Source of the DNA: a virus
Lineage: Duplodnaviria; Caudoviricetes
IMG/VR virus record: IMGVR_UViG_3300023179_000134
Coordinates: 1-55,015 of that record
Direction: 5' to 3' (one strand)
DNA: 55,015 nucleotides
Part shown: positions 1 to 55,015 of the stretch, piece after piece
How the letters are laid out: each line of letters opens with the position of its first letter
Position numbering within the stretch: position 1 is the first letter of the stretch
Program-made: the position numbers and the translations under genes
Notes under the pieces: model-generated
Told to the model about the DNA's origin: nothing
What the model saw: only the letters and a program-made list of their open reading frames with translations
The model's database searches: none

Positions 1-500
1 TCACCGCCGAGAACGACACCGAGTACTTCGTGTAGCTTTTCAGCTAGATCACGAGGTAGTGTAAAGCTAACTTCTTCTCCGCCGACATCTTCACCAGTAT
101 CACCTGTAGGCAACCCGAGAGCAGCGGCGTCATTTGCCTCGGTATCTTCTGGCTGACCGGACATTACGTCCTCATATAGTTTATCAAAAATAGATTTGCT
201 CATAAAAGTATTTATTGTTTGTGTTTCTGTTTTTTCAAGATTTTGTGAGAATTTTTTAGGTTCATAAAAATTTTCTTTTTTAGCAGTCTTAGGATCAACA
301 GTATCTTTACTAAAACCATCTGCGTTTTCAGGCCCAGAATTCTTATTAATAAATGCATTCTTATCAGCCTGAGCTTCAACAGGCTTTTTATCTGTAGCAA
401 GCTTAAAAGTATTTTTAGGCGGAAATATAGACTTTTTTTCTTCAATAATAGATTTTTCATAGTGCTCACCCATTTCTACTAGCGTTCTGGTACCGTTCAT
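1..500 (-). CDS. Hypothetical acidic protein, possibly an internal head protein; runs off the left edge and is missing from the ORF track
   Basis: Manual translation from ATG 500 is open to base 1: MNGTRTLVEMGEHYEKSIIEEKK...QTINTFMSKSIFDKLYEDVMSGQPED... TATAAATA lies 6 nt upstream. A second in-frame ATG at 203 has its own TAAATA. Confidence 0.75.
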   Translation of the reverse strand, partial: MNGTRTLVEMGEHYEKSIIEEKKSIFPPKNTFKLATDKKPVEAQADKNAFINKNSGPENADGFSKDTVDPKTAKKENFYEPKKFSQNLEKTETQTINTFMSKSIFDKLYEDVMSGQPEDTEANDAAALGLPTGDTGEDVGGEEVSFTLPRDLAEKLHEVLGVVLGG

Positions 501-506
501 ATTAAG

Positions 507-514
507 TATTTATA
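507..514 (-). promoter_or_regulatory. T4-type late promoter TATAAATA
   Basis: Exact T4 late consensus on the minus strand, 6 nt before ATG 500. Confidence 0.7.
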
Positions 515-520
515 TTATAT

Positions 521-2224
521 ATGCCTAAAAAACAAGAAAGTCAATTTTATTTAGGTAACCAGAATCTACCTACTGCAGATGCTACATTTGATTATGAAGC
601 ACACCCGGAATGGGTACAAGATATAGCAAGATGTAGAAAAAATATATTATATTTTTCAGAGAACTTCTTCTTTATTACAAATCTAGACGAAGGTAAGATG
701 AAGATCAAATTACATTCTTATCAAAAACGTATTTTAAGAAGTTTAAGAGATAATAGATTTGTTTGCTTATTGGCAAGCCGTCAAATTGGTAAAACAACGT
801 TGATGACAATATATGCATTGTGGATAGCCTGCTTTTTTGAAGATCAGCGTATTCTTATTGTAGCAAATAAAGAGCAAACAGCTATTAACATTTTTAAGAG
901 AGTCCGTTTAGCTTATGAGAAACTACCTAATTACTTAAAACCAGGAACTGTAGAATATGGAAAAACATCAATGTCGTTGGGAAACGGGTCTAGTATTGGC
1001 ATTTCGACAACCAGCAGTGATGCCGGTAGAGGCGATAGTTGTAATGTCCTTATCTTGGACGAGTTAGCATTTATTGACAACCATCTTGTTGAACAGTTTT
1101 GGAGTTCTGTATATCCTATTATTTCTTCTTCCAAAAAATCTAAAATATTTGTTGCTTCAACACCAAACGGTACAGGCAATCTTTTTCATGAATTGTATTC
1201 CGGGGCAATGGAAGGTAAGAATGATTGGCATGCTGAAAAAGTTGATTGGTGGGAATTCCCCGGACGCGATGAAGCATGGAAAGACAAAACAATTCGTACT
1301 TTAGGAAGTAGGGAAGTTTTTGATCAAGAGTTTGGTAATGTATTCTTACAAGCCGGTGAAAGTGCTTTAGATGAAAAACTTTTTGAAGAGATGAAATCCG
1401 AATGCATAGAACCTAATTTTATTTTTGAGGACGGAAAATATTTGATGTGGGAAGAACCAGATAAAGATCATTTGTATGTAGCCGGGGTTGACATAAGTGA
1501 GGGTGTTGGAGAGGCTGCAAGCGTAATTCAAGTTTTAGATATTACCGACCTAAGAGAAATAAAACAAGTTGCTATTTACCATGACCGTACAATAAGCCCT
1601 TACAATTTTACAACCAAGTTACATGAAATTTTAAAGCATTGGGGTTCGCCTCTTGCATTAATTGAAAGGAATAATTGTGGTGCGCAAGTAGTAGATCAAC
1701 TGAAAAATACCTTGGGGTACGAAAATATTGTTTCGTATGGTATAAAAGCTGGTCCTATTAATTTTAATAAAATAGGAGTACAAGCTCATACCAATACAAA
1801 ATATAAAGGAGTTATGAATATGAGATATTGGCTTTCAGAATTAAAAGTTTTAAAAATAAGAGATCTAAAAACACTTAATGAACTTAAAGGGTTTGTTAGA
1901 TATCCTAATGGTACGTGGGCAGCTAAGCAGGGGGTAGATAGTTGGGATGATAGGGTTATGAGCTTACTTTGGGGATTAATGATTCTTGAAAATGACTTAG
2001 TAGAAAAATATTTTGAAGTAGTAGAGTACGATTCAAATAGAAAACCATTAAAACTTAAATCATTAGATTACGGAGTCAAATATTTTGTAAATCCCGCTTC
2101 AATTTATAGCAATGAAAAACTAGGCGACGGATTACCACCTCTACCTATAGTTATACAGGGGGATAACTCTAATGAATTTGACGAAATAAAAGACTTAGAA
2201 TCTCAAGGTTGGCATAGACTTTAA
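521..2224 (+). CDS. terL: Terminase large subunit (T4 gp17-like)
   Basis: Walker A-like ASRQIGKTT, Walker B LILDELAF, ASTPNG motif III, FDQEF, and nuclease domain with GVDISEG and DDRVMS. Confidence 0.95.
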   Translation: MPKKQESQFYLGNQNLPTADATFDYEAHPEWVQDIARCRKNILYFSENFFFITNLDEGKMKIKLHSYQKRILRSLRDNRFVCLLASRQIGKTTLMTIYALWIACFFEDQRILIVANKEQTAINIFKRVRLAYEKLPNYLKPGTVEYGKTSMSLGNGSSIGISTTSSDAGRGDSCNVLILDELAFIDNHLVEQFWSSVYPIISSSKKSKIFVASTPNGTGNLFHELYSGAMEGKNDWHAEKVDWWEFPGRDEAWKDKTIRTLGSREVFDQEFGNVFLQAGESALDEKLFEEMKSECIEPNFIFEDGKYLMWEEPDKDHLYVAGVDISEGVGEAASVIQVLDITDLREIKQVAIYHDRTISPYNFTTKLHEILKHWGSPLALIERNNCGAQVVDQLKNTLGYENIVSYGIKAGPINFNKIGVQAHTNTKYKGVMNMRYWLSELKVLKIRDLKTLNELKGFVRYPNGTWAAKQGVDSWDDRVMSLLWGLMILENDLVEKYFEVVEYDSNRKPLKLKSLDYGVKYFVNPASIYSNEKLGDGLPPLPIVIQGDNSNEFDEIKDLESQGWHRL

Positions 2225-2236
2225 TTAAATAATTAA

Positions 2237-3097
2237 ATGGCTGATGTAACGATATCCGGGTTAAATGATTTAACGCCCCAAGGTTCGCTTTATGTACCTA
2301 TTTCTAATGGTAGTACGACAGGAAAAGCAACTATAGCTTCTTTACAAGTTAATTATAACAATATAACAAATAAACCCACATTACCTATACCCGTTGTAAT
2401 GGATGTTTTAGTAGTTGGCGGCGGCGGCTCCGGCGGTAACGGATATCCTGATCAATCAGGAGCTGGTGGTGGAGGCGGCGTAATTAGCTATACAAACTAT
2501 AATTTGTACCCGGGTACCTATTACGTAATAGTAGGCAGCGGGGGTTATAGTATTGGAAATAGTTACTCTAGAAATAATGGTAGTAATTCAATGGTTTATG
2601 GTGGTAATCCAGCTGTAAATATAATAGCTTACGGGGGTGGAGCAGGAGCAGCTGCACGCAGTCAAACAGGAAACGATGGTGGTTGTGGCGGCGGTGGCGG
2701 CGACTTTAGCGGTGTTGGCGGAAAGGGGATTTTTGGTCAGGGATTTAATGGTGGTACTAGCGGTAGCGGCGGTGGTACAGTTGAGTGCCCCGGTGGTGGA
2801 GGAGGGGCTGGAGGAGCTGGAGGTAATTGCACTGGAGGGCTCGGTATTTTTTCTAGCATTACAGGTACATCATTGCAATATGCTTCGGGAGGGACAGCAA
2901 ACGCTTCATTAAATTATGCAGCTCCAAATACTGGAAATGGTGGATACAGCAACGGTACTCCTGGAGGAAGTTCTGGAGTCGTAATATTTGCATACCAAGG
3001 CACAGGTAAGGCAACCGGAGGAATTGTGAGTACAACTTCACGCCCAGGGTGGACTGTACATAGGTTTACAAGCGACGGAACCTTTATAGTAAACTAA
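2237..3097 (+). CDS. Glycine-rich virion/tail accessory protein
   Basis: DVLVVGGGGSGG...GAGGGGG...GGSSGVVI...VHRFTSDGTF pattern typical of phage glycine-rich domains. TAAATA upstream. Confidence 0.7.
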   Translation: MADVTISGLNDLTPQGSLYVPISNGSTTGKATIASLQVNYNNITNKPTLPIPVVMDVLVVGGGGSGGNGYPDQSGAGGGGGVISYTNYNLYPGTYYVIVGSGGYSIGNSYSRNNGSNSMVYGGNPAVNIIAYGGGAGAAARSQTGNDGGCGGGGGDFSGVGGKGIFGQGFNGGTSGSGGGTVECPGGGGGAGGAGGNCTGGLGIFSSITGTSLQYASGGTANASLNYAAPNTGNGGYSNGTPGGSSGVVIFAYQGTGKATGGIVSTTSRPGWTVHRFTSDGTFIVN

Positions 3098-3101
3098 TTA
3101 T

Positions 3102-3716
3102 ATGTCTAACCTAGTACCATACACTCAAAGCCCATTTAATAAAGCTCGTAAAGACAAATTTTTAATGGTCTTAAATTTTCCTAAAGGGTTAAAAGACATT
3201 TCTAAAAAGCTAAACAGAGATAATTCTACAATTATTCCTGACGCTTTACAATTCTCAGTATTTGGTGCTGTAGTTCCTGAAATCGAAGTACCTGTTGTTA
3301 ATGTAAGATATGGTGGTCAGACACTTGCAACCTCGAGTCATTCGCGTGAACCTTACCCACCAGTTAAAGTAGATTTTACGGTAGATAATAGATTTAACAA
3401 CTATTATGTCATTTATAAGTGGCTAGATGTTTTAAACAGCTCTAAAACCAGTTTATATGATACAGATAATTTAACAGATTCGACAAAAACTAATAGTGGA
3501 GGAGCAGACAACTTACTATATAGATCTAATATATCTATTTTTGCATTAGACGAATATGATAAAAGAGTAGTTGAATTTATATATACAAATGCATTTCCTA
3601 TATCACTGGGAGCTATTAATTTTAATAATAGAGATGCCGGCGAAATAGAATCTTCATTCACATTTAGTTATTCACAACTTCAGGTTTCTTTAGTGGAATA
3701 TGTAGATAGTTTATAA
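3102..3716 (+). CDS. Tail completion / tube terminator protein (T4 gp3-like, tube fold)
   Basis: VDFTVDNRFNNY..IYKW and FIYTNAFPISLGAINF...FTFSY resemble the gp3/gp19 family. Directly upstream of the sheath gene. Confidence 0.6.
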   Translation: MSNLVPYTQSPFNKARKDKFLMVLNFPKGLKDISKKLNRDNSTIIPDALQFSVFGAVVPEIEVPVVNVRYGGQTLATSSHSREPYPPVKVDFTVDNRFNNYYVIYKWLDVLNSSKTSLYDTDNLTDSTKTNSGGADNLLYRSNISIFALDEYDKRVVEFIYTNAFPISLGAINFNNRDAGEIESSFTFSYSQLQVSLVEYVDSL

Positions 3717-3757
3717 AAAATTAAAAAGTTTTATCCAAAAAAACATAAATACTTTAT

Positions 3758-6055
3758 ATGGCACGTACAATTCAAAGTCCCGGAGTTGAAATTAATGAGG
3801 TTGATTTATCGCTAAGAAATGCAGGGGCCCCTGCTACAGTAGCTTTTGTACCTGGATTTGCACCAAAAGGACCTACATCTGAACCTATTAGCGTAAGTTC
3901 GTTGTCAGAGTTTGAACAGATTTTCGGGCAACCAACAAATTCTGCAGAAAGATATTTTTATCATTCAGTTAAAGCAGTTTTACAATCACCAGCTAATCCT
4001 ATCGTTTACAGATTACCCTACGGTGAAGGCGCAGGTGTTGATACAAGTGATGAATATAGTGCATTAGTATTTCCTGTCAAAGCATATTGCCCTTCTACAG
4101 GATATATTGAAACAGATTTAACTAAGCCCGATTCAAGATACTTTTTCGGTTCACCCACACACCTTAAGCTCACACAAAATGAATACCTTTCAATTTTAAA
4201 GGGCGACGGTTTTAGTTGGGCAGCTGATACAGAAAACAGAACAACATTTAGTAGTGTTTCTGCACTTAGTGGTGCAGGTGTTATTATTCTCAATAAAGCT
4301 CAATCAACCATTAATACAAAGTTTGAAGGCGTTTATATTAGCATTGCAGATAATACTAATCTCAATCCTGCCACGCCCTTTAACGATATTAATTCTGTAT
4401 TGAGTGTAAATAATGAAACTAAAGCAATATTTGGAAACGGTTATGTAAGTATTCCTGATGTAAGGCTTAACTTCACACTTTCTGCAGATGCTGCGGGACT
4501 ACAAGGAAGCGTTTCTGAGGTATTAGAAAATATACCTACTTTCGATATTTCATCAAACCAGTATGACGATACAGTTACACTAGGCGTTTTTAAGCTAAGA
4601 CAGTCTGTATTTTCACCCGATACAATCGCATTAGATTATGTCCTTCAAGAAGGCTACACAGCATCGTTTGATGCACATAGACAGATTAATAATGTAAACG
4701 GCGGACCCGCAATTAGCTTTTTCTTAGAAATAGCTGATCAAAACTCTACAAATGTTACTACCATTATTAACCCTTATATTTCTAATAAGGGCGGCAATAC
4801 TTGGTTAGATACAAACGGTATACCAGCCAAGAAGGTTCGTTTCCTTAGTTCACAGCTTCTCACACCTCTAGCAGGTGAAACGAGCTCACAGTATACAACG
4901 CGCGTTGGTGCACCTTCTGGTGATGTCGCAACTCTCGCTGCACAGCTAGGCACAACAAACGCAATGTATGCTCTAGGAGATTACAGCGAGGAAGATCTTA
5001 CTACAAAAGTAATTGGCAACATACCCGCTAAGCTTACCACAGCTACTGAAAAGTTAGCTAACGTTGATCTTTATCCGCTTAATGTTTCAGTAGAAGCAGG
5101 TTTAGGAACAATCTATGCAAATTCATTTAATCCTTCAACATATTTGTATTTTGATGATAGCGTACCTTTCGATGGTTTAGTTGAAGAGCTAGCCGTACAA
5201 AACCCGGCTAATACACCTACATGTATACAACATTATAATGCTGTTATTGCACCGTTTATTAATCTAACTAATAGCCGTAAAGATCATTTGTTTATTGCTG
5301 ATCCATTAACAAACATATTTGTACAAGGTGCAAATTTAAAGACATTAGATATTCCTGGTAAAACATTCCCAACTGATATCTATTGGTCGTTAAAAAACCA
5401 GTTTGCAAGCCTCGATACTAGCTATGCATGCGTATTTGCAAATGTTGCTAAAGTTGCTGATATTGCAACAAACCAGCAAGTTTGGGTTCCGTTCTCTGGC
5501 TTTGCAGCAGCTTCAATGGCTTCAACAGATAGCAACTTCCAGCCTTGGTATGCACCAGCAGGGTTTACTCGGGGTGTAGTAAGCGGTATTGTTGATCTAG
5601 CAATGTATCCAAAGCAAAAGCATCGCGATCAATTATATCGTATTAATCTTAATCCGGTAACATTCTTTCCATCAGAAGGTTTTGTAATCTTCGGACAAAA
5701 GACATTGCAGAAGAAGCCTAGCGCATTTGATCGTATTAATGTACGTAGGTTGTTCTTGAATCTTGAAACTGCAACAAGAGATACAGTTAAGTACTTCTTA
5801 TTCGAACCTAATACACTCTTTACAAGAACACAGATTATTAATAGTTTAACACCTATCTATGATAATGCTAAGAATACACAAGGTATATATGATTATCTTT
5901 TAATATGTGACGAACGTAACAATACACCCGAAACTATTGATGATAATACAATCGTAATTGACGTTTATATTAAGCCAGTAAGAGCTGCGGAATATATCCT
6001 TTGCAACTTCTATTGCACTAGAACCGGAACAAACTTCCAGGAGATAGTAACATAA
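3758..6055 (+). CDS. Tail sheath protein (gp18-like)
   Basis: N-terminal SPGVEINEVDLS. C-terminal PWYAPAGFTRG, INPV-like, FGQKTL, AFDRINVRRLFL and FEPN motifs. Confidence 0.95.
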   Translation: MARTIQSPGVEINEVDLSLRNAGAPATVAFVPGFAPKGPTSEPISVSSLSEFEQIFGQPTNSAERYFYHSVKAVLQSPANPIVYRLPYGEGAGVDTSDEYSALVFPVKAYCPSTGYIETDLTKPDSRYFFGSPTHLKLTQNEYLSILKGDGFSWAADTENRTTFSSVSALSGAGVIILNKAQSTINTKFEGVYISIADNTNLNPATPFNDINSVLSVNNETKAIFGNGYVSIPDVRLNFTLSADAAGLQGSVSEVLENIPTFDISSNQYDDTVTLGVFKLRQSVFSPDTIALDYVLQEGYTASFDAHRQINNVNGGPAISFFLEIADQNSTNVTTIINPYISNKGGNTWLDTNGIPAKKVRFLSSQLLTPLAGETSSQYTTRVGAPSGDVATLAAQLGTTNAMYALGDYSEEDLTTKVIGNIPAKLTTATEKLANVDLYPLNVSVEAGLGTIYANSFNPSTYLYFDDSVPFDGLVEELAVQNPANTPTCIQHYNAVIAPFINLTNSRKDHLFIADPLTNIFVQGANLKTLDIPGKTFPTDIYWSLKNQFASLDTSYACVFANVAKVADIATNQQVWVPFSGFAAASMASTDSNFQPWYAPAGFTRGVVSGIVDLAMYPKQKHRDQLYRINLNPVTFFPSEGFVIFGQKTLQKKPSAFDRINVRRLFLNLETATRDTVKYFLFEPNTLFTRTQIINSLTPIYDNAKNTQGIYDYLLICDERNNTPETIDDNTIVIDVYIKPVRAAEYILCNFYCTRTGTNFQEIVT

Positions 6056-6070
6056 TAGATAAATAATTTT

Positions 6071-6619
6071 ATGGCAGACGTAAATCAATTAATCACAGAC
6101 TTCTACAGAGTAGCAACAAATCGCGAGTTCGCTCGTGATTATAATTTTCGCGTACTGTCGATTAATACCGGTGGTGCAAGCGATGTGACCTTTGATCAAG
6201 ACGACCTTGTATATGTTAAAACAGCATCTCTACCAGCTCGTCAGATCAAAAATGTTGAAGTTCCTTACATGGGGTTAAATTTTAATCTACCTGGTAATGT
6301 AACTTATCCGGGTTCAGATTCTTATGAAATGACATTTTATGCTGATGCACAATCTAAGATTCGTCAGAAGTTTGAACAGTGGTCAATCGACATCTTTAAT
6401 GATGCTAATTCAACAGGTAACTATTTTGCACCAAAGCAGACAGCTATTATTGATTTAGTACAGCTTGACAATCAGCTTAATAAAGTCGCGCAATATCAGT
6501 TAGTAGGCGTTTCAGTACGCAATGTAGGTCCTATTAATTACAGTATTGCCGCAGGTACTGGTGAGACGATTGAATTTGTAGCTACTGTTTCTTATCACTA
6601 CTGGAGAAATATTGGTTAA
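6071..6619 (+). CDS. Tail tube protein (gp19-like)
   Basis: Follows the sheath; 182 aa; ASLP...VEVPYMG, RQKFEQW, VQLD and EFVATVSYHYW motifs. Confidence 0.85.
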   Translation: MADVNQLITDFYRVATNREFARDYNFRVLSINTGGASDVTFDQDDLVYVKTASLPARQIKNVEVPYMGLNFNLPGNVTYPGSDSYEMTFYADAQSKIRQKFEQWSIDIFNDANSTGNYFAPKQTAIIDLVQLDNQLNKVAQYQLVGVSVRNVGPINYSIAAGTGETIEFVATVSYHYWRNIG

Positions 6620-6643
6620 TAGGTCTGGGCAATAAATAATTAG

Positions 6644-7552
6644 GTGAACAATCCGTTTACCAATGCCCTTAATGGTTTAGGTCAAAATTTTACAGGGCTC
6701 TTTACCGGTACTAACCCACCGTTCGCCCCGCAAGTAACAGATTTATTTGGGTTTAATATACCAGGCGTGCCTCTCATTTCAGTACGAGATTATTTTCTCG
6801 TGCAGATGGAATCATGGTTTACTGCGATTCCTAATTCTACGCAATGGATTATAGTTATTGATAGATATCCTTCTGCTCTAACATCTAGTGTTATTCAAGG
6901 GCTAGAACGAACAGATGGTAGCAGAAAAGGATTTGATATTAGTACAGCTAAAAATATTCTCGCAAGCTTTCCTTTGCAAAAAATTATAGGGTGTTTATTT
7001 GCACATGAAGTCACTATTCCAACAGAACAGTTTGAAGTGCAATTTGCTTCAGTAGCAAACAATAGAGGATTCTTGCCCGGAATTTTAGGGGGCGGTAGAA
7101 ACACCGAACCACCAAATCTCGTAATAGATTTTAGAGACACAAATACTTCTTTTATTGATTTTGTTGTACGCCCTTGGGTTATTCTAGGATCACATTTTGG
7201 TATGACAGCAAGACCTGGCGATACGGGTACAACACGTAGTTTTTATAACATGAAATGTAATATGACGCTTCTTAACTTTACACCTACTATTCAAGGAATT
7301 TCTATGATACCAAGAAAGGTATTTAGTTTTTATAATTGTATGCCTTTCCAGGTATCCGAACAATCATACGATTATACTGATGCAAAATTAACTACCTTTA
7401 ATACTAGATGGACATATTCACATTATACTGTAGAAAATAATTTATACTTGCCTATTGCTGATATAGTTAATAGAATATCTCAAGGTGAAATACCAAGGGT
7501 TACAAGCTTCCAAAACGGACTTAGCATTACTAATCCTTTAGGATTTTTATAA
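6644..7552 (+). CDS. Tube-like baseplate/tail tube initiator protein (gp54-like)
   Basis: GTG start after TAAATA. Tube-fold C-terminus (FSFYNCMP...FNTRWTYSHY). Position after the tube gene. Confidence 0.5.
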   Translation: MNNPFTNALNGLGQNFTGLFTGTNPPFAPQVTDLFGFNIPGVPLISVRDYFLVQMESWFTAIPNSTQWIIVIDRYPSALTSSVIQGLERTDGSRKGFDISTAKNILASFPLQKIIGCLFAHEVTIPTEQFEVQFASVANNRGFLPGILGGGRNTEPPNLVIDFRDTNTSFIDFVVRPWVILGSHFGMTARPGDTGTTRSFYNMKCNMTLLNFTPTIQGISMIPRKVFSFYNCMPFQVSEQSYDYTDAKLTTFNTRWTYSHYTVENNLYLPIADIVNRISQGEIPRVTSFQNGLSITNPLGFL

Positions 7553-8382
7553 TGTCTTTTTATTTAAATTATTTTGCACCAACATTACAAAAAAATTTAC
7601 ATCTTAAAGAGATAAATTTTTTACAGTATAAAACACTTAATAAATTTCTTATTAATAATAACAGTCAACATATACAGGAATACTTTGACATTATTTTAAA
7701 AGAATGTATAGTAGAAGATATTGAACTTACAAACTTTGATAAATTTTGCGCATTATTTTTGCTTAGATGTACTTGTATTTCGTCAGAAATCGAATTTTAT
7801 GTAGGTAACTCTACAAAAAAAGGTTCTTTAATGAATTTTCTTAAAAAATGTTTAGATTTTAAAACAGAATTTAATAAAAGAATAAAAATTGACGAAAATA
7901 TAGAGATAGTTCTTAATTTACCTAAAAGCTTTATTTTCGAAACCACATTTGATGCATTGTATGAAACTATTTCAGAAGTGTATTATAAAGGTAAAAAATT
8001 AATTTATAGTAGTAATAGCGAACTGATGGAGGTATTACCAGCTGATATTTTAAATCATCTTAAAGAATATAGTAAAAATTTAGACAAAGAATTTAAAAAT
8101 CTAGTATTAGACGTAGGTGTTAAAGAAAAAGATCAGTTTTCTATTTCTCCATTTAACACGTCTATGTTTGAAGTGCTAAGGGCTCTATTTAATTCAAACT
8201 TTAGAAATATATTAGAGCTGCAATATCTTTTAGTTAGCAAGTGTAGATATAATCCTGACTATATCGATAAAAATACACTATTAGAAAACTTAATTTTGGC
8301 AAATATCTACGAAGATGAAGTAAAGAAGATTAACGAAGAACAAGATAAAGCGTTGGAGAAAACAAAACCCGGTAATAAATAG
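7552..8382 (+). CDS. Putative baseplate hub assembly protein (gp26/gp51-like)
   Basis: LTNFDKFCALFLLRCTC resembles the gp26 family; synteny. Confidence 0.4.
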   Translation: MSFYLNYFAPTLQKNLHLKEINFLQYKTLNKFLINNNSQHIQEYFDIILKECIVEDIELTNFDKFCALFLLRCTCISSEIEFYVGNSTKKGSLMNFLKKCLDFKTEFNKRIKIDENIEIVLNLPKSFIFETTFDALYETISEVYYKGKKLIYSSNSELMEVLPADILNHLKEYSKNLDKEFKNLVLDVGVKEKDQFSISPFNTSMFEVLRALFNSNFRNILELQYLLVSKCRYNPDYIDKNTLLENLILANIYEDEVKKINEEQDKALEKTKPGNK

Positions 8383-8386
8383 GTTT

Positions 8387-9139
8387 ATGGATAGTTTTTC
8401 TAGCGCCCTTACATCTTTAGATAATTTAGCCAAAATATATGATATATTTGTACCTTCCTTAAATAAGAAAGTTAAGTTTAAGGGGTTAACTACTAAGCAA
8501 CAAAAAGAAGCGGTTAAAACAGCTTTAGATAAAAATATTACAGGGCTTACTTTTTCAAATCTTTTAAACAAGATTATAGCGGAAAACTCTACAGAAAAAA
8601 ATACTTATCTTTTACCAGATAGAAATTTTATAGTAACGGCTTTAAGAGTTTTATCCCTCTCAAATAAGCTGCAAGTTGAAGATGAAGAAGTAGACCTTTC
8701 GTTTGTTCCTAATTTTAATACACCGTTACCAGAAGAGCTTAAAAAAGCTGAACTAATTGATGAAAATGTTTCTATTTCTGTTTCAATACCTACTTTAGAA
8801 AAAGATTCATTTGTTAATAATGAGACGAGAAAGAAGTTAGCTCCTCTACCTGATGATGATAATTTTGCAAAAGAATCTATTGGTGAAGTTTATGTAAATG
8901 AACTTATTAAGTATATTGACAAAGTATCTGTATCCGACGGGGCTAACGTATCTGTAGTTGTTTTAAATGAACTCAGTTTTGATCAAAAAGTACAGCTAGT
9001 TGAGAAGCTACCTCTTAATGTAAATTCTAAACTTGTTGATTATATTAATAAAGTAAAAGCCTTTGAAAAGAAATACTTTATAACACCTGCGGGACAAGAA
9101 TTAGACGTTAGTATAGACCCCACTCTTTTTACTGTCTAA
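8387..9139 (+). CDS. Putative baseplate hub assembly protein (gp26-like)
   Basis: IFVPSLNKKVKFKGLTTKQQK and DRNFIVTALR resemble the T4 gp26 family N-terminus; precedes the tape measure gene. Confidence 0.55.
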   Translation: MDSFSSALTSLDNLAKIYDIFVPSLNKKVKFKGLTTKQQKEAVKTALDKNITGLTFSNLLNKIIAENSTEKNTYLLPDRNFIVTALRVLSLSNKLQVEDEEVDLSFVPNFNTPLPEELKKAELIDENVSISVSIPTLEKDSFVNNETRKKLAPLPDDDNFAKESIGEVYVNELIKYIDKVSVSDGANVSVVVLNELSFDQKVQLVEKLPLNVNSKLVDYINKVKAFEKKYFITPAGQELDVSIDPTLFTV

Positions 9140-9165
9140 CATAACTTATTCATTAAATATTATTA

Positions 9166-11088
9166 ATGAAAGATGACGGAACGTCTTCTATGCTTGGAGA
9201 CTCTACTTCTGTACAACAGCAACTGACTACTATTATAGGGTTACTAACTAAAAAAGGCGCTACTGAAGAGGCTATGAAACCGGGGCTACTCAAATCTCTT
9301 CAAGATAACTTGTTTCCCGAACAAAAGAGTGAAAGATCGTCATTTAGAAGATTAAAACAAAAACAAAAAACTTATCAAGGCGTGCCTATAGCAATTGATT
9401 CTATTACTCCTGATGGGAGAAGAGATATTAGGAAAGCATTTTCTAATGTTATTTCTTTTGATATAGATTACGATAAGCCTGAAAAAAAGAGCGGCCCGTG
9501 GTCTAAATTTTTCTTTTTCTTAGCATTGCTTTTTGGAGTTCTTACAGGTTTTGTAATGCAAGTAATAAAAGATGTTAAAAATATTTTTAAGTTTTTAAAA
9601 ACAAAATTTTTAAATTTATTTTCTTATTTAAGTAAAACTAAAATAGGACAGGTTGTTACCAGACTTTTCAGAAGTATAAAATTAAAATTTTTAAATGCAT
9701 TAAGAGCTTTAAAAAACCTTTCTATAGTAAAATCAATTAGATCGTTTTTTTCTTCTTTTAAAGCTAGTATTGCTAGTAAATTCAAATCATTACTATCGAT
9801 AGGAAAAGGAATATTTGATTCTGTAAGCAAGCGAGTTATGTCTATTTTTAATTCTGTAAAAGCATTTATAACAAAAATTAGAAACTTTTTTAAACCAATA
9901 ACCAGCTTTTTAAGCAAGTTTAAAGCAGGTAAAATATTATCTTTACCTATGAAATTATTTAAAAGCTTTATGGGGTTTTTTAGTAAGCTTTCTGGATTTT
10001 TTAAAATAGGATTAAAATTAGGTAGACTAGTAGGTAAGCTTTTATGGCCAATATTTGCTATTATAGAAACGGTTACAGGGTTGTTTAAAGCGTTCTCTGA
10101 CCCAAAGCTAAAAGATAAAAGCTTTTTACAAAAACTAGTAACAGGGCTTGTAGCTGGTATTGCAGGGTTTTTCGATATATTTTCAATATTTGGATTAGAG
10201 TTATTTGGGTTTGATGAAATTAGAGATAGATTTGATAAAATATTTTCCGCATTTAAGGAAGGTTTTTTTAAAGGCATATTCGAATGGGTAAATCAAATAT
10301 TTTCATACATAGTAAGCTTTTTTGGTAAAATAGTTGGCTGGGTTGTAGGGTGGTTTAATAAAGATGCTGGTAAAGCTATTACAGAATGGTCCAAAAACTT
10401 TGATTTATTTGAGGGTATTAAAAAGGTTATAGGCTCTATTGTTGGCTTTTTCAAAAAAATATTTTCGTTTGTCGACTCAGTAAAAGAATCAATCTCTAAA
10501 GCGTATGATAAAATAAAAGAATTTGCTACAGGGCTGTATGATAAAATAGTAAATTTTGTTAAAGGTATAACCGACTTTATTTCAAACCTGTTTAATTTTA
10601 GTAAAATTAAAGATTGGGTAAAAGATAAATTAGGGTTAGGCGATAAAACTAAAGAAGTTACAATAAACAGAACTACACCTGTCGGTGACTTGATGGATAC
10701 TGAAGAAAGAACGTTATATTCCGGAAGAGGTGCTTACAGGTTTGATAGACAAGATGAATTGCTTGCTGTTAAAAAAGATGGGCCTATAGCAGAAATTTTA
10801 GCTAATAGCAATAGAGAGTCTGTTACTGCTTTAAAAGCGCTTACCAATACTACAAAAAAAATAGGTGATGTTTTTGAGAAATTTTCAAAAACTGCAGTTA
10901 TAATGCAAGAAAAAGAATTAAGAATTCTTACAGAAAATTTAACACTTTTAAAAGAGTTAAAAGATAAGAATGTTGCGTCAAATGTAGTTGTACAAAATAA
11001 TTCTAATAGTAATATTTTTAGCGAAAAGACATCATCTAATATAGACCTAAGGAGAGACTTAGCTTTAAGAGGTAACTTCCCATTCTAA
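9166..11088 (+). CDS. Probable tape measure protein (gp29-like)
   Basis: 640 aa; long amphipathic K/F/G-rich helical repeats with hydrophobic segments; NVVVQNNSNSN C-terminus; position among hub genes. Confidence 0.65.
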   Translation: MKDDGTSSMLGDSTSVQQQLTTIIGLLTKKGATEEAMKPGLLKSLQDNLFPEQKSERSSFRRLKQKQKTYQGVPIAIDSITPDGRRDIRKAFSNVISFDIDYDKPEKKSGPWSKFFFFLALLFGVLTGFVMQVIKDVKNIFKFLKTKFLNLFSYLSKTKIGQVVTRLFRSIKLKFLNALRALKNLSIVKSIRSFFSSFKASIASKFKSLLSIGKGIFDSVSKRVMSIFNSVKAFITKIRNFFKPITSFLSKFKAGKILSLPMKLFKSFMGFFSKLSGFFKIGLKLGRLVGKLLWPIFAIIETVTGLFKAFSDPKLKDKSFLQKLVTGLVAGIAGFFDIFSIFGLELFGFDEIRDRFDKIFSAFKEGFFKGIFEWVNQIFSYIVSFFGKIVGWVVGWFNKDAGKAITEWSKNFDLFEGIKKVIGSIVGFFKKIFSFVDSVKESISKAYDKIKEFATGLYDKIVNFVKGITDFISNLFNFSKIKDWVKDKLGLGDKTKEVTINRTTPVGDLMDTEERTLYSGRGAYRFDRQDELLAVKKDGPIAEILANSNRESVTALKALTNTTKKIGDVFEKFSKTAVIMQEKELRILTENLTLLKELKDKNVASNVVVQNNSNSNIFSEKTSSNIDLRRDLALRGNFPF

Positions 11089-11100
11089 TAAGTAATTTTT

Positions 11101-12387
11101 ATGAATCACGTTTTTTCTATTAGCAGAACAACATCATTAAATGATTTTAAACAAAGCAACACAGTTGATGTTGAACCACCTATTTTAGTATCGCCTCAAA
11201 ATACACCATTAGGTGGCGGCATCGGGCAAAGCGCTGCTACCCCGCAAGGTAGTGTTGTTAATGTAGTGAGAGATTTTTATTGGACGCACTCCAAGCTTGT
11301 ACAATCACGAAAAGAAGTGCCAAGAATAATTTTATCTGAAAAAAGATTAAAAGCTAATGCATTAATATCACAGTTAAAATATGCATTCGGTGTAAGCGCT
11401 GCTGCAGCAGGTGAATTTGTAAACAATCTACCTGAAAATCTTAAATCTCCTTTACAAGCTTTTGGTAAAAAACTATCTGAAACACAAGTTGCACAACAAG
11501 CAGGCGATTTAGCTAATAGAATAAATGAAGGGCTAAATTTAGATGATAATAACAATGTATTTAAAGAAAATCCATTTCTCACACCCTACAGAAACTTGTA
11601 TATTACTGAGCCAACGGGGTGGGAGTTTATACTCCCTTATTTTGATAATTATAACAACGCTGCAGTAAATACCTTTTCTGATGATATAGGCCAAGCATCG
11701 GGGTTAAGCTTTTTAAAGGAGGGTGTCGATTTAGTTATGGGAGTAGCTCAAATGGCTAGTGTTCTAAGAGCACCTACACAAGTAACTTTCGTTGAAAAAG
11801 CGAAATTTTATAATTATCCTTCAGAAGGTGAAGAATTTACTTTTGGATTCCCATTAATTAATACAGGCTCAGCAACATTTAATGACGTTATAAAAAATTG
11901 GGAATTACTTTTCTTATTAATGTACAACAATAAGCCTTCTAGAAAAAACGTATCTGTTATCGACCCCCCTGTTTTGTATCAAGTAGAAATACCCGGTGTA
12001 AAGTTTCTCCCGTTTTGCTATATTCAAAGCATGACTGTCGACTTTCAGGGCTCAAGGAGAGAGATCGATTTTAATCTACAACTTATAGATAATATAAACG
12101 TCGATGCATCTACACCTAACGTACAAAACGGACCAGTTAGACCGGGAGAACAGCTGCCTGACAGCGTTGTTAGGTTTTTTAATAATCAAGTAACTAATAG
12201 AACAGTAAGTACAATTGTACCAGATGCTTACAATGTCAAAATAACACTAAAAAGCTTATTACCAGAAACTAAAAATTTTATGTATACTGTTTTAAATAAA
12301 AATAACATAGTTTCAGCAAGAACCTTAGGTGCAGGAGCTGAAGGCGCGCTAAATCCTATTGTAAATCCAAGCGGTGGTGGTTCTTAA
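11101..12387 (+). CDS. Baseplate tail-tube cap-like protein (gp48-like)
   Basis: FTFGFPLINT and PPVLYQVEIPG..FLPFCYIQSMTVDF; position after the tape measure gene. Confidence 0.45.
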   Translation: MNHVFSISRTTSLNDFKQSNTVDVEPPILVSPQNTPLGGGIGQSAATPQGSVVNVVRDFYWTHSKLVQSRKEVPRIILSEKRLKANALISQLKYAFGVSAAAAGEFVNNLPENLKSPLQAFGKKLSETQVAQQAGDLANRINEGLNLDDNNNVFKENPFLTPYRNLYITEPTGWEFILPYFDNYNNAAVNTFSDDIGQASGLSFLKEGVDLVMGVAQMASVLRAPTQVTFVEKAKFYNYPSEGEEFTFGFPLINTGSATFNDVIKNWELLFLLMYNNKPSRKNVSVIDPPVLYQVEIPGVKFLPFCYIQSMTVDFQGSRREIDFNLQLIDNINVDASTPNVQNGPVRPGEQLPDSVVRFFNNQVTNRTVSTIVPDAYNVKITLKSLLPETKNFMYTVLNKNNIVSARTLGAGAEGALNPIVNPSGGGS

Positions 12388-12407
12388 TATTTTGTATAAG
12401 TATTCTT

Positions 12408-12773
12408 ATGGAAGGTACATTTCAAAGCGATATTGCAGGGTTGCCGATTTTAAAGAGCTATAGATATGAGAATATCTTTAAGTTGTACAAAACTAATTCA
12501 GATCAATACTACTATAATCTCATTCAGTCAGTATTTTTACCTGATAAAATCGATGAAGACTTTGTTTATTATCAGCTTGTTACCAAGGAGATGCCTTGGA
12601 CAGCAGTTAGTTTTAATGCGTATAAAACAATAGAGCTGTGGTGGTTAATATGTTTAACTAATAAAATTTATAATCCAATTAAATTACCAAAAGAAAATCA
12701 GCTTTTAAAAATTATTAAACCTCAATACGTACCTAATGTAGTAAACGAAATTACTGAAGCAATAAAATACTAA
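12408..12773 (+). CDS. Baseplate wedge protein (gp53-like, LysM-like)
   Basis: WTAVSFNAYKTIELWWLICLTNKIYNP...LKII matches the gp53/LysM-type pattern. Confidence 0.75.
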   Translation: MEGTFQSDIAGLPILKSYRYENIFKLYKTNSDQYYYNLIQSVFLPDKIDEDFVYYQLVTKEMPWTAVSFNAYKTIELWWLICLTNKIYNPIKLPKENQLLKIIKPQYVPNVVNEITEAIKY

Positions 12774-12774
12774 T

Positions 12775-14406
12775 ATGGCTGAATATTCATATTCACTTAA
12801 CCCTAAAGTAGGGAAAGTACCTTCGCTTGGTTCTGAGAAAAGAACTACAAATATAATAAACAATAATCCATACAAGTTTAATGTAAGCTTAATGACTTCA
12901 GATGGTAGATATCAAGAATTAAGATTAGGATCTATTAATACACTGGTAATCGACGATACTTTTACTAATTTTTATCATAAAGGCTATATAATACTTAATA
13001 ATACGTTTGATGCTTTAGAGCGTATAACTGAAATGGAGGGCTCTAGAAATCAGTCTTCCGGAAATTCCACACAAACAACAACAAAATCGAGCGGTTATTT
13101 AATGAGAGGCGATTCTCGCGATTTATTAGTAGTTGATATTATGCCAATATTTGAAGAAGATGGTAAGGGAGTAGATAATTCAATTCAAGATGAAGACGGT
13201 AAAAAAGCTTTTTTAATCTCTATAGTTTTTAGTATTTATAATACAGAAGAAGTTATAGGTAATTCTCCAGGACAAAAATTTAAAAAACTTTATTTTTGGG
13301 ATATGCATTACGAGCTTTTAAGAGAAAAAAATTCGTACTATTCTACTTCACAAAATATAGACGGTGAATTAATATCAGCATTAGACGATAGTGAACGTGC
13401 AATTTATACCGGCGATGCTATTAAAACATTTTTGCTAGATTTTTTTAAAGAAGAGGATGGTTGGCCTATTAAGATTGATGAAGAAAATTTTGATCAAGGA
13501 TCAACAAAAGTATTTTTTTCTTCCCCAGCACGTTTTAAGGGTATCGATTGCTTAGAATATCTTTTAGCAAGACATACTTCTAGCATTAAAAATAACTTTG
13601 ATCAAGCTTTTTTAAGTATTGAAAGAAACTCTTCATTATTTACATTTAAAAGTTTAGCTGATATTTACAAAACAGCTTTAACAAATATATCTAACAATAA
13701 TGTTGTCATTGGTTCTAGTTATCTTGAAACGTTTAAGCTTGGAGCTTACTCTGAAACCTCCGGGACAGAGGAAACCATGACTCTAGAACGTGTAGATTAC
13801 ACACCAGCTGGTGCTTTATTTTTTGATAAATATGGCACAGTTAACAATTTTTCATACGATCCACTGCCAGGTGAAATTTCTCAGCAAAACATTGCACCAG
13901 TATTAGTTCACAGCTATGATCATGATTGTAAGCAATTTAATATAGATTTTTCTCTTAATAATATGCAAGCTACTCTCAGCGCGTTTAAAGAAAATTATGT
14001 AGACCCTTTTAAGAAAGCTAGCAAAACATTTACAAATGTATATGAAAATATATTTCCAGGTGAATACAGAAATTTAAATAAAAATGTTAGAAATACCTTT
14101 ACAATTATAGATGATCCCGCGCAAAGACTATCACAAGGTAGAAATAAAGTTTTATTTAATTCTATTTTTATGAATAATACTATAACGTTTAAAGTACCCG
14201 GGTCTACCCATAGACAAGCAGGTCATTTTATAGGGCTAAATTTTGACGGCGCATCTAATACTAGTGAATTTAATAAAAAGCTATTAGGCGTTTATTTTAT
14301 TATAAGCGTAAAGCACATATTTGAAAGTAATGAGTATTTTAACGAAATTAGGGCAGTAAAAACATATAATTATGAAGATTTATTGCTAAATAAGGATAGC
14401 AGATAA
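12775..14406 (+). CDS. Baseplate hub protein (gp27-like)
   Basis: C-terminal ITFKVPGSTHRQAGHFI...LLGVYFIISVKHIF is typical of hub proteins. Confidence 0.6.
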   Translation: MAEYSYSLNPKVGKVPSLGSEKRTTNIINNNPYKFNVSLMTSDGRYQELRLGSINTLVIDDTFTNFYHKGYIILNNTFDALERITEMEGSRNQSSGNSTQTTTKSSGYLMRGDSRDLLVVDIMPIFEEDGKGVDNSIQDEDGKKAFLISIVFSIYNTEEVIGNSPGQKFKKLYFWDMHYELLREKNSYYSTSQNIDGELISALDDSERAIYTGDAIKTFLLDFFKEEDGWPIKIDEENFDQGSTKVFFSSPARFKGIDCLEYLLARHTSSIKNNFDQAFLSIERNSSLFTFKSLADIYKTALTNISNNNVVIGSSYLETFKLGAYSETSGTEETMTLERVDYTPAGALFFDKYGTVNNFSYDPLPGEISQQNIAPVLVHSYDHDCKQFNIDFSLNNMQATLSAFKENYVDPFKKASKTFTNVYENIFPGEYRNLNKNVRNTFTIIDDPAQRLSQGRNKVLFNSIFMNNTITFKVPGSTHRQAGHFIGLNFDGASNTSEFNKKLLGVYFIISVKHIFESNEYFNEIRAVKTYNYEDLLLNKDSR

Positions 14407-16742
14407 TGGCAACAGTCTTTACAGGATCAAGAGATACAGCTACATCTACGAGCACAATTACTAACAAAGTAATTCAAGCTTTACCGCTACCCTATGAGCA
14501 GACTAAAGACTACAGTACTTTTTTGCAAGTGCTAGGAAGTCAAGCAGCACCATCACCAGGGCTAGGTACGGGGTCTAGTACAGGTACTTTTAGCCGATCA
14601 TCAGTTAATACTACAGCTTTAACAGTTAATAGCAGAGGAAAAGTAAGTACTTCCGCTGTTTATAACGCAATAAGAAATGAAATTGCTAATTCAAGACTAG
14701 CAGGCTTTGTCCCTGCAGATGCCAGAAAGTACGGGATAGATAGAGGTAACATAACAGATTCTTATTCCAGTCTTCTAACACAATTAGTAGGGTTTGAATC
14801 AGGATTTAATCCTACGAGAAAAGGCGACATAGGCAGATATTTAGGTGGTTCTAATGGTTTATTTCAACTTTCTCCAAATGACGCACTTACATATGGGTTT
14901 CAAAAAACGCCATTTACTATACAGCAGTTGCAAGATCCTAGTTTTAACATTAAGATTGGTGTAAAGATATTTGAGGCTAATGTTTTGAGAGATGGTGTTA
15001 TTTCAGGAATGAACCCTGGCAGTCAAAGACCGTATTTAGGCGGGTCTGCATATTGGGGACCGCTGAGACCGGATAGAGTAAATCAATTAAGACCTGTACC
15101 TGGTAAATTCACACCTATAACCCCTGTTGCAACAAGTATAGCGTCAGATAAAGTTCAAAAAATGAGCGAATTAGCTTGGGAATATAATAAGTCTGTATTT
15201 TCTCCGAATCCAATAGATTCAAAAATACAATTTTTTAAAAATTTTGATGAAAATGCAATTTTTTACGGGTTAGATAATAAACCTATATTTGATTATTTTT
15301 CTATTTATAAAAGCGAGTTAGATATAGTTAAAGATAGCCTTACACCAGAAATAGAAGGAGAAGATAGCTTTCTTGCTCCTCCAGGAGATTGCGTAGGGTT
15401 TTGGGCAACTAATGTAGGTCCAAAGTATACAGATAACGTAGCACCGTATTTTGATTTTAATAGTTTTGGCAGTATAACAGGAAACTATGCATTAGTTTTA
15501 AATGGTGAGGACTGGACTACTGAATATGGCGGCCCTTTTAACGTACCTGGTAGTACCCTACAAAAAATACCTGATGATGTTTATACTCTGACAGCAGACA
15601 TGAGTGATATTACTAAAAGCATTGAAAACTATAACTTTCAAAACTTGGTAAAACCGGATGCCAGTGCAGATTTATACGGAGGTACCGATCAAACACAATC
15701 TACAGAGTTAGTAGGCTCTACCGATTTACCTAGCTATTTAGATCATTATAACAATAAATCTTTTTATTTAGATGAATTTAAAAGTCAATTTCCTAATACG
15801 TTTGAATATATTTCGTTTTTTAATACGGTAAACGATAATCCCGGTTTTAATCCAAGAGATTATAAAAGTAAAAATCTTGAACAAATGACTGATTTTTATG
15901 CAGAACTTAATGTTGAGGGGCAGATAGTTAAAGTTGATATTTTACTTAAGAAGTACAAGGGGCAAATTAGTAATAGAAGTATTAAAAAATCTTTATGCTT
16001 ATGCGATGGTTGTAGTGAAGCAGAAAATGAGCAAGGGAGTAATGAAACGATAGATACAGCTACTATAAATAAAAGATTTTTAGAACAAGGAACAACAAGA
16101 GGTGGTTTAGAAAGTGCTAAAACAAAAGGTCTTCTTAATAATAAAATACCACTCATTGAACAAGCAGAATTAAAGTATCAGGAAGCACAGAACTTTTTAG
16201 CATTACCTGAACAAAAGGTAGCAGAGTTGGTAGCTAAAATTGATTCAGTAGGGATTAATAATTTACCAGGGCTTCAAGGTGTAACAGGCCCTTTAAATGA
16301 TATATTAGGCTCCGCTTCTGGGTTAACATCTATTTTACAATCGCCGTTAAATTTACCTAACGTACTACCTTCTCTAGACGCAGGGTCTTTCCCTCAAATT
16401 GCAGGTCTTTTAACAAATACTAACTGGAAAAATCTTGATGTAAATAGTACTATAGAAATTGCTAAACAGCTTAACACTATATTTTGTGACTTTAGATTAC
16501 CTATTATAGGTAAAATTAACTGGGATGATATTACGGACATAGATATAGGTGATTTTGGAGGAGAATTTGAAAAGCTAATTCAGGGAATGCAGAAAAAATT
16601 CGAAAAACTTTTAACTGACATAAGAGATAAGATAAAAAATCTAATACCTAATTTTATAGAAAACTTTAAGAGCTTCTTTAAAGATATATTTACTTGTGAT
16701 CAAAGCCCTAATGTAAAAGATTCAGATAATAAAGCGAGTTAA
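14406..16742 (+). CDS. Tail/baseplate-associated protein with lytic transglycosylase (SLT/lysozyme-like) domain
   Basis: LVGFESGFNP (catalytic Glu), SNGLFQLS and LQDPSFNI motifs; gp5-like position after the hub. Confidence 0.65.
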   Translation: MATVFTGSRDTATSTSTITNKVIQALPLPYEQTKDYSTFLQVLGSQAAPSPGLGTGSSTGTFSRSSVNTTALTVNSRGKVSTSAVYNAIRNEIANSRLAGFVPADARKYGIDRGNITDSYSSLLTQLVGFESGFNPTRKGDIGRYLGGSNGLFQLSPNDALTYGFQKTPFTIQQLQDPSFNIKIGVKIFEANVLRDGVISGMNPGSQRPYLGGSAYWGPLRPDRVNQLRPVPGKFTPITPVATSIASDKVQKMSELAWEYNKSVFSPNPIDSKIQFFKNFDENAIFYGLDNKPIFDYFSIYKSELDIVKDSLTPEIEGEDSFLAPPGDCVGFWATNVGPKYTDNVAPYFDFNSFGSITGNYALVLNGEDWTTEYGGPFNVPGSTLQKIPDDVYTLTADMSDITKSIENYNFQNLVKPDASADLYGGTDQTQSTELVGSTDLPSYLDHYNNKSFYLDEFKSQFPNTFEYISFFNTVNDNPGFNPRDYKSKNLEQMTDFYAELNVEGQIVKVDILLKKYKGQISNRSIKKSLCLCDGCSEAENEQGSNETIDTATINKRFLEQGTTRGGLESAKTKGLLNNKIPLIEQAELKYQEAQNFLALPEQKVAELVAKIDSVGINNLPGLQGVTGPLNDILGSASGLTSILQSPLNLPNVLPSLDAGSFPQIAGLLTNTNWKNLDVNSTIEIAKQLNTIFCDFRLPIIGKINWDDITDIDIGDFGGEFEKLIQGMQKKFEKLLTDIRDKIKNLIPNFIENFKSFFKDIFTCDQSPNVKDSDNKAS

Positions 16743-17203
16743 TCTACTATTTCTGCATCAATTATTTTTGCGCTCTTATTAGCACTATCAATTAACATTT
16801 TAAAAACCTGCTCTCTGGTCGCTAAAAGCTTGTTTTGATTGTCAGACTCTTTTAATTCATGCCTAGATTTAATGTCCATTTCCTTGGCTTTAATTAAAGT
16901 TTCATTTTTCTTATCTGTTACTATAATTTTATTAAGAGTTTCTATTGCTGTAGAAGTTGCAGCTATTAATTCCGCAAGAGACCCGACATCTTTACTTTCG
17001 GGCGCAGAAGAAATATAGTCTTTTACATTTGACATAACTTCTAGACTTTCCTCTACAAGTCTACCCGCTTTTTCGACTACAAATTTTTCCATGTTTTCTT
17101 TAGTCAAGGGTTCTGGCGTCTTTTTTACTTGTTCAATTTGCTTATTTGCATCTTTTAATTGCTCTAAAAGATCGCCAACCATTTCATTAAGCTCTTCACT
17201 CAC
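16739..17203 (-). CDS. Probable terminase small subunit (T4 gp16-like)
   Basis: 154 aa, helical: LVEESLEVM...KDVGSLAELIAATSTAIETLNKI...LLATREQVFKML parallels the gp16 layout. TATAAATA 5 nt before the GTG. Confidence 0.5.
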   Translation of the reverse strand: MSEELNEMVGDLLEQLKDANKQIEQVKKTPEPLTKENMEKFVVEKAGRLVEESLEVMSNVKDYISSAPESKDVGSLAELIAATSTAIETLNKIIVTDKKNETLIKAKEMDIKSRHELKESDNQNKLLATREQVFKMLIDSANKSAKIIDAEIVD

Positions 17204-17208
17204 ACTAA

Positions 17209-17216
17209 TATTTATA
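17209..17216 (-). promoter_or_regulatory. T4-type late promoter TATAAATA
   Basis: Exact consensus 5 nt upstream of GTG 17203. Confidence 0.7.
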
Positions 17217-17223
17217 GAGACTA

Positions 17224-17251
17224 TTGAATTTCTATAGTTATATACTATAAT
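17224..17251 (+). promoter_or_regulatory. Sigma70-like promoter for dut and clamp loader
   Basis: TTGAAT-N16-TATAAT, ending 6 nt before ATG 17258. Confidence 0.6.
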
Positions 17252-17257
17252 TTAAGT

Positions 17258-17728
17258 ATGTATAATATTAAACCGAGTGATGTTGACCCGAATATACAGT
17301 TTATTCCTAAGTTGAAATTTGAGAAAACGCATGTTTCTGCTAAACTACCTACAAAAAACCATGAATCAGACACGGGTTATGATGTTTATTCTATTGAAAA
17401 TAAAGTTATACCTGCAAAATCTAGTGCAGTGGTTAATGTCGGTCTTAAATTCGCATATATTCCTGAAGGTTATTGGGTTAAAGTGGAGTCACGTAGCGGT
17501 TTAGGGTTTAAACACGGTATTTTAGCTCATCCGGGTATTATAGACAGTGGATATAGAGGAGATGCCGGTGTAAAGCTTTATAATTTATCTGATAATGATT
17601 ATGAAGTCAAAGAAGGAGATAGAATTGCTCAGTTTGTTATATATCTTAACTTTTCAATGCCTGTAGAATGGGGTACCGTAGAGCAATCTGAACGAGGCGA
17701 AAAGGGATTTGGATCATCAGGCAAATAA
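17258..17728 (+). CDS. dut: Trimeric dUTPase
   Basis: Motifs GYDVYS, RSGLG, GIIDSGYRG, GDRIAQ and RGEKGFGSSG. Confidence 0.96.
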   Translation: MYNIKPSDVDPNIQFIPKLKFEKTHVSAKLPTKNHESDTGYDVYSIENKVIPAKSSAVVNVGLKFAYIPEGYWVKVESRSGLGFKHGILAHPGIIDSGYRGDAGVKLYNLSDNDYEVKEGDRIAQFVIYLNFSMPVEWGTVEQSERGEKGFGSSGK

Positions 17729-18666
17729 TGAACAGTAATTTTGATAGTTTATGGGTAGAAAAATATAGACCCAAAGAATTAACAGACTTTATTATTAATG
17801 AAAATAACAGAGTATTAATTGAATCATTTAAAAACAAAAAAGAGATTCCTAATCTTTTGTTTATCGGTACACCCGGGCTAGGAAAAACCACTTTAGCAAA
17901 AATTATAGTTAATAGCATACTTGAATGCCAGTATCTTTATATTAATGCTAGCGATGAAAACGGAATAGATACTATTAGAACAAAAGTTACAAGCTTTGCA
18001 CAGACCAAAAGTATTGATGGTGCAATTAAAGTTATTATTCTAGATGAAACCGACGGGCTATCTATGGATGCTCAAAGAGCATTACGCAATACTATGGAAG
18101 AATTTGCTAAAATTACGAGGTTTATTCTTACAGCTAATTACAAATATAGAGTTATTAATGCATTACAAAGTAGATGTCAGGGTATTGACTTAACACCGCC
18201 CCTAGAGGGCGCAGTAAAGCGTATTGGTCATATACTTAAAGCAGAAAAAATCGATGTACCTATCCAGTTAAAACCTAAACTACTCGCATTTATTAAGGAC
18301 AATTACCCTGATCTGCGTAAAACAATTAACGAACTGCAAAAATTTTCAGTTACCGGTACGCTTAATTTATCTAATGTTGATAACAACGAAATATTATCTT
18401 TAATTTTTAGTGAAATTAAAAAGAACAATGTCTTGCAATTAAGAAAAGCGTTAATAGAAAACGAATCACAGTTTAATTCTGACTATGTAAACCTATTAAG
18501 AGCTTTATTTAACTATATTGATGGTAATGAAGTTGAAATAAATTTAAAAAAGCAGTATTTACTTACTATTGCTGAGCATCTATATAGAAGTAGTTTTGTA
18601 GTTGATCAAGAAATAAACTGCTACGCTTGTTTTATTGCGCTAGGTAATATTAAGGCAAGTATTTAG
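17728..18666 (+). CDS. Clamp loader AAA+ subunit (T4 gp44 / RFC small subunit-like)
   Basis: LWVEKYRP, GTPGLGKTT, INASDENGIDTIR, IILDETD, AQRALR and LQSRC. Confidence 0.93.
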   Translation: MNSNFDSLWVEKYRPKELTDFIINENNRVLIESFKNKKEIPNLLFIGTPGLGKTTLAKIIVNSILECQYLYINASDENGIDTIRTKVTSFAQTKSIDGAIKVIILDETDGLSMDAQRALRNTMEEFAKITRFILTANYKYRVINALQSRCQGIDLTPPLEGAVKRIGHILKAEKIDVPIQLKPKLLAFIKDNYPDLRKTINELQKFSVTGTLNLSNVDNNEILSLIFSEIKKNNVLQLRKALIENESQFNSDYVNLLRALFNYIDGNEVEINLKKQYLLTIAEHLYRSSFVVDQEINCYACFIALGNIKASI

Positions 18667-19252
18667 CTGTATAACTTGCCGGATCTGCGTGACCAACCGC
18701 AGGTGAAGAAGGTATTTTAACGTTTGTGTTATTTAATTCTCTATCACCTTTACTTAACTTTTTGTTACCTACGTCAGAAAGCTTTGTTTGACCGGGTGAA
18801 AGAAAAGGAACTTCCTGATTTTCATCTTTTAGCTTTTTTGGTTTAATATTTGTTCTTCTACTAGGATCATCTTTCTTAAAAACTTCAGGAACATCAGGTA
18901 GATTAGGGTAAGAGCTCTTAGGTTGTACTAAATGTGCAGGTATTGTTATAAAATCCTTATATCTACCAGGAGCTATTTCGGAAGTAATGTCTAACACCAC
19001 TTCACCGTTGTTATAATCATTATTTCCAGCACCACCTACAGCAGGTAATATTGTTTTAACTGCAGAAACACGTAGATTTAAACCACTATTCATCATTTCC
19101 TTGATTTTTTCAACGGTATTAACGCCTTTATCCTTAAACCAAGGGTCCCTTAGTGCATTCTCTTTAAAGATAATGAGATCACCAGCTAGAAAGCCACCTA
19201 ACGTATAACGTTGCATCCAAGATTCGTATAATTTGACAAAATTACGGCTCAT
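18650..19252 (-). CDS. Hypothetical late protein, possibly an internal head protein
   Basis: 200-aa ORF with TAAATA 6 nt upstream. N-terminus MSRNFVKLYES. Confidence 0.7.
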   Translation of the reverse strand: MSRNFVKLYESWMQRYTLGGFLAGDLIIFKENALRDPWFKDKGVNTVEKIKEMMNSGLNLRVSAVKTILPAVGGAGNNDYNNGEVVLDITSEIAPGRYKDFITIPAHLVQPKSSYPNLPDVPEVFKKDDPSRRTNIKPKKLKDENQEVPFLSPGQTKLSDVGNKKLSKGDRELNNTNVKIPSSPAVGHADPASYTAKYLP

Positions 19253-19322
19253 TTAAATTATTTATTGTTTTGCATTGCTTAAAAACTGTTTTTAAAACAT
19301 AAAAACTTACATAAATATATAT

Positions 19323-19805
19323 GTGGCTACTATAAAAGTACAATCTATTGCCGAACCAAGTAAGACAGAAAGCGATTTCTTATATACTGATTTAAGATTA
19401 GACTTACAGTTAGACTATACAAGAAACAATGAATTTTTAAAAAGAAAAGAAATTAAAGATTTAAAAATAGATTATGATTATGCTGCAGTAAAAAATTCTA
19501 TTTTTAATTTGTTTACTACAATCCCTGGTCAGCGCATTTTAAACCCTTATTTTGGTCTTGGCCTACAAAAGTATTTGTTTAATCCTGTTGATGAAGATAT
19601 TGCCCGCTTGATCGGTAACGACATATTAAGAGGATTAACAAGATTTGAACCAAGAGTGAGAACTAATAGCATAGAAGTTGTTGCAGATGAGCTTAACCAA
19701 GAGTATATAATTACATTAATTATTTCTTTACTAACTATTGACCCTGTAACTGGTTTTAAGCTGGTAGGAATATTAAGTAATTCAGGATTTAACTTTACAA
19801 CATAA
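19323..19805 (+). CDS. Baseplate wedge protein (gp25-like)
   Basis: AVKNSIFNLFTTIPGQRILNPYFG...LFNP...FEPRV. Confidence 0.9.
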   Translation: MATIKVQSIAEPSKTESDFLYTDLRLDLQLDYTRNNEFLKRKEIKDLKIDYDYAAVKNSIFNLFTTIPGQRILNPYFGLGLQKYLFNPVDEDIARLIGNDILRGLTRFEPRVRTNSIEVVADELNQEYIITLIISLLTIDPVTGFKLVGILSNSGFNFTT

Positions 19806-19806
19806 T

Positions 19807-21660
19807 ATGGCAACGTTTAATGACTTTACTCTTTCGAAAGATGGCTATGTAGCATTTGATGCTCTTAGCTTGAAGAGCCTTATTACTACCCGTTTAAATA
19901 CTAATAAAGTTTTTACTGATCAAAATTTTGAAGGTAGTAATCTTTCGTCTCTAATTGATATAATTGCATACGCATATCATGTTTTAATCTTTTATCTTAA
20001 TAGGTCTGCTGCAGAAAGCACCTTTACAACTGCAGAATTATACGAAAACATTAATAAGATAGTAAAAATTTTAAATTATAATCCTATAGGCAATCAAACC
20101 TCTATATTATCTTTTTTAGCTACAGGGCTCGCTTCCCTCCCCGCTAATACCTATACTATTCCAAGATATTCTTATTTTACTATTAACGGTGCATCATATT
20201 CTTTTAATCAAGATGTAACTTTTTCGAAAAATACCGCAGATAACGAAGTATTAACCAACTTACAAGAAAGTAATTTATTGTATCAAGGGAGCTACAATGA
20301 ATACCCCACATATATTGCAACAGGCGAACCTTTTGAAATAATTACTATGACATTAGTTAATACAGAAGGTCAAAACGTAATAATAGATCATTTTAATCTT
20401 GATGTTTACGTAAAAGATAGTTTAATTGAAAATGCAACCTGGGAAAAGTGGTCTCCTACTCAGTCTTTATTTTTAGAACGTTCTAACTCTAAGACTTATG
20501 AGGTGAGACTTAATGAAAACGGTAGATATGAATTTAGATTTGGCAATAATGTGACCGGTAAGCAGCTAAATGTTAACGACCAGGTTGCAATTTATTATCT
20601 TAAATCAGAAGGACAGAAAGGTGAGATAGGCCCAGGATTACTTGATAACAGTAAGCTATATTTTTACAATACTAATAGATTCAATCAAATAAAAGCAGAC
20701 ACTACCCCCTCAAACTTAACATTAATTACTGAAGCTCAAGCTAATTCAATATTATTTTCAAATATTGATGCATCTACACCTTTCGTAGAGAGAGAATCAG
20801 TAGATAGTATAAAATTAAATTCTCTTAATACCTTTAGAAGCCAATACAGGTTAATTACATCAGAAGATTTTACTAATTATGTTCTTAAAAATTATAGTAA
20901 TATTATTTCTTCTACGGTAGCTGTAAACAATTGGGATTATATTTCTGGTCACTTAAAATATTTCTTTGACCTTGGTGTTGAAAAGCCTAATTATGAAAGT
21001 AGAATACTGTTTAATCAAGTCAAGTTTGCTGATTCATGTAATTTTAATAACGTTTATATATATGCTGTACCAAAATTAGAAAAACTTACCAGCCTTACTA
21101 CTAGGACAAATTATCTTAATACAGCTCAAAAGCAGCTAATATTAAACGATCTTCAAAAAGTTAAGTTAACTACAGCAGAAGTTATTGTTAATGATCCTGT
21201 TTACATAGCAATAGATTTAGGTGTAAGATTTCCAAGCGAAATTTTATCCCCGTCAATTTCAGATAATACATTTTTAGAAATTCAAAGAGATATTACTGCT
21301 AAGAGAAATCCAGAAGCATTAAAACAGCAAATAGCTCAAATATTTAAAGACTATTTTTCAACGCTAAAAGACAATCTAGGCTTAACAATAAGTTTGACTG
21401 ACATTACAAATCAGATCTTAGCTATTGAGGGTGTAAAAGGTATAAACACAGTTAGAACAGAAGGAGATAATACTATCACTATACCAGGTATAAGCTTATT
21501 AATCTATAACCCTGTGTATCCTTTTAACGATATTAGAATTACCACTCAAGATGAGAAATTACCCTATTTTAAATTTCCATTTTTAAATAACCCGCTTGAC
21601 TTTAAAGATAAAATTAATGTCATAACGCCATCTATACAGACATTACAACGTGAGTTTTAA
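19807..21660 (+). CDS. Baseplate wedge protein (gp6-like)
   Basis: FTDQNFEGSNLSSLIDIIAY, YEFRFGNNVTGK and RLITSEDF motifs; follows gp25. Confidence 0.88.
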   Translation: MATFNDFTLSKDGYVAFDALSLKSLITTRLNTNKVFTDQNFEGSNLSSLIDIIAYAYHVLIFYLNRSAAESTFTTAELYENINKIVKILNYNPIGNQTSILSFLATGLASLPANTYTIPRYSYFTINGASYSFNQDVTFSKNTADNEVLTNLQESNLLYQGSYNEYPTYIATGEPFEIITMTLVNTEGQNVIIDHFNLDVYVKDSLIENATWEKWSPTQSLFLERSNSKTYEVRLNENGRYEFRFGNNVTGKQLNVNDQVAIYYLKSEGQKGEIGPGLLDNSKLYFYNTNRFNQIKADTTPSNLTLITEAQANSILFSNIDASTPFVERESVDSIKLNSLNTFRSQYRLITSEDFTNYVLKNYSNIISSTVAVNNWDYISGHLKYFFDLGVEKPNYESRILFNQVKFADSCNFNNVYIYAVPKLEKLTSLTTRTNYLNTAQKQLILNDLQKVKLTTAEVIVNDPVYIAIDLGVRFPSEILSPSISDNTFLEIQRDITAKRNPEALKQQIAQIFKDYFSTLKDNLGLTISLTDITNQILAIEGVKGINTVRTEGDNTITIPGISLLIYNPVYPFNDIRITTQDEKLPYFKFPFLNNPLDFKDKINVITPSIQTLQREF

Positions 21661-21662
21661 TA

Positions 21663-24600
21663 ATGGCTAATTTTGTAAATTATACTTATGTATATTTCTA
21701 CGTTACTAATTATACAGGGACAAATTCGTTAACTTCCTATACATTACCTAATACCCCATTAACCTTTTATCCTGATTTCACTACTTCTGCTATTTTAACA
21801 GCTACAGATAATATTTCAAACAAGATTATAAGATGGGATTTTGGTGATGGTACTTTTTCTAATCAATTAACCGCTACTCATCAATATGAGTGGCCTGGTG
21901 AATATAGCGTTAGATTAACTGTTTACGATAAACAAGGTAATAGTTTTGATAGTTCTTACAGACCGGTTGTAAAAATATATGATTATGTCTACGATCAATT
22001 ACAATTTAAGGATTATATTAAATTTATATATGACGTACCTGCTAGCAAAATTCAAGATCCATTAATTATCGAACGTCAGAATAGTTGGCAGTCATACAGA
22101 GCTTTAAGCGCTACTGGCTACACACTTAATTTATATGCTTCTGGGGCTAACGGTCAATATCAAAATATAGATAATTTTTATGATGATAAATGGTCTCATT
22201 TAAGAGCTCTAAGCAGATTTTATATTAAAGCAAAAATAGGGGACAATTTTGAATTTCAATCTGTTGATACTGTTAAAACATCTAATGAAGAAATTTATGT
22301 GCGTTTAAACAAAAATAAATTAGACCTTTGCAAAAAAAATGATTTAGGAGCAGTTTTAGCAGGAACAAAAGGCACAGCAGAGATTTATTATGTTGACGAT
22401 GTAGCCAAAAACTTTACAACACGCGAGCCTCCTATATTTGTGTTTGCTACTTTTGATAGTTCTAAATTTGAAGATTGGTATTCTATTCAACATAACTCAT
22501 TTCCTACTATAAATTACCCACCTTATGGTTTTCAAAACTTAAAACCCGCAGTACTTCCAATTATTAAAGTACGTCATAATGAGGCAACTAGACTGTCTAT
22601 TACTACAACTGGTATAGATGGTGAAGGTTATTTATCTGCTACTAATTTTAACATGCCTGAAATAAGCTGGCAAAATACAGAAATACCTTTTGTAGTGCGT
22701 ATGAAAGATAGGGATAATTTTACAACTAAGACTTATCCGCCATTATCCTCTTCAACAATAAATACATCTCTATCTACTCTTACTGCTTTTGATGTCAAAC
22801 TAGGAGTAATAAGGCAAGACAATACAGGTTTTAAACCTGTTAGTACTATAAAATTCTACGAAGACTTTAATTCTGAAATACCTCAAAGCATAGGTGCATT
22901 TTACAAAGGATACTTTGTTTCGCCTGAGACGACTTATAATTGTAAGCTAACTGCACAAATGACAATAGTCGACCCGCTAAATTTTCCGAAAGACTCTCTT
23001 ATAGGCTGGATAGCTGCACCTCAATATAACAAACTTTTAAGATTTTTTAGACAACAAATTTATAGTAACTGTCCAGGTTATTTGGTAGTTAATATTTCTG
23101 CTTCACGTCAGTATTTTAATTCTTATGAAAATAGAAACGTATATGCCATACAAGTAGCTCCTTCTGGTAACGGCCCAGGTAAAGATTATGAAACATGGTT
23201 CGCTGATGGTACTAGCGATAGAGTTTTTAAATTCAATGCTGAGGGTAATATTTTATTAGATATTCCACTTAATAATGCACCGACTTTACAGGGAACAACT
23301 GTTTCAAATGTTAATTACCTATCTCCTTCATTAAATAGTGCAGCTCCAGGCAGTATTACTTTGGATAGAAATGCTGATGTATGGGTAGCGTTGTTTGATT
23401 CTGTGTCTTGTATAAAAATAGACAGTACTTTTGGGTATGTAAAAGCAGTTGCATACCCACCATACAATAATATTGTTTTTAGTCTTAGTTCAAGTTATAA
23501 TCTACCTCAATTAAGTGGATTTGCTGGTGAAAATCTCTTATTACCGTCATCTGTTGATACAGATAGAGAAGATAATTTATGGGTTTCATATACTCACCCC
23601 GCATCCAACTTTTTAATAAAATATGATAAAAACGGTAACTATTTATTTACTGTTGATATGCCTACATTACATTCTCCTGTAGAAATAGTGGTAGATAGAA
23701 ATAGATTTGTGTGGCTCAGTACATATAATCTAACCACAAGCGGAACATCGCTTACAGCAAGAAATGATTATCTTTACAAATTCACATCAACAGGCGCTTT
23801 GGTAAGCGGATACCCGCTATCAGGATTTAAATTTATTGGAAATCTAACTGTTGACGGAAATCAAAATGCATGGGTTGTGCATAATAGGGACACTGTTACT
23901 CGAGTTAGCGGTGAAGATGGTACACGTACAGATTATATTGCAGGTTCAGGTAATTTTACTAGTTATGTAGGTAGTATTGGTGGAATAGCAGTAGATACTA
24001 GTTCTTATTGCTGGGTCATTAATAATATAGATCAGAGATTATATTTTATTGATACGTTATTACCACCTGCGTCTGCTCTTGATGATTATGAATATATAGA
24101 TTTAGAGTATCCACCTACCACACCAAGTAATGATCCATCTACTTTTGAAGATAAGCAATTGCAAGCCTATGGAGATTGGCTAGGAAGCAGATGGATTAAT
24201 AAACATATGCTAGCAGAAACCACAACAAGAGTAATTACAGGTGAATCAACTCTATTCAATATTTATCCGCTTTCAGGTGTTTATAATATTCAAAAAATTA
24301 ATGAAGATTTTGATGCTGAACAATTCTATAAGAGTTTTATATTTACAGAAAACTTAGAAGATAAAAAAATATTTTTTGATGACTTTTTAGGAACAATAGT
24401 AGGCGACAAAAACGCAATGCCATATGAATTAGGTAAAACTGTTTACGAAAAAATAGCTAATTATGTTAGTAATACTGCAGATATTGATATATGTAATCTA
24501 GATCAGCTACTTTCTTTTTGTGATGAGCTATCCGTACAGTTTGAACAATACAATTACCCGTTCCCACCGCAACTATTAAGGTTAATAAATATTCTTTCTA

Positions 24601-25094
24601 TAAAGCACAAAAAATTATGGGGTGATTTAAATCAATATGATATTTTATTTTTAAGAGATTCGTCAAAATTAACTGAGTATTCGACTTTAACCAGTTCAAT
24701 CTCTTGCGGATATCCTTTAGTAGCTAGAGAAATATTTTCAGACATCTATACTGTAGTTAACAGTAATATTATACAAGGTTTTAACTACGGCTACGTATTA
24801 CCTTTATCAAATTATACTGTAGATTGGGGCTGGGGATTAGTAGCTCCTACGGGGTTATCAGGTTATAGAATTTCTGATTATTATAAATTTTACGAATATA
24901 AACCTATATTAGATACAAAATATTATAATAATGTGATAGATTGGGATAACTCTTCTAATACCCTATCATTTACAAATAGCTCATTTAATGATTGGAAGAA
25001 AGATAATGGTATTATGCAAAATATATTAAGCTATGAATTAACTAAAGGATTAAGGTTGTTTTTAAGCGGTAGTAACATCGTATATAACAATTAA
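21663..25094 (+). CDS. Large baseplate/tail protein with N-terminal PKD domain and beta-propeller repeats
   Basis: WDFGDG...HQYEWPGEYSVRLTV (PKD). Repeated D-x-x-x-x-x-W blades (DRNADVW, DREDNLW, DGNQNAW). Confidence 0.65.
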   Translation: MANFVNYTYVYFYVTNYTGTNSLTSYTLPNTPLTFYPDFTTSAILTATDNISNKIIRWDFGDGTFSNQLTATHQYEWPGEYSVRLTVYDKQGNSFDSSYRPVVKIYDYVYDQLQFKDYIKFIYDVPASKIQDPLIIERQNSWQSYRALSATGYTLNLYASGANGQYQNIDNFYDDKWSHLRALSRFYIKAKIGDNFEFQSVDTVKTSNEEIYVRLNKNKLDLCKKNDLGAVLAGTKGTAEIYYVDDVAKNFTTREPPIFVFATFDSSKFEDWYSIQHNSFPTINYPPYGFQNLKPAVLPIIKVRHNEATRLSITTTGIDGEGYLSATNFNMPEISWQNTEIPFVVRMKDRDNFTTKTYPPLSSSTINTSLSTLTAFDVKLGVIRQDNTGFKPVSTIKFYEDFNSEIPQSIGAFYKGYFVSPETTYNCKLTAQMTIVDPLNFPKDSLIGWIAAPQYNKLLRFFRQQIYSNCPGYLVVNISASRQYFNSYENRNVYAIQVAPSGNGPGKDYETWFADGTSDRVFKFNAEGNILLDIPLNNAPTLQGTTVSNVNYLSPSLNSAAPGSITLDRNADVWVALFDSVSCIKIDSTFGYVKAVAYPPYNNIVFSLSSSYNLPQLSGFAGENLLLPSSVDTDREDNLWVSYTHPASNFLIKYDKNGNYLFTVDMPTLHSPVEIVVDRNRFVWLSTYNLTTSGTSLTARNDYLYKFTSTGALVSGYPLSGFKFIGNLTVDGNQNAWVVHNRDTVTRVSGEDGTRTDYIAGSGNFTSYVGSIGGIAVDTSSYCWVINNIDQRLYFIDTLLPPASALDDYEYIDLEYPPTTPSNDPSTFEDKQLQAYGDWLGSRWINKHMLAETTTRVITGESTLFNIYPLSGVYNIQKINEDFDAEQFYKSFIFTENLEDKKIFFDDFLGTIVGDKNAMPYELGKTVYEKIANYVSNTADIDICNLDQLLSFCDELSVQFEQYNYPFPPQLLRLINILSIKHKKLWGDLNQYDILFLRDSSKLTEYSTLTSSISCGYPLVAREIFSDIYTVVNSNIIQGFNYGYVLPLSNYTVDWGWGLVAPTGLSGYRISDYYKFYEYKPILDTKYYNNVIDWDNSSNTLSFTNSSFNDWKKDNGIMQNILSYELTKGLRLFLSGSNIVYNN

Positions 25095-25102
25095 ATACTT
25101 AA

Positions 25103-28100
25103 ATGGTAGGTAATAATAGATATATAGATGAGAAGCTATCGGTTTCTATTACCTCTTTGGTATCCCCAGAAAACCCTGTAGACGAAATATCACCACTTTC
25201 TTTTCAAGATTGGCTAAAATATAACAATGCGTTGTTTACTAACGCAGATGACTTTTTAACCAGATATCAATCTTATCTAAACAATTGGTATGAAATTAAA
25301 AATACTTCTAAACCTGAGCAGGTGGCTATTACTAAATCACTTTACACTTTACTTATAAATGAAATAGTACTTTCCTTTACTTCAACAGATGAGAGAAGAT
25401 TTTTAAAAAATATTGATTTTAATAATAACAGAGACCTCGCCGTTGCAGTACCTTTTTTTGCAAAGAAGATTAAAGATATATGCTTATACTATAGTACATT
25501 ACGCGATGATGTAAAAACCTCCACTGTTCAATACAATCTTAAAGGATCTATATACGGTACAAAAAATTTAATATATAATCAAATTTCAAAATCATTAGAA
25601 ACTGAAGATTTAACCGATTTAATAAGAACCCTCAATATTTCTCTATCTGATATTCGTAACAATATGGTTGTGGATATAGAAGAATTATATGATATTAATC
25701 AAAACTACTATGATGTAAGCCCTTATCTGCCTGCTTCTGCATATGATGTTACAGATGGCGAACGAAAAAACTATTTTTCGTTTAATCAATATGATGTTGA
25801 TCCGGGATTATTTTTAAATTTTAATCAAACTATAATAAGCGCAATTACTTCATATCCTTTTTTTGCTATAGAGCTAGGTATAAACAATTTTTCTATAGAT
25901 TTACCTAACCTATCTTCAACCGACTTGCAGTACCTTAAAGATAGTGATTTTATTAATACTGTTAATACTGAAAATCAAAATAATTTAAATTTAAATGTAA
26001 AGTCTAATTTAATTACAAAATTTCTAGGAACAGATTTTTACTATATATCTACTAACTCTACCGGGGTAGATTATCTTTCAGGTAAATTATTCTCTGCTGA
26101 TAATAAATTCGCAAATTACATAAACAAACGGTACCCTACGGTAGCAGCCATACCATCTATCGATTTTACAAGGTCTGCTAAAGATATAGGGTTATTTTTT
26201 AAACCTGATAAAATTGGATTATCTAACTTTTATAGCTTTGGCTTAGCAACTACTATAAGCAAATCACGTTTAAGCGCAGATACAATTTATATATTTCCTG
26301 ATCCTAGTATTTACGGTGATATTACAAGCTTAACTGAGGAAGAATTTAATTCACCGATAATTTATACTGACCTTTCATACCTAACAAAAACAGATTTTTC
26401 AAATCAGTATAAATTTGGTGATTCTGTAAGCAGTCCTTATTTTCAAACATTACGAGCATATCAAGCAAGAGAGCAATCTTTAGGGATAGGCCTACAAGGG
26501 CTTTCTAGATATACAGACCCTCAAGATTTTTTCGAAGGATATAAAAAGAGCGTTTGGTCTAATAAAGACGTATTTCCTATTATTCCTCAAAATTTGTTTC
26601 CATTAGATAACAGAATTGAAAAACTATATTCAATAAACAAAACTATTACGCAATCAAAAAGTGATATTTACGGGAACGATTATGTATTGTATAAAGATGT
26701 TCATCCTAATAAACAGCTTTCAAATACACCTTCAAACCAAGGCGGTATAAAAATATATTATTGTACAACTATAGATGGTCATGTTTTTTATGATGCTGTT
26801 TCAGGATATAATTTTGATTATACTGTTTACGACCCAACTAAAAACTATACAGGCATTTTATTAAAAACCACAACTAATATTCCACCCGGTACGGGGTATT
26901 ATGTACAAGGCCCTAACTATCTTACGCCATCACCTCTGTCTGCATCGATGTATGATAATGGTATACCAGAGTTTACTCTCCCCGCACTAACTGCAATCAT
27001 AGTTTCTTATAGGTTTCAACCAGATACATTTTGCCCAGATGAAATATTGGTAAAATTTGACTGTAAAGTGATGGATGGTGAAACCTTTGTTTCACCTGTT
27101 AGCGGTCTCCTGCCTGATACTTCTTCTGATGAACCAACTTTTGACCCAACCATCGCAAACGTTTATTATGGTGAATTAGCTGATGGTGGAGTAAATGCTC
27201 AAGGGCCAGGATTTAGAGCGAATTTTATTTATCCAGGCGAATATACCTTTACGCCACCTACCTCTGTATTTAAAATTGTAGATGGTAGTATTTTTGCCTA
27301 CAATAGCGCTTCTCCTTGCGGTGATGAAAATGCATTTTCTGTTTCTTATATCGAAAAGAGTAATTTTATGAATTATAAAATACCTTTCAGAGATACACAA
27401 GTTATAGAAGGGTTATCTGGAATAGAAAATAAGAGAACTATATATGAAACTAATTTTATAGATTTTGGAAATTTATATTATAGAAATTCAAATTCTTCTA
27501 TAATAGGGCCTGCATCAGCTGCACTCAGCGGTATGTTTTTAAAATATAGCCCAGAGATAATTAACGAACTAAACAATAAACTAATTAATTTTGACATATT
27601 GTATGATACTATAGTATTTGAAACAGAAAATTATGTTTTAGCAGATAAAATAGTTTTTGATTATGAGCAAAATAAAAATATAGACATAACTAAAAATGAT
27701 TGTTATTTTAAGAGGGGTAATCATACGGAGTTAGAGAAAATTTCTACTGTTTGGTACAATGAGGATATAGACACGCTATTCTTCTGTAAAACTAGGTTAT
27801 ATAATGTATTAAGCGCTACTAATTATAAAATTATATATCCTGAAATTTATGCTATAAATTCTTCTAATTTAACTTTTAATAAAATATATCCACAAGTTAA
27901 TAATAATGAATTAACTTTTGATTATCTAAAAATGTTTTCTCTATCCGGCAGCGATATAGAAGTTAATATAATAAAAATTGATAAACCATTATTTAATTAT
28001 AATAACGAAACCGGTCTTTATACTATAACTTGGCTAGGCAAAGATATTGCAAACAGTTTTTATGTTTATAAGACATTCTTTAAATACATTAACGGTGTTA

Positions 28101-28246
28101 TAACTAATATAAGCAATTCTATGTTTAAGTTATTACCTAATGTCTTTACAGTCAATTTTACTGGCGCGCTTTCCTCCTACTATGCTACACAAAGTATTGC
28201 TGGGCCTGTAGGCCAAAACATAAACGGAGTATTTACCTTTAATTAA
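25103..28246 (+). CDS. Large virion structural protein, function unknown
   Basis: 1047-aa ORF with TAAATA upstream, inside the baseplate/appendage cluster. Confidence 0.55.
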
Positions 28247-28247
28247 T

Positions 28248-30614
28248 ATGCCTACATTTTATCATGCAACTTCAGCTGATAGAGCTTCTGTGCTCTATGA
28301 CTACAAGACCATAGATACTTCTAAAGATATTGTATTTTCTTTTGATTATAATTGTTCAGGCGCTGGTCTTTCTGGTATAGATGGGTTTAGTTTATTTCTC
28401 ACCGAAAGTATTTCAGGACCCGTTGGCGGCGCTATTGGACCAGGTCTTGGCGTTACTTCTTTAAGCGCACTGTCAAATGTTAATTGTTTTACTAACCCTT
28501 TCCCGCCATTCGATATTATTTGTATAGGTACACCGGTATTATACGGCGGTGCAGAAAATAGTGTTCTTGCTATTGGATTTGATATAAGCGGAAGATTTGG
28601 GTCAGGAAACTATTACGGTCTTACTGGCCCTAGCGAAGAAGTGCCCAATACTATTTCTCTTAGAAGCGGTAAAGCCCAGAATTATGAATTTTTATACAAA
28701 ACCCCTCCGCTACACACATCTGCATTTGAAGAGCCTTTTTATCTTTATTCTACTCAAACAACAGGGTACAATACATTTAGAGCAAGACTAACTAACTTAG
28801 GTAAGACAATAATTTTGGATCACAAAATAGGTGAGGGTAAATATAATAATATATTTAAACAGAATATCCCCTACGATTTACCGCAATATATTTATGGCTG
28901 TATAGGGTTCAGTACAAACATTGATAAAGACACTATTAATTTAAGAGTTAAAAATTTTCATGAAAACGGGTTTTTTGTTACCCCTACAGTAACACCGTCG
29001 TTTACACCTACTGTTACCCCTACACCAACAGTAACACCTACCAAGACAGTAACACCTTCAGTAACGCCTTCAAATACAGTTACACCATCTATTACGCCTT
29101 CGAATACAGTTACACCATCTATTACGCCTTCGAATACGGTAACGCCTTCTATCACCCCTTCGAATACAGTTACACCATCTATTACGCCTTCGAATACGGT
29201 AACGCCTTCTATAACCCCTTCGAATACACCCACTAATTCTGAAACACCTACAAACACGCCTACACCTACGGAAACACCTACAAGAACACCTACAGCAACA
29301 GTTACAGTAACACCTACATTTACCCCAACTAATACTAGAACACCTACAGTGACACCTACATTTACTCCAACTAATACTAGAACACCTACAGTAACGCCAA
29401 CAAATACAAGAACACCCACTGTTACACCTACTGTTACACCATCTACAACTAAGATTAACTACAAGATGTATCCCTCCGATCAAACTAATATTATTATTAA
29501 TGATAATACAGTGGCAACGCCTTACCCGGTTGAATTTACTGTGTCAGGCATTACTAGAATAGTAGAAAAAGTAACTATTAAATTGCTTGATTATAATCAT
29601 CAATTTACAGGTGATGTAGCTATGTTACTAGTAGCTCCAAATGGCATATCAACTATTATTGCTGGAAGAGTTGGTGAAGATTCAGCTATTAATGTAAATG
29701 TAATGTTAGATCAAGACGCAAGTCAGCCCTGGAACGGATATACCTCAGGTACCTTTAAGCCTAATACAACCGCTGATGACTTCCCATTTGATAATATTAA
29801 TGGTTGCCCGGTAGGTCCTTATAATACTTCTCTAGATGCATTCTTCTATATGTCGCCTGGCGATGCTAACGGTACATGGAAGCTATATATTCAGGACTTT
29901 GCACCGGTAGATAGCGGTACAATGCAAAGTGCGCAATTATATCTATATCAAGTTTCACCATTTGCTTCACCAACACCTACAGCCACACCTACAAAGACAC
30001 CTACAGTAACACCGACTATTACACCTACGTTCCCATTACCTTCTAACAGCGCTACACCTACAGTAACACCTTCTCCTACAGTAACCCCTTCAATAACAGT
30101 TACACAATCCAATATAGATTATGTCTCTTACCCTTCATCTACAACTAATTTAATAATTATAGATGAAAGCATTGCATCGCCGTACCCCCTCGACTTTAAT
30201 GTATCAGGATTAGTCGGTACATATTCGAAGGTCACAGTTCAGCTTAGTGGATATTATCACGACTTTACAGAGGACGTAGTAATGCTTCTTGTTTCGCCAA
30301 CTAACACTACTTGCTTATTAGCAGGTAGAATAGGATTAAATTCTGCTATTGACACTTATGTAACTCTTGATCAGTATGCTGGTACGCCATGGGACGGGTA
30401 CAGCTCTGGATACTATAGGACCAACAGTACTTCAAATACATTTGCAATGAGTAGTAATAACGGCTGCCCTTCAGGCCCTTATAATACATCACTTTCAGTC
30501 TATAATAATATTAATGCAGCAAATGCTAACGGTACATGGAAGCTATATATTCAAGATTTTGCATTTAGTGACACCGGTAGTTTGTATAACGCTACATTAA
30601 GATTTCACAAATAA
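28248..30614 (+). CDS. Mucin-like appendage protein: lectin-like beta-sandwich, Thr/Pro stalk and two P-domain-like (proprotein convertase P) modules
   Basis: N-terminal DGFSLFL...GPGLG...LAIGFD (L-type lectin-like). TPTVTP tracts. Two copies of [15 protein letters not shown]. Confidence 0.65.
29067..29227 (+). repeat. 30-bp tandem repeat (about 5.3 copies) encoding [10 protein letters not shown]
   Basis: Unit ccttcgaatacagttacaccatctattacg, with synonymous variants. Confidence 0.9.
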
Positions 30615-30620
30615 AAAATA

Positions 30621-30648
30621 TTGATTTAACCGCATTGGTTATTAAAAT
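30621..30648 (+). promoter_or_regulatory. Sigma70-like promoter for the glycosyltransferase operon
   Basis: TTGATT-N16-TAAAAT, ending 6 nt before GTG 30655. Confidence 0.5.
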
Positions 30649-30654
30649 ATTAAA

Positions 30655-31923
30655 GTGAAAAACAGTAAAGACAAGATATTTATTTCTATTGCATCATATA
30701 GAGACCCCCAGCTAGTACCAACTCTTAGAGACTGCGTTGCCAATGCTAAATACCCGGAAAACTTAGCATTTACTATTTGCTGGCAAAAAGACGACAAAGA
30801 GTCTTTAGAAGAATTTGCAAATGACCCTAGAGTACAATATATAGAGATACCTTATAATGAGAGTAAAGGTACGTGCTGGGCTAGAAGCAAAATCCAGGAT
30901 AATTATAACAATGAAAAGTATTATCTTCAGCTAGATAGCCATCATCGTTTTGTAAAAGATTGGGATGAAAAATGTATAGGCATGGTAAAGCAGCTTCAAA
31001 AGAAAGGTCATAAAAAACCTCTCTTAACTGGTTATATTTCTAGTTTTAATCCTGACAACGACCCTGCAGAACGAATTCAAGTACCTTGGAAGATGAATTT
31101 TGATCGGTTTATACCGGAAGGCGCTGTTTTCTTTTTACCTGCATCAATTGACGACTATAAAGAAAGAATAGAGCCGCTACCAGCTCGATTTGTATCTGCG
31201 CATTTTATTTTTACTTTAGGTAAATGGGTAAAAGAAGTGCCCTACGACCCTAACTATTACTTTCATGGTGAAGAGATTAATTTAGCTGTTCGGTCTTATA
31301 CATGGGGATATGATTTATTTCACCCGCATATGGTGATAGCCTGGCATGAATATACTAGAAGAGGCAGAACAAAGCATTGGGACGATGTAAAAGATTGGGG
31401 CGAACTGAATAGGCTGTCACATCTTCGCAATAGAAAGTTATTTGAAATGGATGGTGAAGTTAATGATATTAAATGGGGTAAGTATGGTTTTGGCAAGGCC
31501 AGATCTTTACAAGATTATGAGAAATATTCTGGGCTTTGTTTCAAGAAGCGTGCTGTACAGAGGTGGACACTTGAAAATAAGTTAGCACCGAACCCAAACA
31601 ACGATCTTACACCTGAAGAATATGATAAATCTTTCTTAAAAATCTTTAAGCATTGTATTGATGTGGGATATGATCGTGTGCCTGAGAAAGATTATGACTT
31701 CTGGTGCGTTGCTTTTAAAGATAAAGAAGGTAAAGACGTATATAGAAAAGATGCTGATCGCGCAGAAATTGATAGAATGTTTAACGACCCAGACAAGTAT
31801 TGCAAAATATGGAGAGAGTTTAATGCTGAAGAACTACCTCATAGCTGGATAGTATGGCCCCATAGTGTATCAAAAGGATGGGCTGATCCTATCACTGGTG
31901 TAATTGGTAATAGAGTAAGTTAA
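30655..31923 (+). CDS. GT60/PF11397-like polypeptide N-acetylglucosaminyltransferase
   Basis: IFISIASYRD, YYLQLDSHHRF..DWD, VPYDP..YFHGEE...AVRSYTWGYDLFHP and WHEY, matching the Skp1/mucin GlcNAc-transferase family pattern. Confidence 0.8.
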   Translation: MKNSKDKIFISIASYRDPQLVPTLRDCVANAKYPENLAFTICWQKDDKESLEEFANDPRVQYIEIPYNESKGTCWARSKIQDNYNNEKYYLQLDSHHRFVKDWDEKCIGMVKQLQKKGHKKPLLTGYISSFNPDNDPAERIQVPWKMNFDRFIPEGAVFFLPASIDDYKERIEPLPARFVSAHFIFTLGKWVKEVPYDPNYYFHGEEINLAVRSYTWGYDLFHPHMVIAWHEYTRRGRTKHWDDVKDWGELNRLSHLRNRKLFEMDGEVNDIKWGKYGFGKARSLQDYEKYSGLCFKKRAVQRWTLENKLAPNPNNDLTPEEYDKSFLKIFKHCIDVGYDRVPEKDYDFWCVAFKDKEGKDVYRKDADRAEIDRMFNDPDKYCKIWREFNAEELPHSWIVWPHSVSKGWADPITGVIGNRVS

Positions 31924-32706
31924 ATGAATAAGTTTTGCTTTGCAACAGAAGCTACTTATCCTAACTATACTCGTAGAATTAAAGAGAATATTTTAGGTGA
32001 TTATATTAGATTTGAATTAGATAAGAGAGAAATCCCATATATAATCTCAACTAATAGACCACAAGACTTTGATGAATTTAAAGGTCACCCTTTTATAAAA
32101 GTTTTTAGTATTGATGAATTGCGTAATGATGTAAAAGAGTCGTTTGAATATGAGCTCTACCCAGAAGACCCAAAAGGGTTATATCCTAGCAAATACCCAT
32201 GGAATGCAAGAAGATTTACTTTAAGAAAGGCAGCAGAACTTGGATGTAATTCTTGTTATTATTTTGAAGCTGATATGAAAGTTAATCATTGGTTAAATCT
32301 TTCTAATGAGGAGTTTTTTAAGATATTAAATGAAATTTATTCACCCAACACTTTAACAACTAATACAACAATCTTTAGATATAAAAACAAAAGACCTGAT
32401 GATGTTTTTAATTATCATGACAAATATATTGAAACGTTCGGATATAATTTTCAACCCGATCAATACGATACAGTAGACGGTACTCTTCAGTTTTATATGG
32501 GAGAATCGGTTGATGCTCTTATGAATTTTTATAAAAATTGGAATGAATTAGCTTTATTTGGATATAGAAATTCAGTTAATGGAGACTTTGGTTATAAAAA
32601 CAATGCACACGCTGTACTTTCTTTTGCTATACCTGCTTCAAATTTTACTTTAAGAGAACATGGGTTACCGTTTTTTCCTGAACATCATTTTGAAGAAAGA
32701 TACTAA
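31924..32706 (+). CDS. Putative glycosyltransferase-like protein
   Basis: Within the GT operon. YPWNARRFTLRKA...YYFEAD resembles a GT-A DxD region. Confidence 0.45.
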   Translation: MNKFCFATEATYPNYTRRIKENILGDYIRFELDKREIPYIISTNRPQDFDEFKGHPFIKVFSIDELRNDVKESFEYELYPEDPKGLYPSKYPWNARRFTLRKAAELGCNSCYYFEADMKVNHWLNLSNEEFFKILNEIYSPNTLTTNTTIFRYKNKRPDDVFNYHDKYIETFGYNFQPDQYDTVDGTLQFYMGESVDALMNFYKNWNELALFGYRNSVNGDFGYKNNAHAVLSFAIPASNFTLREHGLPFFPEHHFEERY

Positions 32707-33362
32707 TGAATTTATTAATTAAATTCCCGACTAGGGGCCGTCCAGAAAAGTTTAAAAGCACCTTTAATAGGTACTATTCATTATTATCTAAGAAAAGGGA
32801 TGTGAAATTTGTATTTACTTTTGATGAGGATGATACAACCATGAATAATGATGATATAAGGTCGTTTTTAAGCCCATACTCTAATATATGCGAACTTAAT
32901 TATGGGCAGTGTAAGAATAAAATAGAAGCTATTAATGCTAATTTAGACGATAAGCAGTTTGATGTACTTTTACTTGCAAGTGATGATTTAGTTCCATATG
33001 CGCAGTCTTATGATGATAATATATTGTCGCATATGGAAGAGGCTTTTCCTGATACTGATGGTAGTTTACAGTATTACACACCCATGTGGGCAGATACTTT
33101 AGATATAATGTGTATTCTCGGATTTAAATATTATAAAAGATTTAATTATATTTATCACCCATCCTATAAAGGGCTGTTTTGTGATAACGAATTTACTGAT
33201 GTTAAAAAATTTTTAGGTAAAAATAAATTTGTTTGCGAGCAATTGTTTGATCATAATTATATACAAGGCGATCCTACAGCTTGTAGGAGTAATAATAGTG
33301 ATTTTCAACGCGATGACTGGTGTAATTACGAAGAACGTAAAAAAATTAACTACGGGTTGTAA
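32706..33362 (+). CDS. GT-A (GT2-like) glycosyltransferase
   Basis: LLIKFPTRGRP, KIEAIN, DVLLLASDD and YKGLFCDNEF. Confidence 0.75.
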   Translation: MNLLIKFPTRGRPEKFKSTFNRYYSLLSKKRDVKFVFTFDEDDTTMNNDDIRSFLSPYSNICELNYGQCKNKIEAINANLDDKQFDVLLLASDDLVPYAQSYDDNILSHMEEAFPDTDGSLQYYTPMWADTLDIMCILGFKYYKRFNYIYHPSYKGLFCDNEFTDVKKFLGKNKFVCEQLFDHNYIQGDPTACRSNNSDFQRDDWCNYEERKKINYGL

Positions 33363-33363
33363 T

Positions 33364-34884
33364 ATGTTTTCTATTTTAGGTACAATATTTGCAAATAAAG
33401 GATATTATATAAATCTAGACTCTTCCTTAGACCGCAAAGAACATATAGAGAATCAAATATTAAAGTATGATATAAAAAATCTTAAAAGGTTTTCTGCTTT
33501 AACAGATGAGCTTAGACAGTGCACTGCTACTAAAAGCCAAAAAGCTGTTTTTGAACAAGCATTAAAAGAAGACTATGAAGTTATTTTTGTATCAGAAGAT
33601 GATTTTGATATTTTAGATACTGTCATTACTTTAAATGGTCAAGAAGTGCCTATTAAGGAGCATTTAGCTTCTTTAAAAGCTGAATTAGACACTATAGAAT
33701 GGGACGTTTTTATGTTTGGATGCACACCTAAAACATTTCTTATTCCTTATACATCTAATATTAGCTTAATAAACAAAAGTACCGGTGCATGGGCCTATCT
33801 TATTAAAAAGAGAGCTATGCAGTACATACTAGACAACTTCAATTATAAAAGAGATTATCAGGCAATAGATGATATTTTGCCAATTTTAAATTTTAGAGGG
33901 TTTAAAACATATTGCGCCACGCCTATTACCATCCATCATGCAAAAGGGTTTGAGTCAACCTTAAACCCTCAAGGTCCCGTTAATTACGACAATATGATAG
34001 AAGGTAGCTATTACAAATACTTAAAAGATTTTATAAAGCCAAATTATTTAGATCAGTATGAAGTAGAGAGAAAACTCACCATAGTAGTAACCGGGCATTT
34101 TGTAGATAACTTTTTATACTATTTAAGATACCTTTTGCATAGCTTACCAGAAGAGATTAAAAAGTGTAGGTTTTTAATTTATTACGATCATAATCCTAAT
34201 ATAGAGAATCCTATACTACCTCTAATACATTATTTTTATAATAGAAATAATACTATTACTTACGATATTAAATTTGTAAAATACGGTCTTATTGATGCAG
34301 TAAAGACTTGTTTAGAAGATATTACTACTCCATATTTTATGTTCTTAGAACACGATTGGGTATTTCTTAAGAAAGATAATATAAACTTTAAATCTATTAT
34401 TAACGCTTTTGACAAATATAATTTTATTCATTCAGTTTACTTAAACAAGGATAATAACGTAATGAGAGGATTTGAAATATGTCAAGATGTTACTGGTCAA
34501 ACAACCCCGTATGAATTAGAAGAAAGAGTTAAAGAAATTAATCTTATTACTACATGTAGGTGGTCTAATAATCCTGCCATACATAGAACTAGCAAATATA
34601 AAGAGTGGTATAACACATATCTTGCTTCTGTTCATAATAACGTTGGACATGGTCAACACGATGTTGAGGAAGTCATGATACCTACCTACAGAGACATTAT
34701 TTCTAAGTCAAAATGGATTGATATTAGAGATAGTTGGGGTACTTATTTATATGGTAATATCGGCGATGGTCCTTATGTTGGCCACACAGATGCTTCGCGA
34801 AGATATCTTACATCATCAAGGTCTCAACCAGAAATCGATGGCGACGAATATATAAAGAATAATCCCTTACCACAACATGATTAA
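33364..34884 (+). CDS. Two-domain glycosyltransferase (GT25-like plus GT-A)
   Basis: YYINLDSSLDRKE, SEDD and GAWAYLI (GT25-like); second domain FLEHDW...WSNNP. Start moved to ATG 33364, just after the upstream stop. Confidence 0.75.
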   Translation: MFSILGTIFANKGYYINLDSSLDRKEHIENQILKYDIKNLKRFSALTDELRQCTATKSQKAVFEQALKEDYEVIFVSEDDFDILDTVITLNGQEVPIKEHLASLKAELDTIEWDVFMFGCTPKTFLIPYTSNISLINKSTGAWAYLIKKRAMQYILDNFNYKRDYQAIDDILPILNFRGFKTYCATPITIHHAKGFESTLNPQGPVNYDNMIEGSYYKYLKDFIKPNYLDQYEVERKLTIVVTGHFVDNFLYYLRYLLHSLPEEIKKCRFLIYYDHNPNIENPILPLIHYFYNRNNTITYDIKFVKYGLIDAVKTCLEDITTPYFMFLEHDWVFLKKDNINFKSIINAFDKYNFIHSVYLNKDNNVMRGFEICQDVTGQTTPYELEERVKEINLITTCRWSNNPAIHRTSKYKEWYNTYLASVHNNVGHGQHDVEEVMIPTYRDIISKSKWIDIRDSWGTYLYGNIGDGPYVGHTDASRRYLTSSRSQPEIDGDEYIKNNPLPQHD

Positions 34885-37189
34885 TATACAAAAAATTCTC
34901 AATTTTGAAAATAAAAAATTAGATCCTTCGATTGTAAATAGTGATCAAATAAAATACATTGTTACATATCTTTCTGAGGTCATAGATAATAATCTCGAGG
35001 GCGATATTGTTGAGTTAGGTTGCTATTTAGGAGAGACAAGCAAATATATTTCTAAAACTCTTGAAGTTGCTAAATCTAATAAAAAATATTATGTTTATGA
35101 TTCGTTTGAAGGATTGCCTGATTTATCTAAATTTGAAGAAGGTACAGGTTGGAAGCCCCGAACTCTTAATACAACGGAAGAAGTATTGAGAGCTAATTTT
35201 GAATTGAATAATGTCAACCTACCTATTATAACAAAATCGTGGTTTAAGGATATTAAAGAAGAACAGCTTCCAGATAAAATATCGTTTGCATTTTTAGATG
35301 GTGATTTCTATACTTCTATTTTTGAAAGTTTAGAAAAAATATATAATAGAGTAGTAGACGGTGGATATATATTAGTACACGACTATAAAAGAAATGACCT
35401 TCCGGGTGTTGAAGCTGCTATTTTAGAATATTTTAGACTTAACAATCTTAAATTAAATATAATAGAAGTTTGTGAACAATTAGCTGTAATATGCAAGAAC
35501 AGAGAAATTAAAAAAATAGAACCTCAAAAATCTAAATTTACCATAGTTACAGGCCTGTGGGATATTGGTAGGGACAAGCTTAAAGATGGTTGGTCACGCG
35601 GCTATTCGCACTATTTAACTAAGCTCGAAGAGCTTTTAAAAGCTGATTTTAATTTAATTATATTTGGTGATGAAGAATTAGAGAAATTTGTATTTGAGCG
35701 CCGTGATCAATACAACACACAATTTATTAAGCGCGGTATTGATTGGATCAAGAATATGCCATTTTATAGTAAAATACAAGAGATTAGAACTAATCCCGAT
35801 TGGTATAACCAAGCCGGCTGGCTATCAGAATCAACACAAGCAAAGCTAGAGATGTACAACCCTCTTGTTATGAGTAAGGTGTTTCTTTTAAATGATGCTA
35901 AAATATTAGATAAGTTTGATTCTGAGTTTTTATTTTGGCTAGATGCAGGTATTACAAATACTGTACACCCTGGATATTTTACGCATGATAAAGTATTAGA
36001 AAAACTACCAAAATTTTTAGATAAATTTTTATTTGTTAGCTTCCCTTACCCTGATGGTGGTGAAATTCATGGCTTTACAAGAACAAAAATGAATGAAGTG
36101 GCGCAAACAGAGAACGTAGAGTATGTTTGCCGCGCAGGCTTTTTTGGTGGGCCAAAAGAATTTATTTCTGAAATTAATACTATTTACTATAGTTTATTAA
36201 ATAGCACTTTATCAGAAGGGTATATGGGTACAGAAGAAAGTATTTTTACTTTAATGACCTATCTTCATCCCCATCTTTTTACAAGAGTATCGATAGATGG
36301 AAACGGACTCTTGGGTAAATTCTTTGAAGATTTAAAAAATTTAGATCTTACTGAACATGAGGCTCAGCTAGCTAGCAGGGTATTATCAGGAGTGAGCTTA
36401 TATGTTATAACCTTCAATTCGCCAAAGCAGTTTGAGGTTTTATGCGAATCATATCTTAAGCACCCAGGTTTTATAACAGAAACAAAAAATTATCTTCTCG
36501 ATAACAGTACAAATGAAAAGACTTTTGAAGAATATAGCAAGTTATGTAAAAAGTATAAATTTGAACATATTAAAAAAGATAATTTAGGTATTTGTGGTGG
36601 TAGGCAGTTTATAGCCGAACATTTTAATGAAAGCGATTCGAAGTATTGTATTTTTCTAGAAGATGATATGACACTCTGTACAGAAAACACACCTGTTTGT
36701 AGAAATGGGTTTCCTCGCTATACAAATAATCTTTTCTATAAAATAGTTAAAATTATGGATAAAGAAAAGTTTGATTTTCTTAAGTTTTCTTTTTCTGAAT
36801 TTTTTGGAGATAATTCTATTCAATGGGCATGGTATAACGTTCCTCAGGTTGTAAGAGAAAAGTTTTGGCCAAATAATAAAAAACTACCTAAGATGGGCCT
36901 AGACCCTAATGCACCGAAGACACAATTTAAAAATATAGGTATATTAGACAGTCTAAGCTATATTACTGGAGACATTTATTACTGTAATTGGCCTCAAATT
37001 GTATCTAAAGAGGGTAATAAGAAGATGTTTATTGATACTAAATGGGCGTCCCCCTTTGAACAGACGTGGATGTCGTATATGTATCAACTTACTAAGGAAA
37101 ATAAACTTAACGGTGCACTTTTATTACTATCTCCTATTGAACATAATCGCTTTGACCATTACGCTAATACATTAAGAAGAGAAAACTGA
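34877..37189 (+). CDS. Three-domain protein: TylF/MycF-like O-methyltransferase, HtrL/YibB-like domain and GT-A glycosyltransferase
   Basis: EGDIVELG, YDSFEGLP, FLDGDFY and GGYILVHDY (TylF); TIVTGLWDIGR...FWLDAG...GFFGG (HtrL-like); NLGICGGRQ...IFLEDD (GT-A). Confidence 0.8.
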   Translation: MINIQKILNFENKKLDPSIVNSDQIKYIVTYLSEVIDNNLEGDIVELGCYLGETSKYISKTLEVAKSNKKYYVYDSFEGLPDLSKFEEGTGWKPRTLNTTEEVLRANFELNNVNLPIITKSWFKDIKEEQLPDKISFAFLDGDFYTSIFESLEKIYNRVVDGGYILVHDYKRNDLPGVEAAILEYFRLNNLKLNIIEVCEQLAVICKNREIKKIEPQKSKFTIVTGLWDIGRDKLKDGWSRGYSHYLTKLEELLKADFNLIIFGDEELEKFVFERRDQYNTQFIKRGIDWIKNMPFYSKIQEIRTNPDWYNQAGWLSESTQAKLEMYNPLVMSKVFLLNDAKILDKFDSEFLFWLDAGITNTVHPGYFTHDKVLEKLPKFLDKFLFVSFPYPDGGEIHGFTRTKMNEVAQTENVEYVCRAGFFGGPKEFISEINTIYYSLLNSTLSEGYMGTEESIFTLMTYLHPHLFTRVSIDGNGLLGKFFEDLKNLDLTEHEAQLASRVLSGVSLYVITFNSPKQFEVLCESYLKHPGFITETKNYLLDNSTNEKTFEEYSKLCKKYKFEHIKKDNLGICGGRQFIAEHFNESDSKYCIFLEDDMTLCTENTPVCRNGFPRYTNNLFYKIVKIMDKEKFDFLKFSFSEFFGDNSIQWAWYNVPQVVREKFWPNNKKLPKMGLDPNAPKTQFKNIGILDSLSYITGDIYYCNWPQIVSKEGNKKMFIDTKWASPFEQTWMSYMYQLTKENKLNGALLLLSPIEHNRFDHYANTLRREN

Positions 37190-37230
37190 TTTACCACGTT
37201 TAAATACGTGTGATTTAAGTAAATAATAAT

Positions 37231-38028
37231 GTGAATTATGTTAATTATGTATTGTCGAGTGTTCAAATCCCTGGGTACCCTTCAGTATTAAATCATTACA
37301 TTTTTTTTGATCCCGTTCTAGGTACAATTGACTACCCGGCAAGTGCAAATGGTAGTTATTTCTCAGAAACAACAGGTACTTTTGTATACCCTGCCACAGC
37401 TAACGGTGGATTATTTTTCCCATGGGGGTATTCCGTTGAAAATACTACACTTAGCGCTGACTTAGGTGTTTTTAAAGGACAAGTTACTCTATTAATTAGC
37501 CCTTCATCTATAGACAATACTTACTTTACCACTTTAAAGATAATTTATGATTTTAACGACAATGACGTTATTAATATTGAAAAGGGTATTGTAGAAAATA
37601 TTTTACCCGGTAACGTCGCATTTCTAGATGCTGGCAACCCAAATGATAAGAATATTTCTCACGTTTATACTTCTAAATCGTTAAGCGGTACAACTTATTA
37701 CCCCACAGTAACTGTTCTTAACGGGAACATGGCGTTAAATGTTTTTAATTTAAAAATTACATTACTTCCCGGTACAGTATTTGATTTTGAAGATTTTCAT
37801 CTTATTAATACATCACAATTATCGAGATTTGATACACCTGATTTCAAGTCTTTAGAAGTTTTTGAGTTAGATGAATCCGATGTTAACTATGTATCTAATT
37901 TTTTACTTATTAGTTCCTATCCCACACCTACACCTACAATCACCCCCTACCCGACACCCACACCATCTGTTACACCTACAGCAACAGTTACCCCCACTTT
38001 AACAAGAACCCCTACCCCATCACCTTAA
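37231..38028 (+). CDS. Virion protein with a C-terminal Thr/Pro tail
   Basis: TAAATA-N5-GTG; ends in about 35 aa of PTPT repeats. Confidence 0.6.
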   Translation: MNYVNYVLSSVQIPGYPSVLNHYIFFDPVLGTIDYPASANGSYFSETTGTFVYPATANGGLFFPWGYSVENTTLSADLGVFKGQVTLLISPSSIDNTYFTTLKIIYDFNDNDVINIEKGIVENILPGNVAFLDAGNPNDKNISHVYTSKSLSGTTYYPTVTVLNGNMALNVFNLKITLLPGTVFDFEDFHLINTSQLSRFDTPDFKSLEVFELDESDVNYVSNFLLISSYPTPTPTITPYPTPTPSVTPTATVTPTLTRTPTPSP

Positions 38029-38040
38029 TAAATATTTACT

Positions 38041-41000
38041 ATGGATGTAATAACATTAAATGACACGAATTTTATAGGTTTATCTGCACGCTATAAAGAT
38101 GATGATGCTTTACAGTTTAATCAATCTATAATTTTTTCTGAGCAGAGCATATATCTTTCTTTAAATGATATTTTAAAAGAAATATACGACAATAAGATTA
38201 ACAATTATTCAAATCTTTTTTTAACTAGAAAAGAAGTTCTTTCTTCAGGATTTAACATAGAAAAGCTTGAGCCTTTAGAAGACGAAGGATTCTCAACATA
38301 TATTGCTGCTAATGCAGCTGGAACAATAGTTCCTACCACAAAGTTCTGGACTGTTGAAGAACCGGCAGTAAATGTAAATGTTGCTCAAGTTAAAGTCGAT
38401 GGTGAGTTTAGTAAAGTTAATAATTCTTATTTTTTTGATATTGAATTGCTTACTGAAAAATTATGTAAAATAACACACGAAAACAATAATGTAGTTAGAT
38501 ATCTTACTGTTGATTATACAGGCAATTTATCTTTTGCAAAAGATGCGGGGTTAGATATTATAGGGCCTTTGAGCCCTCAAATTTTCTATTACGTTTACGA
38601 TAGATCATACAACTACATAGTTCTTATAAAAAATATAAACGATATACCTAAATTCGTTACTTTTAGTGCAAATAATGAGGACCTGGCTTTAACAGATCCC
38701 ATAACAGGTACTAGTATTCCTTACTCTATTTCTTCTGTGTTTAGAGTGCGAGAACGAAATCCATTACCTAATAGAACTGAGCTTATTGACCCGTGGGTTA
38801 GCTACACAAAGAACTTTAAGACGAATTCTCAAGATATTAATATAGATAGAAGCTATGATAATATTAACAGTAATTACTTGCTTAATAATGAATATTATTC
38901 AATATCTGGAAACTATATAGATTTTAATGTATTATCACTTAAAAACGCTTTTACACCTGAATATAACATATCACGCGCAAACCCATTTTTTGACGAACTT
39001 AATGTAGAGTTTAGAGATTATCAGAAACTACATACAGGCTCTTATCAAAATTTAGGTTCAGACAATATTACCGCTGGATATGAAGCATACACAAATTCAA
39101 TTATATTAAAAAAAGATAAGGTAACGTACTTTCATATACCGCAAGTTTTTTACCCGTTTTTAAGGCTAAATATTAACGATTCAGGGCTTACAGATGCGGG
39201 CGCTATAGCAGGCGATCACCCGCTTAAATCAGATAAAATTTTTAAGAAAAAAGCAGATTATAAATATACTTCTAATTTTGGTGATACTGCAGAAGAAAAT
39301 TCAGGTGAATTTTTATGTGCGTGGCTTTCAGGTAATACAAATCCAAGCGTAAGACCTATATGGGTTGACAGATACTATAATCCAAAAAAGGTTTCAGGTT
39401 ATCAAGCGCTTACAGCTTCTGACTTTAAAGCTATAAAATATATTTCTAATTTTGATTGTTTAGTCGATAAAGCTTTCGAAACATTCGCTAAAGAAGTAGA
39501 CGTTTTTGATAAGCCTTCAGATTTAATTTTTGAAAAAGGAACATATTATGCCTACCATCACTACGGTCCTAGCGATGTCGACAAGTTTATAGAAACTCTT
39601 TCCACAGATTTAGTAGAAAAGGGTATTAATTCGTATAAGTTTTATAACGGCTCAGACGCTACATATTCAGCTATTATAAATGATAGTAATGAAATTTCTG
39701 AGTATATTTTTGACGGCACAATTTACGGCTCTACTTCAAGATTATCAGCAGTTCAAGATTCTAATCAATTTACACTAGTATTTGATGGCTACAGCTCTGA
39801 TTGGAATAAACCACTAGGAAACCAATTAGTTGGAAACTATGATCGTGATGGATTTGGTATATTTAATGAAAATTTAATAACACCTACTTTATTCATTCCG
39901 TTCTTAAGCGGTATGTACGTTACTAATTTAAATTATAATGTACTTAACACATTAAAGTTCGATAGTAATATTACTGGTATAATACGACTACAGGGTATGA
40001 ATGATTTTTATGGAATTTTCGAGGACAATAGCTTTAGAAGATTTAATTTAAATTATTCTGAAACTAGAAGAGCATATCCTTCTGATATAACTGATGAATT
40101 AGGAAAAGTTAGAGGTGTTGATTATAATGAAACAGATGCAAGGGCTTTAATAGGCGATGATCCAGGTATTAAAAAAATAATGAAACTAGATTTACTATCT
40201 CATGAAATTACTGATATTACTACAGGTACCTTTAATTTAACAAGATACCCTAGAAGAATATCTAGAGGGCTTAATATTAACTCAACAAACTCTATTGTTT
40301 TATATAATGGTGTGATGTATTTAACGCAGGGCAATAAAGCGGTGCGCGCTAAAGATACAATATTTTATAATTATCTAGACAAACAAATTTTACAATGGAA
40401 AGACATTACAAATTTAACAAGTACAAATCCAATTACAGCGTTTATTTCGCCTACTACTATAAATGATTTTTCCGTTGACTATAATAGTGATTTGTGGATA
40501 GTATTTGATAACAATAAATTTGCAAAATATAGTTATGACAGAGTATTTATTTTATCAGGGCAGTTCGTAGAAGACGACGATAAAAACTATACAAATTATA
40601 AAATCGATTTTACAGCAGATTTTAATTTAGGCATTTACAATCAGTATGCTGTAATAACTAGACAATCGTATGAAGGGGATAAAAAGAATCTTCAATTTAT
40701 AAAAATATCTTTAAGTGGTATTACAGTAAGCAGAGATTATTTTTCGGAATATTCGCCTCAAGGTAATAATTATATATGCAAAACCGTACTTTCTAAAGAG
40801 GTTTTTACAACCTCAACAACATTATCAAGTAAATATTCTAACGGTATTATAATAAATCAAATAATACCATTACAAGACTACACTTCAATAGTTGCATTTA
40901 GTGCAAACACATCAAATTATTTTTATCAATATAAAAATAATGCTTCTAATTTCTCTAATTCAAAATTCCTAACAACATATGTTAAAGACAAATATCCCGC

Positions 41001-41628
41001 AAATAGTATTAATGTAAAAGCTCAACTAACTAATATTTTTAATCAAAATGACACAGTATCAACAGAAATTATTTTTAATTTATCTGCTCTTGATCCAGGA
41101 TATCATAATTTTGCTGTTAGATTTGATGCAGATGGCGGATATATGCATTTGTTTATTGATGGGCAGCAGCAAGGTGTTACAGAATTTTCACCTAGAAAAT
41201 ATAAATTTAGTAATTTAATATATAGGCCTTTTCTTATAGGTAGTTCGAGCTATGCTTATTCTCTTCCTTTATTTTCTTATTTAAAAAATTCTTCGTTTTT
41301 AACATATGATTTTAGAGTTAAAAACTTCTACATATACGACACGCCGTTATTTGATTTTGATATAATGTTCCACGCGAGAAAAGGAATGAATATACAAGAT
41401 ATTGTCTTTGATGTCGCATGCGGCAGACGCAATTATTCAGAAGAAATAGAAAGATATTTTAAATTAGCTGTGCCTGGGTCTAAATCTACACAATATAATT
41501 TAGTTATTAAAAATTCAGGAATTAGAGATTCAGATCTTCAGTATGCTTTAGAGCAGAGAATTTATGAAATTATAAATAGCACAGCTCCTGTCTATTCAAA
41601 GTTAAATACTATAAAGTGGGTTAATTAA
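38041..41628 (+). CDS. Large virion protein with a LamG/concanavalin-like C-terminal region
   Basis: GYHNFAVRFD...MHLFIDG...FLIG...KNFYIYD; TAAATA upstream. Confidence 0.55.
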   Translation: MDVITLNDTNFIGLSARYKDDDALQFNQSIIFSEQSIYLSLNDILKEIYDNKINNYSNLFLTRKEVLSSGFNIEKLEPLEDEGFSTYIAANAAGTIVPTTKFWTVEEPAVNVNVAQVKVDGEFSKVNNSYFFDIELLTEKLCKITHENNNVVRYLTVDYTGNLSFAKDAGLDIIGPLSPQIFYYVYDRSYNYIVLIKNINDIPKFVTFSANNEDLALTDPITGTSIPYSISSVFRVRERNPLPNRTELIDPWVSYTKNFKTNSQDINIDRSYDNINSNYLLNNEYYSISGNYIDFNVLSLKNAFTPEYNISRANPFFDELNVEFRDYQKLHTGSYQNLGSDNITAGYEAYTNSIILKKDKVTYFHIPQVFYPFLRLNINDSGLTDAGAIAGDHPLKSDKIFKKKADYKYTSNFGDTAEENSGEFLCAWLSGNTNPSVRPIWVDRYYNPKKVSGYQALTASDFKAIKYISNFDCLVDKAFETFAKEVDVFDKPSDLIFEKGTYYAYHHYGPSDVDKFIETLSTDLVEKGINSYKFYNGSDATYSAIINDSNEISEYIFDGTIYGSTSRLSAVQDSNQFTLVFDGYSSDWNKPLGNQLVGNYDRDGFGIFNENLITPTLFIPFLSGMYVTNLNYNVLNTLKFDSNITGIIRLQGMNDFYGIFEDNSFRRFNLNYSETRRAYPSDITDELGKVRGVDYNETDARALIGDDPGIKKIMKLDLLSHEITDITTGTFNLTRYPRRISRGLNINSTNSIVLYNGVMYLTQGNKAVRAKDTIFYNYLDKQILQWKDITNLTSTNPITAFISPTTINDFSVDYNSDLWIVFDNNKFAKYSYDRVFILSGQFVEDDDKNYTNYKIDFTADFNLGIYNQYAVITRQSYEGDKKNLQFIKISLSGITVSRDYFSEYSPQGNNYICKTVLSKEVFTTSTTLSSKYSNGIIINQIIPLQDYTSIVAFSANTSNYFYQYKNNASNFSNSKFLTTYVKDKYPANSINVKAQLTNIFNQNDTVSTEIIFNLSALDPGYHNFAVRFDADGGYMHLFIDGQQQGVTEFSPRKYKFSNLIYRPFLIGSSSYAYSLPLFSYLKNSSFLTYDFRVKNFYIYDTPLFDFDIMFHARKGMNIQDIVFDVACGRRNYSEEIERYFKLAVPGSKSTQYNLVIKNSGIRDSDLQYALEQRIYEIINSTAPVYSKLNTIKWVN

Positions 41629-43245
41629 ATGAATATCTCATTAGAAATACAAAATGAAGGTTTAATTTACGATAGATATTTAGGTGAAGAGCTATCTTTA
41701 CCATACAATTTAGATGATATTAAAGTTCAAGCAAATGATACTGTATCATCTAGTTTAGTTAACTTAAAATTTAAGCATTTGTATGATAATTTCTTATATC
41801 TCTATAAAAATACTCTTCTCGCTTCTAATGTAATTCCCGTTTCATCTACAGCTATAGCTGGTATTACCGCGTCGTCTACTAATTTTACTTGGTATAGGGG
41901 GTTAAGTTCTAGAGAATTTAGAGCTTTAGCAAACAACACATCTTTACAAGGTGTTGATAATACAAAAGCAATGACATTAGTAAAAAATAGAGATTTTGAT
42001 AGATATTCATTATTCACTTCATCTGGAACTGCTATTAATATTTTTAACTTTGATTATAGCGCAACCTATATAGAAAAAGTCTTGACTATAACTCAACTTG
42101 ATCAAGGATACGGAGTACCTTTTAAAAGTGTGTGTGATTTTGAAATAAGCGGTAATAATCTTTTTGTTTTAGACTGCGATCTTAATAGGCTTATTAAATA
42201 CGATGCAAGCGGGTTTTTAGAACTTAACACGGTTTCTAACAATAGATTATTTTACATTGATTCAATTGGTAATTATGGAGATCAAAATGCTAAAACAGAT
42301 TTTTATGACCCTCAAGGAATTACCATTTTTGATAATTTTATTTTTGTATTAGACTCGGGTAACAAATGTATTAAAAAATATGATATTAATTTAAATTGGA
42401 AATTTACATACAGGCTTTATAAGGACTTTTTATCTGCATTTCCCGTAGACATTGCCAATGACAGCACTGGCAATTTGTTTGTTTTAACAGATAATAATAA
42501 GTTATTTATTTATAATAATGAAATTAGTTCTAAAAAAATTATTGATTTAGAACCGCTTAGAGAAGGTGACGAGCAATTTAAAAAACTAGTTTTTTCTAAA
42601 AGCGATTCGAATATATTTTATCTTTATTCAGATAAAAATGTTTATAAGAAACTAGTAAATAAGCCATACAGTACAGTTGGAAAATATTTGCTGTATTTAT
42701 TTAAATATGATGACCCTAATGAAATTATTAAATCATTCGCTTCAGCACCTACATTAGACAATAAAAGCGACACTAATATTTTATTTTCTGTCTCCGGTAA
42801 TATAGGTAAGTTTGGATATTTTTATGATAATTTAAATTTATTTGATATTTTAGCTGTTCGCGATTTTGATATATATAGCTTTGAAGAGAATAACTTTAGC
42901 AGTAATGAATATATTCAAAATTGGGTTTTTAATAAAAATATATCAAAAATTTTACTTGGCATGATGAGATTGAGAGATGAAATTATTGGAAAGTTTATTG
43001 CATCTAAAGACTACAAAGGCAACGTCACTTTTACTGGTACAAGGTACTTATTACCAACAGAATTAAATTCTGTTTATTTTGAACAGGATATGACTTTTTA
43101 TGTTGGTAATAATGAGCTTTTAACAAGTAGTATTATTAATAGACCTCTTATAAAGCTGTATAATATTCAAGAATCTCTTTTAAAAATTCTTGATGCTGAA
43201 ATTTTAAGAGTTCCTAACGACAACATCCCAATTTATTTAAATTAA
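41629..43245 (+). CDS. Virion protein with an NHL-like beta-propeller
   Basis: [22 protein letters not shown]...[14 protein letters not shown] and [15 protein letters not shown]. Confidence 0.6.
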
Positions 43246-43246
43246 T

Positions 43247-46200
43247 ATGGCAAAATATATTTTTAGACTTAACACAGGTAAAGGGCAGCCATATGTTCCG
43301 CCAGTACTGCCTTCTCCAACCCCTACTGAGACTGTAACACCAACAGTAACACCTACTATTACTGGAACATCTAATGTTGCGCAGTCACCCACACCTACAA
43401 CTACTGCAACACCAACAAAGACACCGACACCTTCAACTACTTCTACGAATACGCCAACCCCTAGCGTTACCATTACAGCTACACCAACATTAAGCATAAC
43501 CCCTTCAGCCTCTGTAACACCGACAACAACTACCACGTCGACAAATACCCCAACACCTACTACTTCACCTACAACAACAGAAATCAGTACACAAACACCA
43601 ACAATCACCCCTACTAATACTTTAACGCCTAGTTCTACTGTAACATCTACTGCAACATTAACGCCTACACCTTCAGTTACTGAAACAGTAACACCTACTA
43701 CTACACCCACCGAAACACCGACTTCTACAGTAACACCTACTACTACACCTACTGAAACACCGACTTCTACAGTAACACCTACTACTACACCTACTGAAAC
43801 ACCTACTCCGACAGAAACACCTACACCTACAGAGACTATAACACCGACAACTACAACAACAGTTACAATTACCCCCACAAGCACTAATAATCCCACGCCT
43901 ACCCCTACAGAAACACCTACAAATACACCTTCATCTACTGAAACATCTACACCTACTCCTACAGTAACGCCGACGATCACCCCTACTACTTCTGAAACAT
44001 CTACACCTACTCCTACAATAACACCATCTGAGACAGCTACAGTAACACCGTCAGTCACAGAAACACCTACTTTAACTGTTACACCTTCTATTACAGAAAC
44101 GTTAACCCCTACTAATACCCCCACATGTACTTTAACAGTAACACCCACAGAAACTGTAACACCGACGCCGACATCCACAGAGACGCCTACTCCTACCGTA
44201 ACACCAACAGCTACAGTTACCGTAACGCCTACAAGAACATCAGCTGAAACGCCTACTCCTACTGAAACAGTAACTTCTACACCGACTACAACATCAACCG
44301 TAACACCAACCGTGACACCAACAGTTACTGAGACTGCTACTCCAACTACTACAGAAACGCCTACACCTACCGTAACCACGTCTATTACAGAAACACCTAC
44401 TTCGACAGAAACCCCGACTCTCACTCCTACGGTTACACCTACAGTTACTAAAACTTTAACGCCAACCGCTACTTCTACAGAAACCCCCACAAACACACCT
44501 ACCTCTACACCGACAATAACACCTTCAAATACAATCGATTTAACTGCTACACCAACAACAACTTCTACACCGACCAAAACAGCTACGCCAACGCAGACAA
44601 CGACTGTAACACCTACTACTACCGTAACACCTACTACTACAGAAACGCCCACGGAAACACCTACCGTAACACCTACTATTACACAGACATCAACAGTGAC
44701 CCCTACTCCTACAGTTACCGTAACGCCTACAAGAACATCAGCTGAAACGCCTACTCCTACTGAAACAGTTACATCTACTCCTACTGTAACCCCCACTAAT
44801 ACTTCTACGGTAACACCTACTCCTACTGTAACTGAAACAGCAACACCAACCGTAACGCCTACAAGGACATCAGCTGAAACGCCTACTCCTACTGAAACAG
44901 TAACTTCTACTCCTACTGTAACGCCTACACCTACTGAAACTGTAACTTCGACACCAACCATAACACCTTCTGCAACGCCTTCTGTAACACCTACAAGAAC
45001 ATCAGTAGAGACACCTACACCTACTGAAACTGTAACTTCGACACCAACCATAACACCTTCTGCAACGCCTTCTGTAACGCCGACGAAAACATCAGCAGAG
45101 ACACCTACGCCTACCGTAACTGTAACTTCGACACCGACTACAACATCAACTACAACACCAACCGTAACACCAACCGTAACGCCTTCTAGAACATCAGCAG
45201 AGACACCTACACCGACACAGACAGTTACATCTACTCCGACGTTAACGCCTACTGTAACACCTACTGTAACGCCTTCTAGAACATCAGCAGAGACACCTAC
45301 ACCGACACAGACAGTTACATCTACTCCGACTACAACATCAACTACAACACCAACCGTAACGCCTACAAGAACATCAGCAGAGACACCTACACCGACACAG
45401 ACAGTTACATCTACTCCGACGTTAACGCCTACTGTAACACCTACTGTAACGTTAACACCTACTATAACACCTTCAATAACCTCTACTTCTAGACCTCTAA
45501 GCCTATGTGTTTCTGGTGCAGGCTTTACTGCCGTAAATGATAATTACAGCTTTAATTCATTAACTAATAGATGGGAATCTAGTTCAGGGACGTACAGATT
45601 ATATAGAATCGGAGGAAGCCAGTGGGTTATTCAATTACTTAGCGGTACCGCTATCTATTATCAAAATAGTAATACTAGCAGCATACCCCCGTCAACCGGT
45701 TGGACGGTAGGTACAAGCGGAACTGCTCCTGCACCCACAGTAGCACAAGAAATTTGTGCATCACCTACACCAACGCAGTCACCAACAGTTACATCTACGC
45801 CTACTATAACACCTACAGTTACACCTAGCGGTACTGCAGCATCGACACCTACACCAACACAGTCACCTACTATTACGCCTAGTGTAACCATAACATCTAC
45901 ATCTACGCCAACGCAAACACCCACACTGTTTGCATTAGCTGCTTTTGACGAAATTCAAAATTATATAACTGCTACGCCTAGCCCTACAGTTACATCTTCT
46001 CCTACAGTGACACCTAGCACTACAATTACCGCTTCGCCTTCACCAACAGTAACACCCTCCGTTACACCTTCTGTTACTGTAACACCTTCTGTTACTAATA
46101 CACCATCTATAACACCAACATTTACACCGACAAGAACTCTTACACCTACAATAACACCTTCTCAAACAAGAACACCAACACCAACAGATACACCGATAAA

Positions 46201-46531
46201 CGGATCGTATTGGACAACTAGTATTGTAACCGGTACCGGGGCAGGCAATATTTTATCGTTATGCACCGGTGAAGCCGGTATTAACCTTGTAATGACTACG
46301 GGAGCTCAGTTCCAAACTAACTGCGTAAGCGATGGCTCAGGTGATTTTGATTCAACATTAATACGCGTAAATGGTGTTGATTACGCAAATATAAGCTGGA
46401 ATAACAGATCTACAACAAACAGCTTATTTAGGTTTAGAATAAACTCTTCAAGCCCTTGGTATTATTGTTATTACAAGAGAGGACCAGGATTCCCAAATAT
46501 AGTTAATTTCCCTCAAGATAATCTTACTTAA
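43247..46531 (+). CDS. Mucin-like protein with a very long Thr/Pro/Ser stalk and small Cys-containing globular domains
   Basis: About 725 consecutive aa of TPT/TETP/PTVT repeats. Translationally coupled to the upstream gene. Confidence 0.8.
43310..45490 (+). repeat. Low-complexity coding repeat (acacctac-rich) with internal higher-order duplications
   Basis: 36-bp units near 43686-43800. Recurrent [13 protein letters not shown](E/Q)TVTSTPT blocks from about 44220 to 45450. Confidence 0.9.
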
Positions 46532-46567
46532 ATCTAAGGATAATGTTCAAAATTAATAAATAATATT

Positions 46568-49500
46568 ATGGCTGGTAATGCAAGATTTCATAATAAATGG
46601 CATAGAAGAAATCATCACTCTTCACCATCAATAAATTACCCCGATTCAGCTACAGACCCTATAGCTTCTGCTGCAGAACCGTTTCAGGGTGAAATGGTTA
46701 TAAATGGTTATTTAAGCGCACATGGTGACGCTTTTATTGACGGTGATACGACAATTCAAGGCAATCTCTCTGTATATGGTGATTTATCTTATTTTGACAC
46801 ATATGTTTCCGTTACAAGCTCTCTAAGCGTTGTTAATACAGGACCTGGCCCTGCAGTGGTTGTCGAGCAATACGGTAATGAGCCTATAGCAAGATTTTTA
46901 GACCCAACCAATACAAGCGGTGGAACGAGGTATGCTTTTTCTATTGAAAATGACGGTTACATCGTTGCAAACGGTACTACCCCTGCTTTAAAATTTGATC
47001 AACAAAGTCAATCAGTACAAAAACAATTAGTTACAGTAAACGGAAATATTTACTCTAATAGAAGTGTTGTGTGGGAAACTCCTATGGCTAATACAGTCTA
47101 TGTCAGCACTACTGGATCAGATTTAAATAGCGGTTTAAATCCTTCACAAAAGGTAAAAACGATTAAAAAAGCCGCAAAAGTTGTTTTTGATACATATGGC
47201 CCTAATAAAGCAACCATTATTGTTGAGGCGGGAGATTATACAGAGAACAATCCAATTTATATTCCCGCAGGTACATCAATGATTGGTGAAGGGTTTTTAA
47301 GACGAGTAAATATTAGACCCTATAACAGACAACTTGACATACTATGGCTTAATAATGGATGCTACATCTGGGGGTTTACTTTCAGGGATCATCTTGACCC
47401 GAGCTCTGCTACTGCATTTCCTAATCTTTTGTCCGGAACGCCAGCTTATAAAGTTGCGTTTCAAACTCCAGGTTATGAAATTGATGTTACTCGTCCAGGA
47501 GGACCGTTTGGATTTCCTATAGTATCTAAACCGTATATTACAACCAGTCCCTACACACAGGGCTGTTCTTCTATTAATAGATTTTTGTATGTACCAATAC
47601 AACCCGATCTTTATAATAGCGGGTTTGTCTCAGGATCACAATCTTTTAATTACGCTTTAACAAATGGAGCGCTAACTACCGCCTATATTTTAAGCTCTTT
47701 TAATAACATTACAAGTATTATTGAATCCGGTTCAGCTGTTGCTCCTGCGCAAGTTAATTTTCCCGTGCCTACAGGAGCAGCTGCAGCAGTATCTCTTATT
47801 AATCTTAATAAAACAGCTATTCAACAAGGTACAGTAAATTATGTTAATGATAAATACCCAACTTTTATTTATAATCAAAGCAAATGTTTTAGAGATGTAG
47901 GGTTTATTCTAGATGCTATTACTTACGACTTGACTTACGGTACAAATTTAAGCTCTGTCTCTGCTGGTTTGTTTTATTATGCCGGTAATACTAGCTTAAT
48001 TGCAGGCCAAGAAAAACAGACAATAGATGCAATTAATTATGCAAACTTTTTAGTAAATTATGTTATTGCAAATTCAGCGGTACCTATTTACCATCAACAG
48101 TTTAATACCAGTTATACACTCGCTTCTACTCTTACTTCATACGTAACTATTTGCACGAATACGATTAATAATATTATTCGTAATGGTATAGGCACTCTCC
48201 CAGCACCAACTTATTGGACGCCTAGCGCTCTCGCTGCAGCTGAAGCTAATGATTTACTTAATATTAATAAACCGTTTATTGGTAAGACTGTAATTAATTT
48301 TGTTGACAAAAATTTTCCTGGGTTTGCTTATAATAGAACAAAATGTGAAAGAGATACAGGGTTTATTATAAACGCAATAGTAGGAGATTTAACTAACGGT
48401 AATAATTTAAGTTCTATTTATGCAGGTAGTCAATATTATTCAGGCTCAACAAGCTTAATTAAAGGTCAGGAAATTCCCACTATAGCTGCAATTCGGTATA
48501 TAGACTTTTTATCGAGAAATATTCTAACTAATACTATTGCAATTACCTCTCAATCATTTAACCCTTATCTCTCATCCGGAAAATTTTCAATATTAGATAT
48601 TGATAGATCAATAGATACTATTAACAAAATTATCATAACACAAGATATACCTGCTCCTGTTTATGATATGGACCAATATTATAATCTATCTCTTACTAAC
48701 GGTGGTAACACATCAGCGTTCTTACTAAGCACTTACGATACTATTGTCGGTGTAATAAGCTCAGGCCCTGCAGGCGCACCACCAATTATAGCTACACCCG
48801 CACCTGCTGGAGCATCTTCAGCAATAGCTTTATTATCTAATAATAGAACTTATATTCAAGAGCAGACGATAAATTATATAAATCAACAGTTCCCTACACT
48901 ACGCTATAACGAATCAAAATGCTTTAGAGACGCAGGATACATGGTCGATGCTGCAATTTCAGACTTAACTAACAATACTAATGCTAGTGCAGTTAACACC
49001 GGGCTATTTTATTGGCTTGGGACAAGCAGTGTAATTAAAGGTCAACAATATCAAACAATTTCTGCTATAGAGTATCTTAATAGCATGACTCAAGATGTAG
49101 TTACTAATACCCTTATTGATGCAAAAAGTAACGCTGTATGGTTACTTTCAGCTAACCGTACATTTATACAAAAAGAAGTTATACAGTATATGGATAAAAC
49201 TTATCCTACTTTTGTTTACAATAAAGATAAATGTGAACGCGATGTGGGTTACATTGTTGATGCTGTAATTCATGATATTACATATAGCACTAATGCAAGT
49301 GCGGTAAGTACGGGGGTATTTTATGTAGGCGGAGCAATTGCAGGTCAAGAAGTGCAGACTGTAGCTGCTATTAATTATGCAAGATATTTAATGAAAGACA
49401 TTGTACAAAATATTCCTGCAAGAAATATAGATGCAGGTTGCGGTATTAGAGTAGATGGTGAGCTTGCATTAGGATTTTTAAGAAGCTTTGTAACAGATTC

Positions 49501-50335
49501 ATTTACTCAATTTAATCAAGGCGGTAAGGGCATTCACGTTATTAATTGCGGATATGCGCAGCTAGTAAGTACCTTTACAATTTGTACAACAGAAGGCGTA
49601 ATGTGTGAAACAGGAGGTAATTGTAGTATCAGCACCTCCAACTGCTCGTTTGGCTTGTCAGGGTTAGTAGCAACTGGTAAATCTAAATTTCCTGTACTAA
49701 CTGGCTATCAATACATAACTACACCTCTTGCAGAAAACTTTTTAATAGTTCAAGATGTAACTCCTAGACCGTTATCTGCATTTGTACAAGCTTTACAAGC
49801 TGGAAGCGAGCTAGAAGGTATTCCTGTTGAAGAACCGTACAATGGATTACTTGTAAATGTTGATGACGACCCTGCTAGCGATTATGATATACTACTTAAC
49901 CCAGATGGTCTAACAAAATATCATGGTATTAAAGCGGTAAGTGCGCTTAGTACGCCTTACCCGCCATTTACATACAGATTAACACTTGAAAGAAATGTTC
50001 AGGCTCCTCTTACCGCCTCACAAACTAACCCAAAATATGTAGAGTTTTATCTTAGATCGCAAATTGCTTCAAGTTCTCACGCTTTTGAATATATAGGCAC
50101 AGGAATAGAACTTGAAAAATCAGTCCCTGCTTTAGGTGGTAAGGTTAATAATGATAATGAAGCCGTATATTCAGATAATGGAATAGTGTATTATTCAAGT
50201 ACTAACGAAAGAGGCGACTTTAAAGTAGGCGGTGGATTTACAATTAAGCAAGAGAAAGGAACAGTTGAAGGTGTTGACTTTAATAAGTCAATTCTTGCGC
50301 TAGTAACACCTTTAATATTGAGTCTAGATAGCTAA
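46568..50335 (+). CDS. Large tail fibre/appendage protein with a beta-helix-like region and four internal repeats
   Basis: VYVSTTGSDLNSG...KTIKKA...IIVEAGDYTE; four Y-N-x-x-K-C-x-R-D-x-G repeats; YSSTNERGDFKVG near the C-terminus. Confidence 0.65.
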   Translation: MAGNARFHNKWHRRNHHSSPSINYPDSATDPIASAAEPFQGEMVINGYLSAHGDAFIDGDTTIQGNLSVYGDLSYFDTYVSVTSSLSVVNTGPGPAVVVEQYGNEPIARFLDPTNTSGGTRYAFSIENDGYIVANGTTPALKFDQQSQSVQKQLVTVNGNIYSNRSVVWETPMANTVYVSTTGSDLNSGLNPSQKVKTIKKAAKVVFDTYGPNKATIIVEAGDYTENNPIYIPAGTSMIGEGFLRRVNIRPYNRQLDILWLNNGCYIWGFTFRDHLDPSSATAFPNLLSGTPAYKVAFQTPGYEIDVTRPGGPFGFPIVSKPYITTSPYTQGCSSINRFLYVPIQPDLYNSGFVSGSQSFNYALTNGALTTAYILSSFNNITSIIESGSAVAPAQVNFPVPTGAAAAVSLINLNKTAIQQGTVNYVNDKYPTFIYNQSKCFRDVGFILDAITYDLTYGTNLSSVSAGLFYYAGNTSLIAGQEKQTIDAINYANFLVNYVIANSAVPIYHQQFNTSYTLASTLTSYVTICTNTINNIIRNGIGTLPAPTYWTPSALAAAEANDLLNINKPFIGKTVINFVDKNFPGFAYNRTKCERDTGFIINAIVGDLTNGNNLSSIYAGSQYYSGSTSLIKGQEIPTIAAIRYIDFLSRNILTNTIAITSQSFNPYLSSGKFSILDIDRSIDTINKIIITQDIPAPVYDMDQYYNLSLTNGGNTSAFLLSTYDTIVGVISSGPAGAPPIIATPAPAGASSAIALLSNNRTYIQEQTINYINQQFPTLRYNESKCFRDAGYMVDAAISDLTNNTNASAVNTGLFYWLGTSSVIKGQQYQTISAIEYLNSMTQDVVTNTLIDAKSNAVWLLSANRTFIQKEVIQYMDKTYPTFVYNKDKCERDVGYIVDAVIHDITYSTNASAVSTGVFYVGGAIAGQEVQTVAAINYARYLMKDIVQNIPARNIDAGCGIRVDGELALGFLRSFVTDSFTQFNQGGKGIHVINCGYAQLVSTFTICTTEGVMCETGGNCSISTSNCSFGLSGLVATGKSKFPVLTGYQYITTPLAENFLIVQDVTPRPLSAFVQALQAGSELEGIPVEEPYNGLLVNVDDDPASDYDILLNPDGLTKYHGIKAVSALSTPYPPFTYRLTLERNVQAPLTASQTNPKYVEFYLRSQIASSSHAFEYIGTGIELEKSVPALGGKVNNDNEAVYSDNGIVYYSSTNERGDFKVGGGFTIKQEKGTVEGVDFNKSILALVTPLILSLDS

Positions 50336-50352
50336 AAGGATTAAATAATAAT

Positions 50353-50715
50353 ATGGCCGATATACCTTTAAATCATTTTGTTAGACAAGCTTTTACTTTA
50401 ACAAGCACTCCTAGCGCTTATTATATTGCACCGTTTGATAGGGCCGGTATTATATTAGGGTTATACGCCTCTAATACTACATCAACAGATACTAGTATTA
50501 CTGTTTCTATATCAGGTGTGGGCGGAGTATTTGTTCCTGTAAGACCGAAAGTCGATTTTATTAAAAACGTACTAGTTGCAGGAGGAGATACAACAAACCT
50601 AGCGCCAGCAAGAATAGTTCTTGAAGAATATGATGCTTTAATTGCATCTTGCTCCAATCCCGGTGCTATTACGTTAAATGTATCTATACTAGAAACAATT
50701 AACACGGTGGAGTAA
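50353..50715 (+). CDS. Small virion/tail-fibre-associated protein
   Basis: TAAATA-N5-ATG; beta-rich; ends IVLEEYDAL...NVSILET. Confidence 0.55.
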   Translation: MADIPLNHFVRQAFTLTSTPSAYYIAPFDRAGIILGLYASNTTSTDTSITVSISGVGGVFVPVRPKVDFIKNVLVAGGDTTNLAPARIVLEEYDALIASCSNPGAITLNVSILETINTVE

Positions 50716-50719
50716 AAAT

Positions 50720-51613
50720 ATGGCTGATTCTATATCAACCATAACTGGAAAAGTAAAATTAAGAACGCCTACACAAGCAGAAGCCTTGTCATCGCGTTAT
50801 ACTTTTTTAAATCTACAAAATGCCGAGCCTAATTTAGGAATACCTACACCCCCAGGTGTTTTAAATGAATATCCTGGCGACCCAGGTATAAGATATGCAT
50901 TGCTTTCAAATAATATAAATGGGCTATCTAGTTGGAGAGTGTGGTCGTACGATAATCCAAAAATAGCAGCCCATAGTGTTGAAAATTCTATTGCATTAGG
51001 TAATAATTCAAACCCCGTAAATACCAACTCACTTGTTTATAGTAATTATACATATTCACAAAATAACATCTATAATAGTCAGTCTTTCAGTGACTATTCT
51101 TTTAACGTATTTGCTATTAGTGGAATATATCTTTTTGACGCAACTACTATCGGTGATCCATTAAGCGCAACAGCTTTTATAGTTACTGAAGATGGGTTAG
51201 TAGGTATTGGAACAGAAAACCCTACTGCACCGCTTACTGTACAAGGAAATATAAGTGCCAATGGTAGTTTCTTTTTAACCGACAATGCAAATCTTGGCAA
51301 TACTAAAAACGACATACATACTCTAAGAGGCACTGTACGTTTTGCAGATAGTTTTAGCGCCCCATTATTATTTGGCAATAATAACACTGGGTATGATGTA
51401 AACCTCTATCGTACTGCAGCTAATATATTACGAACTGATGATTCATTTGTATGTAGTAGTGTTAGCGCTGTTAATGCATTAACAGGCGCAGAGATAACGC
51501 TTACAAACTCACCGACTGTAAGCAGCACTGTAGTATCATTAACTGCATCTGAAGAGTTTTTAGCAATAAATATAAATGGTAAAAAAAGAGCTATAAGATT
51601 ATGGGATTATTAA
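50720..51613 (+). CDS. Tail fibre-associated protein
   Basis: RYTFLNLQNAEPNLG and a VGIGTENPTAPLTVQGNISA fibre-type motif. Confidence 0.6.
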   Translation: MADSISTITGKVKLRTPTQAEALSSRYTFLNLQNAEPNLGIPTPPGVLNEYPGDPGIRYALLSNNINGLSSWRVWSYDNPKIAAHSVENSIALGNNSNPVNTNSLVYSNYTYSQNNIYNSQSFSDYSFNVFAISGIYLFDATTIGDPLSATAFIVTEDGLVGIGTENPTAPLTVQGNISANGSFFLTDNANLGNTKNDIHTLRGTVRFADSFSAPLLFGNNNTGYDVNLYRTAANILRTDDSFVCSSVSAVNALTGAEITLTNSPTVSSTVVSLTASEEFLAININGKKRAIRLWDY

Positions 51614-51614
51614 T

Positions 51615-52133
51615 ATGAGCGAATTTATTAAACAACAACAAATATTTTCAGATGTTAATTTAAAAAACCTTACTTCAGATATTTATGTAGATGGCACAGA
51701 CAAATACATTGTAATCAACATTAATGGTATACAGAGCCTAGTAAAATATATACCACCGACGCCTACCCCCACAGTAACACCTACAAAAACACCTACTCCC
51801 ACGCCAACACCGACAATAACGCCCTCCATAACACCATCGTTTACACCTTCGCCAACACCTACTATGCCATTTCAGTTTTTAGTAAGCTCTACTAACCCTG
51901 TGTATGTAACATCATCTGTAGTACCTCCTGGTGTTTATACAAAAACATACAGCGGGACGATGTATTTTTATTCAGGTTATCTAGTAACATATTACGTTAT
52001 GCATAATGGAACTAATTGGGTTATAGCGGACGATAGCTATGTTCCAAATATTTACGACACTAACCCTTCAGCAACAAATCCAAATTATGTGCCTAGAACT
52101 GGTTGGACAAACGGTACTATAATTACAGCATAA
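51615..52133 (+). CDS. Small virion protein with a Thr/Pro linker
   Basis: [16 protein letters not shown] linker between two short domains. Confidence 0.6.
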   Translation: MSEFIKQQQIFSDVNLKNLTSDIYVDGTDKYIVININGIQSLVKYIPPTPTPTVTPTKTPTPTPTPTITPSITPSFTPSPTPTMPFQFLVSSTNPVYVTSSVVPPGVYTKTYSGTMYFYSGYLVTYYVMHNGTNWVIADDSYVPNIYDTNPSATNPNYVPRTGWTNGTIITA

Positions 52134-52138
52134 AATCA

Positions 52139-52538
52139 TGGAGCTGGAGGGATTTGAACCCTCGTCTTGAAGAGTTTCATTTATAAGCCCTACAGGTTTA
52201 TCTTAATTTAAAGTTCATAATACTATAACTAAGAAAATTGTATTATATATGGTAATTTTATACGCCTGATACTAACTACCAGAACATTTCAGGTCAGGAA
52301 CTTGTAACACGCTTTACCTTACCAGCTCCAATCTACAGTAAAACGATCGAGTTAAACTAACTCGAGTTCGGCTTCAGAATCTACAAAGCCATGCTGAGCA
52401 AGGATTGCATCAGCCTCTTCTAGACTCATAGCCATGTCGAAGTTATCTTCGGCATTTAATAGTTTTGCTATTTTATACTGGACTGCCCCAGTACTTGCTC
52501 TCATAAACCACACTATTCAATCGAATCCAATCAGCCCC
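52139..52538 (-). ncRNA. ssrA: tmRNA
   Basis: 5' GGGGCTGATTGGATTCGA and 3' GAGGGTTCAAATCCCTCCAGCTCCA. Acceptor stem has G3-U. Internal tag ORF follows ATTAAAT. 400 nt; CCA not encoded. Confidence 0.92.
52352..52453 (-). other. tmRNA tag reading frame AEDNFDMAMSLEEADAILAQHGFVDSEAELELV*
   Basis: Resume codon GCC directly after TAAAT; 33 codons then TAA. Confidence 0.7.
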
Positions 52539-52551
52539 ATGTCAAAGAACA

Positions 52552-52625
52552 TAGCGGGGGTTGGATTTGAACCAACGATCTCCTGGTTATGAGCCAGACG
52601 AGTTACCAGACTTCTCTACCCCGCG
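52552..52625 (-). tRNA. tRNA-Met(CAT), initiator (fMet) type
   Basis: CGCGGGGTAGAGAAGTCTGGTAACTCGTCTGGCTCATAACCAGGAGATCGTTGGTTCAAATCCAACCCCCGCTA. C1:U72 mismatch, A11-U24, CAT anticodon, no encoded CCA. Confidence 0.93.
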
Positions 52626-52630
52626 ATAAA

Positions 52631-52667
52631 TATTTAATAGTATATATACTAGCACTATATTATTCAA
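52631..52667 (-). promoter_or_regulatory. Tandem promoters for tRNA-tmRNA: sigma70-like plus late TAAATA
   Basis: TTGAAT-N17-TATACT (52667-52639), and TAAATA (52636-52631) 5 nt before tRNA base 1. Confidence 0.6.
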
Positions 52668-52681
52668 GCTTAAATAATTTT

Positions 52682-53008
52682 ATGTTTATAAAAAAGAAAT
52701 CCTTCGTATTTAAGACTTTATCACCTATTAAAACAGTAAAAGAAAATGACAAATTTGTCAAGGATATTGCTAACCTTTTAGATATGAACATTATTTCCGG
52801 CCCACATAGTCAATATATATCTGATAAAGGTAACGAAGGTGTATCCTCAGTAACAATAATTAAAACTAGTCACATATGCGTACATTCATGGGATAGAGTT
52901 TCACCCGGTCTTATTCACTTAGATATCTTCTCTTGTAAAAATTTTAGTGTTAGTAAGATAAAATCATTTTTAAAAAAGAGATTTGAAATAGTCGGTAAAT
53001 TTAAATGA
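52682..53008 (+). CDS. speD: S-adenosylmethionine decarboxylase-like (pyruvoyl-dependent) proenzyme
   Basis: GVSSVTIIKTSHICVHSW...HLDIFSCK. Start reassigned to ATG 52682 (TAAATA-N5). Confidence 0.75.
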   Translation: MFIKKKSFVFKTLSPIKTVKENDKFVKDIANLLDMNIISGPHSQYISDKGNEGVSSVTIIKTSHICVHSWDRVSPGLIHLDIFSCKNFSVSKIKSFLKKRFEIVGKFK

Positions 53009-53664
53009 AGATACATAAGTTAAATTTTAAGAAATATAAAAATATTTTTAACTTGTTTTTTTTAAACTTAGATATTGATTTAAACGATAAAAAACTCTAC
53101 GGTATTAAACCATTTAGAAGTAGAAAAATACTTTATACTTTTTTTAACGGTGAAACATTAACAGTAATAAAAAAGAAAGGATTTAAACAAAGAGTAAGCG
53201 ATGATAGAAGTAAAAAAAGAATATTTAAAGTATTTAAACCTTCCTCAATACAATTAAAAATACTCAATAGCATGATTTTAGATGTAATTGATTATTTAAA
53301 AACTAAAAAAATAAATATTACATCTAATTTAGATATTACTTTTCATTTTGTTTCAATTAAAGCGTCTGTAAAAGGTGAAACAAATTCTCCAGAAGGCATA
53401 CATAGAGACGGTTTTGATATTTTAATACCTTGTATTGTGACAGAAAGATCAAATATTACCGGCGGATATTCTAGATTTTTTATTAAAAAACATAACAATT
53501 TTAAGCTTGTTTTTAAAAATATTACTAACGAAAATTACGGGTTATTAGTTGAAGAAAACAAAAACAAAGAACTTTACCATGATGTTACACCAATAAGATT
53601 AAAAAATAAAAATAAACCCGGGTATCGAAAAATAATTGGTATTGATATTAATTTTATACCGTAG
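53005..53664 (+). CDS. 2OG-Fe(II) dioxygenase (PF10014/BsmA-like)
   Basis: NSPEGIHRDG (HxD), RSNITGG, LYHDVTPI (distal His) and GYRKI. Confidence 0.75.
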   Translation: MKIHKLNFKKYKNIFNLFFLNLDIDLNDKKLYGIKPFRSRKILYTFFNGETLTVIKKKGFKQRVSDDRSKKRIFKVFKPSSIQLKILNSMILDVIDYLKTKKINITSNLDITFHFVSIKASVKGETNSPEGIHRDGFDILIPCIVTERSNITGGYSRFFIKKHNNFKLVFKNITNENYGLLVEENKNKELYHDVTPIRLKNKNKPGYRKIIGIDINFIP

Positions 53665-53692
53665 ATTTTTTTATTACCGTAGATTTTTTTAT
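53657..53692 (+). repeat. Perfect 18-bp tandem duplication taccgtagatttttttat
   Basis: Two adjacent identical copies spanning the stop codon of the dioxygenase gene. Confidence 0.9.
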
Positions 53693-53712
53693 TTAAACAC
53701 GTAAATTAACTT

Positions 53713-53910
53713 ATGTCAACGCCAGCAAAAGTAGGTTCAGGTGCACCGGGTCATAAAAATTCTAAGCATAGGTTTAGATATTTAGGCGATAAAAAGGTAC
53801 AGCCGGTTATGACAAAAGGCGGCAAAATGATTGGATATATCGATGGGGAAGCTGTTGTCGATTCTAATGGAAGAGAGATACCCTTTAAAAAGATTGGTGA
53901 ATTACGTTAA
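53713..53910 (+). CDS. Small basic hypothetical protein
   Basis: 65-aa ORF filling the gap; converges with the next gene through a shared TTAA. Confidence 0.6.
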   Translation: MSTPAKVGSGAPGHKNSKHRFRYLGDKKVQPVMTKGGKMIGYIDGEAVVDSNGREIPFKKIGELR

Positions 53911-54101
53911 GCGTCGTAAGGTATTGTTCTAAAAGCCCACTGGTCGTATATGTAATAACTAGTTAAAGCTGGTGTTATAGTTGAATCGACTGTTATAGAA
54001 GTTGTTGCTGGATATAGAGTACTATCTACATTGGTAAGATTTACAAACGATTGTGCAAACCTTGTTACAGGTGAATCCACTTTAACTACTTGAATTGCCA
54101 T
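53907..54101 (-). CDS. Small hypothetical late protein
   Basis: TAAATA-N5-ATG on the minus strand. Confidence 0.65.
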   Translation of the reverse strand: MAIQVVKVDSPVTRFAQSFVNLTNVDSTLYPATTSITVDSTITPALTSYYIYDQWAFRTIPYDA

Positions 54102-54147
54102 AATAATATTTATTCTAATATAGTCGCTTTCTTTATTAAATAATGAT

Positions 54148-55015
54148 ATGGCCTATAATTCCGCAGTTTTTGGAACACCAGAACTACCTGAGGCCAATAA
54201 ATTTATTGAAATAACCAATGATTCTAGATTTCCCCCTGTTTCAGTAACAAGGTGGGATTATAGGGATTCAGGAACAGCATTAAGCTCAGTAGATGTTTTT
54301 TCAAAATACGGTATTATTACGTATTTAGCAAACGCAGCTGATATTAATTTAGTTCTTTCTGCCTCAGAAGTAGATATTGGTAATGTAGGTGTATTAGATA
54401 ACTCAACACTACCCGGTACCACCATTTATGCGCAAGTAGTCAACGACCAGCCTAACGGTGGTGGCGGTGCGTTAATGGGGTCTTTAAGAGTTAAGACACA
54501 AGATTACCCTCAATTAGATGCATTGACTGCAAAAGATTTTTCAACCGATACAACATTAAGAGCTTTAACTGCTGTAACTTATAATAATATAGTTACTAAT
54601 ACAGTTGCTATTAGTACAACACAAACGCTTCCCATATCAGGTTCTGTTACAGTTTTAAACCCGGTAACCTCAGTACAAGTTAATGGTTCAGTCGCTACAA
54701 ACTTTAACCCCACACAAGTTGATGCTTTTAATAGGTTAAGAATTTCTTCTCCTCTTACTTTGTTTGATTCTTCACACCGTTACCGAGATAATAATTTATG
54801 GTCAACATTATCAGCAGGCGGTGGTTCTGTTTCTTTCAATCTAACACAAGGTCTGGTAGATTTAAACGTTACAAATGCTGCTGGAGCGAGTGCATTAAGA
54901 GAAACTACCAAAGTATTTTCATATCAACCTGGTAAATCGTTGCTTGTATTGAATACCTTTGTGATGGCAGCTTCTGCTACCGGTTTAGTACAAAAGGTAG
55001 GTTATTTTGGTACCG
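54148..55015 (+). CDS. Virion-type protein, partial; runs off the right edge and is missing from the ORF track
   Basis: TAAATA-N5-ATG. Open frame MAYNSAVFGTPELPE...DAFNRLRISSPLTLFDSSHRYRDNNLW...RETTKVFSYQPGKS to the window end. Confidence 0.8.
   Translation, partial: MAYNSAVFGTPELPEANKFIEITNDSRFPPVSVTRWDYRDSGTALSSVDVFSKYGIITYLANAADINLVLSASEVDIGNVGVLDNSTLPGTTIYAQVVNDQPNGGGGALMGSLRVKTQDYPQLDALTAKDFSTDTTLRALTAVTYNNIVTNTVAISTTQTLPISGSVTVLNPVTSVQVNGSVATNFNPTQVDAFNRLRISSPLTLFDSSHRYRDNNLWSTLSAGGGSVSFNLTQGLVDLNVTNAAGASALRETTKVFSYQPGKSLLVLNTFVMAASATGLVQKVGYFGT

Follow-up and report, generated by a model that had tools for sequence, protein, structure and literature searches.

The DNA analyzed here, referred to as the window, is the whole 55,015 nt of the IMG/VR record IMGVR_UViG_3300023179_000134 (positions 1 to 55,015; Duplodnaviria, Caudoviricetes), which derives from a large uncultured phage. 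Between its baseplate and fiber genes, that is, with glycosyltransferase genes among virion structural genes, lies an operon of five plus-strand genes (30655-37189) separated by gaps of 0, -1, 1 and -8 bases (Table 1; genes are named by their first coordinate), which confirms the five coupled genes described in an earlier sequence-only reading. For the fourth gene, the ATG at 33364 is most likely the start, rather than the TTG at 33229 of the ORF listing. The same reading had the operon interrupting a run of appendage genes, and two syntenic relatives agree, since in them no gene separates the homologue of 28248 from that of 37231; in one of the two, G071, the 37231 homologue directly follows that of 28248.

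A gp6-like baseplate wedge gene is found upstream at 19807. In addition to its tail-fiber match, the product of 46568 matches ten more PHROG families, five of them tail-fiber, short-tail-fiber or baseplate families. This identity of 46568 means that the Thr/Pro genes of the window sit in an appendage module, and gene order suggests that their products are carried on the virion.

Table 1. Genes, domains and Thr/Pro tracts of the operon and its surroundings
Feature	Coordinates	Strand	Remarks
28248, appendage-type protein, 788 aa	28248..30614	+	proposed acceptor; tract and P-domain
Tracts of 28248	28971-29456 and 29952-30113		aa 242-403 and aa 569-622
30655, GT60 gene	30655-31923	+	first of five operon genes
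31924, unknown-family gene, 260 aa	31924-32706	+	variable interior of cassette
32706, weakly glycosyltransferase-like gene, 218 aa	32706-33362	+	variable interior
33364, two-part gene, 506 aa	33364-34884	+	variable interior
GT25-like N-terminal half of 33364	33364-34053		aa 1-230
34877, TylF/HtrL fusion gene, 770 aa	34877-37189	+	conserved 3' anchor of cassette
TylF-type domain of 34877	34937-35470		aa 21-198
HtrL/YibB-type domain of 34877	35534-36286		aa 220-470
37231, 265-aa protein	37231..38028	+	proposed acceptor
C-terminal Thr/Pro tail of 37231	37903-38025		aa 225-265
43247, mucin-like protein, 1094 aa	43247..46531	+	proposed main acceptor
46568, tail-fiber protein	46568..50335	+	context; phrog_5342 'tail fiber protein', E 2.4e-82
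51615, 172-aa protein	51615..52133	+	smallest candidate acceptor
Tract of 51615	51741-51878		aa 43-88
2OG-Fe dioxygenase gene	53005-53664		PF10014

The GT60 candidate and its partner enzymes

The 422-aa product of 30655 matches PF11397 (GT60) with an E-value of 8e-69 and a score of 233.2 bits, the cut-off being 21, over profile positions 94-350 and 2-44 of 352. In a predicted model (pLDDT 93.9), a GT-A catalytic domain spans approximately aa 1-330, and its DxH motif (D94-S95-H96) is invariant in 67 homologues with identity down to 37%. Replacement of DxD by DxH has been described as characteristic of the GT27 and GT60 families (PMC7185993). Profile, motif and fold together bear out the earlier GT60 assignment. 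The catalytic domain is closest to the sister family GT27, at 12-15% identity; no solved GT60 chain appears among the 50 matches listed in the fold search, and sequence searches of the PDB returned no match. At the C-terminus, the model has a further conserved domain, beta-rich and ~90 aa long (aa 329-416), with no Pfam match and hardly any coverage in the fold search, and no ricin-type lectin domain was identified in the protein. In Dictyostelium and T. cruzi, mucin-type glycans are described as being initiated by GT60 enzymes, which act as polypeptide alpha-GlcNAc-transferases (PMC8724618), and we propose from the family assignment that 30655 encodes an initiating polypeptide HexNAc-transferase.

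At the 3' end of the operon, 34877 fuses a TylF-type sugar O-methyltransferase (PF05711, E 1.5e-23) to an HtrL/YibB-type domain (PF09612, E 7e-13, 49 bits, cut-off 24.1), so that both of these domains named in the sequence-only reading were recovered. The remaining C-terminal domain (aa ~480-770) has weak GT-A-like matches only: aa 546-641 match phrog_842 with E 8.3e-6, and TAGT is reached at E 0.063. Of the 82 GT60 loci used for locus statistics, 69 retain the GT60 and HtrL pair, with a homologue of 34877 no farther than 10 kb from GT60. The genes between the two are far from constant: homologues of 31924, 32706 and 33364 occur in 10, 5 and 17 of the 82 loci, and syntenic relatives have swapped the interior for carbamoyltransferase, FkbM, CmcI, GT10, PLOD-GT, GT25 or sulfotransferase genes.

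Among the interior products, that of 31924 has zero matches in Pfam, PHROGs and NCBIfam, and that of 32706 matches phrog_14945 'glycosyltransferase' (E 4.7e-8) with no Pfam family over cut-off. The GT25-like domain previously claimed holds for the N-terminal half of the 33364 product, which alone scores 26.6 bits against PF01755 (cut-off 24), but not for the whole protein, which at 19 bits falls below the cut-off; a match to phrog_2835 (E 5.5e-5) was also found, and the C-terminal half matched nothing in Pfam, PHROGs or NCBIfam. Judged by these scores, the 'about six' glycosyltransferase-like domains first counted in the operon shrink to three over curated cut-offs (one only as a half-protein) and two weak ones, with two unassigned, and a supposed GT2-like domain found no match in profile searches of the five genes. 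None of the five matches a priming phosphoglycosyltransferase, a flippase or ABC exporter, or a polymerase in Pfam, PHROGs or NCBIfam. Operon and Thr/Pro proteins alike have neither a signal peptide nor a membrane segment (top 19-residue hydropathy 1.53), and the operon proteins are predicted to be soluble.

Thr/Pro tracts and their association with GT60

Scanning 36 ORFs of the window for 20-aa windows with at least 70% T+P+S identified tracts in exactly four, namely 28248, 37231, 43247 and 51615, the same genes that had been singled out before. A search for the codon pattern P-T-x-T-P-T-x-T-P, with 1 mismatch tolerated, gave 60 matches in the window, all on the plus strand and all within these four genes, with most of them in 43247, while 100 shuffles gave 0. 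The product of 43247 consists of 38.7% Thr, 16.2% Pro and 10.1% Ser, with 878 of its 1094 aa in tracts (aa 17-752, 836-896 and 905-985) that leave two small folded islands and a C-terminal domain; the gene has a GC skew of -0.52 and a GC content of 0.43-0.45 versus ~0.31 nearby. In the product of 28248, a folded N-terminal part, a tract, a folded domain and a second tract precede a C-terminal proprotein-convertase P-domain (PF01483, E 1.9e-12, best stretch aa 671-786), and the gene contains degenerate tandem repeats of 12-90 nt. Homologues of 28248 lie upstream of GT60 in 16/82 loci, and those of 37231 downstream of the cassette in 18/82.

In co-occurrence counts, which are not phylogenetically independent, 17 of 18 GT60-positive IMG/VR records contain the pattern (15 with 6-158 matches, two with 1-2, one with none), and a reversed-pattern control gave 0-3 matches. 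All seven GT60-positive records that are at least 90% complete are pattern-positive, and GT60 without tracts is seen in incomplete records only. Both cultured GT60 phages examined are positive (XacN1 with 116 matches, RAS14 with 52), whereas ten cultured GT60-negative T4-like phages have 0 matches in eight cases and 1 match in two. Starting from contigs chosen purely for the Thr/Pro pattern, PF11397 is present in 13/49, and in 9/14 of those of at least 100 kb, against base rates of 455 in 2.9 million contigs and 4 in 50,697 cultured phage records. The association is also found in bacterial or prophage loci, and in the 43 loci from bacterial genomes whose flanks are complete, the number of Thr/Pro residues declines from 2381 at 0-2.5 kb from GT60 to 368 at 7.5-10 kb; over all 82 loci, 42 have no Thr/Pro ORF within 10 kb. 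In XacN1, ORF334 is a GT60 homologue of 30655 (46% identity), the same GT60 and HtrL pair is present, and at least two virion glycoproteins are described (PMC5852040).

The co-occurrence is less strict in the other direction. Two relatives, G071 (36% complete) and G070 (26% complete), have terminases 75-78% identical to that of the window and synteny across the whole tail module, yet the operon is missing from the site flanked by their 28248 and 37231 homologues, with no PF11397 and no HtrL in the sequenced 36% and 26% of their genomes, and they still hold 105 and 38 pattern matches, respectively. Seven tract-bearing records at least 90% complete likewise contain neither GT60 nor HtrL. Tracts therefore do not require the GT60 enzyme, and the co-occurrence predicted in the sequence-only reading is partly contradicted.

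A proposed pathway and its alternatives

A mucin-initiator-like enzyme encoded among fiber genes, with Thr/Pro proteins adjoining it, suggests that the phage probably glycosylates its own appendages. The interpretation we favor, and consider reasonably probable, is that the operon is a soluble, cytoplasmic O-glycosylation cassette acting late in infection on the phage's own Thr/Pro appendage proteins. The 30655 enzyme would take host UDP-HexNAc, most likely UDP-GlcNAc, at its putative Mn2+-binding DxH site and attach the initial sugar to Thr (or Ser) residues within the tracts of 28248, 37231, 43247 and 51615. The HtrL-type module of 34877, together with the variable 31924, 32706 and GT25-like 33364 products, would lengthen this sugar into a short glycan, one sugar of which the TylF-type domain may O-methylate. 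If so, the baseplate or fiber apparatus would bear mucin-like stalks that are stiff, protease-resistant and strain-specific.

Alternatively, the cassette could build or alter a non-protein glycan of the host cell (LPS, capsule or another surface polysaccharide), with the tracts being plain linkers; a block to superinfection is one example of the purpose this might serve. Polymorphic cyanophage glycosyltransferase clusters are read in this way in a jumbo-phage comparison (PMC7824862), HtrL/YibB and GT25 carry the names of LPS-cluster genes, and the variable interior looks like that of O-antigen loci. We consider this unlikely, as the operon encodes soluble products only, with no membrane protein, flippase, polymerase or lipid-carrier priming transferase, as characterized members of the initiator's family act on polypeptides (PMC8724618), and as the GT60-Thr/Pro association and the XacN1 virion glycoproteins would be left unexplained. 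There is a small chance that proteins are indeed glycosylated but that the targets are not the tracts, or not virion proteins (capsid or host proteins, for example). The Thr/Pro link could then reflect shared ancestry or a shared habitat of large environmental phages. Such targets would fit the near-complete genomes and syntenic relatives with tracts and no GT60, the half of loci with no tract within 10 kb, and the mycobacteriophages, in which glycosylation is reported for capsid and tail-tube subunits (PMC12363180). Against this, the association recurs in low-GC T4-like phages and in 50% GC Xanthomonas/Stenotrophomonas jumbo phages, as well as in Sphingomonas, Saprospiraceae and Actinomycetota loci, and the decay with distance within loci is not predicted by habitat alone.

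Glycosylation of a modified base in phage DNA, by which restriction would be evaded, appears very improbable. The C-terminal domain of 34877 weakly resembles phrog_842, a beta-glucosyl-HMC-alpha-glucosyltransferase family, and TAGT, which would suit such a role, as would the position of the XacN1 cluster after DNA polymerase and RNase H genes; in the window and ~20 relatives, however, the cassette is found among fiber genes, and the substrates of GT60 and GT27 enzymes are peptides (PMC8724618, PMC7185993). XacN1 DNA was cut with BssHII, NaeI and SpeI and sequenced by PacBio, with modification unmentioned in the available text of that report (PMC5852040). No Tet/JBP (PF12851) match was found in 11 GT60-positive genomes, in a search whose control was also without a match. 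A variant of our favored interpretation, in which the GT60 enzyme modifies hydroxyproline, as Gnt1 does on Skp1, in place of Thr, is given very little weight. The tracts are 10-16% Pro and a 2OG-Fe dioxygenase gene is close by, but the latter belongs to PF10014, which is not a prolyl-4-hydroxylase family, and its sole NCBIfam match is an isoleucine-derivative dioxygenase (E 1.3e-4). No prolyl-4-hydroxylase family was seen in the 16 Pfam-scanned ORFs of the window, those of 1-28 kb having been compared with PHROGs only.

Comparison with known systems

The 30655 product shares its Pfam family and DxH motif with protist GT60 enzymes, and Thr/Pro repeat domains are encoded beside it. It differs from them in being phage-encoded and soluble (neither a secretory signal nor a membrane anchor is present), in its extra C-terminal domain, and in having HtrL-type and methyl- or carbamoyl-tailoring enzymes as cassette partners. 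The GT27 initiators of animal and Toxoplasma mucin-type glycans differ from it in sequence, in the lectin domain and in location (Golgi, versus presumably the cytoplasm for 30655). The long Pro/Thr/Ser tandem-repeat domains of 43247 and the three other genes resemble those of mucin-type systems; these use the secretory pathway, while the phage enzymes and acceptors have neither signal peptide nor membrane segment and are hence placed in the cytoplasm.

Giant viruses also encode host-independent glycosylation of capsids and fibrils, in eukaryotic hosts, and a BFVD search found GlcNAc-transferase-like models in Megaviridae (E 2.9e-24) and Pandoravirus (E 3.6e-18). Chlorovirus glycans are N-linked at atypical sequons. 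O-antigen and capsule clusters differ from the window operon, which has no priming enzyme, exporter, polymerase or hydrophobic segment, and likeness to phage DNA glycosyltransferases (T4 alpha/beta-gt, TAGT/JGT) is confined to the weak phrog_842 match of 34877, which spans ~100 aa, and the fainter one to TAGT. The mycobacteriophages Che8, Corndog and Myrna decorate their own particle proteins with their own glycosyltransferases (PMC12363180). Their targets are other proteins, as noted above, and GT60, long mucin-like tracts and a variable cassette are not reported in the available text on them (PMC12363180); none of the four cultured phage records matched by 30655 is mycobacterial.

A cultured counterpart is the XacN1 ORF330-ORF334 group (Xoo-sp13, Stenotrophomonas RAS14, CM1). 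These jumbo phages are Rak2-like and have 50% GC, the XacN1 cluster has replication genes on one side and a giant baseplate-side ORF on the other, and the HtrL protein of the group has no fused TylF domain. Their GT60 proteins are nonetheless 43-46% identical and their HtrL-type proteins 40-41% identical to those of the window (the latter in XacN1 and RAS14 over aa 188/219-770 of 34877), a carbamoyltransferase gene lies between the two in XacN1 as in the window relatives L007-L013, Thr/Pro tracts are numerous across the genomes of XacN1 and RAS14, and virion glycoproteins are reported for XacN1 (PMC5852040).

Gene content of the window and its operon

The window is an entire IMG/VR viral record of 55,015 bases with an estimated completeness of 25%. 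Its gene layout is of the T4-like myovirus type according to PHROG matches, which identify tail tubes and a tape-measure-like protein in addition to the genes tabulated below. Cultured relatives are all distant, the best sheath match being to cyanophage P-TIM40 at 34% identity, and when the whole operon was compared with cultured phages as DNA, the sole match was 350 bases long. Intergenic gaps of -8 to 41 bases separate the genes of a single co-directional array, and ORF and gap analysis supports the claim of the sequence-only reading that the five operon genes are real and coupled; the fourth most likely starts at the ATG at 33364. The T4 late-promoter motif TATAAATA was found 10 times against 17.9 expected, a count below expectation that therefore allows no argument about timing.

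Two other gene arrangements were observed in the window. A dUTPase and a clamp-loader subunit are encoded within the baseplate gene block, an arrangement kept in G070 and G071, two incomplete relatives syntenic with the window. Elsewhere, a SAM decarboxylase-like gene (PF02675, E 8e-12) is adjacent to a 2OG-Fe dioxygenase gene (PF10014, E 2.6e-18), whose sole NCBIfam match is an isoleucine-derivative dioxygenase; judged by sequence, the pair look like auxiliary metabolic genes.

Coordinates of features in the window and in loci of related viral records
Sequence	Feature	Position	Strand	Basis
Window	Large terminase	521		PHROG match
Window	Tail sheath	3758		PHROG match
Window	dUTPase and clamp-loader subunit	17258-18666		
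Window	gp6-like baseplate wedge	19807		PHROG match
Window	Co-directional gene array	25103-50335		
Window	Antisense ORF, 153 aa (not accepted)	28958-29419	-	
Window	Antisense ORF, 137 aa (not accepted)	29070-29483	-	
Window	Five-gene operon	30655-37189		ORF and gap analysis
Window	Antisense ORF, 604 aa (not accepted)	43237-45051	-	
Window	Tail fibre	46568		PHROG match
Window	SAM decarboxylase-like and 2OG-Fe dioxygenase genes	52589-53664		PF02675, PF10014
L049 (G001)	Outer-membrane beta-barrel, 1123 aa	2895-6263		
L055 (G010)	Tandem GT60 paralogues	9998-12180		PF11397, E 2.9e-74 and 3.9e-52
L075 (G006)	Subtilase, trypsin-like protease, 'Volactin' actin-like protein	14569-16250, 20274-21209		
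L309 (G070)	Two Mtd_N and two RCC1-repeat proteins	1923-4916, 11600-19494		

The operon had been read as carrying about six glycosyltransferase-like domains plus a TylF-like methyltransferase. Three of its domains have solid matches, namely GT60 in 30655 (PF11397, E 8e-69) and, both in 34877, TylF (E 1.5e-23) and HtrL_YibB (E 7e-13). GT25 is above the cut-off on the N-terminal half of the fourth gene only, while 32706 and the last third of 34877 give weak glycosyltransferase matches, at the PHROG level only. Neither 31924 nor the C-terminal half of the fourth gene has a family match in Pfam, PHROGs or NCBIfam, and the GT2-like domain that had been proposed was not matched in the domain searches. 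No operon protein of the window has a hydrophobic segment or signal peptide, and family searches found no flippase, polymerase or priming transferase in the operon.

A script located Thr/Pro tracts in 4 of 36 ORFs, which are exactly the genes named beforehand (28248, 37231, 43247 and 51615); in 43247, tracts account for 878 of 1094 residues. With one mismatch allowed, the codon pattern P-T-x-T-P-T-x-T-P occurs 60 times in the window, always on the + strand and inside these four genes, and 0 times in 100 shuffles. At the DNA level the tracts consist of tandem repeats, degenerate and 12 to 192 bases long, which account for a local jump in GC and a C-over-G skew. The three antisense ORFs were rejected as most likely artefacts, because the complement of the ACN/CCN repeats, on which they lie, is poor in stop codons.

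The GT60 enzyme and its variable partners

Profile and structure prediction agree on the GT60 identity of 30655. An AlphaFold2 model built from an alignment of 67 homologues, drawn from viral and bacterial loci with identity down to 37%, reached a pLDDT of 93.9; an earlier model from 19 close homologues (pLDDT 54) was discarded. D94-S95-H96-H97, E207 and H231 are invariant in the 67-homologue alignment. Residues 2-330 of the model align with residues 132-448 of GalNAc-T2, and D94/H96 and H231 presumably fall at the GalNAc-T2 metal-ligand sites, a placement taken from the range offset rather than from a residue-level alignment. The conserved, beta-rich C-terminal domain (aa 329-416) matches no Pfam family and was hardly covered when folds were compared. 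PDB sequence searches with the 30655 protein and two profiles gave nothing below E 0.2, and the fold-search matches listed include no solved GT60 chain. GT60 and GT27 are sister families, both with DxH instead of DxD, and GT60 is confined to prokaryotes and protists (PMC7185993). Its members transfer alpha-GlcNAc to polypeptides and in this way initiate mucin-type glycans in Dictyostelium and T. cruzi (PMC8724618).

This enzyme family is abundant, with members in 455 viral contigs among about 2.9 million and in more than 7,181 metagenome protein clusters. Only 4 of 50,697 cultured phage records carry GT60 (Xanthomonas phages XacN1 and Xoo-sp13, Stenotrophomonas phages RAS14 and CM1), and the HtrL-type partner accompanies it in all four. 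In 69 of the 82 loci compared (80 viral ones and those of XacN1 and RAS14), a 34877 homologue is found no more than 10 kb from GT60, and homologues of the interior genes 31924, 32706 and 33364 were found in only 10, 5 and 17, respectively. Syntenic relatives have in their place carbamoyltransferases (also in XacN1), FkbM- and CmcI-type methyltransferases, GT10, PLOD-type GT, GT25, GT2 and a sulfotransferase; distant records additionally have GT11, GT15, GT7C and RXYLT1-like domains and a GDP-sugar epimerase/dehydratase (87/133 ORFs scanned). With GT60 and HtrL kept and the interior swapped, a first enzyme and a partner, both conserved, bracket a fast-changing set of sugar-tailoring genes.

Individual loci showed further features. 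The tandem GT60 paralogues of L055 are followed downstream by GT25, FkbM, GT11 and a GDP-sugar epimerase/dehydratase gene. The beta-barrel of G001 (324 kb, estimated 97% complete) is TonB-dependent-receptor-like, has carboxypeptidase-regulatory domains and is encoded 4 kb upstream of the GT60 cluster, and the protease and 'Volactin' genes of G006 (197 kb, estimated complete) adjoin its GT60 cluster and Thr/Pro genes.

Association of GT60 with Thr/Pro tracts

Thr/Pro ORFs lie within 10 kb of GT60 in 40 of the 82 loci. For whole records, we counted the codon pattern in 18 GT60-positive viral records, three others being left out. The pattern is present in 17 (6-158 matches in 15, 1-2 in two) and has 0 matches in one, and the reversed-pattern control gave 0-3. 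All seven GT60-positive records that are at least 90% complete contain it. The cultured phages XacN1 and RAS14 have 116 and 52 matches. The XacN1 tracts are in ORF232-237, ORF325 (beside the GT60 cluster), ORF369/370 (beside the sheath genes) and the giant ORF384. In ten cultured T4-like phages that lack GT60 (141-244 kb; cyanophages, a pelagiphage and Pectobacterium PM2), the pattern has 0 matches in eight cases and 1 in two, and two of the ten have HtrL-like genes. Conversely, PF11397 was above the cut-off in 13 of 49 contigs picked solely by a longer Thr/Pro pattern, including 9 of the 14 that were at least 100 kb, against background frequencies of about 455 in 2.9 million contigs and 4 in 50,697 cultured phage records; the 49 came from 62 distinct contigs after leaving out 11 shorter than 15 kb, one known GT60-positive record and one more.

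GT60 relatives are also encoded in 157 stretches of bacterial genomes. In 52 of 79 bacterial loci, an ORF with 30 or more Thr/Pro tract residues is found no further than 10 kb from GT60; ORFs were read stop to stop, so that in high-GC DNA some of the frames may not be genuine. Over the 43 bacterial loci with full flanks, tract residues per 2.5-kb bin outward from GT60 number 2381, 1140, 388 and 368, a control that holds local composition constant. Neighbours of GT60 include crAss muzzle-like proteins, VgrG spikes in Burkholderiales and, directly upstream in Sphingomonas, 1200-aa proteins with an Rv2525c glycoside-hydrolase-like domain; several neighbours look phage-derived or like parts of injection machines. 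VgrG spikes with Thr/Pro tracts (Phage_GPD, gp5 C-terminal domain) were seen 1-5 kb downstream of GT60 in Achromobacter (L381) and Ralstonia (L383), and type VI secretion spikes may also be GT60 targets.

The expected co-occurrence of GT60 with tract genes across phages holds in 17 of 18 records and 13 of 49 contigs, but not in seven records at least 90% complete that have the pattern and neither GT60 nor HtrL, which shows that tracts can occur without the enzyme. GT60 without, or nearly without, tracts was found only in three incomplete records (G007, G014 and G015). Among 16 terminase relatives, one has GT60 and seven have tracts; all are incomplete (13-74%), sampling having given mostly short contigs, and with none at least 90% complete a clean two-by-two table was not obtained. 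The sequence-only reading had named related phages with Thr/Pro genes and no operon as evidence that would count against it, and this is seen in part, in the incomplete G070 and G071. Both are syntenic with the window from tail tube to fibres, yet lack the operon at the syntenic site; in G071 the 28248 homologue ends at 50179 and the 37231 homologue begins at 50195. No glycosyltransferase was found among the ORFs scanned downstream of the baseplate block of G070/G071 (27 of the 40 there), nor HtrL in the available parts of these records, and despite the absence of the operon the pattern has 105 matches in G071 and 38 in G070. The operon may lie elsewhere, in the missing two thirds of these genomes, as it lies far from the tracts in other records. 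The Thr/Pro fibre genes of G070 also include those for its Mtd_N proteins, one of which has an endosialidase-chaperone domain as well, and two RCC1-repeat proteins; the Mtd_N proteins may reflect a diversity-generating system on the fibres.

Candidate pathway, alternatives and implications

The best-supported account, and in our judgment a probable one, is a cytoplasmic O-glycosylation pathway, each functional step of which we infer. The GT60 enzyme would attach the first sugar to Thr within the tracts; extension of the glycan would fall to the HtrL-type module and the variable enzymes, and O-methylation of a sugar to the TylF domain. The outcome would be a stiff, protease-resistant stalk with a glycan differing between strains. 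Phage particles are considered to be glycosylated only rarely, with demonstrations in a few mycobacteriophages. In Che8, Corndog and Myrna, the capsid and tail-tube proteins are known to bear glycans made by the phage (PMC12363180). For XacN1, at least two virion glycoproteins have been reported, and its glycosyltransferases ORF328 and ORF334 were suggested to make them (PMC5852040); by sequence search, ORF334 is the GT60 homologue.

There are other possible explanations for the operon. Tracts were found without the enzyme, and the enzyme without tracts only in incomplete records, as an enzyme-and-substrate relation predicts; the same asymmetry is also expected if tracts are simply common in some phage groups, and the counts are phylogenetically non-independent. 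It is unlikely, in our view, that the operon glycosylates proteins at other targets and is linked to the tracts through ancestry. Remodelling of host surface glycans, the reading given to cyanophage glycosyltransferase clusters (PMC7824862), seems to us quite unlikely. Glycosylation of DNA could be argued only from two faint matches of the 34877 C-terminal domain to DNA-glycosylating families and from the XacN1 cluster adjoining replication genes. However, the XacN1 genome was mapped with PacBio reads and with BssHII, NaeI and SpeI digests, with no mention of modified DNA (PMC5852040), which speaks against the cluster making a bulky DNA modification. We consider this explanation highly improbable. 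A search for Tet/JBP in 11 GT60-positive genomes gave no match, and neither did its control. We give equally little credence to a hydroxyproline-directed GT60 variant, since the 2OG oxygenase encoded nearby (53005) is a member of PF10014, which is not a prolyl-hydroxylase family.

Beyond the O-glycosylation pathway itself, we tentatively propose a widespread phage 'glycocalyx' system with diversifying selection on its glycans and a hint of a GT60/GT27 reservoir, a reading that as a whole we consider possible but doubtful. Tail, fibre and lysin proteins would have strain-specific mucin-type O-glycans written onto their Thr/Pro stalks. If so, many large environmental phages would have a self-made sugar coat whose composition shifts between close relatives, and particle glycan diversity, beyond the sequence of receptor-binding proteins, would be under diversifying selection in nature. 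This would be relevant to host range, particle stability, adhesion and recognition by grazers or immune systems, and to the origin of mucin-type O-glycosylation. In bacteria the same GT60 initiator adjoins VgrG spikes with Thr/Pro tracts as well as prophage tail proteins, a hint that the GT60/GT27 lineage, which serves eukaryotes in making mucins, has a reservoir in prokaryotes or viruses. The reading is directly testable because four cultured phages carry the same GT60 and HtrL pair.

GT60/GT27 initiators, mucin-like acceptors and phage virion glycosylation were already known. What our literature searches gave no description of is their combination, in which a GT60 initiator of phages occurs with an HtrL partner, a tailoring cassette that is hypervariable, and Thr/Pro stalks. 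The system is widespread and unexpected for phages. The family that starts mucin coats in protists is here found in phages, tied to the mucin-like tracts of appendage proteins. Under the 'glycocalyx' reading, the conserved GT60 initiator and HtrL-type partner would bracket hypervariable sugar-tailoring genes, making the cassette analogous to bacterial O-antigen loci, in which a conserved bracket likewise encloses a hypervariable tailoring set.

Follow-up and report, generated by a model that had tools for sequence, protein, structure and literature searches.

The window, the whole 55,015-nucleotide stretch of phage DNA that was analysed, carries a same-strand structural block in which terminase, sheath, tube, tape-measure and gp25/gp6-like genes are followed by large fibre-like genes. 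One of the latter encodes a protein dominated by threonine, proline and serine, with the following features:

43247-46531, plus strand: stalk-protein open reading frame, ATG start, 1094 aa
Start of 43247-46531, plus strand: N-terminus, residues 1-22
43247-43321, plus strand: conserved N-terminal module of ~25 aa from the orthologue alignment, proposed virion anchor
43313-45490, plus strand: stalk 1, residues 23-748, 726 aa of (Thr-X)n low-complexity sequence
44126-44128, plus strand: lone Cys294 of stalk 1, in a TPTCT context
44740-45420, plus strand: part of stalk 1 (~227 aa) with a 90/192-nt higher-order repeat (Tandem Repeats Finder, TRF)
45491-45766, plus strand: small domain, predicted all-beta (AF2), bounded by Cys754 and Cys837
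45758-46195, plus strand: stalk 2, residues 838-983, 146 aa
45926-45967, plus strand: 13-residue island interrupting stalk 2, residues 894-907
46196-46531, plus strand: C-terminal tip domain, predicted all-beta, residues 984-1094, 111 aa, with the stop codon

Threonine accounts for 38.7% of the 1094 residues, proline for 16.2%, serine for 10.1%, valine for 7.3%, and glutamate, alanine and isoleucine for 3.7% each. T, P and S together make up 65% of the whole protein and at least 60% of 30-aa windows at residues 12-758, 826-900 and 901-997. Stalk 1 contains no F, W, Y, M or H, a single Gly and a single Cys, and 84% of its Thr residues have another Thr at i+2. It is net acidic (37 E and 1 D vs. 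4 K and 7 R). The single stalk Cys in its TPTCT context is present in all five single-gene long-stalk proteins checked (window, L001, L003, L115 and L119) and in none of the six other stalks checked. The small domain is delimited by C754 and C837 (nt 45506-45757), and the tip domain contains C1006, C1026 and C1074. The island in stalk 2, predicted by AF2 with low confidence as a helix, is kept in the protein P0018 as FALQALDDVDNYIT. This anatomy agrees with the original prediction of a 20-aa N-terminus, a stalk of about 725 aa, a Cys-flanked domain at about 45490-45760, a second stalk and a Cys-containing C-terminal domain, with translation setting the first two at 22 and 726 aa. A collagen-type (G-X-Y) shaft was rejected for the stalk, which has one Gly in 726 residues. 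An antisense, Val/Gly-rich open reading frame of 604 aa (43237-45051) was likewise rejected as a gene, being the in-register complement of the ACN/CCN codons and a composition artefact.

Adjacent genes, and three further genes with Thr/Pro segments, are:

41629-43245, plus strand: NHL-repeat protein, upstream neighbour (PF01436, E 3e-6)
46568-50335, plus strand: 1255-aa tail-fibre/baseplate-type structural protein, downstream neighbour (phrog_5342 tail fibre, E 2e-82)
28248-30614, plus strand: 788-aa protein whose translation has Thr/Pro linkers joining an N-terminal domain to further non-repeat segments
37231-38028: Thr/Pro-bearing gene on the far side of the glycosyltransferase cluster
51615-52133, plus strand: 172-aa protein with a hairpin-like motif (DKYIVININGIQSLVKYIPP), a Thr/Pro linker and a small domain

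As part of the tail-fibre/baseplate module, the stalk gene comes after the gp25/gp6-like genes and sits between the NHL and phrog_5342-type genes. The stop codon of the NHL gene is 1 nt ahead of the stalk ATG. The NHL gene is syntenic in 9 of 10 related contigs, and tblastn of its product against phages returned nothing. With the same program the 46568-50335 product matched 153 phage records, named Synechococcus, Prochlorococcus or Cyanophage, 'Marine virus' and, once, 'uncultured'; the matches listed are annotated as structural, tail fibre, baseplate wedge or hypothetical proteins. The 788-aa protein matches PF01483 (P_proprotein, E 1.9e-12, best stretch 671-786). Non-structural genes, a dUTPase and a clamp loader, are also embedded in the structural block. 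Megablast of positions 40000-50000 against GenBank phages gave no match. Scans for sigma-70-type promoters (70 found vs. 66.3 expected) and for TATAAATA (10 found vs. 17.9 expected) were uninformative, and a look-up of RNA data sets that contain the stretch listed none, which bears on expression in neither direction.

Selection, length variation and terminal domains

The DNA pattern ACNCCNACNNNNACNCCNAC has 52 matches in the window, all on the plus strand, compared with 0.00 expected from 100 shuffles; 34 of them fall inside the stalk gene and 14 in 28248-30614. TRF reported 28 overlapping rows of degenerate arrays with periods of 12-192 and 63-100% matches, including periods of 90 (5.7 copies, 81%) and 192 (2.5 copies, 82%) at 44740-45420. 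The unit T[RK]TS[AV]ETPTPT occurs in six copies that encode identical residues through different codons, which bears out the synonymous divergence between repeats noticed originally. Codon usage in the stalk is close to that of 12 other phage genes (ACA 0.49 vs. 0.45, CCT 0.61 vs. 0.49), and comparison with the closest relative, L001, showed a dN/dS of 0.30 over the first ~300 codons together with repeat-unit indels of 4, 6 and 20 aa. Because of this codon usage and dN/dS, the open reading frame is judged from its sequence to be a real gene under purifying selection. The selection on the protein that had been proposed is further reflected in the conserved N-terminal motif and tip domain described below. 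A recent slippage expansion was rejected, the codon usage being equilibrated, the repeats 63-92% alike and the orthology with L001 positional, lone Cys included.

In each of the 10 related contigs that could be read beside the NHL or fibre gene, one or more Thr/Pro-stalk genes occupy that slot. The comparison of stalk length across relatives that had been called for shows a range of ~92 to 1037 aa in this conserved slot. The Thr/Pro-rich totals are 1037 (L003), 500 (L119), 443 (L115), 443 (L116) and 108 aa (L114), and, as sums of two values, 159+351 (L005), 158+325 (L004), 92+714 (L117) and 93+660 aa (L118); the L001 total is at least 295 aa, its contig stopping within the stalk. A 25-aa N-terminal motif is common to 8 of the 9 N-termini read (present in L004, absent from L114). 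In an alignment of the window protein with seven orthologues (A3), F6, P19, P22 and T25 are invariant, and the consensus reads M-x-K-Y-I-F-R-x-N-x-G-x-G...V-T-P-I-L-P. This module may anchor the protein to the virion. The tip domain is also conserved in the orthologues and is diverging fast. Longer runs occur in other viral contigs, one of 1129 aa in a 2499-aa protein and one of 1397 aa in a 3120-aa protein, so the stalk length is not unique; since an orthologue also has a stalk of 1037 aa, the view that such length is exceptional for a phage protein is not supported for metagenomic phages.

The suggestion that the protein could rival the tail in length is correct for its contour, which is ~225 nm at 0.31 nm per residue (constants assumed) compared with a tail for which the 640-aa tape measure predicts ~96 nm. 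However, it fails for the root-mean-square reach, which would be only 21-66 nm for a worm-like chain with assumed persistence lengths of 1-10 nm.

AF2 predicts strands in the small domain (block pLDDT 64-81), which is conserved in P0018, occurs in three copies in P0036 (E 2e-6) and, at E 0.003, bears a weak resemblance to the C-terminus of the protein encoded at 51615-52133. The tip-domain model (20 sequences) has eight strands, a pLDDT of 82.0 and a pTM of 0.77, and of 1.84 billion representatives, 32 matched a profile of the domain (A1) at E<=1e-3. Members follow Thr/Pro linkers in P0018, P0024, P0030 and P0033, form 4-8 tandem copies within proteins of 700-1100 aa, and stand beside collagen repeats in the fibre-like P0020. 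Because the family is found after linkers, in tandem and with collagen repeats, it appears from sequence to behave as a bead-like surface module. P0004 (2733 aa, SprB repeats, 27 stretches), the top profile match, was rejected as a relative, the match covering only positions 51-89.

Structural comparisons showed no match of the small domain to solved folds (best Z 4.5), and none of the tip domain by Foldseek in the PDB at E<=1e-3, in VIA (best Z 3.9) or in BFVD. The top Foldseek rows of the tip domain are Ig-like chains, all above E 1e-3, and no Pfam Ig family was found. On such values (Z <=4.5, Foldseek E >=0.066, BFVD E >=0.11) neither domain can be called a new fold or said to lack a known one. 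In the ESM Atlas the small domain scored 0.87-0.88 to unnamed clusters and the tip domain gave no usable match. Searches by tblastn against phages returned one match at E 0.3 for the tip domain and none for the small domain, and a word-indexed search of residues 984-1094 against proteins of 601-1915 aa found none at E<=0.001. The whole protein matches no Pfam family at E<=0.001 and none in NCBIfam; this includes the Pfam PT repeat PF04886, a type of match that HMMER composition filters may suppress. In PHROGs the sole match, on low-complexity sequence, was to the unknown family phrog_15511. Since Pfam is empty for the protein and solved folds match neither domain, a binding function of the tip domains is proposed by analogy only.

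A long tandem-repeat Pro/Thr/Ser domain, by which a mucin domain is recognized, is present here as the 726-aa and 146-aa domains. For the dense Ser/Thr O-glycosylation that also marks mucins, the evidence is indirect, namely the GT60-type enzyme encoded in the same genome and its co-occurrence with Thr-Pro linkers in other phages (both described below), and with these the label 'mucin' is plausible. Gel-forming mucins have Cys-rich flanking domains of vWF-D or cystine-knot type; Pfam detected no such flanks in the stalk protein, and its 2- and 3-Cys domains match no solved fold.

A GT60-type enzyme and the proposed glycosylated tether

Two genes of a glycosyltransferase cluster bear on the stalk:

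30655-31923, plus strand: PF11397 'GlcNAc' (GT60-type) glycosyltransferase by Pfam and PHROGs, proposed initiator of stalk O-glycosylation
34877-37189, plus strand: fusion of a TylF-type methyltransferase with an HtrL/YibB-like domain (PF05711, E 1.5e-23; PF09612, E 7e-13), proposed glycan-tailoring partner

The 30655-31923 product matches PF11397, which we take to be CAZy family GT60, at E 8.2e-69 (233.2 bits vs. a gathering score of 21) and phrog_24687 at E 3e-167. Inspection by eye showed no hydrophobic N-terminal segment and the motif QLDSHHRF, kept as Q[LI]DSHHRF in 79 of 80 related loci. DxH is the metal-binding motif of the GT-A fold, and QLDSHHRF contains it. The product is thus a predicted polypeptide GlcNAc-transferase of PF11397 (GT60-type). 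It has no relative among PDB sequences, and its close relatives occur in at least 455 IMG/VR stretches. The gene sits 11 kb upstream of the stalk gene. In 67 of the 80 loci the methyltransferase/HtrL fusion is encoded no more than 10 kb from the GT60 gene. According to the parts of the sources available, GT60 enzymes start mucin-type O-glycans on protist Thr-rich domains (PMC8724618, PMC3769586), and, going by a cited title, the target of the best-studied cytoplasmic family member is one Skp1 hydroxyproline, not Thr-rich domains.

The TPTxTPT DNA pattern accompanies the enzyme. At least 22 matches were found in 10 of 11 other GT60-bearing records (G001 46, G002 106, G003 71, G005 127, G006 46, G007 51 and G008 43; isolates XacN1 51, Xoo-sp13 51 and CM1 22), and the eleventh, the large contig G009, has 3 matches vs. 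1 for its control. The reversed-pattern control gave 0-2 matches. None were found in six of six isolates without the enzyme (P-TIM40, S-SM2, Mosig, RSL1, phiKZ and RSL2). The sample is small and phylogenetically non-independent: G001-G003 are related to the window, the three enzyme-bearing isolates may form one clade, and G006-G009 were chosen for carrying the enzyme. Pattern-positive isolates were three of the nine named isolates scanned, with matches scattered across many sites. The XacN1 enzyme (ORF334) is 46.5% identical to that of the window. In two translated regions of XacN1, the only isolate translated, Thr-Pro linkers of 10-60 aa occur in eight open reading frames, beside the tail sheath stabiliser gene and elsewhere.

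Because a long Thr/Pro string and a GT60-type enzyme are encoded in the same genome, the stalk protein may be a sugar-coated tether. In this reading, the protein of this uncultured freshwater T4-related myovirus would be a monomeric flexible tether in the tail-fibre/baseplate module, fixed to the particle by the N-terminal module of ~25 residues. The (Thr-X)n stalk would be unable to fold and would form an extended, protease-poor spacer, whose length could evolve freely as repeat units are gained and lost. One or two distal all-beta domains could make a first, reversible contact on or around the host, and such contact would widen the virion's capture radius. In the cytoplasm the stalk would probably be O-glycosylated: the phage's GT60-type polypeptide GlcNAc-transferase would place the first sugar on Thr, and further glycosyltransferases and methyltransferases encoded nearby would elongate and modify the glycan. 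Such glycans would make the stalk stiffer and longer, as in a mucin bottle-brush. We consider it fairly likely that the protein is a real expressed structural tether, whereas glycosylation of its stalk by the GT60-type enzyme falls a little short of an even chance. The full reading, a flexible tail-fibre-module tether with fast-evolving tips that is probably O-glycosylated by the phage's own enzyme, we hold to be evenly balanced.

A wider proposal is made tentatively, and we lean somewhat against it: many uncultured aquatic phages may have cytoplasmic mucin-type O-glycosylation that turns linkers and stalks of tail-module proteins, some reaching 1000 residues or more, into bottle-brush 'phage mucins' with a reach tuned by repeats. 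The GT60-type enzyme would start on Thr of (Thr-X)n or Thr-Pro sequences, variable partners would extend and methylate the glycan, and gain or loss of repeats would set how far the receptor-sensing tip domains reach from the particle.

Alternatively, the protein could be a virion tether with a bare stalk, the glycosyltransferase cluster acting in DNA hypermodification or on host surface polysaccharide or another virion protein. Many bacterial proteins have Pro/Thr linkers that are not glycosylated, such linkers can work without sugars, and a Thr/Pro composition would by itself yield an extended spacer resistant to proteases. At 43 of the 80 GT60 loci no Thr/Pro-rich open reading frame lies within 10 kb, and the XacN1 enzyme is set apart from its Thr/Pro genes, with none of at least 150 aa within 12 kb. 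The window encodes a dUTPase, and the 34877-37189 product has a weak match to phrog_842 (beta-glucosyl-HMC alpha-glucosyltransferase, E 8e-6), which would suit a role on DNA. However, PF11397 is a polypeptide-modifying family, the Thr-Pro pattern follows the enzyme (10 of 11 records with it vs. 0 of 6 without), and Thr/Pro-bearing genes border the cluster on either side, at 28248-30614 and 37231-38028. For XacN1, the part of the source available reports two or more glycoproteins in the virion (PMC5852040). We regard the bare stalk as rather unlikely.

It is improbable that the protein is absent from the virion, as an assembly spacer or scaffold later discarded or a decoy in or on the infected cell, with the locus reflecting only late co-expression. 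Such a role would fit the embedding of the dUTPase and clamp-loader genes in the structural block, and also the results on a fibre-type shaft: no trimeric element (beta-helix, coiled coil or collagen G-X-Y) was seen in the stalk protein, and Pfam detected no fibre family. Against it, the slot between two structural-type genes is kept in 10 of 10 contigs, the docking-like conserved N-terminus with a fast-diverging tip is the usual pattern of host-contact proteins, and fibre-like proteins that have collagen repeats (P0020) also contain the tip domain.

The least probable alternative is that the extreme length is partly an artefact, with repeats expanded or mis-joined by short-read assembly; no read contig spans the stalk, several alternative joints exist (e.g., 43809 to 44244) and the L001 contig stops within its stalk, but the frame is open across 1094 codons, most TRF rows are degenerate (63-92% matches) and hence more reliable to assemble than perfect repeats, and in this slot independent assemblies carry stalks of 1037, 500 and 443 aa. 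In run X1, Logan contigs show zero differences at 42800-43741, 43774-44240, 44269-44738 and 45422-47000, the first three being long pieces that cover ~500 aa of the stalk, and for a run from a second study exact pieces with short gaps are listed over 42893-44240 and 45632-46566. Between 44738 and 45422 the pieces listed for run X1 are exact and 63-85 nt long. Because only short pieces lie there and none spans the stalk, the number of 90/192-nt repeats at 44740-45420 has no independent support. Thus, the concern raised originally, that the repeat is an assembly expansion, is answered by exact read contigs over most of the stalk and stands for the repeat number at 44740-45420.

Significance and comparison with known systems

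A full-text literature search, with most subscription journals outside its coverage, did not turn up any account of phage proteins with long Thr/Pro stalks. If the glycosylated tether is real, phages would own mucin-type glycoproteins, located where the virion meets the host and made with an enzyme family that has been studied until now in protists and in the cytoplasmic modification of Skp1. It would offer a testable mechanism by which phages whose planktonic hosts are sparse extend their capture radius, explain the glycosyltransferase clusters inside the structural modules of many large aquatic phages, and make Thr-Pro linkers plus a PF11397 gene a sequence rule for metagenomic virion glycoproteins. 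Even without sugars, stalks of 92-1037 aa in one conserved slot would illustrate clearly how repeat slippage changes the length of a phage appendage.

The T4 fibritin whiskers, the Ig-like Hoc decorations and the phiCbK head filament are flexible appendages that raise the encounter rate. The stalk protein resembles them as an accessory, non-essential-looking part that would reach past the particle for first contact. However, those appendages are coiled coils, Ig domains and filaments, whereas the stalk is an unfolded low-complexity chain, and no relation in sequence or fold was found with Pfam, Foldseek, VIA and BFVD. The Pro/Thr linkers of bacterial and fungal glycoside hydrolases (PF04886) space folded modules, are often O-glycosylated and measure tens of residues. 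In the phage protein, which does not match PF04886, the spacer is two thirds of the 1094 aa.

Giant virus fibrils and the PBCV-1 capsid glycans exemplify virus-encoded cytoplasmic glycosylation, including sugar methylation, on surface proteins. The window likewise encodes a fusion of a TylF-type methyltransferase with a glycosyltransferase-like domain, but those viruses infect eukaryotic hosts and use other enzyme families and other acceptor proteins. In mycobacteriophages, glycans are found on the C-termini of capsid and tail-tube subunits (PMC12619734, citing earlier work, in the part available), and their virions are like XacN1 in combining phage-encoded glycosyltransferases with glycosylated structural proteins. 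XacN1 itself shares with the window a phage-encoded GT60-type enzyme and Thr-Pro linkers and has virion glycoproteins (PMC5852040); its linkers are 10-60 aa compared with 726 aa here, and in the part of that source available its authors draw no link between the enzyme and Thr-Pro sequences.

The mucin-like domains of Trypanosoma cruzi and Dictyostelium share with the phage a long Thr-rich, Pro-containing unfolded domain accompanied by a PF11397 enzyme. The PTVT repeats of Dictyostelium PsA may carry GlcNAc, a point that the literature search did not confirm and that is not used as evidence. The protist enzymes add alpha-GlcNAc to Thr, with the acceptor peptide KPPTTTTTTTTKPP, as given in the accessible parts of PMC3769586 and PMC8724618. 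The enzymes named there reside in the Golgi membrane and modify secreted or GPI-anchored proteins, whereas the phage GT60-type enzyme lacks a hydrophobic N-terminus and would need to modify a virion protein in the cytoplasm of the bacterium.

Anatomy and genomic setting of the stalk protein

The open reading frame at 43247-46531 (+) encodes a protein of 1094 residues that is rich in Thr (38.7%), Pro (16.2%) and Ser (10.1%). The anatomy proposed in the original prediction, an N-terminus, a long stalk, a Cys-flanked small domain, a second stalk and a Cys-containing C-terminal domain, was seen in the translation, which reads as follows:

Residues 1-22 (+), N-terminus
Residues 23-748 (+), stalk 1
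Between Cys754 and Cys837 (+), small domain
Residues 838-983 (+), stalk 2
Residues 894-907, nucleotides 45926-45967 (+), hydrophobic island of 13 letters (FAL...NYIT) in the middle of stalk 2
Residues 984-1094 (+), C-terminal (tip) domain with three Cys residues

Stalk 1 is a (Thr-X)n copolymer, X usually being P, V, E, S, T, I or A, in which 84% of the Thr residues are followed by another Thr two positions later; the most frequent tetrapeptides are TVTP, VTPT, PTPT and PTVT. F, W, Y, M and H are absent from it, Gly and Cys occur once each, and its net charge is about -27 (37 E, 1 D, 4 K and 7 R). The DNA pattern for T-P-T-x-T-P-T matches the + strand of the window 52 times and the - strand never (0.00 in shuffles), with 34 in the target gene, 14 in 28248-30614 and 4 in 51615-52133. 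A 604-residue antisense open reading frame was rejected as a gene, being the complement of the ACN and CCN codons. The lone stalk Cys is Cys294 (44126-44128). Exactly one Cys, as TPTCT at residue 183-301, lies inside the Thr/Pro region of all five single-gene long stalks checked (the window and the related contigs L001, L003, L115 and L119), and none was found inside that region of six other stalks checked. The lone Cys may be a crosslink or attachment point. A hairpin-like motif is common to the target N-terminus (18 letters, 43250-43310), the 172-residue product of 51615-52133, where DKYIVININGIQSLVKYIPP precedes a Thr/Pro linker (51700-51760), and a 297-residue protein that carries EEFLAININGKKRAIRLWDY at its C-terminus (51550-51610); L003 and L005 share the same C-terminal ...ININGxxxAIRLWDY. 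This motif may be a common docking element.

Searching 1.84 billion representatives with a tip-domain profile gave 32 proteins at E<=1e-3, of which 12 reach E<=1e-10. The domain occurs as a single copy behind Thr/Pro linkers (representatives P0018, P0024, P0030 and P0033), in 4-8 tandem copies in proteins of 700-1100 residues without a Pfam family (P0008-P0012 and P0014), and in a relative with collagen repeats (P0020). The 335-residue fragment P0018 matches the last 346 residues of the target with 55% identity, covering the small domain, stalk 2 with its island, kept as FALQALDDVDNYIT, and the tip domain. One further relative of the small domain was found (P0036, 491 residues, E 2e-6), with three copies by sequence reading, and the small domain weakly resembles the C-terminal end of the 172-residue protein (pairwise E 0.003). 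An AlphaFold2 model of the tip domain from 20 sequences is an eight-stranded all-beta structure (pLDDT 82.0, pTM 0.77). In the model of the 346 residues, both domains consist of beta strands (block pLDDT 64-83), the linker is disordered and the island is modelled as a helix with low confidence. Comparisons of the tip and small domains with solved and predicted viral structures gave no convincing fold match.

The viral contig is 55,015 bases in its entirety, with a GC content of ~26-46% per kb (near 32% outside the stalk) and nearly all large open reading frames on the + strand. Its morphogenesis block is that of a T4-related myovirus, encoding the large terminase, tail sheath, tube proteins, baseplate hub, a 640-residue tape measure and gp25-like and gp6-like wedge proteins, with dUTPase and clamp loader genes embedded within it. 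The closest named phage is cyanophage P-TIM40, with a sheath identity of only 33.6%, and megablast of window 40000-50000 against GenBank phages gave no match. The sequencing runs containing the stretch, from two studies, are labelled lake water or freshwater metagenomes. Towards the end of the contig, a tRNA-Met (52551-52626, -) overlaps the 5' start of an S-adenosylmethionine decarboxylase-like frame (PF02675, 52589-53664, +), after which comes a 2OG-Fe dioxygenase gene (PF10014).

Relatives in the same slot and selection on the stalk

Searches of IMG/VR with the upstream NHL and downstream fibre proteins gave 10 distinct related contigs with a readable slot, the position beside the fibre or NHL gene; L002 (4 kb) ends before the slot and was left out of the count. 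Thr/Pro-stalk genes occupy the slot in all 10, and comparison of repeat length among them showed stalks of ~92 to 1037 residues.

Stalks of the related contigs
L003: one protein of 1151 residues, uninterrupted 1037-residue stalk
L119: 500-residue stalk
L115, L116: 443-residue stalk each
L005, L004: two genes, stalks of ~159 and ~350 residues
L117, L118: two genes, stalks of ~92 and 660-714 residues
L114: 108-residue stalk, different arrangement without the NHL gene
L001: stalk of at least 295 residues, contig ends inside the stalk

An N-terminal module, M-x-K-[YF]-[IV]-F-x-x-[NKR]-x-G-x-G...[VI]-x-P-x-L-P, is present in 8 of the 9 N-termini read, with F6, P19, P22 and T25 invariant in the eight-sequence alignment. 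The C-terminal domains are recognisable homologues with just 12-31% identity. The design is thus a short N-terminus that is conserved, a stalk whose length varies freely and a tip that diverges fast.

Long Thr/Pro runs also occur beyond the slot in other viral contigs. Proteins of 3120 residues (L008, 3032-12391 of a 184-kb contig; runs of 616 and 1397 residues) and 2499 residues (L015, 4667-12163 of a 297-kb contig; runs of 1129 and 897 residues), as well as an open-ended protein (run of at least 746 residues), have their runs punctuated by small Cys-containing domains. The claim that the length of the target stalk is exceptional therefore fails in metagenomes. The L008 and L015 proteins share a 320-residue Cys-rich N-terminal region, and the L008 contig has a GT60-type gene (60% identity, one in-frame TAA).

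Codons are used in the stalk much as in 12 other genes of the contig, and repeats identical in residues differ in their codons, indicating that the repeats are old rather than a recent slippage burst or a chimera. L001 is the closest relative (84% identity for the NHL neighbour), and its stalk can be aligned with that of the target codon for codon over the first ~300 positions, the lone Cys included, at 77% identity and with indels of 4, 6 and 20 residues that match repeat units. The dN/dS of the stalk is 0.30 (dN 0.17, dS 0.57), a rough value from a low-complexity alignment that flatters identity; that of the adjacent NHL gene is 0.064 with dS saturated. The synonymous divergence between repeats in an intact frame, and the selection on the protein that the original prediction drew from it, hold up, and the frame and composition of the stalk are clearly maintained. 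The 139.6-kb contig of L001 stops within the stalk gene after 307 codons (locus 12539), where the repeat probably broke the assembly.

Sugar genes and Thr-Pro sequences

A run of sugar-handling genes lies ~11 kb upstream of the target within the same structural block, flanked on both sides by Thr/Pro-bearing genes:

28248-30614 (+), 788-residue protein with Thr/Pro linkers between an N-terminal domain and non-repeat segments
30655-31923 (+), PF11397 'Glycosyltransferase (GlcNAc)', E 8e-69, the GT60-type enzyme
32706-33362, match to a phage glycosyltransferase family
33229-34884, frame whose product matches GT25 weakly (E 0.00099, under the gathering score)
34877-37189 (+), fusion of a TylF-type methyltransferase and an HtrL/YibB-like domain
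37231-38028, 265-residue protein whose C-terminal 47 residues form a Thr/Pro tail that no domain follows

The product of 28248-30614 matches PF01483 (P_proprotein, proprotein-convertase P-domain; best stretch 671-786), which is unusual for a phage structural module. The gene after 37231-38028 begins 13 nucleotides on, at 38041, an arrangement also seen in L001 and L005.

We take PF11397 to be CAZy family GT60. Two papers (PMC8724618; PMC3769586) describe GT60 enzymes as polypeptide alpha-GlcNAc-transferases that initiate mucin-type O-glycosylation of Thr-rich domains in protists, with KPPTTTTTTTTKPP as an acceptor; a title cited in PMC8724618 adds the cytoplasmic Skp1 hydroxyproline GlcNAc-transferase to the family. 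The phage protein, by reading, lacks a hydrophobic N-terminal segment and contains QLDSHHRF. Close relatives of the enzyme were found in at least 455 IMG/VR stretches and, in the GenBank phage collection, in only four records (XacN1, Xoo-sp13 and the Stenotrophomonas phages CM1 and RAS14). Among the best 80 of these stretches, 79 retain the motif and 67 have the TylF/HtrL gene no more than 10 kb from the enzyme, vs. 5-18 for the other cluster genes, which suggests a conserved pair with variable tailoring genes.

In the same 80 loci, Thr/Pro runs of 30 or more residues occur in frames no farther than 10 kb from the enzyme in 37 (100 or more residues in 29) and are absent from this distance in 43. 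The contrast is clearer over whole records. T-P-T-x-T-P-T matches number 46, 106, 71 and 127 in the enzyme-bearing records G001, G002, G003 and G005, 51, 51 and 22 in XacN1, Xoo-sp13 and CM1, and 46, 51, 43 and 3 in four large enzyme-bearing contigs chosen for having no nearby Thr/Pro frame. Six isolates that lack the enzyme (P-TIM40, S-SM2, pelagiphage Mosig, RSL1, phiKZ and RSL2) have 0 matches each, and the reversed-pattern control gave 0-2 throughout. The pattern is thus abundant in 10 of 11 enzyme-bearing vs. 0 of 6 enzyme-free records, in lineages that are not independent and with negatives of our own choosing.

The XacN1 matches are spread over many separate genes, and none of its frames of at least 150 residues within 12 kb of the enzyme is Thr/Pro-rich. 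Translation of two regions showed Thr-Pro linkers of 10-60 residues in 8 frames, including an array of paralogous proteins of ~400-750 residues, large proteins encoded next to the gene for the tail sheath stabiliser, and one very large frame. Linker regions lie at 124048-133104, 249342-261711 and 272200-280671 of AP018399, with the linker genes ORF232-237 (the paralogous hypothetical array), ORF369-372 (adjoining the tail sheath stabiliser gene) and ORF384. The XacN1 paper (PMC5852040), whose virion proteome is deposited as PXD008065, reports two glycosyltransferases, one of them the enzyme homologue. It also reports that virions contain 'at least two glycoproteins', for which these ORFs are candidates.

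The bolder reading of a phage mucin-type glycosylation system is rated as less likely than not. A tether that carries no sugars, the sugar genes then acting on DNA or host glycans, is likewise rated as rather unlikely. 'Tethered-tip protein' is a better description of the target than the 'mucin' of the original prediction, of which the real stalk protein stands, with glycosylation as a putative property.

Proposed working, read support and known components

The N-terminal module of the tethered-tip protein would dock the chain on the particle; a non-virion role of the target is improbable. The stalk cannot collapse because it has no hydrophobic residues and a Pro every few positions. By the rules of thumb of 0.31 nm per stalk residue and 0.15 nm per tape-measure residue, the contour of stalk 1 is ~225 nm and the tail is predicted to be ~96 nm. 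The worm-like-chain root-mean-square reach is ~21-30 nm for a bare chain (assumed persistence 1-2 nm) and 47-66 nm for a sugar-stiffened one (assumed 5-10 nm). The stalk thus rivals the tail in contour length, as proposed originally, but not in root-mean-square reach under the assumed persistence lengths. Since these ranges differ about twofold, dense O-glycans would roughly double the reach and also protect the chain from proteolysis. The tip domains, fast-diverging like host-contact parts, may make the first reversible contact, after which the fibres and baseplate would take over, and length change by whole repeat units would be an easy evolutionary dial.

Contigs from run X1, possibly the source sample, cover 42800-43741, 43774-44240, 44269-44738 and 45422-47000 with 0 differences, and a run of the second study has exact pieces listed across 42893-44240 and 45632-46566 with short gaps between them. 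Only pieces of 63-85 nucleotides are listed for 44738-45422, no read contig bridges the stalk and some joints are alternative; the number of 90/192-nucleotide higher-order repeats in this part is therefore provisional. The exact pieces up to 44738 and from 45422 argue against assembly expansion, named originally as the refuting case; a modest copy-number error is quite possible. A stalk length inflated by assembly is very unlikely, and there is only a slight chance that the whole feature is an artefact; the stalk finding is real.

In a full-text literature search, with most subscription journals outside its coverage, the scale of the stalk, its conserved tail-module slot and a GT60-type enzyme tracking Thr-Pro across several hundred uncultured phage contigs were not described. 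The kinds of components are already known, namely Pro/Thr linkers, phage appendages and phage-encoded glycosyltransferases.
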